Assembly (NCBI GenBank): GCA_965216875.1
Contig: OZ244207.1
Location: 5,600,001-5,664,000, forward strand
DNA length: 64,000 bases
DNA from: Rubripirellula sp.
GTDB taxonomy: Bacteria; Planctomycetota; Planctomycetia; Pirellulales; Pirellulaceae
Direction of reading: 5' to 3'
In this document: positions 1 to 64,000 of the stretch, in pieces
Layout: each line of letters opens with the position of its first letter
Position numbering within the stretch: the stretch's first letter is position 1
The notes under the pieces: model-generated
Told to the model about the DNA's origin: nothing
The model's input: only the letters and a program-made list of their open reading frames with translations
Database searches by the model: none
Position numbers and translations under genes: made by a program

Positions 1-452
1 CTACTGCAATTTGATAGCAGGCCTCGTGCACTCCCAATGCCTAGCGTTCGGACGCCACCTTTTCTGGCCTGCCCTGTAGGTTCAGTGTTGTGTTCGCCGT
101 TGAGAACGGAGGTTCGCAATCGAGTTACGGACGACCGCACAATCGGAATTCGGTACGCCTTCAAACAGTCCGCCATGCGGGTGTGCCGATAAGCACAATG
201 CTGATTGGTACCAGCGTGTTTGCTCGGTTATGTACCCTGTGCCGGGCAAGCAGTGGGATGACTGCTTATTTGCCTGAGCGGTCCCCATTTACCGTCCGCC
301 CAGGTATCACAAGTGCCCTTGGAGTGCCTGGGCGGACCCATTTAGTCCACGGGTGACCACAGCGAATCTGAGGTTAACGGATATCTCGCTCAGCGTTGGC
401 GATCAATGAATTCATCAGCACGTTACGTCCAATTGTCAACGTGCTGTGCAAC

Positions 453-483
453 CCGTCCACTCACACGAGTGGGCGGTTTTTTT
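453..483 (+). terminator. Intrinsic terminator
   Basis: Stem ccgtccactc/gagtgggcgg with a 4-nt loop, followed by T7. Confidence 0.6.
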
Positions 484-625
484 GTATGCGCCGATACACT
501 GGCATGCAGTCCTTCGCAAACGAGAAGGTTGGCGACAAAACCGCACCGAGCATGATTGGTTGGCGAATCAAGAGCCGACACCATTAGTACACATGCGTGT
601 CAATGACGCGCCGTGTGTTGTGCGG

Positions 626-662
626 GCCGCCGGGATTGCTCACAACGTCCCGGCGGCTTTTT
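626..662 (+). terminator. Intrinsic terminator-like hairpin
   Basis: Stem gccgccggga/tcccggcggc followed by T5; lies just past the stop of the convergent ankyrin gene. Confidence 0.5.
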
Positions 663-687
663 CGTTCGCGATCTGTATCTAGCGATT

Positions 688-1236
688 CTACGAAGTCTGA
701 ATCTCTGAAGCGTTCTTTGCACCTCGTGACTTCAAAAACGCAACAACGTTAGCATCTTTGGTGTAGTCCAGCGCAGAGAACAGTACGGTCTTGTCACCGT
801 AAAGGGGATAAAGGCTGTTGACGTTTACCCCAGCTGCGACGAGTTTCTTGACAAGCCTTAGTCTCAATTCAGCGGACTTGCGTTGATTAAGAGCACTGAT
901 GAGTGGCCGGCCGATGTCAACGTCTGCACCTCGCTCGAGCAGCAAGTCAACAATCTCTTCTTGATCCTCACGAATTGCGGCCACGAGCGCCGTAGTCTTT
1001 TCGGGCAATCGCATCACGTTAATGTTGAATCCGTGATCCAGAAGTGCTCGAACAACACTAAGGTGTCCCTGACGAGCCGCTTCCTGGAGATTGGGGGCAG
1101 ACTTTGAGTTGTCACCTTCTTCCGCCAATTCGGGAAACTCACGACACAGGCGTATGACTTCCTCAGTTTGGCCGCGAAAAACGGCAGCTCCCAGTTGGTT
1201 TGGTGGCGCTAACATTCTCTTGTGATCTAGTGACAT
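688..1236 (-). CDS. Ankyrin-repeat protein (possible orphan immunity protein)
   Basis: Ankyrin motifs LQEAARQGHLSVVRALLDHGFNIN, TALVAAIREDQEEIVDLLLERGADVD and LVAAGVNVN. Confidence 0.85.
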   Translation of the reverse strand: MSLDHKRMLAPPNQLGAAVFRGQTEEVIRLCREFPELAEEGDNSKSAPNLQEAARQGHLSVVRALLDHGFNINVMRLPEKTTALVAAIREDQEEIVDLLLERGADVDIGRPLISALNQRKSAELRLRLVKKLVAAGVNVNSLYPLYGDKTVLFSALDYTKDANVVAFLKSRGAKNASEIQTS

Positions 1237-2254
1237 AATGTGCGACGTGGCTTTCTAGCCCTAATCGTATCGCGGTTTGCTTGGCTCCGTTGAAGTGGGT
1301 GAATGGCTTTCTCTGCTTTCGCTACAAAGAACAAGATCTCTCAGCTGTAACGTGGGCAATCTCACAAACGGGATACCGGCCAGGAGCGATGCAACTAATA
1401 GAAACCAAGTACGGCAAACACGACTCGCGATAGAAACGCCGTCAACACAAACACGGCCAGCGCGAACAGAAAGAACACAACATCTCTAATGGACATGGTT
1501 CTATTGTCGATGGTCACCAACTGTCGCATCAACGTTTCTCGCGGACTGTGTGAATCTTAATATTCGCGCCGCGAGCGTCGTGCCGATGCCAAACAAGTCA
1601 CGGTGCTGCCCTGCACTGTGTTGTTGCTCTGCCGCCCAGGGTCACCACCCACGACTCTGGGCGGCTTCACTTCGCAAACACCCAACGTGTTTCGCTTCTC
1701 GGAAAAGTGCCGCTGTTCAGTGTTGCGACGACGCAATCGGGCAACTTACAACTGAACAGATCGGCAACCGCCATTTGCGTACTAGGGGCATGGACGCTGC
1801 TGGCGTCGCCGGTCCTGGATTGAGGTCTCGCGGCCTCCGTCTTGCCACGCGGTCATTCCACTTCCGGCCGCGTGGTTTTTTTGTTGGCTACTTCCTGTTT
1901 GGCTACTAATCGTCACATGCGATACTTTCGGCCGCACGAAGCTGCTTCCCAATCCATACAGCTTCGTCGCTGCTCGTTCTGCCTTACGAGCGGTCCTGCC
2001 CCTTTCAGTTCTGCTGTGAGGGGTTTTTTGTTGACCACTCATCACATGGAGGGCAATCGTTGCCAGGGGCACCACGTGAACGCACGAAGTGGAAACGAAC
2101 ATTCTGGGCTGTGGTCATACTCATTCAGGTCTTGGTGATCGTCTACCTCAGCATCGTGATCATCTACTTGTCCCTGGCCTGAAAGCCTCGCACCATCGCC
2201 CCACCTGGGCCACTACAGTTTCTCATTGATCAAGCCTGACAGATCGCAACAATC

Positions 2255-2359
2255 GGTCACGCGGACACAACACACTCCCAGTCCGTGGCCACGTGATCAT
2301 TCAGCCCGGTCGCGTGGCACTTCTCTGGCCGCGTGATCAATCTGCTAGGTCACGCGGCC
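2255..2359. repeat. Five degenerate 12-bp quasi-palindromic motifs in alternating orientation
   Basis: ggtcacgcggac 2255, ggccacgtgatc 2287, ggtcgcgtggca 2308, ggccgcgtgatc 2327, ggtcacgcggcc 2348. Confidence 0.55.
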
Positions 2360-2478
2360 TCTTTGGCTCTGTTGCATGGAATCACAGGAACCGTTCAATT
2401 GGTCTTGGACCGACTGGCTTGTCATAGCCGTCGGTGGTGCCGTGTTCGCGTTCGCAACGCTTTGGATGGGCTGACCCC

Positions 2479-2664
2479 ATGAACCCTTACGAGCCCAGCC
2501 CCGCCCCATCCGAACCCGAGCCGCCCAAGCGTCGCCGCCGATCGGACGAACTGTCTCTGTCGGAGTGGGCCGTTGTCGCTATGGTTCTTGCCGTGATGGG
2601 CTTCGCGGTGTTGATGGGTGTGCGAGCACTTGAGCTAATCGTTCTTAACCTTAAGCCTGCCTGA
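2479..2664 (+). CDS. Small single-pass membrane protein with N-terminal NPYxSP-like motif
   Basis: MNPYEPSPAP followed by a basic patch and a hydrophobic helix. Confidence 0.55.
   Translation: MNPYEPSPAPSEPEPPKRRRRSDELSLSEWAVVAMVLAVMGFAVLMGVRALELIVLNLKPA
2528..2574 (+). repeat. 47-bp direct repeat, copy 1 (copy 2 at 4695-4741)
   Basis: agcgtcgccgccgatcggacgaActgtctctgtcggagtGggccgtt; copy 2 differs at two positions. Confidence 0.85.
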
Positions 2665-2982
2665 TTCAACTCCTACCCCTCGCTCAAATCCGCGTTCGCC
2701 ATCGCGAATATGAACGGCAATTGCTCCATTCTCTCGCACCGTTCCTTGATAGTCGTTGTATTCAGGGTCGACAATCACGACCTCTGCCGGGTTTGTCAGG
2801 GCGATGCAGCAATACTCGTTGCCATCTTTCTGAACGCTCAACGATTGCAGACGCTTACCATGCTCTTGCTGCCAGGCATCGATTACGTCAAACAGCCCTC
2901 GCATCGAATCCGCTGCAAAGTAGAGCACGTTGCGTCGATTCCTCTTGATCGCCAGTTGTCTTTCTTCCGCCTCTTTTGACAT
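2635..2982 (-). CDS. Hypothetical protein
   Basis: Globular-looking ORF starting MSKEAEERQ; start chosen at the internal ATG. Confidence 0.6.
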   Translation of the reverse strand: MSKEAEERQLAIKRNRRNVLYFAADSMRGLFDVIDAWQQEHGKRLQSLSVQKDGNEYCCIALTNPAEVVIVDPEYNDYQGTVRENGAIAVHIRDGERGFERGVGVESGRLKVKND

Positions 2983-3214
2983 GCCGAATCCCTTGATGAG
3001 TTTCGCCCGCGCACAAAAAAAGCACCCAAGCACGGGGTAGAAGTGCTCGGGTGCCTACGATGGGGCAACATCGATGTGGGTAATCTAGCAATCGTGGAGG
3101 CAGTGTCAATTATTTTTGAATGGCAAGGTGAGAAGCCGTTCAGGTGTTGAACGCCGCCAGCAGCCGCCGCATTATGGATTCAGGCAACAACCATCACTCA
3201 CCAAGGGGCACATC

Positions 3215-4186
3215 ATGAAGTGGCAATCCGCTGGCCTGTATGTTCTTTCGCTGGTCTTTCTCTCAGCACCGGCGACGGCCGAAACCACCTACACCGCGAT
3301 GTTCTGGAACATCCACTCTGGCAACTCGGAAGCGGCAACTATCGGCCGGAACATGGCCGAGAAAGGGAAGGTCGATTTGTGGGGGCTTTCAGAAGTTCCG
3401 TCTGATCCCGCGTTTTTGGCAGCGTTGGAAACTAGCATCGAAACGGCAACGGGAATTGACTACGTCACCAAGATGTCAAACGTTGGCGGCGAAGATCGCT
3501 TAGCGATTCTTTACAACGCTGATCGACTGGAATCTGAACCGTACAGCGGTGACTACACCAGTCCGCTTGAAGACCTTGGCGACAACTTCTTCGAAGTGAC
3601 GGACGTCAATAGTTCGAACACCGTTCGGCCGTCACTCGGCATTCAGTTGCGCGGCGATGGCCAGTCGATCATAGTATTGGTTAACCACTGGAAGGCATCA
3701 GGCGACAGTCGTAGCCGCGGCATTCGCGTTGACCAAGCCGAAGCGACAAACACCTTCATCAGTCGGACGCCTGGCACCCCTATCGTCATCGCTGGCGATC
3801 ACAACATCCCGATCAAGGACAACGGCACTGGCCAGCAGCAACGGGCATTTGAAACGCTTACCCGGAAAGCAGATTACCTTGTGCCCAACAACTCCCGCCG
3901 GAACGTGGGGACATTTCGTAGCGGTAGCGTGTTGGACTCTGTCTTCGTTGCCAACGATCACCCCGACTGGGAATCGGAAACAACGATCATGAACCGGGTT
4001 GGCAACATCCCGGCTCGATCACGGCGGTTTCGCGACAACTCAAGGACCGCCGATCATCGACCTTTGCGGCTGGTGATTCGTAGCGATCGTGATTCAAGGA
4101 TTGAAGCTCTGGAAGAGCGGATAGCGCTGACCCTTGAGCTGCTCGAGATGCTTGAAGAGCAGCTGGCGGATTTGCGAGGGGAGTGA
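3215..4186 (+). CDS. Secreted endonuclease/exonuclease/phosphatase (EEP) family protein with C-terminal coiled coil
   Basis: Signal peptide ending APATA. EEP motifs FWNI, GLSEV, NHWK, IAGDHN, LDSVF and ADHRP. Confidence 0.85.
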   Translation: MKWQSAGLYVLSLVFLSAPATAETTYTAMFWNIHSGNSEAATIGRNMAEKGKVDLWGLSEVPSDPAFLAALETSIETATGIDYVTKMSNVGGEDRLAILYNADRLESEPYSGDYTSPLEDLGDNFFEVTDVNSSNTVRPSLGIQLRGDGQSIIVLVNHWKASGDSRSRGIRVDQAEATNTFISRTPGTPIVIAGDHNIPIKDNGTGQQQRAFETLTRKADYLVPNNSRRNVGTFRSGSVLDSVFVANDHPDWESETTIMNRVGNIPARSRRFRDNSRTADHRPLRLVIRSDRDSRIEALEERIALTLELLEMLEEQLADLRGE

Positions 4187-4247
4187 ATCCAGGCCGGTAC
4201 CAGGAACACTACATGTAACTTCGAACGCTCTATTGTGAGGACTCACC

Positions 4248-4561
4248 ATGCGTATCGCCTTCGCGCTCACTGTTGCTTTGACGTTCCTTGCAAGCCCGTC
4301 CTGACAACCTACTCCTTTGGAATAAAGCTCAAAGATGGACGAAAGTACGAAGCGGATGGCGTTGCATTCGACTGTGGTTCCGATGTTTCGCGGAGGCTGA
4401 AGTGTGACGTGTGGGCAACCGTTTATGCGAAACTAAGGGCTGACAATGGCCCGCCCGCGATGGTGCGTGTGCGAGAATGTGGTTACACGCTTGACTGGGA
4501 TCACTTGGAGTCGTTTTCTTGGTCAGGGCCAACATGCCACCCGGAACGTCCCGATCCTTGA
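4248..4561 (+). pseudogene. Probable frameshifted small secreted protein
   Basis: ATG 4248 gives the signal-like MRIAFALTVALTFLASPS then a stop; protein-like sequence (TTYSFGIKLKDGRKYEADG...) continues in another frame. Confidence 0.35.
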
Positions 4562-4694
4562 TCCGGCCGGCAGCCGCTGGCAACGTTCGTGGGGCATGAA
4601 CGCTGCTGGCGACTTCCCAATCGACGTAACCGCACACCGTCCGCTCGCGTGGTCTCGCTTTTTCGTGAAGTGAACGACTGACAACGACCTCATG

Positions 4695-4741
4695 AGCGTC
4701 GCCGCCGATCGGACGACCTGTCTCTGTCGGAGTAGGCCGTT
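4695..4741 (+). repeat. 47-bp direct repeat, copy 2; decayed paralog of the 2479-2664 gene
   Basis: The TGG (Trp) codon of copy 1 is TAG here, and similarity resumes (gcggtgatggg) after a short deletion. Confidence 0.8.
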
Positions 4742-4821
4742 TTCCTGCGGTGATGGGTGGGTCACATTTACGAAGCAAGCTTCGGTGAACAAATGCCCTG
4801 TCGCGACAGCCTGCCCAGCCT

Positions 4822-5910
4822 GTGTATGCTATCAACCAAATTGCGGGGTGCGGCAAAGAGTCTCCCTCACTTTGTGTTAACTGGGTCGCAGTTATCGTGA
4901 AACACGAAAAAAGGCGGGGCACAATCACACCGACCTGTTTGCTGATGTACAAGGCGCACCAAGTTAACTGGCTCTGGTACTTCCCAATTTGGATACTCGG
5001 GGCCATCATCTCGCAAATGGTCACATTTTGGCGATGGATTGGGGTGAGTTGCCGCTGGTTTGATGAAAAGGTCCTCAATCTCCCTGACCCTAGCCACGAG
5101 AGCATCAGCGGATTTAATCTTGCGGCACCAGTGTTTGGTTTGGCACTAGCACAGGCTGGAGCATTGATCATTGCGGCTCAAGGAAAGTCCGGCTCCGAAC
5201 TTTGGGAGCTTGAGTCGTGGAGATGGAACTGGGCGTTGTATATTATCGGGGTCGTTGTCGCACTCGGAACTTTGGGCGGGATGTACTTCTCAACAACGCC
5301 CACAGAAGGAAGTGACGGCGCAAGACGCACGTTTGACGGAGGCACAATTATGGCACTGCGATGGCTCCCAATCTGGGTCGTGTTGATACTTGGTGGTTCA
5401 TCCGTGATGGCATTCAACGGATTGCTGCCAGGACAAGTGCGAGCAACAGTTGAGCCGACACGGTTCTTGAACTCAAGCAACAAGATTACGCTTAGCGTAA
5501 CGCTAGGGGTTGACGACTTGAACAAGAGTCGGGGGCGTATCTTTTTGCTTCTTGCCCATGAGCAAAACCTGGACTGGGACTTGGGGTCTCCCAAGATACT
5601 CAAGCCCCTAAAAGATGAATACGTTTCTCGCGCTGGCAAATGCTACAACTCTCCAGCTGCCAAAACGGGCTCGCAGCCAGCCGAAACGTCGGGCAGTAAG
5701 GAGTTTGACCCAGAACGAGTTCAGCCACGTGCCATTGAAATCTACGTCGTGCAAAACCGAAAAGAGAGCGACACAATCACGCTCCAGGTTCCACTCATTT
5801 ACGATGACTACAGCAACGATGTGCCGGAACCGAGATTTGAGGACATCGACAGCTTAAGAGCGGCGATTGAAAGTGATCCAAGCAGCTACATCAAGGTAAT
5901 CCACTTCTAG
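4822..5910 (+). CDS. Hypothetical membrane protein (several TM helices plus soluble C-terminal domain); start uncertain
   Basis: 362-aa ORF with hydrophobic segments in the N-terminal half. Confidence 0.65.
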   Translation: MYAINQIAGCGKESPSLCVNWVAVIVKHEKRRGTITPTCLLMYKAHQVNWLWYFPIWILGAIISQMVTFWRWIGVSCRWFDEKVLNLPDPSHESISGFNLAAPVFGLALAQAGALIIAAQGKSGSELWELESWRWNWALYIIGVVVALGTLGGMYFSTTPTEGSDGARRTFDGGTIMALRWLPIWVVLILGGSSVMAFNGLLPGQVRATVEPTRFLNSSNKITLSVTLGVDDLNKSRGRIFLLLAHEQNLDWDLGSPKILKPLKDEYVSRAGKCYNSPAAKTGSQPAETSGSKEFDPERVQPRAIEIYVVQNRKESDTITLQVPLIYDDYSNDVPEPRFEDIDSLRAAIESDPSSYIKVIHF

Positions 5911-5918
5911 GCAGCAAT

Positions 5919-6530
5919 ATGAGTCAGGTTTGGGCAGTTCTTCTGGCAACAGTGGTTCAGGGACAAACGATAAACTTCGAAGTATGTGTTGAAAACAAAA
6001 AAGGCTGCGAGCCTCTTCGTGTCGGCGAGATCGGACTAGAGGTCGTCACCGCAGCTGGCAAACCAAGGCGCGAGAAGATCAAAATCAAGAACGGCAAGGC
6101 GCGCATTGACGTCAATGACAATGATGTCGAGCTTCGAGATGTGACAGTCCTGCCAATCATTCCTGGTGCAACAGTCCATGAGGGGCAGTGCTTCGCGACG
6201 CGGTTGCGAATCAAGAAACCCCACCCTTTGATCAAGATCGAAGTTGAGCAGGTACCGGAAACTCGCAGCTATCGAGGTGTGCTCTACTCAGTGGAAGAAT
6301 CCGACCACGTCGTGCACGAAATCACTTACTGGAACGAGAGGTTTGAAGCTCGGCCGCGACTTGACCATCGTGGAAGAATCATCGACTACGAAATAACCCA
6401 AGGCCCATGTGTCTGTTGCCCAAACATTGAGATTCCTGGTGACGCCGATGCTATTCCTGAGCCCGTCCCGTTAGTCCTAAGTTCAGTGCCAAGCACCCCA
6501 GCCACGCCAAACCCGGCCACGTCACGCTGA
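5919..6530 (+). CDS. Hypothetical exported protein
   Basis: Short hydrophobic N-terminus; starts 8 nt after the previous stop. Confidence 0.6.
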   Translation: MSQVWAVLLATVVQGQTINFEVCVENKKGCEPLRVGEIGLEVVTAAGKPRREKIKIKNGKARIDVNDNDVELRDVTVLPIIPGATVHEGQCFATRLRIKKPHPLIKIEVEQVPETRSYRGVLYSVEESDHVVHEITYWNERFEARPRLDHRGRIIDYEITQGPCVCCPNIEIPGDADAIPEPVPLVLSSVPSTPATPNPATSR

Positions 6531-6615
6531 ACGCAAACCGAATGAACCGCGGCCGCTCGGGAATCTCGGCTTCAAGCAACCGCCGAGGATTCTCAGCGTT
6601 AAACATCGATGTGGT

Positions 6616-7167
6616 TCAGTTCGCGTACTTGGCATCCATGAATGAGATGCGAACAAACGTGGTTTCCACACTGTTGCCATTGCTTGCAGACACCACGAAG
6701 CGAAATCCCTTAAGATCGAACTGACGTTCGGCAGGTCGGCTGCCGGGCTTTGCCTCTGCGATCGCAGCGTCTATTTCGTCTTTGATCACTGAATTGGCCC
6801 GCATAGTGATTGCGGTTGGCGTGCTTGACCATCGCTTCCAAACATCCGTTGCCGAAAGCGGCGTGAAGCCGGCTTGATCGAAGTCGGCCGTGAAGGTTGA
6901 CCAAGTGATTGGCGAAACGGCGATCGCCCATTCAGATGACGTGCAGTTTTCGCGGACCCGATCGAGCAAAAAGACCGTGTCGTAGTCATGCGTTGCGCCA
7001 GCAGTTTCGTCTGCTTGGTCGACGGGCATCCCTGGCATTGTCTCAGTCGGCTCATTCGGATCGGCGACGTCTGCCACGACGTGACTGGGCATAGCGGGCT
7101 GTTCTACCCTACATCCAAGGGTGATTATTAGAGTGGATGCGAAAAGAATTGTCGCTTGACGGTTCAT
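6616..7167 (-). CDS. Putative lipoprotein
   Basis: MNRQATILFASTLIITLGC lipobox. Confidence 0.65.
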   Translation of the reverse strand: MNRQATILFASTLIITLGCRVEQPAMPSHVVADVADPNEPTETMPGMPVDQADETAGATHDYDTVFLLDRVRENCTSSEWAIAVSPITWSTFTADFDQAGFTPLSATDVWKRWSSTPTAITMRANSVIKDEIDAAIAEAKPGSRPAERQFDLKGFRFVVSASNGNSVETTFVRISFMDAKYAN

Positions 7168-7363
7168 GCCTCACCTTCGCTGTGTTCATGCAACGGCGGT
7201 TGACCACCATAGGCTGCCCCACCTCTACTCTGTTGAATAATCAGTCTACCAGCGAACGAACCCTTTGTGCCGTCAGCTTAATCGCTCGAGGATTCGATCG
7301 TTATTCGGCGGCGGGTAGGATTGGCTAAACTATGTCGCGTAGTCCCCATCTGCGTGATCTGAT

Positions 7364-7843
7364 ATGCCGCCGCCTCCGACCAAAAGTCTGCCCACCGTTA
7401 CCACCGCAACAAGGCTTGTCTACCTGGGGCCGTGCTTCCTTCTCGTTTGTGTAGCTGCGACACAGTTCTTTGTCGCTCATCGCACCAATCTAAGCCCGTG
7501 GAAAGGCGGTGGCTTTGGAATGTTTTCAAATAGCGACTCACCGGGCTCACGCAAGCTCGTCTGTGCCGCACTGGCTGATGGGGCTTGGATCCGCGTTCAA
7601 GCCCCAAAAGAATTCGATCGGCTGGAGTCGCGTCTAAGGTCGGTTGGCAGCGACTCGCTGGCACAACAGCTGGCTCGCAAACTCCATGACTTTGATCACC
7701 CTCTCTATTGCTCGGACAGCAAGCAGTACATCGACATTCGACAACTCGAAGCCATCCGAGTTTCACTCTATCGGCAAACGTGGGAACACGACAACGCGAA
7801 GGTAGGTTGGGATCTGCTTGTGCAAGCGGGGACAAAGCCATGA
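7364..7843 (+). CDS. Membrane-anchored partner of an HTTM protein (SdpA-like position)
   Basis: One TM helix followed by SPWKGGGFGMFS; ATGA overlap with the next gene. Confidence 0.65.
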   Translation: MPPPPTKSLPTVTTATRLVYLGPCFLLVCVAATQFFVAHRTNLSPWKGGGFGMFSNSDSPGSRKLVCAALADGAWIRVQAPKEFDRLESRLRSVGSDSLAQQLARKLHDFDHPLYCSDSKQYIDIRQLEAIRVSLYRQTWEHDNAKVGWDLLVQAGTKP

Positions 7844-8718
7844 CCCAAATGCGACAGCAATTGGCCGCGTGGTACGGAACGTTTACCACGTTTGATTTCT
7901 GCAGCATCCTGACCTTAGTGATGCTCGCACAAGTCGGCCCTAGTCAGTCGGTGTTGCGCAGCGTCATTGCTACGATTGCCGTTGTCGGCATCGTTGTTCG
8001 CCCCCTGCAACGGTCAGTCGGGTTGTGGTTCACGATCTGTGTGTTCTACACGGCAGGCATCATCCTGAACTGGTGGTGGCTTGATAATCATGTTTGGCTC
8101 ATCGGATACTTGTGCCTCGCGTTACTCTTCGCGGCCGCTACGCCTGAGCATCAAGACTTAATCGTAATCCTCAATGCACGCTGGCTCATCTTCCTTTGCA
8201 TGGCGTTCGCTGTGCTGTGGAAGCTTGCCTCGCCAGACTATCTGACAGGTTCGTTCTTCACTGAAACCTTACTCACGGACAGCCGTTTTTTTGGTTTCGC
8301 TTCCCTCACTACTGGCATCCCAATTGCCGACCTCTACGCCAATCACACCCTCATTCATGGCTACGTCCCGGGCGGCATCGCCCAGCCCCCGGTGCTGACC
8401 ACAACCGGCGCGGTTGAAACCGTTGCCGCATTTATGACGTGGTGGACGATTGGTATCGAATCACTGCTGGCCGTGCTTTTCCTTCTGCCAAGCAATCGGT
8501 GGGTCGTAGCGTGCCGCAGTTGCGTCCTGCTCTTGTTCATTGGCACAACGTACTGGTTCGCCCCGGTGCTGGGTTTTGGCTGGGCTTTGGCGATTTGCGG
8601 GCTAGCCTCCGTTCGTCAGCACGGATTCAGGGTCGCATTTCTGCTTGCATTCTTCTTTGTGCAGCTCTTCCAAGCTCCCTATGAGTCGGTTTTTCGTGCC
8701 CTTGGTTTTCTAAATTGA
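7840..8718 (+). CDS. HTTM-like (SdpB/vitamin K-dependent carboxylase-related) integral membrane protein
   Basis: Multi-TM protein with LDNHVW and FAVLWKLASPDYLTG motifs. Confidence 0.6.
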   Translation: MTQMRQQLAAWYGTFTTFDFCSILTLVMLAQVGPSQSVLRSVIATIAVVGIVVRPLQRSVGLWFTICVFYTAGIILNWWWLDNHVWLIGYLCLALLFAAATPEHQDLIVILNARWLIFLCMAFAVLWKLASPDYLTGSFFTETLLTDSRFFGFASLTTGIPIADLYANHTLIHGYVPGGIAQPPVLTTTGAVETVAAFMTWWTIGIESLLAVLFLLPSNRWVVACRSCVLLLFIGTTYWFAPVLGFGWALAICGLASVRQHGFRVAFLLAFFFVQLFQAPYESVFRALGFLN

Positions 8719-8734
8719 CTCGCGTCCCCCTTTT
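8713..8734 (-). repeat. Short REP-like motif AAAAGGGGGACGCGAGTCAATT
   Basis: Similar to aaaaggggacgggggtcttttt at 24459-24481, which lies beside a RAYT remnant. Confidence 0.4.
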
Positions 8735-8783
8735 CGGTGTATATTTTCGGGTCGATTCGATCTGCCTACCCAAAGCCGAAGCC

Positions 8784-8924
8784 ATGAAAAAAATTGCTTT
8801 AATCGCAGCCGCATTGTTGGTACTCGGGACAGCCACCGCATACGCGTTCAATGCGTTTGAGGGTGGGCCAACATCTGGTTATGAGGAAGACCGACCTGTG
8901 CCAGCGGCCCCTGAAGAAGACTGA
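8784..8924 (+). CDS. 46-aa secreted acidic peptide
   Basis: Signal peptide MKKIALIAAALLVLGTATAYA, then FNAFEGGPTSGYEEDRPVPAAPEED. Confidence 0.6.
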   Translation: MKKIALIAAALLVLGTATAYAFNAFEGGPTSGYEEDRPVPAAPEED

Positions 8925-8983
8925 ATTGAACTGCTAGAAATGCGATTAGATCTAGCTGAGGCCCACCTGTCGAATGCCGATTC

Positions 8984-9637
8984 ATGCACCAAGTTCCAAC
9001 CGATGACATCCGGCAGGTAGGCAAAGGCCTTGTCCGAACCTTCAGGTTAAACTGTCCTAGTTGCGGTGAGTCGGGCGTCTTTTCCACTATGCATCCGACC
9101 CCATCCCCACCAGCTAAGACGACAGTTTGTATTGCACATTGCCCCGGCTGCAATTTCCGAATCCGAGTGGTGAACATAGAGGACGATGACGGACTGCTGG
9201 TATTCGTCCATCCAGAGCCATCGACGCGTCTACCGCTTGGCGAGAGAATCACCGCGATCGAAGCGGTCGATCGAGCATACCACTCAGCGGTCAACGCCTA
9301 TAACTCAGGGTTATGGCCGTCGTGTGCTGTCGCATGCAGAAGGACTTTGGAAGGGATCATCAAAGTTCGAAGCGACGAGAGTGACGGTACCCTATTTGCT
9401 CGCTTGCAGTCTTTCTTTGAAAACGAGGATCTTTCGGAACCGTTGATTCATCTTACAGGGCGAATTCGCGAAGGAGGTAACCTGGGGGCTCACTTCGATC
9501 TTGAAAAGGAGCCGACAGAAGAAGTCGCTCGGATGATGCTCGACTTGATCGAGTACTTCTTGGAGTTTCTTTTCATACTCCCCGTGCGGTCAAGGGCGTT
9601 AGAAGAGAGCTTGGGTCAATTAGATAGCGACAGTTAG
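8984..9637 (+). CDS. Zn-ribbon plus DUF4145 (HEPN-like) protein
   Basis: CPSC...CPGC; CAVACRRTLEG and IREGGNLGAHFD (R-x4-6-H). Confidence 0.8.
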   Translation: MHQVPTDDIRQVGKGLVRTFRLNCPSCGESGVFSTMHPTPSPPAKTTVCIAHCPGCNFRIRVVNIEDDDGLLVFVHPEPSTRLPLGERITAIEAVDRAYHSAVNAYNSGLWPSCAVACRRTLEGIIKVRSDESDGTLFARLQSFFENEDLSEPLIHLTGRIREGGNLGAHFDLEKEPTEEVARMMLDLIEYFLEFLFILPVRSRALEESLGQLDSDS

Positions 9638-9829
9638 CCAGAACTTTCGCCGCCCACATCCGCGAAGTGAGTTGTACCACAGTCCTTTTAGCGACAATCA
9701 GAATTGTCGAGCTAACCACTCGATGAAATGTAGTCGCGGTTGGTCCCGCGATTCTCTCGGGTACGTGTGCGAAACCGCGATACGCCTCCTTGAGTCATCT
9801 TTCAACATAAGGTTTTAGTGAAGGATTGA

Positions 9830-10306
9830 ATGGTCGCTGGTAGTCGCTTTTACGAAGTGTATAAGAATTGCGATCTTGACCGGTCGGTGTGGCATGATTC
9901 GGCTACTCCCTGGATGACGACGAAGATACCATTCCTACTCCACACAAATTGAAAACGTGTTCTCGATGCCGGGTGTGGCGATGACCGCAATGTTTTGCCA
10001 TTCGCTGAAGCTGGATTTGAAGTAACGGGCGTAGATGGATCGAACGCAGGTATACAACGCGCGCGTCAGAGGCTTGGTGATTCGCTTAACGTCACGCTAG
10101 TCGATGACAATCTGGAACAAAACGAATTCGATTCGGAGTTCGACGTGGTCGTCTGCGACTACGTATTTGCGCACCTCGAAAACCAGCTGGATATCGAATT
10201 CCTAGCTGAAGATGCCCCGAGTTTCAGCAACGGCAAGGAATTGTGGCGGACCGCTTCATTGCGTGTTGGCCGACTCTTGGCCTTTGAACTATCACACCGC
10301 GCATAA
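9830..10306 (+). pseudogene. Class I SAM-dependent methyltransferase, interrupted
   Basis: ATG 9830 is in frame with RVLDAGCG and FEVTGVDGS, but there is an in-frame TGA at 9950-9952; the C-terminus also looks truncated. Confidence 0.7.
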
Positions 10307-10341
10307 AAAACGCACCTGACACGGGGAACCAGGCCAGGTGC
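10305..10341 (-). terminator. Terminator downstream of gspG
   Basis: gcacctg/caggtgc stem preceded on + by A6 (U-tract on minus). Confidence 0.45.
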
Positions 10342-10450
10342 TAGGCGACAAGGCAGAGCCGCCGAAGTTCACTCTAGTGGTATTTGGGACGGCATGCCAC
10401 AAGTGCATTGCAAACCTATTCGCGCACAACAGCTTGCACGGAGGTGCTAA

Positions 10451-10885
10451 CTATCCCCGTGATTGAATATCGCTGCTCGACAGATCCTTGTCCGCCCCCG
10501 TGCCGCCTTCTTTGTGATCCGCTCCGTAACAAAGAACATCGTAGGGACGCGTCTTTCCTGGCGAGACGTATTCGTATGGATTGCCCCAGGGATCGTTTGG
10601 CACAAAACTCAGAATGCCTTCAGCGAACTTGTCGGTTGGCGTGGCAAGGATGGCAAGCCCCTCTTGGCTTGTCGGGTAACGGTCGTACATCGTGTAAAAG
10701 GTTTCGAGCGCTTCGCACACCTTGCTAATCTCCACCTCGGCCATGCCTTGCTTGCTGGTGATCAGGTAGCCGCGAACGCTTAGCGTCACCGCCCCCGTCA
10801 ACAGTCCTAGGATCACAAGCACGACCATCATTTCGACGAGCGTGAATGCCTTCGTTGTTACATGATCTCTATCCCGCAAGGACAT
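10451..10885 (-). CDS. gspG: T2SS major pseudopilin
   Basis: Prepilin motif KA|FTLVEMMVVLVILGLL; YPTSQEGLAIL and DPWGNPYEY...GADHKEGGTGADKD. Confidence 0.92.
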   Translation of the reverse strand: MSLRDRDHVTTKAFTLVEMMVVLVILGLLTGAVTLSVRGYLITSKQGMAEVEISKVCEALETFYTMYDRYPTSQEGLAILATPTDKFAEGILSFVPNDPWGNPYEYVSPGKTRPYDVLCYGADHKEGGTGADKDLSSSDIQSRG

Positions 10886-12077
10886 TGCCTGCCTCCAATA
10901 TCGGAAGTACGGTTGCAAAAAGTATGAAGCCGACAACGATCGAGAGCATGACGATCAATGCCGGTTCCAGGATCGTGGTCATTCGTGTGGCGAGTTGTTC
11001 CGCCTGGCGATCGTAGTCATCACCGAGTCGCTGCAACATGCGATCGAGTTGCCCGCTTTGTTGGCCAAGTGCAAATACCTGTGCGATTGAATGTGAAAAG
11101 ATCGGGTGCTTTTGTGCCGACTCTCTTAGGTCACGCCCTACCTTGAGATCTTCTTGCATCTCGGACAACGCGGAACGCAGCAATCGGTTGGTAGCTGAAC
11201 GTTCAGCGATCGCCAGGGCATCAACCAATTCCACGCCAGAACGCAGCAGACTGCTCACCACAAGTGCCATACGGCTAAGGGCTTGCTTTTGTACGAGCGT
11301 CCCAACAATGGGCAACGTCAATGCAACCCGATCAAGCCGGACTCGCCCACGCTCCGTTCGTAGGTGCGCTACTAGGCCAACCATGAGCAATGCCAGCCCA
11401 ACGAAAACGAATGGACCGTAGTCGAGCAGCGTGTCGCTTATCCATTTCAATATAAGCGTTGGTAGCGGCAGGTCCTGTCCCATCTCAAGCAGATTCTGAA
11501 GCAACATGGGGACAACAACGGTCATCAGGAAAACGGTCACCGCAACGCTGATCACCATCACAATCATCGGGTACAGTAGCGCCGAGATGACGCGATCCTT
11601 GAGCTGGCCGCTTCGTTCGCGAAAACCAGCGATGTGCTCGCAGACTTCATCGAGGTTACCCGCGTGCTCGCCGACGCGAACCATGCCGATCGTCATTTCG
11701 TCGAAGATCGTCGGTTCATCGGCCATTGCATCGGCGAGGCTTGATCCGCTCGACACTTTGTCTCGGACGGCGAGCATAGCATCGTGAAAACCGCCTCGCG
11801 TTTGCGGCAGCAACGAATCGATAGCGTCCAGCAGCGATACACCCGCTTGCAGCAGAGTGGACAACTCGCGTATCGCGTCGGTCAATTGATTCCTGTAACG
11901 ACCTGTCCGGCGTATCGTGAGCGTTTGGCCTTTGCTCGATGCTCGTTCGGCGACCGACTCGACGCGCAACCCGCTGCCGCGCAGCTGCTGCCGCGCATGT
12001 CGCCCGCTGGCCGCAGTGATCGTTCCGCGGCATCGCCGTCCGGTCTGATCGATCGCTCTGTATGCAAAAGTTGCCAT
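10869..12077 (-). CDS. gspF: T2SS inner-membrane platform protein
   Basis: MATFAYRAID start, two GspF repeats (GEHAGNLD, GQQSGQLD), ALLYP and LEPALIV. Confidence 0.93.
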   Translation of the reverse strand: MATFAYRAIDQTGRRCRGTITAASGRHARQQLRGSGLRVESVAERASSKGQTLTIRRTGRYRNQLTDAIRELSTLLQAGVSLLDAIDSLLPQTRGGFHDAMLAVRDKVSSGSSLADAMADEPTIFDEMTIGMVRVGEHAGNLDEVCEHIAGFRERSGQLKDRVISALLYPMIVMVISVAVTVFLMTVVVPMLLQNLLEMGQDLPLPTLILKWISDTLLDYGPFVFVGLALLMVGLVAHLRTERGRVRLDRVALTLPIVGTLVQKQALSRMALVVSSLLRSGVELVDALAIAERSATNRLLRSALSEMQEDLKVGRDLRESAQKHPIFSHSIAQVFALGQQSGQLDRMLQRLGDDYDRQAEQLATRMTTILEPALIVMLSIVVGFILFATVLPILEAGNVLAG

Positions 12078-12111
12078 CGCCCCGTTTCAGTCGTTCCTTG
12101 CTTCTTTGTTG

Positions 12112-13584
12112 CTAAAGTGCAGTACGCATCGTGACTCGGTCAATCTCTTCGCTGGTGGTCACACCCGCTTCGACTTTTTCAAGTCCCGATTCTCGCAACA
12201 ATCGCATGCCTCGATTGATGCCTGCTTCACGGATCTCTGAAGCATGCGCGCGACGTTGAATCAAATCGCGAATCGTATCGTCAAGCACTAGTAGTTCGTA
12301 GATGCCTTCCCTTCCACGATAACCTGTCCCTCGACAGGTTTGGCAAGAACTCACTTGTTTTTCGTGACCTCGACAGTTTGTGCAAACCCGTCGCACCAAC
12401 CGTTGAGCCATCACGGCCAGGACACTACTGGATACCAAATAGGGCTCAATCCCAAGGTCTAGCATTCGTGTGACTGCACTTGCGGCGTCATTCGTGTGCA
12501 ACGTGCTGAAAACCAAGTGTCCTGTCAATGCAGCTTGCACGGCCATCACCGCGGTTTCTTGGTCGCGTATCTCGCCGAGCATGATGATGTCGGGATCCTG
12601 TCTCAAAACGCTTCGTAGACCACTAGCGAACGTCATTCCTTTCTTCGTGTTGATTTGCGTCTGACTGATACTCTCGAGCTGGTATTCGATGGGATCTTCG
12701 AGCGTGACCGCGTTTCGTGAATCTGTATCAAGCTCCTGCAGCGCTGCGTAAAGCGTCGTGCTTTTGCCGCTTCCCGTTGGACCGGTGACCAAGACCAGGC
12801 CGTGTTCGGCGTGGATGACACTTTGGAACCGGTTCAATGTTCGAGTGTCCATGCCAATTTCAGCCAATTCGTAGAGCCTGGCGCTCTTGTCGAGCAGTCG
12901 AACGACAACGCGTTCGCCAAAGCTTGTTGGCATCGAAGCGAGGCGCAGGTCAATGATTCGCTGGCCAACACATACGGTCGCACGTCCATCTTGTGGCAAA
13001 CGTTTTTCGGCGATATTCATTTTCCCGGCGACTTTGAGCCGACTCACAACTTCATCCTGAACCGACTTTGGAATCTGCCGCACTTCGGTCAGCACACCAT
13101 CGATCCGCATGCGCACAACCATCGACTCTTCGAATGGTTGTAAATGGATGTCAGAAGCACGCTGTTGGATCGCGTCAAGAAGTAAAGAATTGACAAGCTG
13201 AACGACTGGACCTCGCGTGTCTGTCTCAAGCAAATCGTCGCGATTGACATTTGTCGGAGCATTTAACAACTCATCCAAGCTAACCGCATCGGAGTTTGCC
13301 AATGAGTTTCGCGATGCCTGTTTTTCATAAGCTTCATCGATCAAACCCTGAAGTTTTTCTACGTCAATCAGCTCGATGGCAATCGGGTTTCCCAGCAGTC
13401 GACCGATGTTGTCAGACAAGCGGTGCGACACTTCGCCGCCGCAAAGCAGTCGAACTTGGTCCTTATCGTCGCATGCTGCCAGGACATTATGCCGCCGGCA
13501 ATACTCAATCGAAAATCGTTCAAGAAAAGGCGCATAAGCCTTCCAAGTTTCAATCGGTCGTGTGTTGGTTGTTTCACTTCGCAT
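12112..13584 (-). CDS. gspE: T2SS ATPase (GspE/PulE)
   Basis: ASDIH, RLPQDGR, Walker A GPTGSGKST, TLEDPIE, LRQDPDIIMLGEIRD, TGHLVFSTLH and a tetracysteine motif. Confidence 0.95.
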   Translation of the reverse strand: MRSETTNTRPIETWKAYAPFLERFSIEYCRRHNVLAACDDKDQVRLLCGGEVSHRLSDNIGRLLGNPIAIELIDVEKLQGLIDEAYEKQASRNSLANSDAVSLDELLNAPTNVNRDDLLETDTRGPVVQLVNSLLLDAIQQRASDIHLQPFEESMVVRMRIDGVLTEVRQIPKSVQDEVVSRLKVAGKMNIAEKRLPQDGRATVCVGQRIIDLRLASMPTSFGERVVVRLLDKSARLYELAEIGMDTRTLNRFQSVIHAEHGLVLVTGPTGSGKSTTLYAALQELDTDSRNAVTLEDPIEYQLESISQTQINTKKGMTFASGLRSVLRQDPDIIMLGEIRDQETAVMAVQAALTGHLVFSTLHTNDAASAVTRMLDLGIEPYLVSSSVLAVMAQRLVRRVCTNCRGHEKQVSSCQTCRGTGYRGREGIYELLVLDDTIRDLIQRRAHASEIREAGINRGMRLLRESGLEKVEAGVTTSEEIDRVTMRTAL

Positions 13585-14159
13585 TTGCGAAATCTGATTT
13601 AAGGATCAATGAAGTGCGTCGCGCTCCGCACGCTATTGTCGCCTTTCGCTCCGCGAAATTTGCGCCGCTTGTAGGAGAGAAGATTCCGGCTAAAGCTCGG
13701 TACTACGAACAACTGGCTCAAACAATCACAGCCGCCCCGCGAAAGTTGCAATTGCACAACGTTTTTATGCACATCACGCTACCTTGCCGAAGCCACGTCA
13801 AGCATACATCGCGTCGTGTCGCAACGAACAACGTACAAAAAGCTCAATGCGGCGTTGAGCGCGCACAAGTATGACTGACAACAAACGATCTAGATTTTTT
13901 TTGGAAGTCGTAAGTCACTATTGCGTGCGTCGTCGCAACGGCTCTTTCGCTTTGACAAAAACGGGAGTTGCGCGTTTGTAGTTTGGTTCTACTAAGAACA
14001 ACTTGCGCGCCTTCGCGATCATTTTATTTTGCCCAAACTGTTGACAACCGAATTCGGAACGGCAATTGTGAAATTACTACTCACGGGTGCGTTCGGTTCA
14101 CCGATTTCACTACGTGTATTTCTCCTCAAATAATGCATCCAATCGCTGGGGTACTGCGA

Positions 14160-16217
14160 ATGGGCAGACGGGCACTGAGTCTGTTTGTGGTGGGATTGTT
14201 GGCTATCCAGGCAGGGTTGCTAACTCATTCCGCCAAAACGAATAGTCCAACATTCGACGAAGTCGGGCATCTTGCTGCCGGACTTTCTCACTGGGAACTT
14301 GGACGTTACGAGCTTTATAGCGTTAATCCGCCACTCGTGCGGACGATCGCCGCGGCACCAGTTGCACTTTGGTCAAAACCAGAAGTCGACTGGGGGCACT
14401 ACCGCGACGATCCTTCAAAAAGAACGGAGATTTTCGTCGGTCGTCGATTGATCGAACTCAACGGCGAAGACTCCTTTAACCACTTCTTCTACGCCCGGTT
14501 GGCGGTGATTCCCATCGCCTTACTTGGCGGGTTGCTTTGCTTTCTCTGGGCGAAGGATTTGTTTGGATCCACCGCCGGCCTGATAGCGCTCGCGCTGTGG
14601 ACCTTTTCGCCAAACGTCTTGGCTTACGGGGCCGTTATTACGCCCGACATGGGGTCGACGGTCGCGTTATTGGGGACCAGCTATCTCTTTTGGCGTTGGC
14701 TGAAAGAACCGAGTCTGGGTTGGGCGTTTTCGCTCTCGGCCGCACTCGGACTGGCGATGTTGACCAAGTCGGTTTGGCTCGGTTTGCCGTTCGCATTTGC
14801 CGCAATCTGGTTGGCGGCGAGGGTCTTTGACCGTCGCTCGAAAACGGATGAAAGCGAGCAAGCTGGCGAAGGAGAATCTCGGTCAGCTTGGATTTCGGGT
14901 CGGCGTGGCGAGGCCTTGCAGCTCGTAGCCGTCGCCACGTTGGCTCTCGTCTTCGTCAACGGTTTCTACGGATTCGAAAAAACATTTAGTCGCCTTGGTG
15001 AGTTCTCCTTCGTTAGCACCAGCTTTTCAGGTAATCTGGCCGAGTTGGTCGGAAGCTACTCCGATTGCATTGGGTGCCCCGAGAACGATCGCTTCAATGT
15101 CGAAAAGGGGAATCGGTTCGCCGGATCACTTCTTGGTTCTGTGCCAGTCCCGCTACCGGCTAACTATTTGCAGGGGATCGATATCCAAGTCCACGACTTT
15201 GAACGTGGCGCGTACGATTCCGCTTGGAAAAGCTATTTGTTGGGCCAGTGGAAGCAAGGCGGCTGGTGGTACTACTACATCGTCGGGCTGTTCTTCAAGG
15301 TTCCGATCGTCATTTGGTTGATGCTTGGTGCGGGGTCAATTGCTGCCCTCTCCTGGCGACCCGAACGCCAAAAACTGTTGGGGGTGATCTGCCTATGGGG
15401 ACCCGCGATTGGATTGTTTGTCGTCGCAAGTGCCTGTACCGGATTGAACCGATACATTCGCTACGTGCTACCCGTCCTTCCAGTGCTTCTGATTTGGGCG
15501 AGTCAAGTTGGACGATGGGTGGAATCCACCAACGAGAACTTTCAAAAGAAAGCTCGCATTGCGATCGCAGTCGGTTGTGTTTGGCTAGCCGCGACATCGC
15601 TTTGGAATGCTCCCGGTCACCTCAGCTATTTCAACGTTGCCGCCGGTGGTCCGAGTCAAGGGCACGAGGTTCTCTGTGATAGCAACATCGATTGGGGGCA
15701 AGACCTGATTCGGTTAAAGCAGTGGATAGAAGACAACCCAGGCGAAAGCGGCGAACTTTCGTTGGCTTACTTTGGTGGATTCGATCCGGCGACGGTCGGC
15801 TTGCAGTACAAGTTGCCGCCAAGGTATTTCGGCGATAGCGATTCCCAGCAACCGGCCTTCCGGATGAGTCCGGGCACCTATGCGGTCAGCAAGAGTTTGA
15901 TTGCAGGCCATTCGATGCCAGTGCCCGATGGCTACAACCCCATGAGGTTCCGCCTCTTTGGTCCCGGCGTCTTTTCGTACTTTGGCGAGCTTGAGCCGGC
16001 CGGTCGGATCGGTCATTCGATCAATTTGTACAAGGTGTCCAAGGAGCAAGCCGACAAACTTGCGGTTGATTTGAATCAACGGACGCTTGAGATGCGAAAA
16101 CTGGCACGGCAGCGTCGCGAAGCTCAACAACCAACCGTCGCCAAAGCGAGACCGGCGCAGGTCGACGTTGCCAAAGATGAACAGCAGAGTGTGGTCGTAA
16201 CGGAATCGGAATCGTGA
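14160..16217 (+). CDS. GT-C fold membrane glycosyltransferase (GT39/ArnT/PMT-like)
   Basis: TM helix then SPTFDEVGHLAAG (DE motif), NPPL, many TM helices, IRYVLPVLP and DSNIDWGQDL. Confidence 0.85.
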   Translation: MGRRALSLFVVGLLAIQAGLLTHSAKTNSPTFDEVGHLAAGLSHWELGRYELYSVNPPLVRTIAAAPVALWSKPEVDWGHYRDDPSKRTEIFVGRRLIELNGEDSFNHFFYARLAVIPIALLGGLLCFLWAKDLFGSTAGLIALALWTFSPNVLAYGAVITPDMGSTVALLGTSYLFWRWLKEPSLGWAFSLSAALGLAMLTKSVWLGLPFAFAAIWLAARVFDRRSKTDESEQAGEGESRSAWISGRRGEALQLVAVATLALVFVNGFYGFEKTFSRLGEFSFVSTSFSGNLAELVGSYSDCIGCPENDRFNVEKGNRFAGSLLGSVPVPLPANYLQGIDIQVHDFERGAYDSAWKSYLLGQWKQGGWWYYYIVGLFFKVPIVIWLMLGAGSIAALSWRPERQKLLGVICLWGPAIGLFVVASACTGLNRYIRYVLPVLPVLLIWASQVGRWVESTNENFQKKARIAIAVGCVWLAATSLWNAPGHLSYFNVAAGGPSQGHEVLCDSNIDWGQDLIRLKQWIEDNPGESGELSLAYFGGFDPATVGLQYKLPPRYFGDSDSQQPAFRMSPGTYAVSKSLIAGHSMPVPDGYNPMRFRLFGPGVFSYFGELEPAGRIGHSINLYKVSKEQADKLAVDLNQRTLEMRKLARQRREAQQPTVAKARPAQVDVAKDEQQSVVVTESES

Positions 16218-17017
16218 GCAGAAAGAAGAACAAAAAACAACCAGAGCAGGCAAGTCGTTTTCCCGTTGCCTTGTTGGCGGCCGTGTTTTTGCCACTCGTC
16301 GGCTTCACCGCCTATTCGACGATGCGTCAGCGGCCAGCGATCGAGGTGGCGGACGCTCCGCTTGCGATTCAAGCGCGCAACCAGGATGTGACCAGTGGTG
16401 GCATCGTGCGGCCTAAGACTGATGTCATGGTTCGTGGTGATGTTTCCGAAGTGGTCCAGCAGGTTCGCGAAATGCAAGAGGCGAGTTGGCCCACCGGATC
16501 TATCGAGGACCATTTGGACGAACTTCCAGTTCTCGATAAATCAATGAACGCCAACGTCAAGAACACAATCGAAGCGATCGAAACGGGCACGCATCCAGAG
16601 CGTTTGACACCAGTGATCCTGCCCAAAAAATTCGACCTCGCAGCGTACAAGGCGAACCCACAGGCTTACCTTGATGTCGTTGAACCGGGCCGAGTGTTTC
16701 AATCGGCCCAGCCTGGACGAGGTGTTCCCACCATCGGGTCGGGAAGTTCGATGTTTCAAACGCTCAAGCAAGGAGAGGCCGTTCGGCTTCGCGTCTTGAC
16801 CGAGCCTGGAGCACCGGTTAGTTGGACCTCATTCGACCTCGGGGCATTTGACAATCATCTTCCGTTGATCACCAAAGCAGCTAACGAAGAAGGTTGGGCC
16901 GAGGCAACGTTCACTGCAACCACGGGCACAACCGGCACGGTCAATATCCTGGCCGCCAGTCCGGTCGCGTCCGGACGTGTTGAATACGTCGTGACCATTC
17001 AAGAGCCGCAAGGCTAG
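16214..17017 (+). CDS. Membrane-anchored hypothetical protein with C-terminal Ig-like beta domain
   Basis: Basic N-terminus, one TM helix and a beta-rich tail; GTGA overlap with the glycosyltransferase gene. Confidence 0.75.
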   Translation: MSRKKNKKQPEQASRFPVALLAAVFLPLVGFTAYSTMRQRPAIEVADAPLAIQARNQDVTSGGIVRPKTDVMVRGDVSEVVQQVREMQEASWPTGSIEDHLDELPVLDKSMNANVKNTIEAIETGTHPERLTPVILPKKFDLAAYKANPQAYLDVVEPGRVFQSAQPGRGVPTIGSGSSMFQTLKQGEAVRLRVLTEPGAPVSWTSFDLGAFDNHLPLITKAANEEGWAEATFTATTGTTGTVNILAASPVASGRVEYVVTIQEPQG

Positions 17018-17159
17018 TTGAAAACACAAATCCAATTGACGCTTGAATCGCAAGCGAGTGAATCTCGGTGTTTTTGCTGAGTCCTCGCAAACTACTTATT
17101 GACATCTAGCACACCATTCATCTTTGAGTTTTGGCACAGGACTCGTCTGGGGGACATCG

Positions 17160-20100
17160 ATGAATCCGCTTCGCAGGTTCGTAATTCGCTTGGTAGTGAT
17201 GGTCTTTGCGGCCGTATCAATTTGTTCGTATGGCTTCGCTCAAAACCCACCGCCACCTGAGATGGTGTGGGGCAATGTCAACTCTGAAGATGCAACACCG
17301 AGTCCGATCATTCGCCAGCCCGACATGCGAACCGCCACCGCTAATTCGGCCGTAAACGGATGTATGAACAAGGCCTGTGTGAGCGAGTGTCCGCCGCCTG
17401 CTGGGATTTCGGATGTATCCGGTTGGAATCCCTATGACTCTGGCCCGTTCGTAAGCGACTGGAATCCAAGTGGTTCGGGGCCACTTGGTCGAGGTGGCTG
17501 GAATCCAAGTGGTTCGGGGCCACTTGGTCGAGGTGGCTGGAATCCAAGTGGTTCGGGGCCGCTTGGTCGAGGTGGCTGGAATCCAAGTGGTTCGGGGCCG
17601 CTTGGTCGAGGTGGCTGGAATCCAAGTGGTTCGGGGCCACTTGGTCGAGGTGGCTGGAATCCAAGTGGTTCGGGGCCTCTTGGATGTGGAAGCGGGTCAT
17701 GTGGCTCAGGCGGACGCTCGGGTGGAGCGGGGATTCCGGCCAACCAGTCTCCTTTCTATTTCAGCACGATCACTGGTGGTGCCAACGGAAGACCTCTCCG
17801 GCAAGGCACAATCAACGGTATGTCGATGATCGAAGGATTCGGTCTCGACTACATGCACTGGGCCGACGACATCGTGCCGCGGATTCGTGGTGACATTGGT
17901 GTTCGACGTTTTCACCGCCCTCGTTTCAGCGCATGTGGTTCAAGCTTTGGCCCAATGGTGATGAGCAACTGGGATCTGAGACTCTACTTTCACCTCTACT
18001 ACGGCGGCGATACTTCGGTTGGCTACACGCAGATCTATGTGCGTGATCCAATCGCCCAGACACCTTACCGCCTCAATCACATCAGCTACGGCACTTACAA
18101 CGAAGGCGGGCACAACCTTCTAGCAGCAGACAAGGGAAAGTTTGTTCCCCAGACGGCAGGTACGATTAAAGAGGCGTGGGTGGGGCCAGAGCTCCCAGAT
18201 TCAAATACCGTTTGGGACTACAACCCTCAAGCAAGCTCAATCAATTCGAGCAACTTCTTCCTAGCACACGAAGACGTTCGAACGGCCACGATGACGGGCT
18301 GGGATGGAGTGGTTTATGAGTTCGAGCTAATGAAGATTCCCGACCAGACCGCGTGGGAGCAAGTCCTCGACCAACAATGGTTGTACATGAACGGACTGCC
18401 TGGCTATTCCCAGGCGGCGTATTACGGCTCCGAAATCTACAACTACGTGATTCAAGGTCGGCTCACCAAAATCACCATCCCAGGCAATCGGTCGTACACG
18501 ATCAGCTACAAGAGCTGGACGCCGATGGAGATCTATGACTCGTGGGAGCGTGTTTGGCAGATTGACACCATTACTTCGGAAACGGGGCAAACACTGACCT
18601 ACACTTATGGTGCGCAAACAGTCGCCGGCCAGTGGGCTGTCAGCAACATTGCCAACAGCAATGGCAAATCAGCAAGCTACACCTACACCAATGACTACCT
18701 TTCGCAGGTCACACGAAGCGACGGCACGACATCAAGTTTTACCAACGGCTTCGATTCCGTGGCCAATGCCGCGTCGATTGAATTCGATGATCCCGCAGCC
18801 GAAAACGGACATCGCAAGAAGACCATTCTGCTGTCGTCATCATCTGCGGGGACAAGTGGATTCTACTTCGCGGGTTCGATGAACTTGATTCGATCCGTTG
18901 TCAATGCCGCTGGCGAAGTAGCCTACGCGAGCATTCCGGTCATGAACTATTCCGCGCCGAGTGGGCAGGGTCTTTCGGTTTTCAACTATGTCGGCGGCGG
19001 CCGGATGATGCGCAACGTACCAGCGGGTGGGGCAAACCTGAATGCAACGGGCGCTTTTTGGCGGTGGTCTTCTTACATGGAAGGCGGCTGGCAAATGTCA
19101 GTCAATAATGGGGCGATGGAATTCACCGGCGACGCGGAATCTCCCATAGCCGTTCACGAAAGTACCGGTCTCTGGGGAACATTGGGCAATCTCTACCCCA
19201 CCACGGTTGACGAACGTGGCCTAACCCAGACGCACGAGTACGACAATGGCTGGCTCGTACGGACCAACTATTCCGACGGCTCGTTTGAAACATGGTGTCG
19301 TGATGGATCAGGACGTGTCACTCGTTACCGCGACCGCAACGGCAATGTAACGAAGTATGCGTACCACTCATCCGGCGCGTTGTCTCTGAAGGAAGTTGGA
19401 CTTACCGACCACCCAAGCAACGTTGACGTCCCGCCAACACAATACGGAAGCGGTACGCCCTACGACTATTGTGCGACGAACGACGTCCAGACTGCTGATC
19501 ATGCTGTCTATCAGTGGACGTACAACGCCGATGGACAACTACTCGCCAGTATCGACCCACTTACAAACCAGACTGACTACAACTATGACGCACAGGACCA
19601 ATTGATCGAAATCAAGGCTCCCCAGGTTACAGGTGAATCAGGTCGCGCCACCACGACGATGACCTACCATCCGTCCGGCAAGCTGAAAACGATGACCGAT
19701 CCTGTCGGAACGGTCATCGAGTACTTTTACGATGGCCAGGATCGCTTGATCAGCACTCTCTACGATGATGGCACAACCGATCGGACTGAATACGAAACGG
19801 GCACCAACGGCTTCGGGCTTCCCGCCAAGACCATTGACCGACTTGGCGTCGTCACCACTTACGAATACGACGCGGCGGACCGGTTGATCAAGAAGGTGGC
19901 CGCTGCGGCCCAGATGGACGGTGCGACCGAAACACCCACACCCGAGCTCGCCTCGACTTCCGAATGGAAATACCTCGAAGGAACAAACGACCCGATCGCA
20001 ACCCGCGTCGATGGCCGCGTGACGACCTACAAGTACGACTACCGCGGACGCCGAATCGAAACAAAGGTCTATTCGTCTGCTGGCGTTTCGAAGGTTGTTC

Positions 20101-23100
20101 AAAAGAGCAAATACATCAACAACCAACTCTTCCGCAGCGAGGATGCCTTCGGTCGCAAAACCTATTACGGCTACGATGCAAATGATGGTCGATTGATCCG
20201 AACCGTGGTGGGAACCGTTCCCGAGTTCGAAATCCCCGAAGAGGATCCGAGCGTCTCAAACTACGATCCAAACGATGCGGTTCTGGCATTGACCCGAGAC
20301 AGCCAGCCCAACGCAACCTACATCATCACCGACTCGATCTACGACGAATCAGGCAAGCTAGTTGAGAGCATTGACCCTCGCAATATCGCTACCAAGTACG
20401 AATATGATGATGCGGGACGGCAGACGGCTGTCATCGCAGCGGCAACGACAGGTGTCGAAACACGTCGCGAGACGGTCTACAACATCGCCGGTCAAGTGAC
20501 CGAAGTTCGGAGCCCCCGCTACTTTGATTCAAGCGATACCGAAGGCTATCAAAAAGCTTCGGAAACTTGGACCTATGACGAACGTGGCAGGCAGTCGACA
20601 CACACTGTTGCGCCAAACTCTGCAATCGCGGCAACCGAATCGTTCAAGTATGACCTGCTGGGTCGACAGATCGAAAAGACCGATTTCGCTGGCAAGCTCT
20701 GGAAGGCCCACTTTGAAGATTGTTGTGGCAAAGTCACGGGAAGTGAGAATCCACTTGGTCATGGTGCCATTAGTCGGCGTGACTCGTTGGGGCGTGTGAT
20801 CCATCAAGCCTCGCTCGAAACCTATTCGGACCATGTTGCGGCGCTCGACAATCCGGTCGATGCCAAAACACTGCGTGAGGTCACCACCCGATACGATGGA
20901 CGTGGTCGCCCGGTGGCAAGAACCACGTGGCTCGTCGCCCGAGGCGTTGTCGATGCAACCAATCCACCGATCGCGGGCCTAGATGGAGTCGCCGCCACAG
21001 ACGGTATTACTCAACAATACCTCTACGACGAAGACCTTACCGATGGCGTCGGTCTCGATTCCGCCACGGGCGCGTCTGTCGATCAGCTTGGCGGTGGAAC
21101 GTATAACGTTTCACTTTCGGCCGCGCTTGCCAAACTCGCCGACACCGAAGCCAACGGTGGCGCTGGCATCACCTTCAATGCAGATGCAATCGGTAGTGCG
21201 CGTGTCTCGATCAACGCTGAAGAGGAAATCAGCTTCAGCATCAGTGACGCAGCAGGGAAATCCGTCATGTCAGGCATCATCGAGCCACATGACGGAGCCA
21301 ATCCGAACTCGCTACTCAGTTGGAACGTCACTCCTGATCAAGCCACCACGAACTTGGCAGGCTATGGCACCGTAGTCGTTTCAAAGAGTGTCAACGCGTT
21401 TGGCAAATCCAACACTCAGCATAGTGACGCGGCCGGACGCACGATTCAATCGATAGATGCACTCGGGAAAATCACTTCGTACACCTACGACGCATCAGGA
21501 AATCTGCTTTCGGTGCGCGACCCAAACAACGTTGGTCAGGACTGCACCTACGATGCACTCGGACGTGGCCTGACCTGCACCGACACCGGTGGCGCATCGA
21601 CAAGCAGCACCTACGACGATGCCGGAAACAAGATCGTTTCGACCGATGCAGCGAGCAACAATACGACCTACACCTTCGATGCGCGTGGTCGCCAGATCAA
21701 ACAGACCGACCGCCTTGGTGGTGAAACGGAGTTCGACTACACCGCCACCGGCCAGCTAGCATCGCTTACTGATGCCGAGGATCAGGTCACCAGCTACACC
21801 TACGACGATGCCGGCGGCAAGCTTACCGAGACCTATCCCGACCACATTGGCGGAACGCCCGGACAAGCGGGCTACGGGATCGTCACCTTCACGCTCGATG
21901 CGACCGGACGCACACTTCGCAAGCAGGATCAGCTTGGTGATACGGTCACCTACAACTACGACCTCGCTGGTCGTCTAACGAGTCGCGACTATCGCACTGT
22001 CGCCAATAGCCCCTCTGGGACGATTGCTGACAGCGACACCTTCACTTATGACGCAGCCGGTCGCATGCTGACTGCAGCGAGTGGTCGCTATACCAACACC
22101 GTCACCTACACTTATGACGATGCCGGACGAAAAGCGACCGAAGCGCTCACCATTGCCGGTGTCACCTACACGACCACAACCGCCTACAACGCGGCCGGCC
22201 AGGTGACCGGATACACCTACCCCGACGGGACATCCGTCACGCGGACCTACACCGATCGCGGGCAATTGGCAACGATTGGGGTTGATAGCACGACCGTCGA
22301 CACCCGGACTTATGACGACGGAGGCCGAATGCTTACTAGCGTGTACAATAATGGGGTGACAGAGACACGTGCCTACAACTCCGATAACACGCTGGCCAGT
22401 ATCATGCATGCAGGTGCTGCAATCGGTAACTACACCTACGGCTGGGACAGCAACAAGAACAAGACTTCCGAAGCAATCACGGGAACGATGTCAGGTTATG
22501 GGTTTACAGTCGGCGCGAGCGGCTACGACGACGAAGATCGTCTGGTCAACTGGGAACGTGACGACTCAAACCTTGATCAATCATGGAACCTCTCTCTGGT
22601 GGGTGACTGGAACAGCATCACCGAAAACGGCAGCGTTCAAAGCCGGACGCATGGACCGGCTCATGAAATTCTCACTGTCGCGTCGCAGGCGATCACTCAC
22701 GACGCCAAAGGTAACATAACCTCGATCCCCGCAGTCCTCCGCAGCGGCTCCGATTCGCTGGCGATGTCCTGGGATTTTGATAATCGAATGACTGGAGCCG
22801 ACGTTGACAACGACGGTACCGACGACGTCACCTACCAATTCGATGCGCTTGGTCGCCGAGTTCATAGTGATGATGGCAGCACTGCCACGGTCTTCGTGCA
22901 AAGCGGTCAGCAAACGTTCGCCGACTACACGAGCGGCACGGCGGCCACGAGCCCAACTTACACCTACGTCTACGCCAGCTACATCGACGAACCGGTTTAC
23001 CGAGACGGCAGCGGCGGAGTGCGCTACTACCATCGCACCCAACAGTACTCGATCACCGCGCTGACCGATTCAAGCGGCACGATAAGAGAACGCTACGCCT

Positions 23101-23891
23101 ACAGCGCCTACGGCGAGCCAACCATCACCGATGCCGCCGGAGTCACACGCACATCCACCGCCGAAGGCAACCGCTACACCTACACCGGCCGTGAATGGGA
23201 CAACATCGCCGAACTCTTCCACTACCGAGCGAGGATGTACGACTCGGCGAGTGGCCGGTTCTGCTCCAGAGATCCGATTGGGTACTTTGACGCAAACAGC
23301 CTATATCAGTCGCGCATGTATTTGAATGCTCTTGATTCTCTGGGTTTGTGCTCGGTTGAATGCACACCATTTGCCAAAAAGGATGTGGCGGCAGTGCATT
23401 TTGGGATGCAAAGCTGGGATGTAGGAAATAATCCCGGTGCGGGAGATGACGCGGTGATTGATATTTGGACGATCGAGATTGCCCAAAAAATCCTGAACAT
23501 AATTGCAATACGTGGTGCTGGTTCGACTAAGAGCATTGATGACATCATCAAAGAGATTGTGGACGCTGGTGGCAATCCCTCTTCTAAGAATACGGTCGAT
23601 GCTATCGAACAGATATGGAGCAAGCGGCAAAAACTCGGAATCCGAAGACAATTCCAGGCTTTGTTCATCAAGGTGCGCGGAAAATGTTGCAGGCAAGGTA
23701 AATACCCTTGGTCGAGCAACTACTGGGATAAGTACGACTACTGGTATCGTTGTGATGCTGCCCAGAAAATCGACCTGACGCGTCCAGAAGATGTCGCTAA
23801 AAAGCTAGACCGCAACTTGCAACAATGCATTAAGAACGCAGAGGCTGCCTTCGATTGTAAGACACTGATGGGTAATGTGGCGAAAGGTTGA
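17160..23891 (+). CDS. Rhs/YD-repeat polymorphic toxin with N-terminal Sec signal peptide
   Basis: Signal MNPLRRFVIRLVVMVFAAVSICSYGFA|Q; many YD repeats; Rhs core YTGREWD...YRARMYD...GRFCSRDPIG...DSLGL; variable C-terminal domain. Confidence 0.93.
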   Translation: MNPLRRFVIRLVVMVFAAVSICSYGFAQNPPPPEMVWGNVNSEDATPSPIIRQPDMRTATANSAVNGCMNKACVSECPPPAGISDVSGWNPYDSGPFVSDWNPSGSGPLGRGGWNPSGSGPLGRGGWNPSGSGPLGRGGWNPSGSGPLGRGGWNPSGSGPLGRGGWNPSGSGPLGCGSGSCGSGGRSGGAGIPANQSPFYFSTITGGANGRPLRQGTINGMSMIEGFGLDYMHWADDIVPRIRGDIGVRRFHRPRFSACGSSFGPMVMSNWDLRLYFHLYYGGDTSVGYTQIYVRDPIAQTPYRLNHISYGTYNEGGHNLLAADKGKFVPQTAGTIKEAWVGPELPDSNTVWDYNPQASSINSSNFFLAHEDVRTATMTGWDGVVYEFELMKIPDQTAWEQVLDQQWLYMNGLPGYSQAAYYGSEIYNYVIQGRLTKITIPGNRSYTISYKSWTPMEIYDSWERVWQIDTITSETGQTLTYTYGAQTVAGQWAVSNIANSNGKSASYTYTNDYLSQVTRSDGTTSSFTNGFDSVANAASIEFDDPAAENGHRKKTILLSSSSAGTSGFYFAGSMNLIRSVVNAAGEVAYASIPVMNYSAPSGQGLSVFNYVGGGRMMRNVPAGGANLNATGAFWRWSSYMEGGWQMSVNNGAMEFTGDAESPIAVHESTGLWGTLGNLYPTTVDERGLTQTHEYDNGWLVRTNYSDGSFETWCRDGSGRVTRYRDRNGNVTKYAYHSSGALSLKEVGLTDHPSNVDVPPTQYGSGTPYDYCATNDVQTADHAVYQWTYNADGQLLASIDPLTNQTDYNYDAQDQLIEIKAPQVTGESGRATTTMTYHPSGKLKTMTDPVGTVIEYFYDGQDRLISTLYDDGTTDRTEYETGTNGFGLPAKTIDRLGVVTTYEYDAADRLIKKVAAAAQMDGATETPTPELASTSEWKYLEGTNDPIATRVDGRVTTYKYDYRGRRIETKVYSSAGVSKVVQKSKYINNQLFRSEDAFGRKTYYGYDANDGRLIRTVVGTVPEFEIPEEDPSVSNYDPNDAVLALTRDSQPNATYIITDSIYDESGKLVESIDPRNIATKYEYDDAGRQTAVIAAATTGVETRRETVYNIAGQVTEVRSPRYFDSSDTEGYQKASETWTYDERGRQSTHTVAPNSAIAATESFKYDLLGRQIEKTDFAGKLWKAHFEDCCGKVTGSENPLGHGAISRRDSLGRVIHQASLETYSDHVAALDNPVDAKTLREVTTRYDGRGRPVARTTWLVARGVVDATNPPIAGLDGVAATDGITQQYLYDEDLTDGVGLDSATGASVDQLGGGTYNVSLSAALAKLADTEANGGAGITFNADAIGSARVSINAEEEISFSISDAAGKSVMSGIIEPHDGANPNSLLSWNVTPDQATTNLAGYGTVVVSKSVNAFGKSNTQHSDAAGRTIQSIDALGKITSYTYDASGNLLSVRDPNNVGQDCTYDALGRGLTCTDTGGASTSSTYDDAGNKIVSTDAASNNTTYTFDARGRQIKQTDRLGGETEFDYTATGQLASLTDAEDQVTSYTYDDAGGKLTETYPDHIGGTPGQAGYGIVTFTLDATGRTLRKQDQLGDTVTYNYDLAGRLTSRDYRTVANSPSGTIADSDTFTYDAAGRMLTAASGRYTNTVTYTYDDAGRKATEALTIAGVTYTTTTAYNAAGQVTGYTYPDGTSVTRTYTDRGQLATIGVDSTTVDTRTYDDGGRMLTSVYNNGVTETRAYNSDNTLASIMHAGAAIGNYTYGWDSNKNKTSEAITGTMSGYGFTVGASGYDDEDRLVNWERDDSNLDQSWNLSLVGDWNSITENGSVQSRTHGPAHEILTVASQAITHDAKGNITSIPAVLRSGSDSLAMSWDFDNRMTGADVDNDGTDDVTYQFDALGRRVHSDDGSTATVFVQSGQQTFADYTSGTAATSPTYTYVYASYIDEPVYRDGSGGVRYYHRTQQYSITALTDSSGTIRERYAYSAYGEPTITDAAGVTRTSTAEGNRYTYTGREWDNIAELFHYRARMYDSASGRFCSRDPIGYFDANSLYQSRMYLNALDSLGLCSVECTPFAKKDVAAVHFGMQSWDVGNNPGAGDDAVIDIWTIEIAQKILNIIAIRGAGSTKSIDDIIKEIVDAGGNPSSKNTVDAIEQIWSKRQKLGIRRQFQALFIKVRGKCCRQGKYPWSSNYWDKYDYWYRCDAAQKIDLTRPEDVAKKLDRNLQQCIKNAEAAFDCKTLMGNVAKG
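17459..17683 (+). repeat. In-frame 39-bp tandem repeat (5 full copies plus 1 partial) encoding WNPSGSGPLGRGG
   Basis: Unit ctggaatccaagtggttcggggcc(a/g)cttggtcgaggtgg at 17459, 17498, 17537, 17576, 17615 and 17654 (partial); a degenerate 36-bp unit precedes it. Confidence 0.95.
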
Positions 23892-23892
23892 G

Positions 23893-24483
23893 ATGAAAGC
23901 AAGATTGGCACAGATGTTCGCCGTCTTTTTGGTGGTCTTTTCAATTCCACTAATACGTAGGCAATATCTGCAATGGGAATTCGAAAAAGCGAGGGAATCG
24001 TCGCTACGCAATACTTATAGCGTGGGATGGAAAACCGATTCGCCAGATCCGATGACAAGAGCGTTTGCGATTCGCCATGAAACTGTCGTTGATCGTATTG
24101 CAAGTGTGCAATTTCCTATTGCTGATGACCCTAGACTGATTTACGCCCTTTCGTATTCTGATTCTCTTGGTTGTTATCTTGTCGTTGACTGGTTAGGCAC
24201 TAATGAGGTCGAGGGCGTAAAGCTTGTGTTTAAGGAATCTAGTCATTACGTTGCATTTGGTGAAGGTGACCTTATTCCGAGAGAGTCAGCAAAGGGGCTT
24301 TATGTTTGGCGGAGTATCGAAATACCTCGCGAGTTGCCGTTCGCGATGTTGGACCACATCCAACTTGTCGGTCCAAACAATCAATCCATTGGCGCAGCTC
24401 TAAAGGATGTCGTTGTAGTACCAAGCAACTCGGGGACGGAGGAAGATAAAGGGAAGAGAAAAGGGGACGGGGGTCTTTTTTAA
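23893..24483 (+). CDS. Candidate Rhs immunity protein, membrane-anchored or exported
   Basis: Starts 1 nt after the Rhs stop; N-terminal hydrophobic helix; visibly more AT-rich, like the toxin tip. Confidence 0.6.
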   Translation: MKARLAQMFAVFLVVFSIPLIRRQYLQWEFEKARESSLRNTYSVGWKTDSPDPMTRAFAIRHETVVDRIASVQFPIADDPRLIYALSYSDSLGCYLVVDWLGTNEVEGVKLVFKESSHYVAFGEGDLIPRESAKGLYVWRSIEIPRELPFAMLDHIQLVGPNNQSIGAALKDVVVVPSNSGTEEDKGKRKGDGGLF

Positions 24484-24650
24484 GGGCTTGGCCGAATCTA
24501 GGATGAAGTCTTTCTCGTTGATGGGAAGTCAGCACTGCCGAGACGAACTCGATCCTCCGCTGCTGTCGCCTTGGCCCATCCGTCGCTCACCCGACACACA
24601 ACCAAGAAGTGAGCATCGTCCTGAACTGGGAGATTTTTGAACCGGGTCGC
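24459..24650 (-). pseudogene. Remnant of a REP-associated tyrosine transposase (RAYT/Y1) with terminal motif
   Basis: Minus-strand RFKNLPVQDDAHFLVVCR resembles the RAYT segment GRFKSFPVQDDxHFLxVCRY; no full ORF; ends at aaaaagacccccgtcccctttt. Confidence 0.55.
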
Positions 24651-25255
24651 GCGCGTCAAGGCGGCTACACCGTTTGCCGGGAAGGCAAGAGTTTCTGCAT
24701 GAGAGCTAACCGCACCAATCAGAGATAGCGCTGCGCGCGGCCATTGAAAAACCGGCCGAAAACTTGCAGCTCCAGACCTAAGTGACCCGATCGAAGCCAG
24801 GAGACAGCTTCGAATCAACACAATGGTCTCGCTAGTGGTATGTCCCCATGTGCCCCATTTTGGGCGAGGAGTGCTTGCGGGGTCTTCCGCGAGGTCGGAT
24901 CGTGGACCATAGACCGAGCCGATCAGCAATCGATTCTGTCCAAGTAGCGTCTCCGAACGGGCGCTCTCGTTGGACACTGGTCCGAATAGCTTCACGCTCC
25001 CGGCGTTAATCGAAACCGGCAACCGGTTGCATAACCTCGTATGCAATCGACCCGGTCACAACGTCCCGTGACCATGCGGAAGGTCTTACCAAAGGAGTGC
25101 ACTGATTCGAGGGCAATGCGGGGGCGCGTCTTTGAGTGTTCGGAGGGGACTCGTTGCCTCGTCCACTACCATAATCTCGCCCACTACTAAGATGGCGACG
25201 GGCTATAATCGAGTCGGTGTATGTGAATCGGTTTGAATGGTCAGGCTTCATGATT

Positions 25256-25798
25256 ATGTACGGCAAGGCGAATTGCAGAGATCTCGCTCGCCCCAAAGCG
25301 TTTACGCTCCTTGAGATCATGGTGGTGGTTGCAATTCTTGCAATCGTGTCGGCGTCGGCTGTCTTGGCAGTTCGCCAACCTCTTGCCGACACCCAGCACG
25401 AACTCACCGTTTCAAAACTGCGATGGCTTGACTCGCTGGTAAGGGGGCGAGCCGAGCGGTTTGGTCAGGCGGCGCTCGAAATCGATGCTCAGCTCGGTTC
25501 GGCTAGCGTTTCGACCGGTATGGACCGATCGGGTCGTCGCGCGGTGGATCATAGGATGGTAGTCGACCAGCCAACGCACATTCACACTGTCTTGGGGCAC
25601 AACGAGAAATCGAACGAAGGCGTTTATCGAATCGTCTATAATCGTTTTGGCCGGTGTTCCTCCTACGCCATTGAGCTCGGTGACAAGCACTCGTCTCAGT
25701 GGCTGCTGGTGCTTGGATTGACCGGCCAGACGTACAACTTCGATGATCGGGGCAAGGTGGATGCGATTATTGCGGCCGAGCGGAATGACGCTGATTGA
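25256..25798 (+). CDS. gspH: T2SS minor pseudopilin (GspH-like)
   Basis: KA|FTLLEIMVVVAILAIV prepilin motif; first of four coupled pilin genes. Confidence 0.75.
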   Translation: MYGKANCRDLARPKAFTLLEIMVVVAILAIVSASAVLAVRQPLADTQHELTVSKLRWLDSLVRGRAERFGQAALEIDAQLGSASVSTGMDRSGRRAVDHRMVVDQPTHIHTVLGHNEKSNEGVYRIVYNRFGRCSSYAIELGDKHSSQWLLVLGLTGQTYNFDDRGKVDAIIAAERNDAD

Positions 25799-26171
25799 AG
25801 TCGTTGCCGGCATCGCGTTGCTGGGCACGCTCATGGTCGCTGTCTTGATAAGCGGTAGCCAACATCTACGTCAGTTGAAGGCGGCTGACCAGAAGCGGCA
25901 AGCTACAGCCAAGCTCGACGACTTTTTAGCTGCCTGGGCGTTGCAAAACTTTTCCGATGACGGTCTGTCGGTTGCAGCGGCTCGTGCTGGATTGAGCGTG
26001 GCTGACCACCCCGTTGCATCTGATTCGACGCAAACGTCCTATGTCGTGGAAGTAAGTCCACGCCCGGCGTTGATCGACGGCGGCAAAGTGCTGCGGCTCG
26101 ATGTTTCGGCTCAACGACCTAACGGAACACGCCGTCCGGCAGCTTGGGCAGAGATTCTGGTGGAACAATGA
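25761..26171 (+). CDS. gspI: T2SS minor pseudopilin (GspI-like)
   Basis: SG|MTLIEVVAGIALL; gene order. Confidence 0.7.
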   Translation: MRLLRPSGMTLIEVVAGIALLGTLMVAVLISGSQHLRQLKAADQKRQATAKLDDFLAAWALQNFSDDGLSVAAARAGLSVADHPVASDSTQTSYVVEVSPRPALIDGGKVLRLDVSAQRPNGTRRPAAWAEILVEQ

Positions 26172-26686
26172 GGGTTTGTGGTTCCAGACACGCACCTCGA
26201 CATGGCCTTACGCTGGTCGAGCTAACCGTTGCGCTCGCGCTATCAGCGATGCTAATGGCTGGCATCGTCGGTTTGTTGCGCGGCTTGAATCAACAATCAG
26301 AGCTTGCTGAAGAATACGACACCGATGTTTGGCCTGCGCGATTTGTCTCTTTGATTCGAAGCGATTTGATGTCCGCCCAGTCGTTATGGGATGGAAGCGG
26401 CGTGATTTGGATGAGGCATGATGCGTCGGGCCAAGCACAGAGCCGGGTTGGGTATCGTTGCCGTACTTTGACTGAAGGGCTCAGCGTGCTGGAACGAATC
26501 GATGCAGACGCTGTGTCCGTTTTGGCGATCGGGCCCGCACGTGTTGACGTGGAGAGGCTTGATGCCCAGGGACTTCCACAGCCGATTCCGAACACGCCTG
26601 GACCAGTGCCAACCCAGGTTCGCATCTGGGTATGGGATGGCGAGAACACCGAGCCGGTTGTCCTTCGTGATCTGGTGTTGCGATGA
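26168..26686 (+). CDS. gspJ: T2SS minor pseudopilin (GspJ-like)
   Basis: HG|LTLVELTVALAL; gene order. Confidence 0.7.
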   Translation: MRVCGSRHAPRHGLTLVELTVALALSAMLMAGIVGLLRGLNQQSELAEEYDTDVWPARFVSLIRSDLMSAQSLWDGSGVIWMRHDASGQAQSRVGYRCRTLTEGLSVLERIDADAVSVLAIGPARVDVERLDAQGLPQPIPNTPGPVPTQVRIWVWDGENTEPVVLRDLVLR

Positions 26687-27531
26687 CGTCTATCGGCACA
26701 CGGACACAGCGCCGCGGGTTTGTCCTATTGATGGTTGTCGTAATGATCGCCATCGCAGCCATGATTTTGGCCCGACTCGCGAGCACTTCTCTGCGGGTTG
26801 CGTCGGTCGCTGTTGAAGAGGAACGCGAGATGCGAGAGCGTTGGGCAGTGGCCAGCCTGCGTCGGTATTCCTTTGAGACAGCGCCGAGGTTGTTTGCTGG
26901 TCTTTCAGATCAAGATGCCAACGACGGGACGCGAGCGGTCTTTTGGCAAGACGTGAGACTAGCTGGCGAGACCTGGAAGATCGTTGTGGCGGATGAGTCG
27001 GCAAAACTGAACCTCGCGAAGTTCCGAGGCCAGATCGGAAGTGACGATTGGTCGACCGATGTTGAACCGCTGCTCGAAACAAATTCGGTACGATTTAATT
27101 CGAGCATTGAGGCACCTCGATTGCGATGGGGCGACTGGCTCGAGGCGGCCGGTAGTTCCCGGTCGCCTTCGGCCGAGGCGGTCGCAACCGCAACGCAGCG
27201 CATCACGCTGTGGGGCGATGGTCGACTGAACGTCATGCAGTGTGATGATGAAACGCTTGGCATCGTTTGGAGACGACAGTTCGGCCATGCGCCACCGGCG
27301 GTGCTGCATCAGATGCGATCACAGCAACCGCCGCCGACAACACAACAAATGATGGCCGCATTGGATCTGCGGGATTCCCAGCGAGACAAGGCGAACAACT
27401 GGATCACGGCCGAAAGCCGTTGCTATTCGACTTGGGTATTTTGCAGAACGAGCCATCGAGTCCCCGCATCGCTCTTTGTAGAATGGGGGCAGTCGGGAGC
27501 TGCGAAGGAGCATCGCGGTTACCAATACTAA
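26683..27531 (+). CDS. gspK: T2SS minor pseudopilin (GspK-like)
   Basis: RG|FVLLMVVV lacking Glu5, plus the DESAKLNL and GRLNV motifs typical of GspK. Confidence 0.8.
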   Translation: MTSIGTRTQRRGFVLLMVVVMIAIAAMILARLASTSLRVASVAVEEEREMRERWAVASLRRYSFETAPRLFAGLSDQDANDGTRAVFWQDVRLAGETWKIVVADESAKLNLAKFRGQIGSDDWSTDVEPLLETNSVRFNSSIEAPRLRWGDWLEAAGSSRSPSAEAVATATQRITLWGDGRLNVMQCDDETLGIVWRRQFGHAPPAVLHQMRSQQPPPTTQQMMAALDLRDSQRDKANNWITAESRCYSTWVFCRTSHRVPASLFVEWGQSGAAKEHRGYQY

Positions 27532-27563
27532 GGCAGTGGTTCGGGCTTCGCTCGGGGTACAAA

Positions 27564-28091
27564 TTGAACGACAAGCATTCTCGTCTCGCTCTGGGAACCG
27601 CCAGTTTGATCTGCGCGTCTGGTGCTTCGGCTCTCATCTCAGCCGCAGTCCTCTTTCCACCTGCGATACCGGTTGTTGAACACAGCGCGGTGGATAGCCG
27701 ATTTATTCCTCAACCCACTTCCGTAGCCGGACGCGAAGAACTGACGGAAGAGGATTTTCAGTTTGTGTGGGGAAAGAAGCTGCAGCAGCCAAAAGAACAA
27801 CCCAAGCCAAGGCCTAACCGTCCCGCCAAAAAGGTCGAGCCTCCCAAACCACCGCCGAAGCCAGCAGTACGGTTAAACGTTTCAGTCACCGGGATCATCA
27901 AAACGGGCGACTACTCACGTGCATGGTTGTCCGTTGATCGGCGAACTGTAGCCGTTTCGCCTGGTGACGTAATCGAATCCCACCCGGGTTCGCCAACGGT
28001 GAAGGAGATCGGAGAACGAGAGGTCGACATCGAATTGGCCGGCGAGATGCATACCGTGTCACTCCCCGACTCCGAGATGATGGCCGAATGA
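27564..28091 (+). CDS. GspC/PilP-like membrane-anchored protein; start uncertain
   Basis: TM helix, Pro/Lys linker and VTGII...AWL...VSPGD...VKEI beta domain. Confidence 0.6.
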   Translation: MNDKHSRLALGTASLICASGASALISAAVLFPPAIPVVEHSAVDSRFIPQPTSVAGREELTEEDFQFVWGKKLQQPKEQPKPRPNRPAKKVEPPKPPPKPAVRLNVSVTGIIKTGDYSRAWLSVDRRTVAVSPGDVIESHPGSPTVKEIGEREVDIELAGEMHTVSLPDSEMMAE

Positions 28092-29347
28092 TTGAATCGC
28101 TTCATTCAAATGAATTGGAACCAGTGGTCCCGGCGTTGTTCGTCGCTGATGGAAGCTGCGCTATTCATGGCGACGGCGATGACGAGAGCGTTGACGCAGG
28201 TTCGATTGTCGTTGGATTGACGAGTCAACAATGCGTCTGCGTCAGTGGAACGTCCAGCAACCGCAGGTCGAGTCGCAGTTTGCTTGTCTATGATCTTGAA
28301 GACGAATTGCCCATCGATGGCGATGCATTGGCGATTGCACAGATCGATACAGCGGAGGGTGCATTTGTCGTCGCATGCGACGGCGACGAACACTGGGAGG
28401 CGGTTGCGAATCTTGAAGACCGAGGCTACTACGTTCGCGCAATCACTCCGCTGGTCTTTCTCGCCCTTGGCACGCTCGCAAAATCGAGGTCGCTGAAATC
28501 GCTTAGCACGATTATTTGGCAGAGTGGCAACGGGATCGACATTGTGACACTCTCTCGTGGCAAGGTGATTGACTGGCGATGGATTGCGGCGGAGCAGCGG
28601 ACAGCTGCGGAGTATGCTGATTCCGTGGGGGAAAACGAAGGCGGCGTCTGCCTTGTAGACGTCGATGTCGAATTGAGTGAGGCCTTTGCGGGTCTCGGAG
28701 ACGTCGAGGTCGAGTCGATCCCGCTGCGTGCAGCGGCAGAGGAGGAAGCGGATCGGATCGCAAACGGGTTGGCGGTGCCAATGATCGATCTTCGAAACGG
28801 TCCGCTCGAGTCCTCACAACCGCTTCGTCCAATTGCCAGTTCTCTCCGATTGTTCATCGTTTGTTTCTTTGCATTGCAGGCTTGCGTTGTCGGTGCGATT
28901 GCGGCTCGAAGCTCCTATCTAAGGTCGCTCGCAAGTCAGCTTGTCGACAAACAAGAAGCAGCGTTTGAGACGACCTTTCCTGGTGAACGTGTGCCAGTCG
29001 GAATCATTTCGCGACTACAAAGCGAGCAGCGACGACTGGCCGGTACACGCGGCGTTTCAGGTCCGTCGATGCCGCAGCTTCGTTCTGCGATTCCGATTAG
29101 CCATAAGCTGCTCAGTTCGATGCCCGAACAGAATGATGCGACCTACTGGCTGAGTCGACTCGAGTTGCAACCCGATGCTATTGGTGTGATGGAAGGCGAA
29201 GCCGAGTCCTACGGTGATCTCGAGTTGATAGCCGAACGAATGCGTATCGCCGGCCTTGACGTTCCCCCGGTTTCGGCAACGCAAACCTCCAAGGGCGTTT
29301 CACTTCGCTTCGAGGAGATCGGTGTTGCGAGTGAGGCCGAACAATGA
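28088..29347 (+). CDS. gspL: T2SS GspL-like protein
   Basis: Actin-like cytoplasmic part (YDLEDELPID), IDLRNG before a single TM helix, then a periplasmic domain. Confidence 0.7.
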   Translation: MIESLHSNELEPVVPALFVADGSCAIHGDGDDESVDAGSIVVGLTSQQCVCVSGTSSNRRSSRSLLVYDLEDELPIDGDALAIAQIDTAEGAFVVACDGDEHWEAVANLEDRGYYVRAITPLVFLALGTLAKSRSLKSLSTIIWQSGNGIDIVTLSRGKVIDWRWIAAEQRTAAEYADSVGENEGGVCLVDVDVELSEAFAGLGDVEVESIPLRAAAEEEADRIANGLAVPMIDLRNGPLESSQPLRPIASSLRLFIVCFFALQACVVGAIAARSSYLRSLASQLVDKQEAAFETTFPGERVPVGIISRLQSEQRRLAGTRGVSGPSMPQLRSAIPISHKLLSSMPEQNDATYWLSRLELQPDAIGVMEGEAESYGDLELIAERMRIAGLDVPPVSATQTSKGVSLRFEEIGVASEAEQ

Positions 29348-29886
29348 ACCAGTTCTCGAGATCAGCCTATTGGGTGTTGTTCACCCAGGCACTTCTGTTG
29401 GCGCTGATGATTTGGATGGGCCTGCGATTAAGTGACGCCCACGCTTCACTTAAGGACAGCGCCGACAATGAGAAACTCGCCGTGAAACTTGCAGCTGAGA
29501 TCGAGCAGTTGCGAGCAATGGATTCAGTCGCAAACGATGACGAAAACCAGGTGCGCATCGAAAACTCGCAGGTCGTTGAGCTAGCCAGGATGTGCGGTGT
29601 CACCGAACCTCAGATTGCTTCGATCCAGCGTTTGCCTTCCGAAGGGATCAAAAACACGGATTATCAACGGCACGACACATCCCTACAGTTCCGCGCCGTC
29701 ACCATGGAGCAATTGCTGCGAATGGGATTGATCATGGAGCGTGAACGGCCCTCGGCGAAGGTGACTGCGATCCATTTGACAAGCAACCGTCTGCCAAATG
29801 CCCAACACAAGGGCAATCAGGAGCTCTGGAATGTCGAGCTGATCTTGACGCAATTGGTCTACGTTGCGAGAAGTGCCATCAACTGA
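29344..29886 (+). CDS. gspM: T2SS GspM-like protein
   Basis: TM helix, coiled coil and ferredoxin-like tail; follows gspL. Confidence 0.55.
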   Translation: MNQFSRSAYWVLFTQALLLALMIWMGLRLSDAHASLKDSADNEKLAVKLAAEIEQLRAMDSVANDDENQVRIENSQVVELARMCGVTEPQIASIQRLPSEGIKNTDYQRHDTSLQFRAVTMEQLLRMGLIMERERPSAKVTAIHLTSNRLPNAQHKGNQELWNVELILTQLVYVARSAIN

Positions 29887-29949
29887 CGTTAAGCTGGGAA
29901 GGATTCCAGCACTTTTGAGGGCACTTCATTCTGCGGCAGGACTACGCAG

Positions 29950-30846
29950 TTGGCAGGACGCGTTTTCGCTTCGAATCTATGGAAAACGGCTGCGGTTGCC
30001 GCTGCGCTGATGCTCGGTGGCTGCGGTTCCCTGATTCACCGTCATGACACGCACGCTGTGCCCTACACAACACAGCCACCACATGACTCCGTGGTGAATG
30101 AACAGGCGCGACTACTCAACAAACGTGGCCTTCATGCATTTGAGATTGGTAATCTTCTCAAGGCGGAGCAACTTTTCCGCGAGGCTCTCGAGGCCGACGT
30201 GAACTTTGGCCCAGCGCACAACAACCTTGGCCAAGTCTACCTGGCTCGGCACCAGCTCTATCTTGCAGCTTGGGAATTTGAGTACGCAGCCAATCTCATG
30301 CCCGAACTCGTCGAGCCGATCATTAACCAAGGGTTGGCATACGAAACAGGCGAACGGCTCGAACGAGCTGCGGAGATCTATCAAGACGCATACTCGCGAC
30401 TGCCCAGTCATCCGGTCGCGATAGCAAGCTTGGTTCGCTGCAAGGTCAAACTCGATGCGGATCCTTATGAGATTGCTTTCTTGCTGGACGAGCTGATCAT
30501 GCACGACGGGCGTCGTGAATGGGTCGAGTGGGCAAAGGAGTTGCGAGCAACCAAATACCGTAACGATTGCTTGGAATGCGGCGAGCACCAGTCGCATCAG
30601 CAGTTCGACGACCAGTCATCGGATCGTCAACCAAGCTTAGGGCGAGATGAGTTCGATCGTGAATCGGATTCACTCAGACGCGAGTTGTTGCCGATGACCG
30701 AGCCAGTGCCCGGCCGGCCAGATGACGAGTCAACAGAGAGTACGAAGCCGAGCGTGCTTCTGCCTGGGGATGGAACTGCAGACCGGTCGCTCGGGTTCGA
30801 GCTGCCACCGATCCCAAATGATGTAACCCAAGGGCCACGCGAATGA
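29950..30846 (+). CDS. TPR lipoprotein (PilF/PilW pilotin-like)
   Basis: Lipobox LMLGGC; TPR motifs AHNNLGQVY and NQGLAYE; directly upstream of the secretin. Confidence 0.75.
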   Translation: MAGRVFASNLWKTAAVAAALMLGGCGSLIHRHDTHAVPYTTQPPHDSVVNEQARLLNKRGLHAFEIGNLLKAEQLFREALEADVNFGPAHNNLGQVYLARHQLYLAAWEFEYAANLMPELVEPIINQGLAYETGERLERAAEIYQDAYSRLPSHPVAIASLVRCKVKLDADPYEIAFLLDELIMHDGRREWVEWAKELRATKYRNDCLECGEHQSHQQFDDQSSDRQPSLGRDEFDRESDSLRRELLPMTEPVPGRPDDESTESTKPSVLLPGDGTADRSLGFELPPIPNDVTQGPRE

Positions 30847-33191
30847 CCAGAAACAAAATGATCGCGCTGAGATTCGCGGTGTGCCTTGCCTCCATGTTGG
30901 CTGTTGCATTCGGTGGAAGGCTAGCCGCTCAGCCAGTGCCGCCGCAAAAGACAATGCTGCTGCAAGGTGAAGTACCGCTCTCGGGCTTCATCGACTTCAT
31001 GTCAAAACAGCTTGGTGTGCGTATTCTGTATGACGAATCCTTAAGTAAGAAGAACGTCAACCTGATCGCCCCCGATCCAATCCCTGCCGAAAGCCTTCCC
31101 GAGGTTCTGCAGACGGTGTTGATCAATGAGGGGTTGGTGATCACCGACACGGATCGCCAAGGATTCAAGCGGATCACAACTAATGCTCAGATACCGATCG
31201 TGGCTCGTCCGAGCAATGCGTCCGAGGACTTGACCAAAGTTGACGCCGCGGTGCCCCTCACACGCGTGTTTGTGTTGGGCGAAAGTCAGCCGACGAAACT
31301 CGCCGAGCTGATCAAACCTTTTCTTACGGGAACAGGTGCAACGGCGATTCCGCTCGATCGCAGCGGATTGTTGGTTGTGACCGATGTGGCAAGGAACATT
31401 CGCCGCGCCGAACAACTCATACGCGTGCTTGATGGTGAATCGACTCAGGTCGAAATCGAGTTCGTCCCTGCCAGAAATGTTGCGGTCAACGACTTGGCGG
31501 ACCAACTTCGCGAATTGTTGTTGGCAAGAAAGAAGGCGATGGGCACGGGCGAGGACGCTGCGGGTGGACTTGAGGTATCAATCGACGCGCGAACCAACAG
31601 CCTGATTTTAATTGGGACGACGTTCGAAATCACACAGGCACAGCGTCTGCTAAGTCAGCTCGACAAATCGCTCGACACACAACAACGTGCCTTTACCCTT
31701 CGTTTTTTCTCTGCAGAAAAGCTTGATTCGATCGTTCGAGACATTGTCGACGGCCAGCCACTGAAACCTCCGTACCAATCGCGCGTCGAAGGAAACGTGT
31801 TGATCGTCAGTTCGACACCGGAAGTGCTGCAGTTGGTCGACCGAACTCAGAGGCAACTCGATACGCGAGAAGCACCCGAAGGCCAGAGTCCGGTTCGCTT
31901 CTACAAGATCAAGAACGTTCCTGCCCAGGAACTCGTCGAGACGATTCGAGGCATTGGCGGCCGAGTCACCGCGACACCGCAACGACAAACACTTCCGCCA
32001 CGACGCAGAACAACGAACGACATCGCTGTGCCCGGTCCAAACCTGCCAGCACTTCAGTATCCTGGCGAGGCCCAGCCGATCCAGATTCCCCCGACCCCAC
32101 CAGCGGTCCGCGAGCCGATCAATCCAAGCGACCCACTTGCCGCTAGGCTGCCAGCGCTAGCGGACGAAATCACAACGCCGATGGGAGAAGCGTTTGCGCA
32201 GGGCTTTCCACAGGACATCGTCGCGGAGGCTGAGGCCACTGCACCTGAATCTCAAAGCCTGCTCGGTACTGCTGAAGTGACGGTTGACGTGCACACGAAC
32301 ACAATCATTGTCGTCGCACCTCCAGATGTTCAGCGCGTCTACGCGACATTGATTGAGCGGCTCGATCAGCGCCGGCCACAAGTTTTGATCGAAGCTCAGA
32401 TCGTGATCATTGACACGTCTGATGACTACACCCTTGGTGTCGAAGTCTCAGGTGGCGACCGTAGCGGCGTAAAGCGATTGTTCAGCTTTTCGAGCTACGG
32501 CCTGAGTACGGTTGATCCGACGTCGGGGGCACTAAGCATCATTCCTGGTGTTGGATTCAACGGAACTTTGGTTGACCCTGACACTGCGGATGTGGTTGTC
32601 AGAGCGCTAACGACTCATCGCCGAGCACGCGTGCTTTCAGCACCAAGAATTTTGGTAAACGACAACGCGGAAGGGCAATTGACGAGCGTCTTGGAAGTTC
32701 CCTTCACAAGTGTCAATGCGTCACAAACGGTTGCAACCACGAGCTTTGCAGGTTTCGCGGAGGCGGGGACAACAATCACGGCGACGCCAACGATTAGTGA
32801 AGACAACTATTTGCAGCTCGACTACACCGTGACGCTCAACTCGTTCACCGGTGTGGGATCTGACGGTGTGCCCCCTCCACGCCAAACCAATGAGGTTCGA
32901 AGCCGGGTTACAGTTCCCGATGGCTATACCGTGATCGTTGGTGGCCTCACCTCAAAGAACGAATCGTACGAAATCGATTCGATCCCATTTCTTGAGCTGA
33001 TCCCTTTGATCAAGGATCTCAGCAGCCTACAACGCGACAATTGGCAGGAAACGTCATTGTTCGTTTTCCTCAAGCCGATCATCTTGCGTGAGGACAAGTT
33101 CAAAGACCTACGCTTCCTCTCAGATTCCAGCCTGCAAAAAGCCGAGCGCCCCGGCAATTTCCCTGCGAACGAACCACTTACGATCGAGTAA
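30843..33191 (+). CDS. gspD: T2SS outer-membrane secretin
   Basis: Signal peptide, N-domains, RRPQVLIEAQIV, APRILVNDN, VPDGYTVIVGGL and IPFLELIPLI. Confidence 0.93.
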   Translation: MTRNKMIALRFAVCLASMLAVAFGGRLAAQPVPPQKTMLLQGEVPLSGFIDFMSKQLGVRILYDESLSKKNVNLIAPDPIPAESLPEVLQTVLINEGLVITDTDRQGFKRITTNAQIPIVARPSNASEDLTKVDAAVPLTRVFVLGESQPTKLAELIKPFLTGTGATAIPLDRSGLLVVTDVARNIRRAEQLIRVLDGESTQVEIEFVPARNVAVNDLADQLRELLLARKKAMGTGEDAAGGLEVSIDARTNSLILIGTTFEITQAQRLLSQLDKSLDTQQRAFTLRFFSAEKLDSIVRDIVDGQPLKPPYQSRVEGNVLIVSSTPEVLQLVDRTQRQLDTREAPEGQSPVRFYKIKNVPAQELVETIRGIGGRVTATPQRQTLPPRRRTTNDIAVPGPNLPALQYPGEAQPIQIPPTPPAVREPINPSDPLAARLPALADEITTPMGEAFAQGFPQDIVAEAEATAPESQSLLGTAEVTVDVHTNTIIVVAPPDVQRVYATLIERLDQRRPQVLIEAQIVIIDTSDDYTLGVEVSGGDRSGVKRLFSFSSYGLSTVDPTSGALSIIPGVGFNGTLVDPDTADVVVRALTTHRRARVLSAPRILVNDNAEGQLTSVLEVPFTSVNASQTVATTSFAGFAEAGTTITATPTISEDNYLQLDYTVTLNSFTGVGSDGVPPPRQTNEVRSRVTVPDGYTVIVGGLTSKNESYEIDSIPFLELIPLIKDLSSLQRDNWQETSLFVFLKPIILREDKFKDLRFLSDSSLQKAERPGNFPANEPLTIE

Positions 33192-33247
33192 GCGGTCAGC
33201 GCCGTGACCTCTGTTGTCAACCCTCAACACTTTGAGGGCGAGTTTGA

Positions 33248-33275
33248 TTGCACTATAGGAAATCGCCCCTACACT
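33248..33275 (+). promoter_or_regulatory. Putative sigma70 promoter of the element core operon
   Basis: TTGCAC-16 nt-TACACT. Confidence 0.4.
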
Positions 33276-33307
33276 GAGGGTAAGGGTTGCGTTTTCGCTC
33301 CCTTCTT

Positions 33308-33360
33308 GAGGCCGGCTAGGGTAGCTCCCGAACAGCGACCGTTCATCGCCCGCCGGCTCT
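33308..33360 (+). ncRNA. Putative Y-shaped structured leader RNA
   Basis: Outer stem gccggc/gccggc enclosing hairpins ggg-tagct-ccc and gcga-ccgttca-tcgc. Confidence 0.3.
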
Positions 33361-33397
33361 CTTTCTAAGGAAGGAACACGTCGGGGAGGAACGACCG

Positions 33398-34297
33398 ATG
33401 CAAGAAGTCAGTAGTGCCCTTGAGGTAGTCAAGAATCTGTGCAGCCATGCTGGTGATATTACGGCAACAACCCGGCTAGTTGTAGCGAGATGGAATGCCG
33501 GCGATCGCGAGGCGGGACTTACGCAACAGCTCACCGAGGCAGTGCTGCATGACATTAACAATCTCCGGATTGCAGCGGAGCATTTAGATGTGCTCGATTC
33601 CTTGTTGATAAAGGATGGAACGTCTTCTCCCATTGCTGACAAGCTATTCGCCTTGTCCCAAGGCTCAGAAAGAAAGACTGCTCGGTATCGCAACACTCCT
33701 GTCGAAACTTCGCTGGGGTTGCTCGCGCGCCAGGTGCGGGACTTTCTGTTTCGAATTGGAAGCAACGTTGATAGCGTTATCGGGGAGTATTTTATCGAGA
33801 CCAGTTTCTTCGCCGATCCAACGTACTGGCTACGGATCCGGAATCAACTTGAGGTAGAGCTTCGGCGGGCGGGCTGCAAACTTCACGGTCCACTTGCCAA
33901 CGCGTTAGATCTTGCGCTGGTTATACCGTCTGAACTAGCAGCTGATTCGTTGAGTGAGCTCTTTGACTTCATTGAGTCGACTGGGTCAGCCTCTGAACAA
34001 GACGTCCCTACTAAGAAACCGATGACGCCTGCAGAAATAAAAGGCAAGGCATATGCGCTGATTGCCAATGGTGAACGCTACTCTTCCTGTCGAGAACTCG
34101 CGAATGCCGTGGGATGCGCTCGTAGGGCAAAAGCCATCCAAGAAGTATGGCGACAGTGTGGCGAGCGAATAACCAATCCACGTGCAGTGGACCTCCATTG
34201 CAATATTCAAGACCCCTCAGACCAGCTTAACCAACTAATCGACGAACAGGCTTGCGACGACGCCTCTACGGGCAAGCCACAACGCCGCCGAGTTTGA
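33398..34297 (+). CDS. Hypothetical protein with C-terminal HTH-like motif (candidate element regulator)
   Basis: ggagga RBS; YSSCRELANAVGCAR HTH-like segment. Confidence 0.6.
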   Translation: MQEVSSALEVVKNLCSHAGDITATTRLVVARWNAGDREAGLTQQLTEAVLHDINNLRIAAEHLDVLDSLLIKDGTSSPIADKLFALSQGSERKTARYRNTPVETSLGLLARQVRDFLFRIGSNVDSVIGEYFIETSFFADPTYWLRIRNQLEVELRRAGCKLHGPLANALDLALVIPSELAADSLSELFDFIESTGSASEQDVPTKKPMTPAEIKGKAYALIANGERYSSCRELANAVGCARRAKAIQEVWRQCGERITNPRAVDLHCNIQDPSDQLNQLIDEQACDDASTGKPQRRRV

Positions 34298-34443
34298 GCA
34301 TCCTTGCTTAGTGGCGCGCCCGGGCACGCCCACTAAGCAAGAATCTTATCCCGTGTTTTTCGGACGGCAGAGCATTTCGCTGGGCCGTGCGTGCCCATCT
34401 CGCCGGATTGTGAAGGCAGGAGTTATTCACAAGAGGCGATTCA

Positions 34444-34653
34444 ATGCAAACTAAGGTCCCGGTCCAGCTGCTGACCGCCCGTGTCATCGCGGAGCGGATC
34501 GGCGTGCCGATACATCGCGTCCGGCGAATTCTGGAAACTCGGCAAGACATCAAGCCTGCGGCAATGGCGGGCAGGACGCGGTTGTACAACGCAGCAGCGT
34601 TGGCTCGTGTGCGATACGAACTTTCCGTTATCGACGCGAGGCGGAGCAGATGA
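34444..34653 (+). CDS. Small MerR/excisionase-like winged-HTH protein
   Basis: LLTARVIAERIGVPIHRVRRIL...AGRTRLY. Confidence 0.7.
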   Translation: MQTKVPVQLLTARVIAERIGVPIHRVRRILETRQDIKPAAMAGRTRLYNAAALARVRYELSVIDARRSR

Positions 34654-34829
34654 GCGACAAGTTGACGAAACCACAAGCAGATGCGCTCGCAGTTCTGCTC
34701 CTTACATTAATGGCACCGGAACTGCCGAAGTCGAAGGAAGTGGATGACCCGGCACTTTCCCCGACACATTCAATTGCCTTACCGACCAGGTGCAACGCCA
34801 ATTCCAACCAGCATGGAGGTAACGCATGA
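34650..34829 (+). CDS. 59-aa hypothetical protein (absent from the ORF track)
   Basis: Open frame MSDKLTKPQ...GGNA with ATGA overlaps at both ends. Confidence 0.5.
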   Translation: MSDKLTKPQADALAVLLLTLMAPELPKSKEVDDPALSPTHSIALPTRCNANSNQHGGNA

Positions 34830-35638
34830 GAGGGTTTGCAAAACTCGAAAGATCGATTCTTGAGTCGTGTGTCGCTGACTCTGACGAGCTGCTAGGCCTT
34901 TACACCCGACTGCTACTCACGGCCAATTGGAAACCGCGGACCTTTAAAGGGATTCGAATCGAGCCAGGCCAGATGGTGCTATCCGACCGGTCACTGCGTG
35001 ATCGGCTTTATGGTGGCGCGGATGAGGCACCTTGCATCAATACGGTCAAGAAACGACTGGCCATGCTCGCATCGCTAGGTGTGATTAGAGTTGAGACCAT
35101 CAAACGACATCGGATTGTGTCGATCGCGTCAAGTATTGGCGCGGAGGGTGCGTCAAGCTTTGGCGCATGGCCCCCAGTCACGCCAGATTCTGACGCGATC
35201 GATGGCGCACAACTTGGTGCGAACTTTGGCGCAGAAAGAAGAAGAGAAAGAAAAGAGAAGAATGGAGAAGATACTTCCGTCAATGTCGAGCTGTCAGGCC
35301 GGTTCAAAGATGTCTTTGACGGTTGGAACGCTAGAGCTCAGGTAGTAGGCGATCCGTCACGAATGCCCTTGGTTCGCTCATTGAGCAAAGACCGACAGAC
35401 AAAGCTAAAGACGCGCCTAAGCGAGCAGACGTTCCGGGAGAACTGGCGACGTGCGATCGCCATGCTTCCGATACCAGCCAAGCGGGGATTCGATTGGTCA
35501 CCCAAATTTGATTGGCTCATCCAGAACGAGACCAACATTTTGAAGTTGGTCGAGGGCAACTATCACTCAGCAGACCCTCACGCTCGTGCTGGCGTCGACT
35601 TCGATCCGGAATACGGTGACTACGGGAAGGGTTTTTGA
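34826..35638 (+). CDS. Phage-type replication initiator (lambda O/replisome-organizer-like)
   Basis: N-terminal LYTRLLLTANWK...PGQMVLS winged helix; C-terminal FDWLIQNETNILKLVEGNY; coupled to a DnaC-like gene. Confidence 0.7.
   Translation: MRGFAKLERSILESCVADSDELLGLYTRLLLTANWKPRTFKGIRIEPGQMVLSDRSLRDRLYGGADEAPCINTVKKRLAMLASLGVIRVETIKRHRIVSIASSIGAEGASSFGAWPPVTPDSDAIDGAQLGANFGAERRRERKEKNGEDTSVNVELSGRFKDVFDGWNARAQVVGDPSRMPLVRSLSKDRQTKLKTRLSEQTFRENWRRAIAMLPIPAKRGFDWSPKFDWLIQNETNILKLVEGNYHSADPHARAGVDFDPEYGDYGKGF
35126..35262 (+). repeat. Iteron-like repeats plus purine tract inside the initiator gene (putative origin)
   Basis: gcgtcaag(ta/ct)ttggcgc at 35126 and 35150; tg(g/a)(c/t)gc at 35191, 35203, 35215 and 35227 (12-bp period); A/G-only tract 35233-35262. 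Confidence 0.55.
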
Positions 35639-36249
35639 TGATCACAGCTGCCGAAACCTGCCTTGACTATCTAGACCGGAAAGTTGGGGAACGGTACCGC
35701 AACTGCACGATTGACGGATTCGAACTCGTTCATCCTTCGGTCGAGCATGCCAAAGCACTCTGCCGGAACTACGTCACTAGCTTTCGGAGTCACTTCGCTG
35801 ACGGACGGGGCCTTGTCTTTATTGGCCCGAAGGGAACGGGAAAGGATCACCTAATGATTGCGGTCATGCGAGCAATTATTCGAGGCTACGACATTCAACA
35901 GCCAGGCCGCGTTCGCTATGAGGACGGAATGAAGTTCTATCGTCGATGCAGAGATACATTCAAATGCGACGTGCCAGAAGAAACCATTATCGAGCCGCTT
36001 TATTTCCCACACTTGCTCGGCCTTTCTGATCCCATTCCTCCGAGTGGTGAACTGTCCGAGTACGAGCAGAAAGTTCTGTTCGCACTTGTCGACCAAAGAT
36101 ACCGTCATTGCAGGCCAACCGCCGCAACCATCAACGTCCGCGAACGCGATGAGCTTGACCGCCGCATGGGAAGCCAAATCGCTGACCGCCTTTGCGATAG
36201 AGCAATTGTCGTGAAGTGCTTTTGGAAGTCCCACAGGAACGTACAGTGA
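35635..36249 (+). CDS. DnaC/IstB-like AAA+ helicase loader
   Basis: RYRNCTIDGF, Walker A GPKGTGKD, LVDQRY...TIN and GSQIADRL. Confidence 0.85.
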   Translation: MMITAAETCLDYLDRKVGERYRNCTIDGFELVHPSVEHAKALCRNYVTSFRSHFADGRGLVFIGPKGTGKDHLMIAVMRAIIRGYDIQQPGRVRYEDGMKFYRRCRDTFKCDVPEETIIEPLYFPHLLGLSDPIPPSGELSEYEQKVLFALVDQRYRHCRPTAATINVRERDELDRRMGSQIADRLCDRAIVVKCFWKSHRNVQ

Positions 36250-36356
36250 CTCCACTGCGGGTCCTTTCTGAGGGCCAATGTAAACGGTGTGCCACCCCCC
36301 TCGACGCAAACAATGACACAGTGCGTGCGTGTCCGCCAAACTGACAGGAGCCTAAC

Positions 36357-36578
36357 GTGCGAAAGATCAACACGGATGGATTGAAGATCGTTGTCGTCCC
36401 CAGGGCGAGATGCCCTGAGTGTGGAGGGCATGCCTTAAAGACCGTTCGATCCGTCAGATCTCAAGACATGTCCGCGACACGTTACACAGCTTGCAAGTCC
36501 TGCGATGCGAGGTTCATCGTGATCGTCGATCCGTCAATTGGTCCAGAATTTGGACGAATCGAGATGGACATTTCGTAG
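36357..36578 (+). CDS. Ogr/Delta-like zinc-finger transcription activator
   Basis: CPECG...TVRS...RYTACKSCDARF; caggag RBS. Confidence 0.65.
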   Translation: MRKINTDGLKIVVVPRARCPECGGHALKTVRSVRSQDMSATRYTACKSCDARFIVIVDPSIGPEFGRIEMDIS

Positions 36579-36611
36579 TATTCACTAACTTGCTTCACGG
36601 AGTGAATAGAC

Positions 36612-36824
36612 ATGCCAACTTTAGACGTTATCGCCATCGGCCGACTGTCCGGCGAATTGCAGACACCTGTGCAACGGTTACGAGAGATCGTGACTGAGTT
36701 ACGTATCGAACCAACTGCGATCATCAACAATATCGAACACTTCGATCGCATCGATGCGGAACGAATCGCCATGCACATTCGAAGCACCCATCCCCGTTCG
36801 GGTCCTTCCGAGACATTGGCGTAG
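36612..36824 (+). CDS. Second small HTH protein, similar in pattern to 34444-34653
   Basis: IAIGRLSGELQTPVQRLREIV...IEPTAIINNIEHF. Confidence 0.55.
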   Translation: MPTLDVIAIGRLSGELQTPVQRLREIVTELRIEPTAIINNIEHFDRIDAERIAMHIRSTHPRSGPSETLA

Positions 36825-37026
36825 CTCTCAGAGATTTACGCCCTCGACCGATCCAGACACAATCCGTCCGGCATGCCTGTTCATTTCGGCAGCGCGTCCT
36901 CCTGGAGGGGCCTACCCCTGTCGCGGGTTCCACTCCGAACACAAAACTCGCACGCAGGATTTTCCTGAGGGCACCACCACCACCACATTCACCCAGCCCC
37001 AGGATTTGGAAAACAAGGAAACGACC

Positions 37027-37734
37027 GTGCTCTACTTCATTGAAGGCATCAAAGCGACAAGCAAGGACGTGCTGGAGCAGCATGGTCTTGATCACTTGGT
37101 TGGTAATCAAGCGGGCGGCCGCGAATCGGGCACTGGCCCTGGTGGGAAACCTGGCTGTTTAGTCGTCGATCAATCCCGATTCAAGCGGATCCAGTTTTCT
37201 CCTGACCAGCAAACTTGGGAGCCACGGTTCGGTTATCCCGGCACTTGGGTTGGCATGTGGAACGACAGCCCACCTGGCCCGGAAGAATTGGCGAGTGAAA
37301 AGCAACTTGATGGCCCGGTCGTTCGGTTGCTCGATGGGAACCTCTGGCAGATTCCGCTGTTGCGGGAATGGTCTTTGTTTGAGGGCGATGTGGTCTATGA
37401 GTGCTGTCTGCCGAGGGTCTTTATGCAATGTCAAGAAACGGGGAGATTGAAACCTGGGGATGTTGTGCGGCAGTATCGGCAACTGTGGGACGACTCGGTC
37501 ACCGTTACTGAAGCCATGTTGGGTGGTGGACGCAGCGACAATGATCCTGAGTTCGATAGCCGGTTTTTGGATCAGTTCTTGGGCTCGCTCTTGGCCGCCA
37601 ACTATCAGGTTTCGCTAACCGAAATCAGCTTGCTTCAGCTCATCGATGAGGGTCTTTCTGGCGAAGTGATTCGAGCATCCATTGGCTGGCAAAGCGTTCT
37701 TGATTTGTCCGCTGAACTTCAATGCCAAAACTAA
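37027..37734 (+). CDS. Hypothetical phage protein, candidate tail-assembly chaperone
   Basis: GTG start with aagga RBS; sits immediately upstream of the tape-measure-like gene (function is a positional inference). Confidence 0.5.
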   Translation: MLYFIEGIKATSKDVLEQHGLDHLVGNQAGGRESGTGPGGKPGCLVVDQSRFKRIQFSPDQQTWEPRFGYPGTWVGMWNDSPPGPEELASEKQLDGPVVRLLDGNLWQIPLLREWSLFEGDVVYECCLPRVFMQCQETGRLKPGDVVRQYRQLWDDSVTVTEAMLGGGRSDNDPEFDSRFLDQFLGSLLAANYQVSLTEISLLQLIDEGLSGEVIRASIGWQSVLDLSAELQCQN

Positions 37735-37747
37735 GGATGGTACAGCC

Positions 37748-39832
37748 GTGGCAACAACCGTCGTTGAAATGACTGGCGAAGAAAGGCGATTGATTCAGTC
37801 GCTCCAGAAGGTCATCGCAAAGGAAGCTGAACACGCGAACCAACTAGAACGCACCGGGCGGGCTGGCGGAAAGGCTGGCGATGGCATTGACCGAGGGATG
37901 AAGAGGGCCGAGAAGGCGTCCGTACTGTCGCTGAAAGGAATCCAGCGAGCCGGAACCGATTCATTTAGGAAGCTCAGGACCTCCGCTGCTAGTGACCTCG
38001 CATCTGTCGCAGGCGGGTTCACATCGCTTGAAGCAGGGCTGGGTAAGTTTGTTGAGCTTCAAAACGCGGCAATCGCAAAGAACAGAGAGTTGTTCTCTGG
38101 TCTGCAATCGACAGAAGGAGGTGATCGACGGTTGGTCCAGATCGCTGAGAATGCTCAAGACTTCAGGCAATTGCGTGGGCGGGCAGATGAAATAGCTGGC
38201 AAGTTTGGGATCGAACGTACTGACGCGCGCGGCCTAGTGTTCAGTGCTCGCTCAGAGAACTTTGAAGACACGCTTGAGTTCATCGCCAAGAATGCCCAAG
38301 TCATAGATACAACGGCCCAGAGCACGGTTGCGGGCCAACTGCCGCAGCTGTTCAAAGGCAGTGGACTAACGGGGACCCAGTTCATCAATGCTACGTTGGC
38401 TGCTGCAAAGGACAGCCGAGCCGACTTCGAAGCGATTGCAAGAGTTGTCCCAATCGCTGCGCAAGGTGGTTCAGTCGCAGGTGCAAAACCTGAAGAGATC
38501 CTTGCGGCAACGTCCGTGCTGCCATCAAGGACTACTTCACCCGAAGTCGCGGCCAACCTAATCAAAGCCTTTGCCACGAAAGTTGGGTTGGATACTGGGA
38601 CTACTGCCGAGGATCGCAAAGCGTTCGAAAAAAAAGAAGCGGACCGCCTGAGCTCGGCACAACTCAGGTTGCGAAGCCTAACCGAACGACGGGACGACCT
38701 GCAGGAAGATCTTGCGGACGCTCCACGAAGCCGCAGGGCGGATCTTGAGAAGGCTTTGGCAAGGGCGAACCGAGCGATTGACGAGTTTGATCGGTCGCAG
38801 CTCGACAAGAGATCCTTTGCGGCAAGAGAGTCACTGTCTGGCGTTGGCCTGCTTGGTGCTGTAAGAAAACTCGATTCACTGCCGGAAGCGCTTCAGCGTG
38901 ACTTCCTCGGTGAAAGCCAGGAGCTTAACCAGGGATTCATTCTGCTAAAGAAGAATCTTAATACGATCGAACAGCGGGCTGCAACAATCAGCGAGCAGTT
39001 TGGTCTTACCGGAACCGGTCGATCGATCACTGCAAAGCGGCGAGCGATCACATTAAGGAATCCGGAGCTCGCCACCCTTCTTGAAGAACGCAAAAGCCGA
39101 ATTGCTCTCGAGATCGAACGTGACGACCGGGCGTTACTTGAAGGATCCAGCCAAGCAAAAGCTAACCGAGCCCTGGCGACCGCCGAACGCGACGGCTCAT
39201 CCGCTCTTCGTATTGCTGCAGCGGAGTCGTTTGGCGAGACAGCGACGGGATTAGGCTTTTCTCGTGAGAATGCGATCACGCTGGTAGCTGGCAACGACCT
39301 TGGACAACTCGAGCGGGACTTGGCGTTCTCGTCACGCTCTAGCCCTGGCCAGAAGCTTGGTCCGCTCGTCAACGCGGTAAAAGAACTTCGGCGAGCTCGT
39401 GGCGTTGACCCAACGGCACTTGTCCCCCGCGATGCGGCCGCCGGCTACCTGCGAAACGTCACGGGTCGTGAAATCTTCGCCAACAACATCACTGATACCG
39501 AGAGGCTTGGACTCACAAACCAAATTGTCGCGCAGGCAAAGAAAACAACCGGTTTTGGCCGAAGTGCGACCATCGGAGTTCTCGATGCATTGGGGCCGCT
39601 TGGCAACTTGGCACTTGGATCAAAACAACTGGCTGTCAATGAGGGCCTGGACGCCGCAAAGGAGATCCGAGCAGGCCTAGAGGCACAGGCGGCTGCCACT
39701 CGTGAACAGACCGAAGTGTTGAGGCAAATGCAGACGGATTCACAGGCGACCGCTTCAGCGACGCAAGCAACGGCAGCGAACACGCAACCAAGCCAATCAT
39801 CATTTGGTGACGCACAAAGGGCAGGAAGATGA
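37748..39832 (+). CDS. Phage tail tape-measure-like protein
   Basis: About 690 aa, Ala/Gly-rich and helical; N-terminus VVEMTGEERRL; TMP-like core (AAAKDSRADFEAIARVVP...GAKPEEILAATSVL...AANLIKA); GTG start with aagga RBS. Confidence 0.6.
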   Translation: MATTVVEMTGEERRLIQSLQKVIAKEAEHANQLERTGRAGGKAGDGIDRGMKRAEKASVLSLKGIQRAGTDSFRKLRTSAASDLASVAGGFTSLEAGLGKFVELQNAAIAKNRELFSGLQSTEGGDRRLVQIAENAQDFRQLRGRADEIAGKFGIERTDARGLVFSARSENFEDTLEFIAKNAQVIDTTAQSTVAGQLPQLFKGSGLTGTQFINATLAAAKDSRADFEAIARVVPIAAQGGSVAGAKPEEILAATSVLPSRTTSPEVAANLIKAFATKVGLDTGTTAEDRKAFEKKEADRLSSAQLRLRSLTERRDDLQEDLADAPRSRRADLEKALARANRAIDEFDRSQLDKRSFAARESLSGVGLLGAVRKLDSLPEALQRDFLGESQELNQGFILLKKNLNTIEQRAATISEQFGLTGTGRSITAKRRAITLRNPELATLLEERKSRIALEIERDDRALLEGSSQAKANRALATAERDGSSALRIAAAESFGETATGLGFSRENAITLVAGNDLGQLERDLAFSSRSSPGQKLGPLVNAVKELRRARGVDPTALVPRDAAAGYLRNVTGREIFANNITDTERLGLTNQIVAQAKKTTGFGRSATIGVLDALGPLGNLALGSKQLAVNEGLDAAKEIRAGLEAQAAATREQTEVLRQMQTDSQATASATQATAANTQPSQSSFGDAQRAGR

Positions 39833-40062
39833 AAATCGAGAACTTCAACGATTTCGCTACAGCGTTTGAAATCATGGGTGACAACTTTGCCGAATCAGCC
39901 GAGGGGTTTGAGACGATGCAGGCAAAACTTGCTGGGCTACCAGATGAGTGGAAGCCGTTGCTTGAACAAGTACGCGTCATGAAGATCACTTCCAGACTGC
40001 TGCGGACACAAGCGAACACAGCAGCGGCGATTGCTCAAGAGATCGCAGACGGTGTTGGATAG
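39829..40062 (+). CDS. Small helical hypothetical protein
   Basis: ATGA overlap with the TMP-like gene. Confidence 0.6.
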   Translation: MKIENFNDFATAFEIMGDNFAESAEGFETMQAKLAGLPDEWKPLLEQVRVMKITSRLLRTQANTAAAIAQEIADGVG

Positions 40063-40072
40063 CGGAGCTAAC

Positions 40073-40519
40073 GGTGGTCAATTCGGCCACCCATGGAGTC
40101 CATTTGGTGTGCAGCATGCTGCACACCGTCGAAGTGCCAAGGTGGACGATCCGCATTCGACGGCTGGTCAAATTAGCCACCCGCAAGGGCGTGTGAGTTA
40201 CACGCCCATAAGACTTGAAAACACCAGCAAACTGAAAGTCCAGGGTAGATGATTTAGCTACCCGCGATCGATCTGTCCAGAATTCTGGACAGTTCGGGTT
40301 GGTCGAATTAGCCACCCTGACCTTACATAAGAATTTGTGGAGGGTCGGCACGTATGACCTTACTCAAGAATTTGAGGAAGGTTCGGAATAGAGCTTGCGC
40401 AAGTGTTTGCGTAAGGCTGTGGTACAAATTATTGCACCACAGCCCGACCCTAAACTGTGCGCAATTGCGCACAGTTTCGCCGCCCGCACAGGGCTTCGTG
40501 TCAAATTCTTGAAACACAG
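40073..40519. repeat. Array of about 13 closely packed 18-28 bp palindromes of several sequence classes
   Basis: Perfect palindromes at 40106-40127, 40273-40292 and 40452-40477, plus about ten imperfect ones (listed in findings). Confidence 0.85.
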
Positions 40520-40844
40520 CGCCTTGCAACCGAACAGACCGAGCCGAACTTGACGACGAGCTCCCGTGTCGTGACAATGCGAGAGCTGTCGTGAAGGACT
40601 AATAACCGACACGACTTGACCGCTGGATTCAAAACCTCCGGCGGTGACAAAGCCAACTACTACCATTCTGACGATTTAGAAATGACAACGCCGCACGTTT
40701 TGTGGACCACCGGAAGCAATGAGCCTGCGCAGGCAGGGGAGCAACCGACCCGACCCGGGGTAGTAGCCGGGTTATTAGCAGGACGTGCGGCGTTGTCGTG
40801 CGCTGGCGGAATCGATCCGTTGGCGGAAAGGTTGAACCAGACCC

Positions 40845-41324
40845 ATGAAGTCTCGTTCGAACGAACAAAAGCGTTTGGCAGTTGAGCGATCGGCCAAGGT
40901 AGCTTACGAGGGTCTTTTGACGGCCCGCGAGTTGTACGCTGGCGGCGACGCAAAGGCAGGTTTCTATCTTGCTCGGTCGTTGTGGCTCGTTGCCGTGATG
41001 GACTCAGCGACACGATTCTCACCTAACACGAAATCACGCACGAGTCGGTGCGGGCTGATGGCGTTGTTTCATGGCAAACGAATCGACCAAGAGACCTTCG
41101 AGTATTGCTCAGCAATCGATGTGAAGGTCACGGGAGGTTGGGCAGTAGCTACAGACACGCCTAAAATCGTCGAAGCCGCAACCGCGTTGCTTGAAGCGAC
41201 CGAATCCAACAGTTGCCGCAAACGTCGATTGGCAGCGATTGAGAAGGCCAACGCTAAACCCGGCCGGATCCGTCAGCTGGCAACCGCTGCTTGTGGTTTG
41301 TTTGCCTTCGGAGGTGCGTCTTGA
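40845..41324 (+). CDS. Hypothetical protein
   Basis: 159-aa ORF overlapping the next start. Confidence 0.55.
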   Translation: MKSRSNEQKRLAVERSAKVAYEGLLTARELYAGGDAKAGFYLARSLWLVAVMDSATRFSPNTKSRTSRCGLMALFHGKRIDQETFEYCSAIDVKVTGGWAVATDTPKIVEAATALLEATESNSCRKRRLAAIEKANAKPGRIRQLATAACGLFAFGGAS

Positions 41325-41509
41325 AAAGCGACCTAGACAATCCCCGAGTGCGATTCCTCCCAACACCTGAAGAGATCAGGCAGCGTGCGAGTGAAGTCCG
41401 CTCGAATTGGTCCGCAAGGATCCGCGAGGAAAGACGCGTCAAGGCTTACGACTCACCTTGGAGCGTTCCGGCCTTCGTCCTTGAAGAGAACGAGCTACGC
41501 AGCCTGTAG
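41321..41509 (+). CDS. Small hypothetical phage-like protein
   Basis: TTG start with ggaggtg RBS; PTPEEIRQRASEVRSNWS. Confidence 0.55.
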   Translation: MKSDLDNPRVRFLPTPEEIRQRASEVRSNWSARIREERRVKAYDSPWSVPAFVLEENELRSL

Positions 41510-41524
41510 CGACTGACAAACAGC

Positions 41525-41552
41525 AGACCGGGAATGGATGCCCGGTCTTTTT
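41525..41552 (+). terminator. Intrinsic terminator upstream of the integrase
   Basis: agaccggg/cccggtct stem plus T-tract. Confidence 0.55.
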
Positions 41553-41594
41553 GACCGAACGGAAACCACCTCATCACATGGAAGACAGATTCAC

Positions 41595-43307
41595 ATGGTC
41601 ACTACAGCAGTTGGCTACATTCGAATGTCAACGGACGACCAAGAGGCATCACCAGAACAACAGCGGGAAGCAGTAGCACAGTTCGCGACTGACAACGGCT
41701 ACAAAATCATTCGCTGGTATCAAGACCTTGGAATCAGTGGCGACAAGACAGAAAAGCGAATCGACTTTCAAAAGATGATTGCAGCTGGTTCGACTGGCGA
41801 GTTTGATGCGATCCTTTGCTGGGACCAAGACCGTTTCGGGCGTTTCGACATGCTTGAGGCTGGCCGCTGGATCCACCCACTAAGGCAAGCTGGTGTCCAC
41901 TTGGCTACGGTCACCGATGGACCGATCGACTGGACACAGATGGCCGGCAGGTTGGTTTACTCGGTCAAACAGGAAGGCAAACACCAGTTCTTGCGTGACC
42001 TTTCAAAAAACGTTTCCCGCGGGATGGACAAGCTTGCCGCCGAGGGCCGATGGGTCACAGGTGTTCCGCCGATCGGTTACGTGGTCGACGAAGACAGGCG
42101 TCTTCAATTAGGACCACATGAAGACGTGGCAATCGTGAAAGACATCTTCCGGAAGTACTTGGCCGGTGATTCCACCCGACAGATCTCGCAGTGGCTCTCG
42201 GACCGTGGCATCCTTAGCCCGAAAGGCAAGAAGTGGACGGCAACAGGAATATCAAACGTGTTGAAAAACGAGCGATACCTTGGCTACCTCGTCTACAACC
42301 AACGAACAAGCTCGAAGTACAAGGATGCTTCCAACCCGCAGGGCAGAATGAAGACGAAGCCACGCGAAGAATGGACGATCGTGCCCAACACTCACCCTGC
42401 CCTGGTGACTCAAGAAGACTTCGACGCAGTTCAAGAACTATTCCGAACCAACACACGGAAAACGGCACCAAACAGCGGCCGTAAGTACGCCCTTTCCGGT
42501 CTGCTTCGATGCGGTTGCTGTGGGTTCACGATGATGGGCGACAAGTCCAACGGTGTCCCGTCCTACACTTGCTATTCGTATCGGGAACGCCCCAACTCAT
42601 GCGAGCGGTACAACGTCCGAGAGGACCAAGGCCTCAAGGCCATTCTGCGGGAGCTACGAACACAGTGGTTTGACAAGTACTTCACAGAATCACACATCGA
42701 GCAAATCAAGTCAGCGATGCGGGACATGCTCAGCGGTGAGCGTGCAGACCTGGGCATCGTGAAAGGCCATCTGGCGAAGGTGGAGGGCCAGATTGAGCAG
42801 GCGAAGCGACGATTGGTCGAAGTACCCGCCGACATGGTTCGGCACGTTTCAGAGCGTCTCAGGGAGCTTGAGGATCAGCGTGATTCACTGCTGGTCCAGC
42901 TGCAGCAATCAAACACGCCCGTTGAAGAGCAAGTCTTGGCCGTAGAGGAGCGCATCAACAGCGCGATCGAGTGGCTCAATTCACTCGAGCAAATCGCTGA
43001 AACAAAGTACGACAGCGATAAGGTCAATCGGATGCTACGACAGTTCATCGACCGCGTTGAGCTCCACTTCAAACGCAAGCCAATCGGAAAGCTTAAGAAG
43101 TACCACCGTTGTGAACTTGTTGGCGGTGTTGTCTACTTCCGGTTGAATGGCCTGCAGTCCGTCTTTAGCAAATCCATGAAGTTGCAAACAGGGGACCGGA
43201 GATTTTGGACATGTACTTTTCGATTTGCGGTGGCGTGCAATTGCAATGCCGACGCGGGTCGCTTCGGTAGCCACACGGACAAGGATTCGCCGCTGCGATC
43301 AACATGA
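41595..43307 (+). CDS. Large serine recombinase (integrase)
   Basis: [10 protein letters not shown] catalytic Ser, WDQDRFGR, recombinase domain ([23 protein letters not shown]), Zn ribbon [11 protein letters not shown]...YTC...C and a coiled coil. Confidence 0.95.
43160..43215. other. Hybrid attachment site (attL/attR); crossover at about 43186-43190
   Basis: comM similarity ends at ...SKISGPL and continues FATSWIC* instead of the conserved LDRID. Confidence 0.75.
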
Positions 43308-44340
43308 AGTCCGATGGAAACGTTGTGCTGCGAAGCGCTCGTGAGATCGTGACCACGCCGTCTTCGAGTGGTTGACGCATCACTTCCAACGTCTTGCGAT
43401 TGAACTCGGGCAGTTCGTCCAGAAACAGAATCCCGTTGTGCGCCTTGGAGATCTCGCCTGGTGACGGCGGACTTCCGCCGCCCACCAAACCCGCGTCGCT
43501 GATTGTGTGATGAGGGCTGCGAAAGGGTCGTCGCGCAAGGAGCGGCTGGCCCGATGGAAGTTGGCCAAGCGCGCTATAGATCCGCGTGGTCTCGATCGAT
43601 TCCCCCGCACCCAACTGCGGCAACACCGTTGGCATCCGCTTGGCCAACATCGTTTTTCCACTGCCGGGTGGACCAATCATGAGAAGATTGTGGCGACCAG
43701 CTGCGGCCAACGCCATCGCGCGCTTGGCCGACTCTTGACCTTTGACGTCACCAAAGTCGACATCATAGATGCTGTATCTTTCGAACAACTTGTCGAGACG
43801 ACTGGGCGCGGGGGTGAGATCGACTTCGCCGGCAAAAAACGCGACCGCTTGCGCAAGACTATCGACCGCGATCACATCGATCCCCTCGACCACGGCCGCT
43901 TCACTTGCGTTTTCGCGCGGCACCACAAGGCCCGTGATCCCTTCGTCCTTTGCCGCTTCCATCGCGATGGAAAGAGCCCCTTTGACGGGACGCGTGTAAC
44001 CTTCCAGTGCCAACTCACCGACCACGGCGTATTGATCGAGCCGATCACTTTGCAGTTGACCACTGCCGGCAAGGATGCCAAGCGCGACTGGCAAATCGAA
44101 CGAAGGAGCCTGTTTGGGTAGGTCACCCGGGGCAAGATTGATGACGACGCGATCGTGCGGACGTATGAAACCGCTGTTGACGATCGCCCGTTCAACGCGA
44201 AAGGTGCTCTCCTTCACTGCCGCGTCGGGAAGCCCAACGAGGATGGTCTTTGGCATCGCGGCTACCGAGAGGTCGACTTCGACGTCGACCGGCATCGCTT
44301 CGATGCCAAGCAGCGTAAAGGTTTTCAACCGCGCAAGCAT
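43165..44340 (-). pseudogene. comM: YifB/ComM Mg-chelatase-like AAA+ helicase, 5' fragment interrupted by the island
   Basis: [21 protein letters not shown], Walker [26 protein letters not shown] and NPCPCG; truncated before the LLDR arginine finger. Confidence 0.92.
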
Positions 44341-44680
44341 GGCCCCTGCCCCACAAGAGATTGATTCCAATCGAAAAGTCACCCAATTCGATTCTGCCCG
44401 AATCCTGCCACCATTGGGTCTTCTCAAATCGTGACGTCATTCGAGTCGTCAATCAACCCTATTAGATAGGGATCGCCATCAAAGAGCGGGCATGGAATTG
44501 CGGTCGGCATCTGCCAGCAAGAGATTTCGGCGTTATCCAACGCCGAATCGCAAACGCAAAATGCACCCGAGCAGGTAAAGCTTGCTCGAGTGCATTTGTC
44601 TCGTTCAGAAGGATGTCTTGGCGACAAGCCTGTCTTTTGGTCAAGTCATCGCCAGGATGTTTGGTCGGTCCGCATGGGGA

Positions 44681-45916
44681 TTAGAGGTGAACGATCACAT
44701 CAAATCCGAGCATGAATTGACTATCGTCCGTTCCATCGTTGAAGGGTTGTGCCGCAGTGGAGCCATCAAACCAATCAGCACGCAACTCGGGTCGAAAAAC
44801 GAGATAGCTGGTCGGTGAGTAGTTGGCTCCAAACGAAAGCGAGTAGAAGCTGCCGCCAAAGGGAGGCGTGTTCGGATTACTCGGTCGATTCAAACCGACG
44901 CGAGTCCCTTCCTCGTCGCGGAACCATTCGAATCGCATCCCAAGGCTTGTGCAGCGATTGACGCGGTACGTCAGGTATTGGTCGATGCCGTACCAATCGG
45001 CTCGTCCGCCATCAGCCGCGCCCCGATTTTGGAGGCCCAACCAATGATGAAACACATAGTCGAGCTTACAGGTCAAAGGAAGTCCGACCAGCCAACTATA
45101 GCGAGTGCGGTTGTCGTAATCTTGAACTGCCGCGACGCCTGCCAAGTCGGTGTACTCTTCGCCCGTGGTGATGGCGAAGGAGGTCCATCGTCCGGTTGAT
45201 TGCGAGTCATAGCGCACCTTGCCGATAAACCCAACCGAATCACTTGTGCGGTCGAGCGCGTCCCAGCCGTTGTGGAGTCCGAGTTGAACGGTCCAAGATT
45301 CGTTTGGATCCCAATTCAATTGGCCGCCCCAGTGGGTGAAGGGGCCTGCGAATTGATAACTGTAGGACTTGCTGTAAAAGAAGTTGTCCGGTGACATGAT
45401 GCCTTCATAGCCAACCACCGAATAGAAATGGCCGAGCTGAAGTGACAAACGTTGATTGCCCAATGCAACGAACGCTTGTGGGAAGGCAGAACCGTAGTAC
45501 TGATCGTTCCAACGCGCCGAACCGTCTGGCCGGTTTTCCATACCAACCGATTGGGCGAGGAAATAGTCTTCGCCATAGAGGTAGTCGATGCGTCCGCCAA
45601 TCCCGTGACCACACTGAGGAAGCCTCTTTTCAGCAATCAGGTAGATCTGATTCAGCATCGCCTCGTTGCTACGATCGACGCCGTTGTAGGGACCGTGAAA
45701 TTTGCTGTTCGGACTCGATGTATTGCCCATGAACCCAGCATCGATCCAACCGTCGAGCTCGATTCCAGAACGCTTGAACAGCTTAAACACATCCCCTGGC
45801 TGCCATGAGTGCTGCGAGCATGCGTAATCGTCACATTCCGAAGCGATTGACTTTGCAGTGGGAATCACTGCGAATGCGGCAATCGCCAGCGCAGCAACTA
45901 GCTTAGTAGGTCTCAT
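44681..45916 (-). CDS. Outer-membrane beta-barrel porin (BBP2/OmpL-like)
   Basis: Signal peptide, LNQIYL, GHFYSVVGYE, PFTHWG, RFEWFRD and RPELRADW. Confidence 0.85.
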   Translation of the reverse strand: MRPTKLVAALAIAAFAVIPTAKSIASECDDYACSQHSWQPGDVFKLFKRSGIELDGWIDAGFMGNTSSPNSKFHGPYNGVDRSNEAMLNQIYLIAEKRLPQCGHGIGGRIDYLYGEDYFLAQSVGMENRPDGSARWNDQYYGSAFPQAFVALGNQRLSLQLGHFYSVVGYEGIMSPDNFFYSKSYSYQFAGPFTHWGGQLNWDPNESWTVQLGLHNGWDALDRTSDSVGFIGKVRYDSQSTGRWTSFAITTGEEYTDLAGVAAVQDYDNRTRYSWLVGLPLTCKLDYVFHHWLGLQNRGAADGGRADWYGIDQYLTYRVNRCTSLGMRFEWFRDEEGTRVGLNRPSNPNTPPFGGSFYSLSFGANYSPTSYLVFRPELRADWFDGSTAAQPFNDGTDDSQFMLGFDVIVHL

Positions 45917-46300
45917 TGCGATCCACCTTGGGCTAAGGGAGAGGGAGGGAAGGCGTTGCAATCACGGTGTAGTCGTCCGAATGCTCTTATCGGGCTTTCG
46001 CTGTTAGCGATCGACGTAATGACCGCGAGCCCGAGCAATACCTAAGTTCGCAACATCGGAAATGACTCCTACAACCAATATGCGTCCTGCTCCCGCAACC
46101 GAACCGAAAGACGAACCCCGCCGAGAATCGACACCTGCATCCACCCAACGCGTCTCGGCAATCGGATAGCGGGACGTGACACGACGTCGCGCTCGGCAGC
46201 TTTGCAAGGTCCATTTCAAGACACCGTGCACCAACGCACAGCTTTCATCGACGTGAAGCATTCGAGTGGGCATCACTCGAGAACGTCCGACGGTAAATGC

Positions 46301-46339
46301 AAAAAGCCGTCCATCTACCGCTGGGATAGATGGACGGCT
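46301..46339 (-). terminator. Strong intrinsic terminator (minus strand)
   Basis: 13-bp stem agccgtccatcta/tagatggacggct with an A-tract on +. Confidence 0.65.
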
Positions 46340-46797
46340 AACACAACATCGATGTAGGCGGGAAACCTTTCATCGCAGAAGGCTACATCGGACGATTTGC
46401 CCACCACCTGAATTGGGAATCGGCTTTTCACTTGCATCTGCGGACAACCACATCGGTGATCGTAAAACCTTTTCTTGCATGAGAAAAACTCATGTTAATT
46501 CTATTAGCATCTGAAGTTGCAAATGTACGTCTGCCGGAGATGCAGCACCGTTCTAATGGCGGAACCTAGCGACGAAACCTGCGCCGTCGTTTTAGTACGC
46601 GAGACTCCGTCACCGAACCTTAACTTCTCTTTCGTCACCTCCGCGAATGCTGCCGCTGCACGGGATCTTGTGGAAACCACCCACGGAAACAGGCGAAATC
46701 TTCGGCTCGTTGCTTTGCAAGGCGGTTCGAGTTTCAATAGTGCCCAACGCTTCTGAACCGCAATTCCCCTTCGCTCAATCTCGCCACAGCCCGCAAC

Positions 46798-47646
46798 TTG
46801 CCGATGCCGACTCACGCCCTCGTACCGATTCGTTTCGTTTGTTGGAGCATGCTGATCGGTGGTTTGCTGATCAATTCCTTTGCGGTTGCCTCGGAACCGA
46901 CCATCACCAAGGGAACCAAAAGCCTCCCGCTTGCCGGCGAATCGTTTCGTATTGATGGGCACGATGCCTTTGTGATCCTTCCCGAGGGAGTCGACAAAAA
47001 CGTTCCCTGGGTCTGGTACGCACCGACCTTACCGGGCTTGCCGGCTCAGTCCGAAGTTTGGATGTTCGAACAGTTTCTTGGCAAAGGCATCGCGATTGCG
47101 GGCATTGATGCTGGCGAGTCCTTTGGAAGTCCTGACGGAACCAAGCTCTTTTCGTCGTTCTATGAACATCTGGTCGCACAGCGGAAATTTCGAAGGCAAC
47201 CCTGTCTGCTGGCGCGCAGCCGCGGCGGGCTGATGCTTTACAACTGGGCTGTGGAGCATCCAGAATCGGTTGCGGGCGTGGCCGGGATTTACCCTGTTTG
47301 TAACCTTGCCAGCTATCCTGGGATTGCCCGAGCCGCAGGTGCTTACAACCTTACCGCCGAGCAACTGCAAACCGACTTGGCCCAACACAACCCGATCGAC
47401 AAATTGAAACCGCTCGCCGAAGCCGCTGTGCCACTTTTTCACATTCACGGCGATAGCGACAAAGTCGTCCCACTCGAGGACAACTCCGCGAAACTCGCCC
47501 AGCGTTACCGAACGTTTGGCGGCCCCGTCGAAGTTGAAGTGGTCAAGGGCCAAGGTCACAACATGTGGAATGGATGGTTCCAATCTCAACGTTTGGCCGA
47601 TTTCGTGATCGCTCGCGCACTCGGTGAACGGGCACTCGGTCAATAG
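46798..47646 (+). CDS. Exported alpha/beta hydrolase (S9-like)
   Basis: ARSRGG nucleophile elbow, HIHGDSDKVVP and GQGH. Confidence 0.85.
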   Translation: MPMPTHALVPIRFVCWSMLIGGLLINSFAVASEPTITKGTKSLPLAGESFRIDGHDAFVILPEGVDKNVPWVWYAPTLPGLPAQSEVWMFEQFLGKGIAIAGIDAGESFGSPDGTKLFSSFYEHLVAQRKFRRQPCLLARSRGGLMLYNWAVEHPESVAGVAGIYPVCNLASYPGIARAAGAYNLTAEQLQTDLAQHNPIDKLKPLAEAAVPLFHIHGDSDKVVPLEDNSAKLAQRYRTFGGPVEVEVVKGQGHNMWNGWFQSQRLADFVIARALGERALGQ

Positions 47647-47654
47647 GCAACGGC

Positions 47655-48005
47655 ATGCAGGAGATCAAACTTCTTATTGATTCGTTCGGGACGAGTGAAT
47701 TCAAAACGAACGTGGTGGATTACTTGAACCAGCACGTTGATCTGTTTGAGAACCTACCGCGTTTCAGCGGTTCTTATGCAAAAGGGATTCGAGTCACCCA
47801 TGCGTTCGTGGTCTCCAATAGCGAATCGCACTTCACGTGCGACGTGACCATCACCTACTCAGACTATCCCGTCATCGGATGCTGTGGCACCACACCAAGC
47901 GAAGGCCAAACAGTGCGCGCGACCGTTGAGTTTTCGCGACTCGATCCCTATCCGGTCAAAATCGACTTGGGTGACCCCTGGGACACCGAAAACGAAGGCT
48001 ACTGA
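47655..48005 (+). CDS. Hypothetical protein
   Basis: 116-aa ORF in operon position. Confidence 0.55.
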   Translation: MQEIKLLIDSFGTSEFKTNVVDYLNQHVDLFENLPRFSGSYAKGIRVTHAFVVSNSESHFTCDVTITYSDYPVIGCCGTTPSEGQTVRATVEFSRLDPYPVKIDLGDPWDTENEGY

Positions 48006-48096
48006 TAGGTCCCGGCCGTATCGTCACGAACCGTCTTGGATTAGGGTGTATCCTCCTGCCCCACTCTCCCGCCCCAATTCGTGATCGCTTGCTGCT

Positions 48097-49566
48097 ATGG
48101 CCACCACATCTTTGCGCCGAATCACTCTGTTTGGCTTGCTCGTTGTTTGTTTGTTTCGTGCCGACGTTGGTGCCAAAGAACCACCCAACGTTCTCTTTCT
48201 GATTTGTGACGACCTGAACTGTGACATCGGATGTTACGGCCATGACCAAGTCCAAACGCCACACATCGATTCGTTGGCCGATCGCGGTGTTCGATTCGCG
48301 AACGCCTATTGCCAGTATCCTCTTTGTGGTCCCAGTCGTGCGTCGTTTATGGCCGGTTGGTATCCCGATCAGACTCACATACACCAAAACGCGATCCACT
48401 TGCGAGAACGTGCGCCAACGGCGGTCACGCTCTCGCAACATTTTCGATCGCGCGACTACCTGGCGACGCGAATCGGAAAGATCTATCACTACAACGTGCC
48501 GCTGCACATTGGCACGGGCGGCCACGACGATCCCTATTCCTGGAACCGAACGATCAATCCTCGCGGACGTGATGTGATTGACCAGGATCAAGTGATCACG
48601 TTACGCCCGGGACAATACGGAGGCACGTTAAGCTGGCTCGCAGCGGACGGAACCGACGCTGAACAGACCGACGGGATCGCGGCGGCCGAGGCAGCCAAAC
48701 TGCTACATGAACACGCCGACAAGGGCGAGCGTTTCTTCATGGCAGTAGGACTCTATCGACCGCACACGCCGTACGTTGCGCCAAAAGCTTACTTCAACCA
48801 TTATCCGATCGATTCCGTCCGTGTTCCGGAAGTTCCGCCGGGGTACTTGGAAACGCTGCCCAAGCCAGCGGCCAAGTCTTTGATGCGTAAGAAGGAGCAG
48901 ATCAACCTTGACCCCGAGCTTGCCAAACAAGCAATCCAAGCTTACTACGCATCAATCACGTTTGCCGATGCACAGCTAGGCATCATCTTGTCGGCACTTC
49001 GCGAAACCGGACTCGAGGACAACACGATTGTCCTGTTCACGTCGGATCACGGATACCACATGGGCGAACATGGTCATTACCAAAAGACAACTCTGTTTGA
49101 GAACGCGACGCACGTGCCGCTCGTCATTGCCGGCCCTGGTGTCACGCGCGGCGGGACGTCAAACACGATGGCCGAAATGGTCGACTTCTACCCAACGCTT
49201 TCCGAGTTGGCAGGACTTCCCATTCCCCAACACGTTTCCGGCACGAGTCTCGTTCCGGCTCTGAAAGATCCAGCGAAAACCGTTCGCGACTCAGCTCTGT
49301 CGCAATACGATTCAGGTTACAGCATTCGGACCGCGAACTATCGTTACACCCAATGGGGACAAAGCGGATCGGCGGGCGCGGAACTCTACGACCATCGTGA
49401 CGATCCGGCTGAAATGAAAAACCGAATCAACGACCCGCAGTACGCTCAGGTGCGGGAACGACTTGCCAAGATGCTTGCCGAACGCATCGCCGGCGCAAGT
49501 CAGGACCCCTCCGGTACGAGGTCCGCGACTAAAACGATCCCGCGAAGAATCAAGTCCAACAAGTAA
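48097..49566 (+). CDS. Sulfatase (iduronate/choline-sulfatase-like)
   Basis: PNVLFLICDD, CGPSR, GKIYH, RPHTPY and SDHGYH. Confidence 0.93.
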   Translation: MATTSLRRITLFGLLVVCLFRADVGAKEPPNVLFLICDDLNCDIGCYGHDQVQTPHIDSLADRGVRFANAYCQYPLCGPSRASFMAGWYPDQTHIHQNAIHLRERAPTAVTLSQHFRSRDYLATRIGKIYHYNVPLHIGTGGHDDPYSWNRTINPRGRDVIDQDQVITLRPGQYGGTLSWLAADGTDAEQTDGIAAAEAAKLLHEHADKGERFFMAVGLYRPHTPYVAPKAYFNHYPIDSVRVPEVPPGYLETLPKPAAKSLMRKKEQINLDPELAKQAIQAYYASITFADAQLGIILSALRETGLEDNTIVLFTSDHGYHMGEHGHYQKTTLFENATHVPLVIAGPGVTRGGTSNTMAEMVDFYPTLSELAGLPIPQHVSGTSLVPALKDPAKTVRDSALSQYDSGYSIRTANYRYTQWGQSGSAGAELYDHRDDPAEMKNRINDPQYAQVRERLAKMLAERIAGASQDPSGTRSATKTIPRRIKSNK

Positions 49567-49591
49567 CCCTGGCCTGATGATTCAAACGCGG

Positions 49592-50233
49592 CTAATTGAA
49601 ATCCCAAAGCGGGACTCCGAGAAACTCGGCAAGTCGCTCAGCATCCTCTTTGAGCGATTCCCACTCGCCATGATCGATCACGTTACGGCGTTGGGCATTC
49701 TTGAGTACCACATTGAGTTCCAAGCTCGTGTAGCCTCCGGAATCACCGGAAGGCGCGATCCACTTTTCGATCACTTGGAGTGAGTGAATCTGCGCAAGGT
49801 CGACCGCGCTAGCATCACTCTCCGAACCGCGAAAAAAACGTCCGTGGTTTCGGTCGAAGCCGACAGGCTTAAGCAGCTTGCCTTTTAAGTAAATGCCCAA
49901 GCCGCCGAAGAAGAGAGCGCCAGCGATGAAGGCAGGGCCCGCGATTTTGACAATCGTCGGGTCGCCGTCGCCTATCTTTTCTGCTCTCCCCGAGAGCCAC
50001 ATGTAGGTAACGCCTGATCCGATCGACAAGGCGATCAGGGTGAACCCAAAAATCGCAACGATGATGAGTTTTGATGTAAAAGAGGGAACGAAGATCATCC
50101 GATCATCACCCACCCTTTCCGCTTTGCGCGTTCGATAGTTCGCACCCTCTTTGGGTTGCAATGGCGCCCAATCGGTACGTGTCGCAACCTCATCCGATTG
50201 CAACTCGGCAGGAACTCTCGACTCGATCTCCAT
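49592..50233 (-). CDS. Two-TM hypothetical membrane protein
   Basis: Two hydrophobic helices, then ELNVVL...LAEFLGVPLWD. Confidence 0.7.
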   Translation of the reverse strand: MEIESRVPAELQSDEVATRTDWAPLQPKEGANYRTRKAERVGDDRMIFVPSFTSKLIIVAIFGFTLIALSIGSGVTYMWLSGRAEKIGDGDPTIVKIAGPAFIAGALFFGGLGIYLKGKLLKPVGFDRNHGRFFRGSESDASAVDLAQIHSLQVIEKWIAPSGDSGGYTSLELNVVLKNAQRRNVIDHGEWESLKEDAERLAEFLGVPLWDFN

Positions 50234-50453
50234 TGCGACACCTCGCCAACAAGACAATGGCCCAAACCCTGTCAGTTTAGCTGAACACAAAGCGGTTTCG
50301 TGGCGTTAATTGAGACAAGCGACGCAACCAAGGATCGTACGTTAGTCCGTTGCAGTTCACCTCGGCACTGCCACCCCCACCACATCGCAAGCCACTAGAA
50401 TGGCTCGCAGCAGTCATTTTTGCCGACAGACCAAAGTTGAAAGAGTATCTTCA

Positions 50454-51302
50454 ATGGACCCCAACATCGTGCTCACACCGAGCGATGACCCCGAGATGGA
50501 TGCGGCGAGAAAGCTGGCTCGCAAGACGTTCAAGTTCTTTTGGCGAGAACTTTCCTGGGAATACCGTAGGATCATTCCAGGACTAAGCATTGCCGCTGTG
50601 AAAGCTGAATTCACTGATCCACCTGAAATGAAATCCAACGCCCCCGATGCGTTGGAAGTGGAACACATGTGGATCAACGAAGTCGAGTTCGATGGTCTAA
50701 GGGTATCAGGAACGCTGATCAATTCACCCAACAGTTTGCGATCCGTTTCCGAAGGCGACGCGGTTCAGATTGCGCCAAGTCGAGTTGGCGATTGGATGTA
50801 TGCGATTGGTGACGATGTCTACGGAGGCTACTCGGTCGATCTAATGAGGCAGCGCATGGGTGGCAGCGAAAGAAAGCAACACGATGCCGCTTGGGGACTC
50901 AACTTCGGTGACGTAGGGATCGTTCATGTTGTTCCGCCCGATTACATCGGCGAGAAACAAGCTGGCGGTTTTCTGTCGAAGTTTCGCAAACCCAAACAAC
51001 AGCCCCAGGACATCGAGAAGGCAGCCGCGACTGAGCACCCGATGTCGGTCAACATGCGTCAATCACTGGAAGAGACGCTTCGGGAGAACCCAGCATACAT
51101 TTCCGAACCTGACGACAAGGGTTTCACGTTCCTCCACCAGCTCTCACTTGCCGGGTCCTACGACGGCGTTGATGTACTGGTTCAACACGGTGCCGACGTG
51201 AACCAGCCCGCAAAGAACGGACTAAAGCCGCTACGACTAGCACGTTCACTTGGTTGGAAAAAAGTAATGAACCGACTGCAACAAGCCGGCGCGACTGAAT
51301 AG
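50454..51302 (+). CDS. DUF2314 (YegJ-like) protein with C-terminal ankyrin repeats
   Basis: ARKTFKFFWRELSWE, EHMW, GDWMY...YGGYS and TFLHQ...HGADVN. Confidence 0.85.
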   Translation: MDPNIVLTPSDDPEMDAARKLARKTFKFFWRELSWEYRRIIPGLSIAAVKAEFTDPPEMKSNAPDALEVEHMWINEVEFDGLRVSGTLINSPNSLRSVSEGDAVQIAPSRVGDWMYAIGDDVYGGYSVDLMRQRMGGSERKQHDAAWGLNFGDVGIVHVVPPDYIGEKQAGGFLSKFRKPKQQPQDIEKAAATEHPMSVNMRQSLEETLRENPAYISEPDDKGFTFLHQLSLAGSYDGVDVLVQHGADVNQPAKNGLKPLRLARSLGWKKVMNRLQQAGATE

Positions 51303-51312
51303 CCAGCGTTTG

Positions 51313-52689
51313 CTAGTCGGCCACCTCAACCTGTGGACCGGCTCCGTTTTCATCGGCCGTTCCCACATCCCCCGAGGGATACCCGGAGCTAGATGCTGAC
51401 TCCGCCGATACGCGAGTGTTCGTCTCTGCGTCGATTCGTAGTTCACTTTGTCGCTCTGGAACAACTACTGGTATCTTGACGACATTACTGATTGGGATCG
51501 GATTACTCTTTTCGCCATACAGTGTCGTCGCATAGACGAATAAAGTTGAGTTCTTGGGTATCGGTGCTTTTCCGATCATGTAGAACTCGCCCTCGACTTT
51601 GCCGCTGGTGAACGCACATGGTCGAAAACCCGTTTGGTGGGAAACGAGCATCTTGCGACCCGATCGATCGATGATCAACTTCGCGGCGATCCGAAGCCCT
51701 CCCGGCGGAAGAGAGGGATGCCGCACATACCTTATCGGTAGTTTCACAGCCGCAATGCCAGAACTGGCATCGATCTCCAAAGGCTCGGTCATGTCGGACT
51801 CCAAGTAAATCGGCAGGCCTTTGGCGAACAGTTCCGATGCAACGAGTTTGCGGCGGCTCGATGTGCGTTGCGTTCGCGCAGGCAGCTTTGCTGCGATGTC
51901 AGCGATACGTTCCTGGATCTCGTCGTCGATGTCGAGTGACTTTAGAAGTTCGATTTGTTGCCATATCGACTCATCCAACAGCGAATGAGCTGATGCCTTG
52001 CGGCGGTCCATTGCTGCGTCAACACTTTGCATCAACCACTCTTGCCGAGTCGGGTCGGTGGCCAACACTTCTTCTAGCTCCGAAGCCCCAAGTTGCTGAT
52101 CGCGACCGGCAATTTTCCGCCGAATGCGATACTCAAGTGCCATCTCATTTGCTTGCTCACGATTGCGCGCGGTCCATGCCTTAAGAATGGAATCTGAGAC
52201 AGAAACGACCTCCGCATTTTTGGATTCCGATGCATTGCGCAACACCGATACCTGCGACATGGTTTGTTTTTGTCGAGGCTTGTGAGACCTGAATTCGCGG
52301 CGGATCCAACCACCGACCTTTTCGGAGTTGAAGTCGCCGGGTTTTTGTTCTGCAGTACTCGGCGTGTACATCACCAAGGTGTCATTGGATCGGTCACAGA
52401 ACAAGAATCGACCGTTGCCAAGGGCGAGCAAAGATGGCCGTGAATCGCCCTTGACTGAATAAGTCGTGTCTCGCTGGACGGATCGATCCTCCGTCTGCCA
52501 TTCAAACTGAAGTTCATGTTCAGTGATGATGCAGCGCATCGGCGAGAGACGCTCGATGCGCTGCCCATTACGAAACTCAGAGACCAGGACCCATGTCCCC
52601 TGCAACTCATTCCCGCTGGTGGTTTTCGGCGCAAACATTGATGCGATAACCAAGGCTAGCAGGCTTGTCATGCGAATCATGTTCATCAC
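51313..52689 (-). CDS. Exported protein with TIGR03067-like N-terminal domain
   Basis: Signal peptide, then ELQGTWVLVSEFRNG. Confidence 0.65.
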   Translation of the reverse strand: MMNMIRMTSLLALVIASMFAPKTTSGNELQGTWVLVSEFRNGQRIERLSPMRCIITEHELQFEWQTEDRSVQRDTTYSVKGDSRPSLLALGNGRFLFCDRSNDTLVMYTPSTAEQKPGDFNSEKVGGWIRREFRSHKPRQKQTMSQVSVLRNASESKNAEVVSVSDSILKAWTARNREQANEMALEYRIRRKIAGRDQQLGASELEEVLATDPTRQEWLMQSVDAAMDRRKASAHSLLDESIWQQIELLKSLDIDDEIQERIADIAAKLPARTQRTSSRRKLVASELFAKGLPIYLESDMTEPLEIDASSGIAAVKLPIRYVRHPSLPPGGLRIAAKLIIDRSGRKMLVSHQTGFRPCAFTSGKVEGEFYMIGKAPIPKNSTLFVYATTLYGEKSNPIPISNVVKIPVVVPERQSELRIDAETNTRVSAESASSSGYPSGDVGTADENGAGPQVEVAD

Positions 52690-52732
52690 GAACCTCAGAA
52701 CAAAGGGAAAGAGTTAGAGAACCGACCTCAAT

Positions 52733-53629
52733 TCACATGATTTTCGACTTCAGATCCCGATCGCCCTGAACCTTGCTTAGGTCGATTTCCAATCCAATCG
52801 CCTCTTTGATCTGCTCGGCCGTCGCAGCCTCCAGAATGACGGTATTCTCTTTGTAGGCGTCAAAATCTTGTTTACCGACTTTGCCAATGACAACGTCCGC
52901 GACAAGCGTGTCATCTTCATTCGCTGGCTCGCGAACTGCGATGACCACCTTTCCGGGTCGTTTCATGATCTTGCATTCAAGCTCACAATCGGTCACGCAT
53001 TGGTAGACCTCGCAAGTTGCAATTTCGCACACTCGGTCGTTTTCCTCGCAGTCGCAAAAATCACATTCCAGTTCCTTGCACTCGGCGTCTTTGCAGGGGT
53101 ATTCCAATGTGACTTCTTTGAAGTCGTATCTCTCGGTTGCCACGATACAGAATTCCGGCACGGGTACACACGGAGCTTCGTAGATGTCGATCGCTTTGTA
53201 AAAGCGTTTCAGGTCACAGTTGGTCTTTAGTTTCCCTTTTGTTCCTGTGATCTCTTGTGGTTCACCCTCGTAGGAGCAATCACAAACACGAACTGTCCGA
53301 GGAATACAGTGGTGAGGATCTTGATGGCCACCGCAGTGTGAATCATCTTTGTCGGCGACGCTTTCTCGAGCGACAACAGAGCGACTCGACGTTTCGGCGT
53401 AGCTTGCAATTCTCATATCCGCTTCGTGAGCGGAAATCGTTGGGTAGCCGTTGATTTTCACAACCGAAGCATCTTCGCAAACGACGTAGCAACCTGAGGT
53501 GTACACCGCAGGTGGGTTGCAGTAATACGCTTTTCCGTTGTTCCAGTAGAAATACCGATTGCCTGCATCGGCGACACTCGCTGTCGCCAATAAGAATGTG
53601 GCGATGCCCAAAACGAAACGCGGAATCAT
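52733..53629 (-). CDS. Secreted cysteine-rich protein
   Basis: Signal peptide ending VADA; 20 Cys counted. Confidence 0.7.
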   Translation of the reverse strand: MIPRFVLGIATFLLATASVADAGNRYFYWNNGKAYYCNPPAVYTSGCYVVCEDASVVKINGYPTISAHEADMRIASYAETSSRSVVARESVADKDDSHCGGHQDPHHCIPRTVRVCDCSYEGEPQEITGTKGKLKTNCDLKRFYKAIDIYEAPCVPVPEFCIVATERYDFKEVTLEYPCKDAECKELECDFCDCEENDRVCEIATCEVYQCVTDCELECKIMKRPGKVVIAVREPANEDDTLVADVVIGKVGKQDFDAYKENTVILEAATAEQIKEAIGLEIDLSKVQGDRDLKSKIM

Positions 53630-53869
53630 GTTTTGATCCTTCTCAAATAGTCGCTTGTCGAAACGAAACCCAAACAAATTGCCCAGCCACTTCCACAGCG
53701 ATCGCGGGCAGCTTGAAATCATCGATTCACGCGACCAAAGACGACAGTGTCCGGGAGTTACACTTGGTCAAATCGTATGTTTGGTGGTTTCGACCGAAAC
53801 GGAAACGCAGCGGAATTCGTCGGGGTTGAACGGGGTGAAAGATTCCGGTCCCGCTCGTGAGCAAAGTGC

Positions 53870-54898
53870 CTAGTCAGCAGCTGTTGCGTCGGGCGAGCTT
53901 GCTGAACAGGCTTCGATGGGACATCGCAATTCGCCGTCAACAGGCCGTCCTCGTTGCGACGACGCCTTGAACCAATCGGGATGGATGCACGTCCAAAAGT
54001 CGCGTGCCAACTGCTGCTGTACATAAGCTGCCGGAAGCCAACCGCTCCCACAATCACCCCAGTCGCTTCCCCAGGAAAGGCGAACTCTGAGCGCATGTTG
54101 CTTAGGGCCAAAATGGTGACGACGATAACCGACGACCATCGCGGCCTGCCCGCCACGAACAACATCGCTTTCCGGACGGTAGGGAATCTCCGCTGAAATG
54201 CTCAACGAACTAGGAACAGAAAAGCCGAACACCAGAGGGAACCCCGCTGCCACAAATGACTCGATACGCTTGCAGGTCATTGCCCCGTCGCTGTTGCGTT
54301 GATCAAGTCGAAAATAGCGAAGACTCTTTGCCGATTTTGCCGTTCCATAGACAAATCGCGTTGGCTCACTGTGAAACCGGTCAACCTGATAGGGCCAATG
54401 TTGCTCAGGAACAATTCCAAACTGGACAACAGCCTTGAGCGTGGTTCGTAGGTCCGCCCCATCATCACAACATTGCCCACCCCAAGGTGTGGCGCTATGA
54501 GGAGCCGGAAGGGTACGCAGGTTGCGGGCGACTCGATAAAGAAACTGCTTGGAAGGATCACAGGTTCGGCCGTAAATCCGACGCTCGAAATACTCAATCA
54601 GACCAAGAACAGCAAACGCAGTAGAACTGTTGAGTGCACCCTGGTCTTCGATCCCCGAAAAGTAATTTCCTTCGTCATCGCTGCACAAATCGACCTCGTC
54701 GGGCAGTTCCCGTGACGCAGGCGCGAGTCGTCTGAGCAGTGGCAAGATGCACTCGTGTTGGAACGTATAGTCGCGTGCATCAGGAAGGTCGGGAATCCAA
54801 CCCATTCCTTGTGGGATAAACCTGGACACAGCCGGTGTTTGTTGGCGCGTGGAGAGATCGTAACGTAGGTTGCTGAACCAGCCATTAGAAATGGCCAC
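53870..54898 (-). CDS. Papain-like (C1) peptidase homolog with substituted catalytic residues
   Basis: MGWIPDLPDARD, LPDEVDL, DQGALNSSTAFA, GGQAAMVVGY and RLSWGSDWGDCG. Confidence 0.85.
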   Translation of the reverse strand: MAISNGWFSNLRYDLSTRQQTPAVSRFIPQGMGWIPDLPDARDYTFQHECILPLLRRLAPASRELPDEVDLCSDDEGNYFSGIEDQGALNSSTAFAVLGLIEYFERRIYGRTCDPSKQFLYRVARNLRTLPAPHSATPWGGQCCDDGADLRTTLKAVVQFGIVPEQHWPYQVDRFHSEPTRFVYGTAKSAKSLRYFRLDQRNSDGAMTCKRIESFVAAGFPLVFGFSVPSSLSISAEIPYRPESDVVRGGQAAMVVGYRRHHFGPKQHALRVRLSWGSDWGDCGSGWLPAAYVQQQLARDFWTCIHPDWFKASSQRGRPVDGELRCPIEACSASSPDATAAD

Positions 54899-54967
54899 GC
54901 CTCAATTGCTACGGAACGACCCCGGAATGGGCTTGCAGCAAGGGTTTTCGCCGACGGCCGAACAAGC

Positions 54968-55813
54968 TTACACCTCTTGGTCAGCTGTCGTACCTTCGGC
55001 TTGACGCTCGCGATCCGAATCGCTCGCCAATTCCGGACCATTCCCAATCCATTCCCATGTAATCCCTTCACCAGTCCCGTCACCGTGAAAACGGATCAGT
55101 TGCTGAATTTGCTTTTTGTTTAGCCCCTTGATCGTGTCACTTAATCTGCGTTTCGCGTCCTGATCGACCTGAGGTGGAAGAGGATCATCAACCCGCGGCG
55201 GCCAGCCTTCCTCTTCAAACGCGTTCAAGATCGCCTCCTGATTGGCCGCTCGCCACTTAAAGTGTTTGACGACATCGTCGCCAACGCGCAATGTACGATC
55301 ACAGGAATTCCAACATGGCTGAGATGATGACAGTCGCTCTGTTAGCTTTCCCGAGGGCGACGCCCCATTGCCAGAGTATGAACCAAGTCCAGCCGAATGG
55401 CCGTTAATCGCTGGCTTGCAGGCGACGGAAGCTACGGAAACATCTCTCGTGACGTTCGCGTCGCCGTCAATGTCATGTCCATCCAACGGTTCAATCGGAC
55501 GCTGCGCAAAAATTGCGGGAGCCCGAGAGCGCCCGTGATCGGTGAGAACGAAACAGGACCGCTTGGTGAAGGTCATGTCGCCGGTGGGTGAAAAAGACCG
55601 ACCGTCTTCACCACGAACCGTTACTTCGCGTGCATGCTCAACGTAACCTCGCCGCACCAGCCAACGCAGGTCATTGTGAACACAACCACACGATAAGAGT
55701 TCACTGACCGAAACCGCAAATTCCCAGCGGTCCGAGCCTACGTCGTCCGCATACTCCAGGGCCTCCAGAAGTGTCCCAAGAGCTGCAATTAACTTTGAAG
55801 GGATTCTGTCCAT
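54968..55813 (-). CDS. Hypothetical protein with putative winged-helix domains
   Basis: DLRWLVRRGYVEH...LTDHG and C-terminal NQEAILNAFEEEGWP...RLSDTIKGLN. Confidence 0.65.
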   Translation of the reverse strand: MDRIPSKLIAALGTLLEALEYADDVGSDRWEFAVSVSELLSCGCVHNDLRWLVRRGYVEHAREVTVRGEDGRSFSPTGDMTFTKRSCFVLTDHGRSRAPAIFAQRPIEPLDGHDIDGDANVTRDVSVASVACKPAINGHSAGLGSYSGNGASPSGKLTERLSSSQPCWNSCDRTLRVGDDVVKHFKWRAANQEAILNAFEEEGWPPRVDDPLPPQVDQDAKRRLSDTIKGLNKKQIQQLIRFHGDGTGEGITWEWIGNGPELASDSDRERQAEGTTADQEV

Positions 55814-56081
55814 CGCCCCAGTGCCGGACTTCCATCGCCCGCGAAACGCTCAAGAAAAAAGTAATGAGCTGAATTGCCTTTTCGTCAGTTGTCCCGAATG
55901 AAACAGCCGATGTCGCCAATTTCTACCGAAGCTACAAGACCGACGCAAACTGTTTTTTCTGTGCGCTGAACAAGCGTTTCGGTTGTTTTGTGTGAACATC
56001 TGTGTCTTCGATAGCTACACTACGCATTCCCCCTTCTTTGCCTTCCCTCTTATCCCACCACCACACAGGGCTGACTGAATC

Positions 56082-57539
56082 ATGCGATCCCTTTTTGCGT
56101 GCCTCTGCTTGATTGGCATTTCGATCCCCACCTCTGAAAGTGTCGATGCTCAAGGCGCCGACGCGCAAAGCGATTCGGCGAAGCCGAACTTTGTCATCAT
56201 CTTTGCCGATGACCAGGGCTACGGAGATCTAGGCTGTTTTGGATCGACCAAAATCAAAACACCGAACATCGACCGCATGGCCAAAGAGGGGCGGCGTTTT
56301 ACCAACTTCATGGTCGCCTCGCCCGTCTGCACACCCTCGCGCGCCGCATTGCTAACCGGATGCTACCCCAAACGCGTCGGCATGCACCAACACGTTCTCT
56401 TCCCCGCATCAACAAAGGGACTCAATCCCAGCGAACACACAATCGCTGACCATTTGAAATCACAGGGATATGCGACCGCGTGCTTTGGCAAGTGGCACCT
56501 CGGACACCATCCTGAAACGTTGCCTCGAGCCAACGGATTCGACACCTATTTTGGAATCCCGTACAGCAACGACATGAACCATCCTGACAACAAGGGCAAG
56601 CCACGAGTTAAGTCGGACGACTTGTGGCGAGATCAGGAAAGCGCGATCAAGCTTTGGAACACGCCTCTGATCAAAGACGAAGAAATCGTCGAACTGCCAG
56701 TCGACCAGCGCACCGTCACTCGGCGCTACACCGACCATGCCGTTGACTTCATCAAGACGCACAAAGACGAACCCTTCTTTGTTTATCTTCCTCATTCGAT
56801 GCCACACATTCCGTTGTACGTCCCCGAAGATGCGTACGATCCGAATCCACAAAATGCCTACACCTGTGTGATCGAGCATATTGATGACGAAGTGGGGCGA
56901 GTGATGGACACGATTCGTGACCTGAATCTATCGCAACGAACCTACGTCATTTACACCTCTGACAATGGTCCTTGGTTGCAATTCAAGAACCACGGTGGTT
57001 CGGCCGGACCGCTGCGTGCGGGCAAAGGCACCACATTCGAAGGCGGACAACGTGTTCCCTGTGTGATGTGGGGCCCGGGCCGGATTCCAGCGGGCACCGA
57101 GTGCAACGAACTGGTCGGTACCATCGACATGTTGCCAACGATTGCGTCGATTACCGGACGACCACTTCCAAGTGGCCGCAAGATCGACGGAGTCGATGTC
57201 AGTGACTTGGTCCTTGGCAAATCAGATTCGTCACCGCGTACGGAGTTCGTTCACTACACCTCGCGTGGTGACCTGGAAGGCATTCGCAAAGGCGATTGGA
57301 AGCTACTGGTCAAGCAACCTCCGAAACCACGACGCCCGCGACAAAACGGAAATGCAAACCAAAAGCCCAAGCCTCCTGAAGTCCTTCTGTTTAACCTCAA
57401 AAAGGATGTTGGCGAACAAGAGAACCGTGCCGATCAACACCCCGAAGTCGTCGCCGAACTATCGGCGCGAATGAAGGAATTAGATGCCGAGATCGAAACG
57501 AACGCTCGTGCCCCCTGGACGACCGACATGAGAAACTAG
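56082..57539 (+). CDS. Arylsulfatase
   Basis: PNFVIIFADDQGYGD, CTPSRAALLTG, GKWHLG and SDNGP. Confidence 0.95.
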   Translation: MRSLFACLCLIGISIPTSESVDAQGADAQSDSAKPNFVIIFADDQGYGDLGCFGSTKIKTPNIDRMAKEGRRFTNFMVASPVCTPSRAALLTGCYPKRVGMHQHVLFPASTKGLNPSEHTIADHLKSQGYATACFGKWHLGHHPETLPRANGFDTYFGIPYSNDMNHPDNKGKPRVKSDDLWRDQESAIKLWNTPLIKDEEIVELPVDQRTVTRRYTDHAVDFIKTHKDEPFFVYLPHSMPHIPLYVPEDAYDPNPQNAYTCVIEHIDDEVGRVMDTIRDLNLSQRTYVIYTSDNGPWLQFKNHGGSAGPLRAGKGTTFEGGQRVPCVMWGPGRIPAGTECNELVGTIDMLPTIASITGRPLPSGRKIDGVDVSDLVLGKSDSSPRTEFVHYTSRGDLEGIRKGDWKLLVKQPPKPRRPRQNGNANQKPKPPEVLLFNLKKDVGEQENRADQHPEVVAELSARMKELDAEIETNARAPWTTDMRN

Positions 57540-57577
57540 GCCGACGATGCACGATTTGCCGCTGCGTGAGGGAGCAA

Positions 57578-59293
57578 CTAGAAGTTGTTCCTGAACGCGG
57601 CGAAATCAAACAGTTCGATCATGCCGTTGCCGTTGGCATCAAAGTCGTCTCGAAAGTTGACATCTCCGGTTTGCGAGCCAAAGCACGAACGGAACTGGGC
57701 GAAGTCAAACAGATCAAGCGCCCCCGACCCATTGGCATCGCCAAAGAGTCGGTAGAGACCCTCTTCAGTCGATTCACCGTACACGGCGTCACCCGACATG
57801 GTTTCGCCCGTGTATGTGTTTGCGACCTGGTTGGCCGAAACCTGTAGGCGGTAACTGCCATCGGCAAGCGAGTTGCCAGAGGTCCGCGTCACCACAGACG
57901 GCCCCGATTCGAAGGTCAACATCACTGAGGTCCGTCCGCGAATCACGGCATCGGTTGCGGCCACGGTCACTTCTTCCTCCGTATCAAGATTGGTCAACGT
58001 GAAAGCCTCGGCGGGTGCGTTGACTTCGCGATCGAACATCACCGTGATCATGCCAACCATCGATCGACCGGGGGTGTCGTCATTGATCACGACCTGATTC
58101 ACGCTTGCCGCACCGGGAAGTTCAAACGGGTTGCTGAAGCGTTCATCGGTCAAGAAGTCGAAATCAGTAAGCGTTCCCAGAAACGCAACCAATGCATCCT
58201 TTTGCGTTTGCGTCATGTTCAAGCGAATGGGCGGCCCGCCTGGTTGACCGTTGGTGGTCAGAGGCGGAGCGAGGTTGGGGTGAGCTTGAATTCCCGTGCT
58301 ATAGAAATCGACCACCTCTTCAAGCGTTGCAAATCGACCGTCGTGCATGAAGGGCGGTCGAATCGCAATGTTGCGTAGACTTGGCACCTTGAACGCGCCT
58401 CGAAAATTGTTGGTGCCGAAGGTATTGAACGCACCAAGGTCATCGAGTGGCGGTCCATCAAGACCGATGTTCTGTGGCGCGTTGACGGCAACCTGAGCTT
58501 CGGTCCCATGACACCCAGCGCATCCGAATCCTCGCGGTGGCGGCGCATTGAATAGGTCCTTTCCTTGGTTTTCCAACTGGCTGAAGTTGGGAAACGGCCG
58601 GCCCGGGTTTTCGACTTGAGCGCGACCTTCGTCGTAAGCGCTGTTGAAGCTGACCATACTGCGCTCGAATTGCGCGATCGCTCGTGCGATACGGTCCGTC
58701 GTTACGGTCGCATCACCAAAGGCAGCGGTGAAGAGATCGCCATAGTACTCCTGTTCTTCGACGCGCTGGACGAGTTGAGTCAGTGTGAGTCCCATTTCGA
58801 CCGCGTCTTGGATCGGCTGTAACGCTTGGTCTTCCAACGTCGCGGCGCGCTCATCCCAAAAGAAGCGACCACGTTGATAGAAGCGATTGTTCGCCAAACC
58901 GGTGGAGTGGCGTCCGGTCAGTCCGCCATCGAATCCGACACTTAGCACGTTGGGGTCAGAGAAACCGTGAAGCTGTTGGTGACAAGATGCGCACGATACA
59001 GTTCGATTCAAACTCAAGTTTTTGTCATAGAACAGAACACGACCGAGCGCGGCACCTTCATCGGTGGTGGGGTTATTGGCGGGCGTGTTGTCGGTATCGA
59101 CGACGGCCCGCGGCGGTCCGGGGGGGTCGACTAAAAAATGGTTGGGGAACACGACCGTTTCGTAATCAAACGGCTCGTCGGGCAGGTTGGGCCACTGGCC
59201 ATTTAACGGCTGAAAACTCAATAAACCCGCAGCCAATGCTGCAAAAGCCAAAGTCGCTGGCGCCCTCAGCGGCGTGCCTGAGTGTGTCATCAT
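57578..59293 (-). CDS. Di-heme cytochrome c peroxidase/MauG-family protein with C-terminal dockerin/EF-hand-like domain
   Basis: LGRVLFYD, CASCH, FFWDER, CAGCH and FKVPSLRN...PFMHDG; tail GDANGSG...DANGNG. Confidence 0.88.
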   Translation of the reverse strand: MMTHSGTPLRAPATLAFAALAAGLLSFQPLNGQWPNLPDEPFDYETVVFPNHFLVDPPGPPRAVVDTDNTPANNPTTDEGAALGRVLFYDKNLSLNRTVSCASCHQQLHGFSDPNVLSVGFDGGLTGRHSTGLANNRFYQRGRFFWDERAATLEDQALQPIQDAVEMGLTLTQLVQRVEEQEYYGDLFTAAFGDATVTTDRIARAIAQFERSMVSFNSAYDEGRAQVENPGRPFPNFSQLENQGKDLFNAPPPRGFGCAGCHGTEAQVAVNAPQNIGLDGPPLDDLGAFNTFGTNNFRGAFKVPSLRNIAIRPPFMHDGRFATLEEVVDFYSTGIQAHPNLAPPLTTNGQPGGPPIRLNMTQTQKDALVAFLGTLTDFDFLTDERFSNPFELPGAASVNQVVINDDTPGRSMVGMITVMFDREVNAPAEAFTLTNLDTEEEVTVAATDAVIRGRTSVMLTFESGPSVVTRTSGNSLADGSYRLQVSANQVANTYTGETMSGDAVYGESTEEGLYRLFGDANGSGALDLFDFAQFRSCFGSQTGDVNFRDDFDANGNGMIELFDFAAFRNNF

Positions 59294-59641
59294 GCCACCC
59301 ATCAAGATGTGGTGTCTGGATCGTTTGGATAAGTTGACGAGGATGCCGTGTGTCGTCAGCGGCATGGGTAGATAAACGGACTGGCCAAAGATACGTCCAC
59401 CACTGAGGGACAAAAAGTTTGCCGGTCAGGAATTAACAACTGTTCACCGCGCCAATGTCTGACGTGTTACCAACGAGGAATCGTGATACGTTGGTGAGTG
59501 AATCAAGCCGAGAAAAGGCGTGGTCCGCGAATCTCGTTGGTGATGCGCGTGTCTTTTCTGGGTGCTGGGGTGCAACTCGCAAACGATCCCGGACACCCCA
59601 TCCCATTGATTCACTGCCCCGCATGATTCACTGACATCACG

Positions 59642-62600
59642 ATGCCGTCTGAAGACCCGTTCGACAAAACTCGCGACGAGACGGTGCAGGCCCGTCGAAC
59701 GGAACGCGACAAGAGCGCAACCATTCCGGCATCCATACCGAAACAGATTGGCCGCTACCGGATTGACCGCCGACTGGGCAAAGGGGGGTTCGGCACAGTC
59801 TATCTTGCACATGACGAGCAACTTGACCGCAGCGTCGCCGTCAAAGTGGCTCACCGCGATTTAATCGCGGATCCAAGTGATGCAGGCGCCTACCTTGAAG
59901 AGGCTCGTATCGTTGCGAGCCTCGACCACCCTCACATCGTGCCGCTGCACGACGTCGGCAGCACCAACGAGGTGCCTTTCTATTCCGTTAGCAAGTATGT
60001 GTCGGGCTCGGATTTGGCCGTCAAGCTGCGTCGCAGCCAGTATGCCCCGCACGAGGCGGCCGCACTCGTTGCGACCATTGCGGAAGCGTTGCACTTTGCT
60101 CATAAGCATGGGCTCGTGCACCGCGACGTTAAGCCCGCAAACATTTTGATCGACGAAGTGGGCAAACCGTACTTGGTCGACTTCGGACTTGCCCTGCGGG
60201 AGCAAGACGCAAGCGAAGAAGCGTTTTACGTCGGCACACCGACCTACACGAGTCCCGAGCAAGCGCGCGGTGAGGGACATCGAGTCGATGGCCGCAGCGA
60301 CATCTTCAGCTTGGGTGTTGTCTTCTATGAATTGCTCACTGGCCGCCGTCCCTTCAAATCTTCCTCTCAGAAAGAGCTTCTGAAACAGGTCATTAGTCTC
60401 GAGGCGCGCCCGCCGCGTCAATTCAACGAACACGTCCCGCGTGAACTGGAACGGATTTGCCAGAAAGCGATGGCGAAACTCGCCAGCGAACGTTACGTGT
60501 CGGCACACGACATGGCCGCCGACCTTCGACACTTTCTTTCCGAGCACGACACGACGGAAAAGAAGACACCAACGGCAAAGAAGACCAAGACGCTGCCGAT
60601 CGAATCGACCGAAGCGATCACCGCCTCATCGGCTCCGCCAGCAACCATCGAAACACCTCAGGCCACGCCCTCGAGCACGTCGTTCCAATCATCTGATCGA
60701 CGAAAGATCCGTATCGTCCCCAAAGGGATCCGCGCGTTTGACTCGCACGATGCAGATTTCTTTCTGCAGCTACTTCCTGGTGCGCGCGACCGCGACGGTA
60801 TTCCCGATTCGATTCGTTTCTGGAAGGTGTTGATCGAAGAACGTGACGCCGAACAAACATTTCAAGTCGGATTGATTTACGGTCCCTCAGGATGTGGTAA
60901 GTCGTCGCTCGTGCGAGCGGGATTGTTGCCGCGTTTGTCGGCCAACATCATTCCGGTGATGGTGGAAGCAGCACCCAAACAAACGGAAACGCGACTGCTA
61001 AGAGCCATCCAAAAACAGTGCCCTACCCTGCCCCGCGACAGCAACCTTGTCGAAACGATCAAGATGATTCGAACCGGATACGGTCCGGGGTCCGAGCACA
61101 AGGTTTTGTTGATCATCGATCAATTCGAGCAGTGGTTACACTCGGAAGAAACCGACGCGTTGGCCGAGTTGATTCAAGCGCTTCGTCAGTGTGATGGGGA
61201 ACGGGTTCAATGCATCGTGATGGTTCGAGACGACTTTTGGATGGCCATGACGCACATGATGCGTTCGCTGGAAATCCGAATCGTCGAAGGCCGCAACTCG
61301 GCAGCGGTCGACCTCTTCCCCGCTCGTCACGCGATCAAAGTCCTCGACGCGTTTGGGCGCGCATTTGGTTCGCTTCCCGATGAATCCGAAGAACTTAGTG
61401 ACAGCCAAAGAGAGTTCTTGAAGGAAGCGGTCAACGATCTCGCGACCGACGACAAAGTCATCTGCGTTCGACTTAGCCTGTTCGCCGAGATCATGCGAGG
61501 CAAAGCCTGGACCATCGAAAATCTTCTCGCAATGGGCGGCGCAAAAGGCGTTGGACTGGCCTACCTGAACGAAACGTTTAGCGTGTCGACCGCGCCTCCA
61601 GAACACCGATTCCATCAAAAAGCAGCCAGGAACGTCCTGCGTGCCTTGCTGCCTGAATCGGGTACGAACATTCGCGGACACATGCGTTCGTTTGCGGAAC
61701 TCAAGGCTGCGTCGGGGTACGACAACCGCCCCAAAGACTTCGATGAACTGATCACCATCCTGGACACCGAAGTTCGCCTGATCACACCAACCGATCCAGA
61801 GAGCGCCGATTCCGATGATCCGTCGTCTGTCCGTGAAACACATCATCAACGCTATTACCAGCTCACGCATGATTACCTGGTCCATTCCCTGCGTGATTGG
61901 CTGACTCAGAAGCAACGTGAGACCCGTCGCGGGCGTGCCGAATTGTTGCTTGACGAAGCGACCTCAATCTGGAACGCCAAACACGAGGGCCGACTCCTGC
62001 CTTCACTGTCCGAAACAATGCGCATTCGGACGTTGACCAACAAACAAGACTGGACCCAATCACAGCACGAGATGATGCAGCAGGCGACCCGACGCTATAT
62101 GCGCCAGGGTTGCGGCGTCCTGCTAATCATCACCACGGCACTGTTGGTCATGTGGCAGATCAACAATCGCTCGCGAAACCAGCAACTTGCCAACGCCGCG
62201 TCAATGCAGGTCGATTCCATCGCCAGCGCTGACACTAACAGTGTGCTGGACTTGATTGCGGAACTCGAATCAATGCGTCAATACGCGGAAAAGCCGCTCG
62301 ATCTGGCACTACAAAAGGTCGAAGACGGAAGCCGCGAGAAATTGCAACTGATGTTGGCAATGCCACCTTCATCCGAACGCAATCGATACTTGGTGTCGCA
62401 ATTGCCAACGGCGACGCGTTCGCATTTTGACCTGATCATGCACGCGTTTCCCAAAGAAGATGTCGACTTTGAGCCGATGTGGGAAGTTGCGACCAATTTG
62501 GAAAAGCCGACCGCGGAACGCTTCCAAGCCTGTGTTGCCGTCGCGATTCGAACACCAAACGATGCTCGCCACGCCGACGTTGCTCCGTTTGTTGCGAGAG

Positions 62601-64000
62601 CTCTCACACATGACATCGCATTGACCGAGATGTTCGCTTGGTTGCCACTGTTGCGACCGGCGGCCGACCAAATTGGCAATCCACTGATCGAGATCCTTGC
62701 TGACACGGCCGATTCCCCTAGTCGCGGCGAACGCGCCGCGTTGTCGATAGCGAGCTTGTTTGCCGATGACGCCGACAGACTTGTCGAAGCGATTCTGATT
62801 TCGCCTCACCCCAATTGCTTCTTCCCCCTGGTGGATTCGCTTGCGACACATGGCGACGCCACAACGCATCTGCAGACAGCCCTCGAAACGAGCATTTCCG
62901 ATCCGAATCAGTTCTCGCAATGCGCACTTGCGGTTGCCGCATCTGTTGCCATCGATCCCGAATCGGAAGCTTGGAAGCACTTACAACACAGCAAGGATCC
63001 GTCGTTGCGTAGCTTGATCGTTTCCAACCTGCGACGCTTGCAACTTTCGCAACCGGTACTGCGGCGTCTTGCGGTGGAAACCGACGATTCAATCAAGCGG
63101 GCGTTAATTCAAACACTGGGTGCAACGGACCGACAATCGCTCTCGCCAAGTCAAACATCCAAAATCCGGGACGAGCTGTTGAAGCAATTCGCCGATGCCG
63201 ATCCCGGCATTCACAACGCTGCCTATCACGCGATCACCCAGTGGAAAATCGAAGTCGAACCAGACGCAGAGCTCGTTCCACTGGCCGCATCGCGCCAAAG
63301 GCAAGTCGACCAATACGATGCCGAACTTCAAGATTTGAAAGCCAAGCTCGAAGAGGCATCCAACGACGCCGAAGCGTCGCAATCGCAGTGGGAAACCGAA
63401 TTGTTGACCGCCGCAAGCAACAGAAGCGCCAAACCCATCGTCCGGTTCACCTTCGATTCCGAGCAGGCGCCTTTTTCAGACACGATCACCGAGGCCCCCG
63501 GGCGTCCTGTGTTTTCGAAAGACATTCCGTTGGTCGAGGGAGTCCTCGGTAAAGCGCCATCTTTGGATGGCGAAGGCGGAATCGAAACGGACATTGATTT
63601 TTCGCCCGAAATTGACCAGCCCTTTTCGTATGGATGCTGGTACCGCGCAGACCGAACGGGATTATGGCGAGCGCTGATGGCCAAAATGAACTCGAGCCAA
63701 AGTCGCGGCTTTGACCTTTGGCTTGATAACGATCACCCCTCGGCCCATATCGCTCATCGAGGTGACTATCTCATCAAGGTGGTGGCTGAAAACTCACTAC
63801 CGCCGCATCGCTGGCATCATCTTTTCGCAACCTACGATGGCAGCGGAAGACGAGATGGATTGAATCTTTACGTCAACGGCAAGCTTATCCCGACGCGTGC
63901 GCCGGAACGTCTAGGTGGCAAATCGATCAAGAACGATGTCAAGTTCCACATCGGGCGCCGCTTCAATGGCGCAGTCGACGCCGAACGCGCTGGGTATGAC
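59642..64000 (+). CDS. Ser/Thr protein kinase - STAND-like NTPase - TM - helical repeats - LamG protein; runs off the window end and is absent from the ORF track
   Basis: LGKGGFGTVY, VAVK, HRDVKPAN, DFG; Walker A GPSGCGKS at 60881 and IIDQFEQW; LamG WHHLFATYDGS; these motifs lie in one frame. Confidence 0.9.
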   Translation, partial: MPSEDPFDKTRDETVQARRTERDKSATIPASIPKQIGRYRIDRRLGKGGFGTVYLAHDEQLDRSVAVKVAHRDLIADPSDAGAYLEEARIVASLDHPHIVPLHDVGSTNEVPFYSVSKYVSGSDLAVKLRRSQYAPHEAAALVATIAEALHFAHKHGLVHRDVKPANILIDEVGKPYLVDFGLALREQDASEEAFYVGTPTYTSPEQARGEGHRVDGRSDIFSLGVVFYELLTGRRPFKSSSQKELLKQVISLEARPPRQFNEHVPRELERICQKAMAKLASERYVSAHDMAADLRHFLSEHDTTEKKTPTAKKTKTLPIESTEAITASSAPPATIETPQATPSSTSFQSSDRRKIRIVPKGIRAFDSHDADFFLQLLPGARDRDGIPDSIRFWKVLIEERDAEQTFQVGLIYGPSGCGKSSLVRAGLLPRLSANIIPVMVEAAPKQTETRLLRAIQKQCPTLPRDSNLVETIKMIRTGYGPGSEHKVLLIIDQFEQWLHSEETDALAELIQALRQCDGERVQCIVMVRDDFWMAMTHMMRSLEIRIVEGRNSAAVDLFPARHAIKVLDAFGRAFGSLPDESEELSDSQREFLKEAVNDLATDDKVICVRLSLFAEIMRGKAWTIENLLAMGGAKGVGLAYLNETFSVSTAPPEHRFHQKAARNVLRALLPESGTNIRGHMRSFAELKAASGYDNRPKDFDELITILDTEVRLITPTDPESADSDDPSSVRETHHQRYYQLTHDYLVHSLRDWLTQKQRETRRGRAELLLDEATSIWNAKHEGRLLPSLSETMRIRTLTNKQDWTQSQHEMMQQATRRYMRQGCGVLLIITTALLVMWQINNRSRNQQLANAASMQVDSIASADTNSVLDLIAELESMRQYAEKPLDLALQKVEDGSREKLQLMLAMPPSSERNRYLVSQLPTATRSHFDLIMHAFPKEDVDFEPMWEVATNLEKPTAERFQACVAVAIRTPNDARHADVAPFVARALTHDIALTEMFAWLPLLRPAADQIGNPLIEILADTADSPSRGERAALSIASLFADDADRLVEAILISPHPNCFFPLVDSLATHGDATTHLQTALETSISDPNQFSQCALAVAASVAIDPESEAWKHLQHSKDPSLRSLIVSNLRRLQLSQPVLRRLAVETDDSIKRALIQTLGATDRQSLSPSQTSKIRDELLKQFADADPGIHNAAYHAITQWKIEVEPDAELVPLAASRQRQVDQYDAELQDLKAKLEEASNDAEASQSQWETELLTAASNRSAKPIVRFTFDSEQAPFSDTITEAPGRPVFSKDIPLVEGVLGKAPSLDGEGGIETDIDFSPEIDQPFSYGCWYRADRTGLWRALMAKMNSSQSRGFDLWLDNDHPSAHIAHRGDYLIKVVAENSLPPHRWHHLFATYDGSGRRDGLNLYVNGKLIPTRAPERLGGKSIKNDVKFHIGRRFNGAVDAERAGYD

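Follow-up and report, generated by a model that had tools for sequence, protein, structure and literature searches.

The 64,000-nucleotide stretch of the Rubripirellula sp. genome analysed here (the window) carries, as judged from sequence, a full type II secretion system (T2SS) gene set, which is wrapped around genes for a membrane protein and a signal-peptide Rhs protein. We favour the reading that this locus encodes a polymorphic-toxin system working through Sec and the T2SS with its own Rhs-binding adaptor, in which the Rhs would be both exported and toxic. Seen in the sequence are the T2SS set, the Rhs signal peptide, the swappable Rhs tip with a coupled downstream gene, the near-obligate adjacency of the Rhs and the membrane protein (hereafter the partner), their frequent proximity to this T2SS subtype and the insertion of the whole into comM.

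According to this model, the Rhs would first cross the inner membrane by means of its Sec-type signal peptide and would be retained in the periplasm through its predicted binding to the partner, a membrane-anchored protein whose gene lies immediately upstream. The Rhs would fold and form disulfides in the periplasm, with the partner acting as an adaptor or chaperone, probably in the manner of Acinetobacter CpaB. In a second step it would leave through GspD of the neighbouring T2SS; it may cleave itself after D2071, and most tips would act on the envelope of competing cells. Against this model, a folded Rhs of ~240 kDa would be a large cargo for passage through a secretin, judged by known substrate sizes, and the host has a resident paralogous T2SS and a T6SS as well.

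Organization of the locus and its serine-recombinase element

Searches with Pfam and NCBIfam models bore out the gene identities and order given in the preliminary description of this DNA. The genes gspGFE (minus strand) and gspH-I-J-K-C-L-M-TPR-D (plus strand) flank a glycosyltransferase, a membrane protein, the Rhs with its signal peptide and a probable immunity gene. The features are as follows.

10451..10936, minus: gspG, major pseudopilin; likely start ATG at 10885; PF08334; TIGR01710 at 105.8 bits, above the 88.85 cut-off
10869..12077, minus: gspF, platform protein; PF00482; best NCBIfam model GspF, under cut-off
12112..13584, minus: gspE ATPase; PF00437; Walker A, Walker B and two CxxC motifs
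13968..16217, plus: PMT_2-type membrane glycosyltransferase, accessory; PF13231
16214..17017, plus: Rhs partner, 267 aa; membrane helix at the N-terminus, conserved EPGR motif, Ig domain of invasin/intimin type at the C-terminus
17124..23891, plus: Rhs protein, 2255-codon ORF; likely start ATG at 17160; RHS_repeat PF05593, Rhs_assc_core TIGR03696
17420..17731, plus: 39-nt tandem repeat in the Rhs leader, encoding a 13-aa Gly/Pro-rich unit
23875..24483, plus: candidate immunity gene, 202-codon ORF; N-terminal hydrophobic segment; coupled directly to the Rhs stop codon
25217..27531, plus: minor pseudopilins gspH, I, J and K; three N_methyl pseudopilins with class III motifs; GspK match weak
27267..29886, plus: gspC, gspL and putative gspM; weak NF041515 and TIGR01709 matches; M from position and similarity
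29950..30846, plus: TPR lipoprotein, likely pilotin-like; PilW-like TIGR02521 below cut-off; lipobox LGGC
30843..33191, plus: gspD secretin; Secretin PF00263, Secretin_N PF03958, weak GspD N0 PF21305
34826..39832, plus: element backbone; replication genes (DnaD-like, DnaC-like) and an ORF weakly resembling a tape-measure gene
41538..43307, plus: large serine recombinase of the island; PF00239, PF07508, PF13408; phrog_95 integrase
43165..44427, minus: comM (Mg chelatase family), 5' portion of the interrupted gene; junction with the island near 43170-43200

The features of a T2SS were found in the cluster, namely a secretin with N0 and N domains, a single GspE-type ATPase, GspF, GspG and the minor pseudopilins H/I/J/K. 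GspE is the sole ATPase there, and Pfam and NCBIfam models revealed no PilT in the cluster. The best model match of GspD reached 279 bits, under the NCBIfam cut-off of 351, and GspM, which has no family match, resembles the M-position gene of related clusters. No prepilin peptidase was found among the window ORFs scanned; the host genome contains four A24 peptidase matches at three places, in support of the earlier suggestion that the system would rely on a host enzyme. The host also encodes a resident paralogous T2SS. It should be mentioned that two repeats, at 13677 (273 genome matches) and at 25146 (140), occur throughout the host genome, and apparent joints between them were therefore disregarded.

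The locus rides on a serine-recombinase element of 43 kb. Its insertion has split comM, the 3' part of which is located at genome C1:5599543-5599930, just left of the window. The inner ends of the island form inverted arms that are identical at 19 of 22 positions and att-like. At six of the seven relatives' loci checked comM was intact, while the seventh yielded no ORF of full length by the test used. The island ranked fifth of 192 genome windows for 4-mer deviation. The recombinase, the split gene and the att-like arms thus confirm the island suspected earlier. No match to capsid or terminase was obtained among 20 element ORFs, no conjugation families were present among the window ORFs scanned, and the contigs of one run showed no joint at the island junction that would point to excision. 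The contigs of runs X10 and X11 matched neither the island nor its flank and thus give no information on empty sites. In the portion of a published survey available to us, comM-type Mg chelatase genes are the target of 12.4% of predicted site-specific integrases (PMC10083194). The present element resembles the comM serine-recombinase elements described there in its target gene class, and its site is ordinary; it is the cargo that is unusual. The preliminary description had regarded the secretion system as island cargo, which holds for this genome. However, a same-genus genome contains the system with comM intact and with no match to the island recombinase, so that the system is not generally island-borne.

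The membrane partner and its predicted binding to Rhs

The partner has 190 homologs, most of them short and with one N-terminal hydrophobic helix resembling an uncleaved anchor. Its structure model (pLDDT 87) contains an Ig domain whose best matches are the stalk domains of invasin and intimin (Z 10.7, rmsd 2.0 and 86 aligned residues for invasin). Co-folding of the partner with the N-terminal domain of Rhs gave a score of 0.81, compared with 0.00 for the best of three controls. Scores this high were obtained for 116 of 157 solved pairs versus 2 of 215 mismatched pairs, counts that are only roughly valid as own alignments were used. Between the runs at least 68% of contacts were common, with a partner pLDDT of at least 83; a modelled contact segment comprises partner residues 131-135. 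No solved chains similar in sequence were found for either the partner or the Rhs N-terminal domain, and the predicted interface residues were not more conserved than the remainder (p 0.28 and 0.57). On the basis of this modelling, the partner is predicted to bind the Rhs N-terminal domain.

Other roles of the partner can also be considered. It is conceivable, if rather doubtful, that the system is a contact-dependent T2SS weapon, in which a two-chain Rhs would receive its Ig cap or stalk in trans from the partner and would be presented to neighbouring cells by a specialised pseudopilus and secretin; such an arrangement would be ancestral to this T2SS subtype in Planctomycetota and spread by integrative elements. 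The Ig module would then take over a function that VgrG, TcB or teneurin domains provide in other Rhs systems.

We also think it unlikely that the partner is a display stalk instead of a chaperone, with both proteins exported, the Rhs held at the surface for delivery by contact and the T2SS or its pseudopilus presenting it. At five loci a signal-peptide protein of 417-3071 aa, encoded directly upstream of Rhs, carries the partner module at its C-terminus; the longest of these forms has many Ig repeats, and together with the closeness of the Ig domain to invasin/intimin stalks they speak for display. Against this, most partners are short with a single apparently uncleaved helix, only one of the five stalk forms (L133) was seen beside a gsp cluster, and a common Ig fold does not show function.

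Linkage of the partner, Rhs and gsp genes

Rhs follows the partner in 51 of 57 loci with downstream context, and in 6 of 6 in the same-genus genome G629. Judging by gene order, it is the membrane partner and Rhs that form the conserved core. The glycosyltransferase, which the preliminary description had included in a proposed synteny survey, stands beside the partner in six loci only (the window, L009, L012 and three of G629) and is rejected as a core component.

The physical link between Rhs and the T2SS proved to be recurrent. Two or more core gsp genes were detected at the partner locus in 19 of 45 genomes and in 19 of the 29 in which at least 14 kb could be seen, against a null expectation of ~1.3%; fewer than two were present in the other 10 of these 29. 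The linkage of the partner to gsp genes is thus ~50-fold over chance and survives many gene orders and rearrangements. G629 contains six partner-Rhs loci and an island-type T2SS (E 79%, F 76%, G 75%, D 80%); its E-F-G genes adjoin one partner-Rhs pair and a second E adjoins another. It is likely that one machine serves several scattered partner-Rhs loci. Neither the partner nor a match to the island-type GspD was found in G628 (84% complete) and G638. Three more T2SS clusters (G310, G001 and G004) flank an Rhs without this type of partner. At the level of whole genomes, GspG-like genes are present in 241 of 301 phylum genomes and in 38 of 48 partner genomes; being widespread and no commoner in the latter, they make genome-level co-occurrence uninformative.

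The secretion system had been described as dedicated or specialised, and for this the recurrent linkage speaks. Nevertheless, among 20 close GspD loci chosen irrespective of Rhs, 10 had no Rhs nearby (including the host's resident paralog), 5 had one and 5 were cut by contig ends. An exclusive Rhs-linked GspE clade, for which tree building had been proposed as a test, was rejected (AU p 4e-46) in a tree that omitted 7 long-branch rows of 37 (two of L108, L036, L039 and three host paralogs). Both GspE trees were quick ones, and the G629 sequences are outside them. Since half of the closest GspD loci lack Rhs and the exclusive clade is rejected, "dedicated" is too strong a term.

The same two results, together with the commonness of unlinked partner-Rhs loci and the patchy distribution (17 of 301 phylum genomes and 4 of 301 order genomes), would fit a mobile partner-Rhs cassette that often lands by a general T2SS, its product leaving through any T2SS, vesicles or lysis. 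We regard this as improbable. It is opposed by the ~50-fold linkage maintained through so many rearrangements, by the correlation between partner and GspF distances in 15 linked clusters (rho 0.59, p 0.002, confounded by host kinship) and by the presence of unrelated Rhs types inside such T2SS clusters.

The Rhs protein, its tips and related systems

The Rhs protein consists of a signal peptide, a Cys/Pro/Gly-rich leader, a conserved N-terminal domain, a YD shell, an autoprotease-type motif and a Cys-rich tip of 180 aa at residues 2076-2255. Its single hydrophobic stretch is N-terminal and preceded by a basic segment, in line with the Sec-type signal proposed earlier. By a crude hydrophobicity criterion standing in for SignalP, 40 of 45 Rhs proteins passed versus none of 860 control windows. 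The tandem repeat of the leader is shorter in a close relative (17567-17716 skipped). Two ARAGORN tRNA-Pro calls lie inside this coding repeat and were for this reason set aside as likely artefacts. Contigs of run X5, whose RNA origin is a guess, cover 14091-24755 almost completely, and none matched 36000-50000; they carry no weight as expression evidence.

As had been stated before, Pfam models revealed no PAAR, VgrG or WXG domains in the protein, which is matched by RHS families alone. With this result, with no T6SS genes among the window ORFs scanned and with the host T6SS ~1.5 Mb away, the protein was not assigned to the T6SS Rhs effectors. Nor was it assigned to the Tc toxin complexes (TcC type), as no TcA/TcB partner genes were found among the window ORFs scanned.

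With D2050 (DPIG) and D2071 (the DSLG variant), the autoprotease-type motif has an aspartate at each of its two catalytic positions. In a copy of the Rhs that is 93-96% identical the match ends exactly at the DPIG core boundary, and the contig continues for 2.8 kb. The C-terminal domain is hypervariable and exchanged, orphan tip cassettes occur, and the tips are followed by coupled, variable ORFs that are tip-specific. These swapped tips and cassettes support the polymorphic-toxin character suggested earlier. In the window, the candidate immunity gene has no family match and is assigned from its position and hydrophobicity. The Cys content amounts to 5.0% in tips versus 0.56% in cores (24 proteins). 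Three of 22 tips exceeded the Pfam cut-off (PLA2, Tox-WTIP and TGL), and no match over cut-off was found for the remaining 19. The family of the window's tip comprises 10 proteins, and an alignment of 9 sequences shows no invariant catalytic residue. This tip had no family match and no Foldseek match at E 0.001; its model is of low confidence (pLDDT 64). The best match of a wide structural search, to LptE-like folds (Z 5.2), is a tentative one. A protein atlas search returned no match for the partner or the tip.

Teneurins are adhesion/recognition surface proteins, and the Cys/Pro/Gly-rich leader, the scarcity of enzyme matches among tips and the absence of an invariant catalytic residue in the aligned tips might suggest an adhesin or kin-recognition protein whose variable tip is a tag rather than a toxin, a reading that is very improbable in view of the retained aspartates, the PLA2, Tox-WTIP and TGL tips, the tip-specific downstream genes and the orphan cassettes.

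Among known systems, the "T2SS/Sec-dependent" RHS toxins of Zhang et al. (2012) (PMC3482391) are similar in their signal peptide, RHS repeats, variable tip and immunity gene, the last a candidate in our locus. In the table of that paper the route is taken as a default pathway with no signature neighbour gene given, whereas here Rhs is accompanied by the conserved gene of the partner and by gsp genes in physical linkage. RhsA (PMC8765631) and other T6SS Rhs effectors, as far as the part consulted describes them, share the YD shell and the two-aspartate autoprotease motif before the tip, but the present Rhs has a Sec signal, a different N-terminal domain and no PAAR/VgrG/T6SS linkage. The bacterial teneurin-like proteins (PMC13018210) are comparable, being toxins with a YD shell that are targeted to Sec and whose polymorphic tips are paired with cognate immunity genes. 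In its accessible text, that 2026 paper reports no evident machinery for delivery and predicts that Gram-negative members are anchored as lipoproteins; "planctomyc" and "T2SS" have no match there. In teneurin-like proteins TIP, FN-plug and NHL domains precede the shell; profile matches of our Rhs to teneurin-like PDB chains span the YD region only.

Our working analogy is with the Acinetobacter pairs CpaA/CpaB and LipA/LipB, for which the excerpts available describe a membrane-bound substrate-specific partner needed for the T2SS (PMC9952577). Of the corresponding features, the anchor and co-encoding are seen in the sequence of our partner and binding is modelled. Unlike CpaB/LipB, it is Ig-based with no solved-chain sequence match, and its cargo would be a ~240 kDa caged toxin. 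Substrate-specific second, accessory T2SSs are also represented by Pseudomonas Hxc (LapA) and Txc (CbpE), the latter located in a region of genome plasticity; in the part of the source at hand Hxc exports a phosphatase and Txc a chitin-binding protein (PMC6567927), in contrast to the polymorphic toxin proposed here.

We found no description of the combination of gsp genes, partner and Rhs in the open literature at the level of listings and abstracts, outside subscription journals and supplements. The export route would be an undescribed one for this class of bacterial weapon. To our knowledge, competition mechanisms in Planctomycetota have been little studied. The locus offers a candidate machine and adaptor for the crossing of the outer membrane by Gram-negative Sec-signal Rhs/teneurin-like toxins, and the question becomes testable in cultured planctomycetes. 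If the model is true, interbacterial polymorphic toxins would join the cargo of the T2SS and the size limit of the secretin would be probed; there would also be a pool of Cys-rich toxin tips, for the most part uncharacterised, whose immunity proteins are located in the envelope.

Partner and Rhs as a conserved unit

Pfam and NCBIfam matches bear out the cluster anatomy proposed in the preliminary description. GspG (above the TIGR01710 cut-off), GspF and GspE lie on the minus strand, while the plus strand carries a PMT_2 glycosyltransferase, a 267-aa orphan membrane protein (the partner), an Rhs ORF of 2255 codons, an orphan of 202 codons, the pseudopilins H to K, C and L with weak matches, a tentatively assigned M, a TPR lipoprotein resembling PilW, and the secretin. 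T2SS models are the best scorers for GspD, E and F, yet stay under equivalog cut-offs. The sole hydrophobic stretch of the Rhs is N-terminal, and aspartates D2050 and D2071 precede its 180-aa variable tip; RhsA cleavage requires two aspartates 22 residues apart (PMC8765631).

16214-17017 (+): partner gene
17124-23891 (+): Rhs ORF, probably starting at ATG 17160
17420-17731: 39-nt coding tandem repeat within the Rhs leader, shorter in a close relative; it gives rise to two tRNA-Pro calls that are likely false

The conserved unit is the partner together with the Rhs. The partner has 190 homologs and was found in 17 of 301 genomes of the phylum sample and in 4 of 301 of the order sample, counts that include the host itself; the species collection holds 40 loci, mostly from Planctomycetota and two from Verrucomicrobiota. 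Downstream context was available for 57 of the 63 distinct partner ORFs, and in 51 of these 57 a same-family Rhs follows; the same-genus genome G629 adds six of six. At five loci the partner module forms the C terminus of a long protein with a signal peptide, whose gene again directly precedes an Rhs. The glycosyltransferase, which the preliminary description proposed to include as GT39 in a synteny survey, accompanies the partner at only six loci. In Verrucomicrobiota loci L036 and L039 the partner ends a gsp operon, and in L036 no Rhs stands behind it.

Three co-folding runs of Rhs residues 226-1000 with partner residues 95-267 gave a score of 0.81, against 0.00 for the best of three controls; the score mark was attained by 116 of 157 solved pairs and 2 of 215 mismatched pairs, counts that are only approximate for our own alignments. 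The runs had at least 68% of contacts in common, with partner pLDDT of at least 83, and the modelled interface occupies Rhs residues 267-587, ahead of the YD region. No significant solved sequence relative was found for either side, which makes it less likely that the model reproduces a known complex. Conservation at the interface was no higher than at other positions. The models support a predicted binding of the partner to the Rhs N-terminal region.

Taking the steps together, we consider export of the Rhs by Sec, partner and T2SS the probable route. The Rhs would cross the inner membrane via Sec and fold with its tip caged inside; the anchored partner would bind it, and the pseudopilus would push it through GspD, host peptidases maturing the pilins. 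The suggested reliance on a host prepilin peptidase agrees with the A24 peptidases of the host genome, which also encodes a T6SS. The partner model (pLDDT 87) ends C-terminally in an Ig domain whose nearest folds are those of invasin and intimin, at Z 10.7, rmsd 2.0-2.4 and 86-92 aligned; surface display of the Rhs on a partner stalk is an unlikely alternative.

Linkage to the T2SS

Counted from the partner, with the host left out, 19 of 45 partner-bearing genomes show two or more core gsp genes in a partner locus, 10 have fewer despite at least 14 kb visible and 16 have short context, while about 1.3% of the host genome sits that near such a cluster. The feature is recurrent, and its linkage to gsp genes is well beyond chance. 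Counted from GspD, the order sample gave 12 non-host matches (three with Rhs, six without, three unclear) and the phylum sample eight top-tier loci (two, four and two); four new neighbourhoods were examined among its lower-scoring matches. The dedicated Rhs-linked T2SS envisaged earlier overstates the link, since ten of these twenty GspD-first loci are Rhs-free.

Gene order varies widely across linked clusters, and the cassette often interrupts the gsp cluster. G629 has six partner-Rhs loci with different tips, orphan Rhs cassettes behind four of them, and an island-type T2SS, whose E-F-G module adjoins one partner-Rhs and whose H-to-D module is at another site that has no Rhs in its vicinity. 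The gsp clusters of genomes G310, G001 and G004 and of a third G629 locus flank Rhs without this partner. Mere co-travel of Rhs and gsp, with no dedicated route, appears improbable next to these counts. T2SS clusters at L115:3592-6330, L171 near 13600-15450 and L100:11792-15754 flank Rhs behind large unrelated ORFs (912, 617 and 1320 aa), which may be alternative partners or halves of a split Rhs.

In the GspE tree the island's T2SS subtype is a clade (support 99). The Rhs-linked clade sought there was not obtained, a single Rhs-only clade being rejected (AU p 4e-46): the deeper branches are Rhs-linked, Rhs-free members form three nested groups, and the island GspE falls outside the family-level Rhs-free clade holding the host's resident copy. 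Ancestral Rhs linkage of the subtype is only a suggestion from these sequences, because sampling favoured linked loci.

The host's resident paralog of this T2SS subtype, which lacks Rhs (genome C1:7005511-7017398; order D-E-F-G-H-I-J-K-C-L-M-TPR), groups with family relatives. At L109:242-6781 a signal-peptide protein of 2179 aa, unmatched in Pfam, adjoins a gsp cluster; the GspE of that cluster is grouped with the Rhs-linked ones. The host has two more giant Rhs (genome C1:6606954-6620720, 4588 aa; C1:8048841-8060789, 3982 aa) with a differing N-terminus and no partner gene.

The island in comM

The island postulated earlier is confirmed by a split comM, an adjoining serine recombinase and inverted arms. 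It spans about 43.3 kb, with a large serine recombinase at its right junction and inner ends matching at 19 of 22 positions (counted by hand); comM is full-length in six of seven relatives' loci. Recombinases commonly target the Mg chelatase gene (PMC10083194). The 4-mer deviation of the island ranks 5 of 192 windows, and its gsp genes are no outliers (percentiles 0.50 and 0.77). The backbone includes DnaD-like and DnaC-like genes; no capsid or terminase match was found among 20 ORFs, which leaves self-transfer putative.

688-9637: left arm, where small unrelated ORFs (ankyrin, DUF4145, a lipoprotein, secreted and membrane proteins) lie in mixed orientation with short direct repeats between genes; a near-identical copy of the ankyrin gene is at genome C1:2940597
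13677-13710 and 25146-25169: short repeats found host-wide (273 and 140 matches in the genome)
43165-44427: 5' part of comM (3' part at genome C1:5599543-5599930)
50400-51302: a gene of the DUF2314 family, beyond the island; Zhang et al. (2012) call this family Imm34

The host-wide repeats at 13677 and 25146, being inside the island, suggest its long residence in this lineage. Several comM pieces in a same-genus genome (L174 and G628:C8:448916-455339) suggest a separate insertion or duplication at comM.

Toxin hallmarks and comparison with known systems

Across 23 Rhs proteins conservation stays high between the N-terminal domain and the DPxG motif and collapses beyond it. In a crude signal-peptide test 40 of 45 Rhs passed, as against 0 of 860 controls, and cysteine content is about nine-fold higher in tips than in cores, which would fit oxidative folding outside the cytoplasm. 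Three of 22 tips exceed Pfam cut-offs (PLA2, Tox-WTIP, TGL), and inspection by eye showed HExxH motifs in several of the rest; the window tip is one of a small family whose cysteines are conserved, and for it structure modelling and fold search found no known fold. Genes downstream of the Rhs are short-spaced and mutually unrelated, most having a hydrophobic N-terminal segment. An algae-metagenome run contains a 93-96% identical copy of the gspG-to-gspM block; on its Rhs contig the match ends at the DPIG motif (23281), beyond which the contig continues for 2789 unlike bases. The rejoin at 24452 depends on just 23 letters. Beside such tips, a non-toxic adhesin is a very improbable identity for the Rhs.

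Substrate-specific T2SSs (PMC6567927) and giant genes adjoining T2SS-like loci in Omnitrophota (10.1101/2023.11.21.568195) have been described. Zhang et al. (2012) assign signal-peptide RHS toxins to the general secretory pathway and list no neighbourhood signature for them, whereas the system here has a partner gene and often linked gsp genes; the Sec-targeted teneurin-like YD toxins of a 2026 paper are presented there with no obvious delivery machinery, while the window Rhs has a gsp cluster alongside. A search of open-access text yielded no description of an Rhs-partner-gsp locus. The locus represents an Rhs polymorphic-toxin system whose partner had no name before and to which a type II secretion machine is often linked.

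Follow-up and report, generated by a model that had tools for sequence, protein, structure and literature searches.

What could some 13 distinct mirror-symmetric DNA units, packed between a tape-measure gene and the recombinase end of a satellite-like island, be doing there? We addressed this question for positions 40072-40517 of a window, the whole stretch of 64,000 nucleotides from Rubripirellula sp. that was analysed (GCA_965216875.1, contig OZ244207.1, positions 5,600,001 to 5,664,000). Coordinates are those of the window unless the name of a genome (G) or locus (L) precedes them; G000 is the window's genome.

The host island

The island, about 43 kb long, interrupts comM. Its core runs from an int-alpA RNA motif through a small HTH gene, an O-like initiator, a DnaC-like loader, a C4 zinc finger, a probable tail chaperone and a tape-measure gene to the array, which three small ORFs and a large serine recombinase follow.

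33309..33374, plus strand: int-alpA RNA motif, start of the satellite core (39.2 bits, gathering threshold 35.8)
34826..36249, plus strand: O-like initiator and DnaC-like loader (PHROGs)
36357..36578, plus strand: C4 zinc-finger gene (zn73), probably a late activator; the dyad belonging to it lies at 36538-36558
37027..37734, plus strand: probable tail assembly chaperone, labelled only from its position between tail tube and tape-measure genes in related phages; no family match
37742..39832, plus strand: tape-measure protein (PhageMin_Tail E=2e-7, slightly below cut-off)
40550..40578, plus strand: sigma-70-like promoter match directly 3' of the array (9/12; weak, 1 found against 0.5 expected)
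40638..40803, plus strand: non-coding-looking block (blastn matches in L015, L235 and L246 at 68-72%; no Rfam match)
41538..43307, plus strand: large serine recombinase (domain and PHROGs matches)
43165..44427, minus strand: the 5' half of comM at the right-hand end of the island; the gene's other (3') half starts immediately left of the window, at G000:C1:5599917

As is characteristic of phage satellites, the element carries an integrase and replication genes of its own and lacks a full virion gene set; a tblastn search with 15 phage queries (terminase, portal, capsid, protease, tube, adaptor and zinc finger) gave no match in G000. Of 401 family genomes, 22 have the chaperone-like gene, which full phages and small elements alike can carry; named homologs are found in Rhodopirellula and Stieleria records. 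Satellites with a tape measure and a chaperone of their own are already known: PMC12987554 describes them for PLE, and PMC12822802 describes EPIPs, capsid-less satellites with tape-measure (and chaperone) genes. PLE with TMP and TAC and the EPIPs thus resemble our element as capsid-less satellites encoding a tape measure (and chaperone), but they differ from it in host, integrase and helper type, and the accessible parts of both papers describe no such operator bank.

The cargo of the island (window 1-33200, about 33 kb) includes a gene cluster of type II secretion or pilus-like character, its secretin at 30843-33191, and an RHS-repeat protein of 2255 aa (17124-23891) with a five-copy peptide repeat near its start. 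The conserved block downstream of the array is common to the window, L015, L235, L236 and L246, and we take it to be reminiscent of C4/CI-type immunity RNA leaders. G000:C1:601672-606739 is the site of a second small element, which carries a pair of serine recombinases and an ORF labelled terminase-like by eye.

An array of palindromes

The array comprises units of classes A, B and C and two singletons, with unit centres spaced 24.5-56 bp apart; none is assigned a strand.

40072..40092: A1, Bro-N-type intragenic palindrome variant, 17/20 to the Bro-N site consensus
40106..40127: B1, perfect TGT-N12-ACA palindrome, 0 exact 22-mer matches in viral contigs
40162..40182: A2, Bro-N-type variant, 17/20 to the consensus
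40187..40207: singleton S1, recovered by the dyad scorer
40243..40263: A3, class A copy that has diverged, its arms changed in a compensatory way (GGGTAG/CTACCC), 13/20
40273..40292: B2, perfect TGT-N12-ACA, 5 exact viral matches, 0 in the B3 gene family
40297..40317: A4, Bro-N-type variant, 16/20 to the consensus
40322..40344: C1, class C
40358..40381: C2, class C
40394..40415: C3, class C
40416..40443: singleton S2, recovered by the dyad scorer
40452..40477: B3, perfect palindrome, 18 bp identical to an intragenic site of an unnamed phage helix-turn-helix-type family
40498..40517: B4, imperfect TGT-N12-ACA

All 13 units that a sequence-only reading of the window had listed are present at the coordinates it gave, and the TGT-N12-ACA form it had claimed for class B holds for B1-B4, three of them perfect palindromes. 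The array also stands well above the shuffled background against which that reading had proposed to measure it. We counted eight non-overlapping dyads in 40061-40530 compared with 1.24±1.04 and a maximum of 5 in 500 dinucleotide shuffles, at a scorer cut-off of at least 6 that leaves A1, A2, A4, C1 and B4 below the cut or overlapping a neighbour. The summed dyad score was 74, compared with 8.0±6.7 and a maximum of 32.5 in the shuffles, and among 136 window tiles of 470 bp the two tiles of the array rank first and second for dyads. A possible 14th unit, decayed, lies at 40134-40158 between B1 and A2.

The same reading had seen no convincing gene here. In agreement with this, ORFs that cross the array score -0.04 to -0.44 bits per hexamer and most flanking genes +0.11 to +0.34, but the test is only suggestive of non-coding DNA because two short flanking ORFs (zn73, -0.17, and o72, -0.08) are likewise negative. 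An Rfam scan of 33000-43500 placed nothing on the array, and blastn searches with pieces of the array among cultured phages and plasmids returned chance-level matches only. The array is neither a CRISPR nor an integron, as had been stated: it contains no constant repeat and no Rfam CRISPR repeat. CRISPR arrays combine constant repeats with variable spacers and cas genes; among the homologous arrays described below, some do have constant linkers round variable palindromes. A parS/ParB centromere repeats a single site near parAB, whereas the units of this array differ and no ParA/ParB match was found among the 14 core ORFs. Host operators were considered as well and rejected, as the host genome holds no match to the units with fewer than two mismatches and the three best, when inspected, proved to be coding DNA.

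We propose, at a probability of roughly 0.55, that the array is a selected non-coding bank of operators from other mobile elements, for the self-binding proteins of many possible helpers, and thereby a putative decoy or docking platform.

Sources of the palindromes

A first class A pattern matched 0 viral contigs. The pattern built from A1 and one unit of L245 matched 25; 21 of these matches fall within Bro-N antirepressor-type genes, in frame and at a single position, and all tested source genes (7/7) reach the Pfam cut-off for Bro-N (PF02498). Against the Bro-N consensus, itself partly seeded by A1, A1 and A2 score 17, A4 16 and A3 13 of 20, and a score of 17/20 is reached at only 3 positions of the 8.26-Mb genome, two of them within the array. 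Class A likely derives from the Bro-N family; this is not certain because the units are imperfect (13-17/20) and because another frame yields a peptide resembling the site of P0160, a ParB-type relative. Class A thus matches a palindrome inside Bro-N genes, but the window holds the sites only, outside any Bro-N gene. An intragenic binding site is reportedly known for HK022 Roi. A class A-like hairpin with a T-run directly follows a capsid gene in L042 (2740-2775); this A1-like candidate remained a single case and was dropped.

The central 18 bp of B3 match 20 viral contigs exactly. Seven of these matches fall within a single gene family, in frame and at a constant position, where they encode the peptide NVRNCAQ or VCAIAH between 'AYQLI' and 'NEAQARPL'; 11 stand in mini-arrays of 2-3 units between phage head-tail genes (five were inspected, and the remainder share their flanks), one in a dyad cluster elsewhere and one in a primase gene. 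In L280, L284, L285, L294 and L295, 2-3 different palindromes, one of them B3, stand in a row between head-tail genes.

The B3 source family is large, with 19,700 clusters at E<=0.001, and has no Pfam name: among its 150 best members, HTH_ParB occurs in 4, Dam in 6 and MT-A70 in 1, and DUF3102 and PF01672 are found among its look-alike clusters. Foldseek matched the structure model (pLDDT 78.9) weakly to the DNA-binding domains of Noc, Spo0J/ParB and SopB (E 0.09-1.1), with Raf1 ranked above them. The 12-residue site window is palindrome-compatible in 63% of the 150 best members, compared with 3-18% at 22 other windows, and the site peptides vary widely; therefore, it is the symmetry that is conserved rather than the peptide. 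The frequency of B3's own peptide in this set is circular, as the profile was seeded with it. The TGT-N12-ACA shape is the intragenic palindrome of this unnamed family of helix-turn-helix type. The member in G000 itself (G000:C1:1232329-1232763), which belongs to another integrated element, has an imperfect TGT-N12-ACA at the site that matches no array unit, and the member in the closest relative, G016, has no palindrome there; both count against the operator-bank reading. So does the rarity of a methyltransferase domain, found in only 7/150 members, whereas prophage ParB-fold proteins are often fused to methyltransferases (PMC12704722). A tblastn search with a protein of the family gave no match among cultured phages.

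Borrelia ParZ (PMC9712426) offers a parallel, being a possibly phage-derived DNA-binding protein that binds within its own coding region and spreads over ~8 kb; unlike our array, it is one cognate protein-site pair and comes with no palindrome array. No direct link of the B3 family to ParZ emerged: PF01672 occurs in one Atlas cluster only (16% of members), and 0/150 members match it.

The sequence-only reading had suggested a collection of sites for several dimeric proteins and a search of each palindrome against phages. The former is borne out in that the sources of two unit classes are phage DNA-binding gene families unrelated to each other. The latter succeeded for B3 and class A, but viral-contig and cultured phage/plasmid searches found no source genes for B1, B4, S1, S2 and class C. 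None of the exact viral matches of B2 falls in the B3 or Bro-N families, and class C scores weakly (top 0.2-1% of genome positions) with an 'ENLP'-type unit profile from other arrays. That only class A, with its four units, and B3 could be traced counts against the operator-bank reading.

Recurrence in related elements

An alignment of the zinc finger matched 39 of 291 family genomes, and a subset of 48 loci was fetched from the matches before any search for arrays. At least five distinct strong dyads within 700 bp were found in four of the 48 (L244, L245, L251 and L254, from three genomes) and in the window (6), and in none of the 82 host tiles of 20 kb. Arrays of a looser kind can be made out in L017, L191, L243, L260 and L269. 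Most array-bearing relatives have an integrase and a primase or helicase, and two have a capsid-type gene; several arrays adjoin tRNA-like ends (by eye). In the comparison of homologous islands that had been proposed, the architecture is kept while units are gained and lost, and the units of the recurring arrays differ from those of the window. An array behind the tape-measure gene was not seen in most loci with a tape-measure or chaperone gene, L017 being the exception. In L244:6500-7600, L245:5700-6700, L251:14100-15100, L260:4700-5600 and L269:12400-13223, the palindromes vary and the linkers between them are nearly constant, the reverse of a CRISPR-like layout, and three G024 elements share some units.

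The palindromes of L244, L245, L260 and L269 still lie within open gene fragments, which are repeated and gene-like in L244, L245 and L269. The L260 fragment scores as a B3-family member (E=1.5e-5) and has a TGT-N12-ACA site. Other array fragments are presumably 'ParB-like', 'MT-A70-type' and 'DUF3102-like'; tblastn of the L245 fragment against cultured phages gave no match and did not confirm one of these labels. In G016 (L235/L236), the zinc finger, the gene after it and the block downstream of the array are present, and the array position holds a gene-like fragment with one or two palindromes and no dense array, which counts against the operator-bank reading.

Such fragments could also mean that the palindromes are neutral relics. 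Bro-N- and ParB-type genes would be repeatedly gained and lost at one hot spot, and their palindromes, kept and multiplied by hairpin-driven recombination or repair, would have no function today. The long open fragments that still flank units in L244, L245, L260 and L269, the fragment-only state of G016 and the appearance of class A and class C as decayed duplicates all fit this explanation. So does the failure of 44 of the 48 zinc-finger loci to pass the array test, which at the same time counts against an operator bank. However, three units of the window are perfect although their flanks are gone, at least two unrelated source families are represented among the units, and the B3 unit is kept in the intergenic mini-arrays of 11 phage contigs. 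We therefore regard neutral relics as the main, though unlikely, alternative to a selected operator bank.

The zinc finger and its dyads

The element's C4 zinc finger leads to another explanation, by which the array would hold sites for the Ogr-like late activators of several helpers. Ogr/Delta proteins have the motif CX2CX22CX4C and act at late-promoter sites of the form TGT-N12-ACA, as set out in PMC3931495. The likeness to these P2 Ogr/P4 Delta sites is in the outer triplets and spacing of class B, with TGT-N12-ACA in B1-B4, and in a C4 zinc finger with a downstream dyad. The differences are that the symmetry of class B extends over the whole unit and that B3 is a palindrome from the coding sequence of a different family. 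The element's finger had been called Ogr-like. A C4 zinc finger is indeed encoded, but the resemblance is weak: zn73 has the motif CX2CX23CX2C, without the CX4C spacing, and misses the Ogr_Delta cut-off (E=0.025, 15 bits against 26.3), and among 23 relatives 10 match weakly (best E=6.6e-6). A late promoter just downstream of each site was not seen, the one weak promoter match standing after the last unit only.

A dyad lies near the stop codon of 44 of 71 distinct zinc-finger genes, picked automatically and without a shuffled control. One inserted base separates B2 from the dyad of the element itself and from the L124 dyad; B2 alone stays a plausible zinc-finger site. However, the centre of these dyads is most often 7 bp (17/44) and seldom 8 bp (4/44), and that of class B is 8 bp. 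With dyad centres that differ, and with class A and B3 tracing to coding palindromes of other families, Ogr/Delta sites give way as the main explanation, and we consider it improbable that the array serves such activators.

In related phages and satellites, a dyad and, beyond it, promoter-like sequence come after the C4 zinc-finger gene. Such genes (36357-36578 and 71 related ones) are widespread in planctomycete-type phages and satellites, with the variable dyad and the promoter-like sequence at their 3' side, ahead of a portal operon or a small HTH gene. Together with their dyads, they probably form an Ogr-like late-activation system with element-specific sites. In some phages (L067-L071, gene before the head-tail adaptor), another small gene replaces the zinc finger, followed by short direct repeats in L068, L069 and L070.

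Cassettes or hairpins as improbable alternatives

The array could also be a cassette store for changing specificity, whose units are recombined into a cognate gene and alter protein and site together. The units equal variable coding segments of their source families, and repeated flanks in some homologous arrays could guide recombination; but no B3-family gene was found in the island and no Bro-N match among the 14 core ORFs, the window units have no homology arms, and C1 and C3 contain stops in the most plausible frame, which makes such a store very improbable. Equally remote is a hairpin-array RNA or single-strand origin, for the RNA fold (z=-8.1) speaks in its favour but is explained by the palindromes alone, loops are absent from three units, neither an Rfam match nor a terminator-like site was found, and the units trace to double-strand dyads in coding DNA.

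How an operator bank could work

Our comparisons show that several phage DNA-binding gene families carry an intragenic palindrome whose arms vary between members, and that two unit classes of the array are copies of such palindromes from unrelated genes, in banks that recur with changing content. ParZ binds its own gene (PMC9712426), and by analogy with it, and given the dyad form of the sites, each family protein most likely binds its own palindrome. The satellite would have captured pieces of such genes, a step that the homologous arrays display; the flanking codons would then have been lost and the palindromes kept close-packed. Whenever a helper or competitor with a matching protein becomes active, this protein may also dock on the copies carried by the replicating satellite. 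The most likely benefit would be titration or mimicry, in which the multicopy satellite absorbs the regulators or shares in what they do for the genomes that encode them, such as spreading, or methylation by fused methyltransferases. Sensing through a promoter beside the array appears less likely because homologous arrays often stand at the element's end.

A related conflict, between ICP1 Odn and the PLE iterons, is likewise decided by a DNA-binding domain and a semi-palindromic site common to phage and satellite (PMC8263062). There, the phage copies the satellite's protein, whereas the satellite of the window appears to copy the sites of many phages instead.

More tentatively, it is possible that phages tag their own genomes with a protein-palindrome pair held in one gene, and that satellites, like some phages, build up and renew a collection of tags from other elements. 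Through it, the proteins of many helpers would recognise, protect or modify one genome, or be disarmed by it: an acquired operator memory, and a DNA-level counterpart of a spacer array.

Significance

The array is real and apparently undescribed: the full-text literature searched, which largely leaves out subscription journals, yielded no description of such arrays. This bank brings several source families together in a satellite host, recurs in a group of satellites and draws on a second source family that has no name. Few phage proteins of unclear function are as common as those of the Bro-N antirepressor type and the orphan ParB-like ones. For both, the array indicates likely DNA targets, the palindromes in their own genes, and it suggests that satellites find such targets worth collecting. 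Matched protein-site pairs make this question directly testable. If true, an operator bank would let a satellite broaden the range of its helpers, or dampen their regulation, without the use of a protein of its own.
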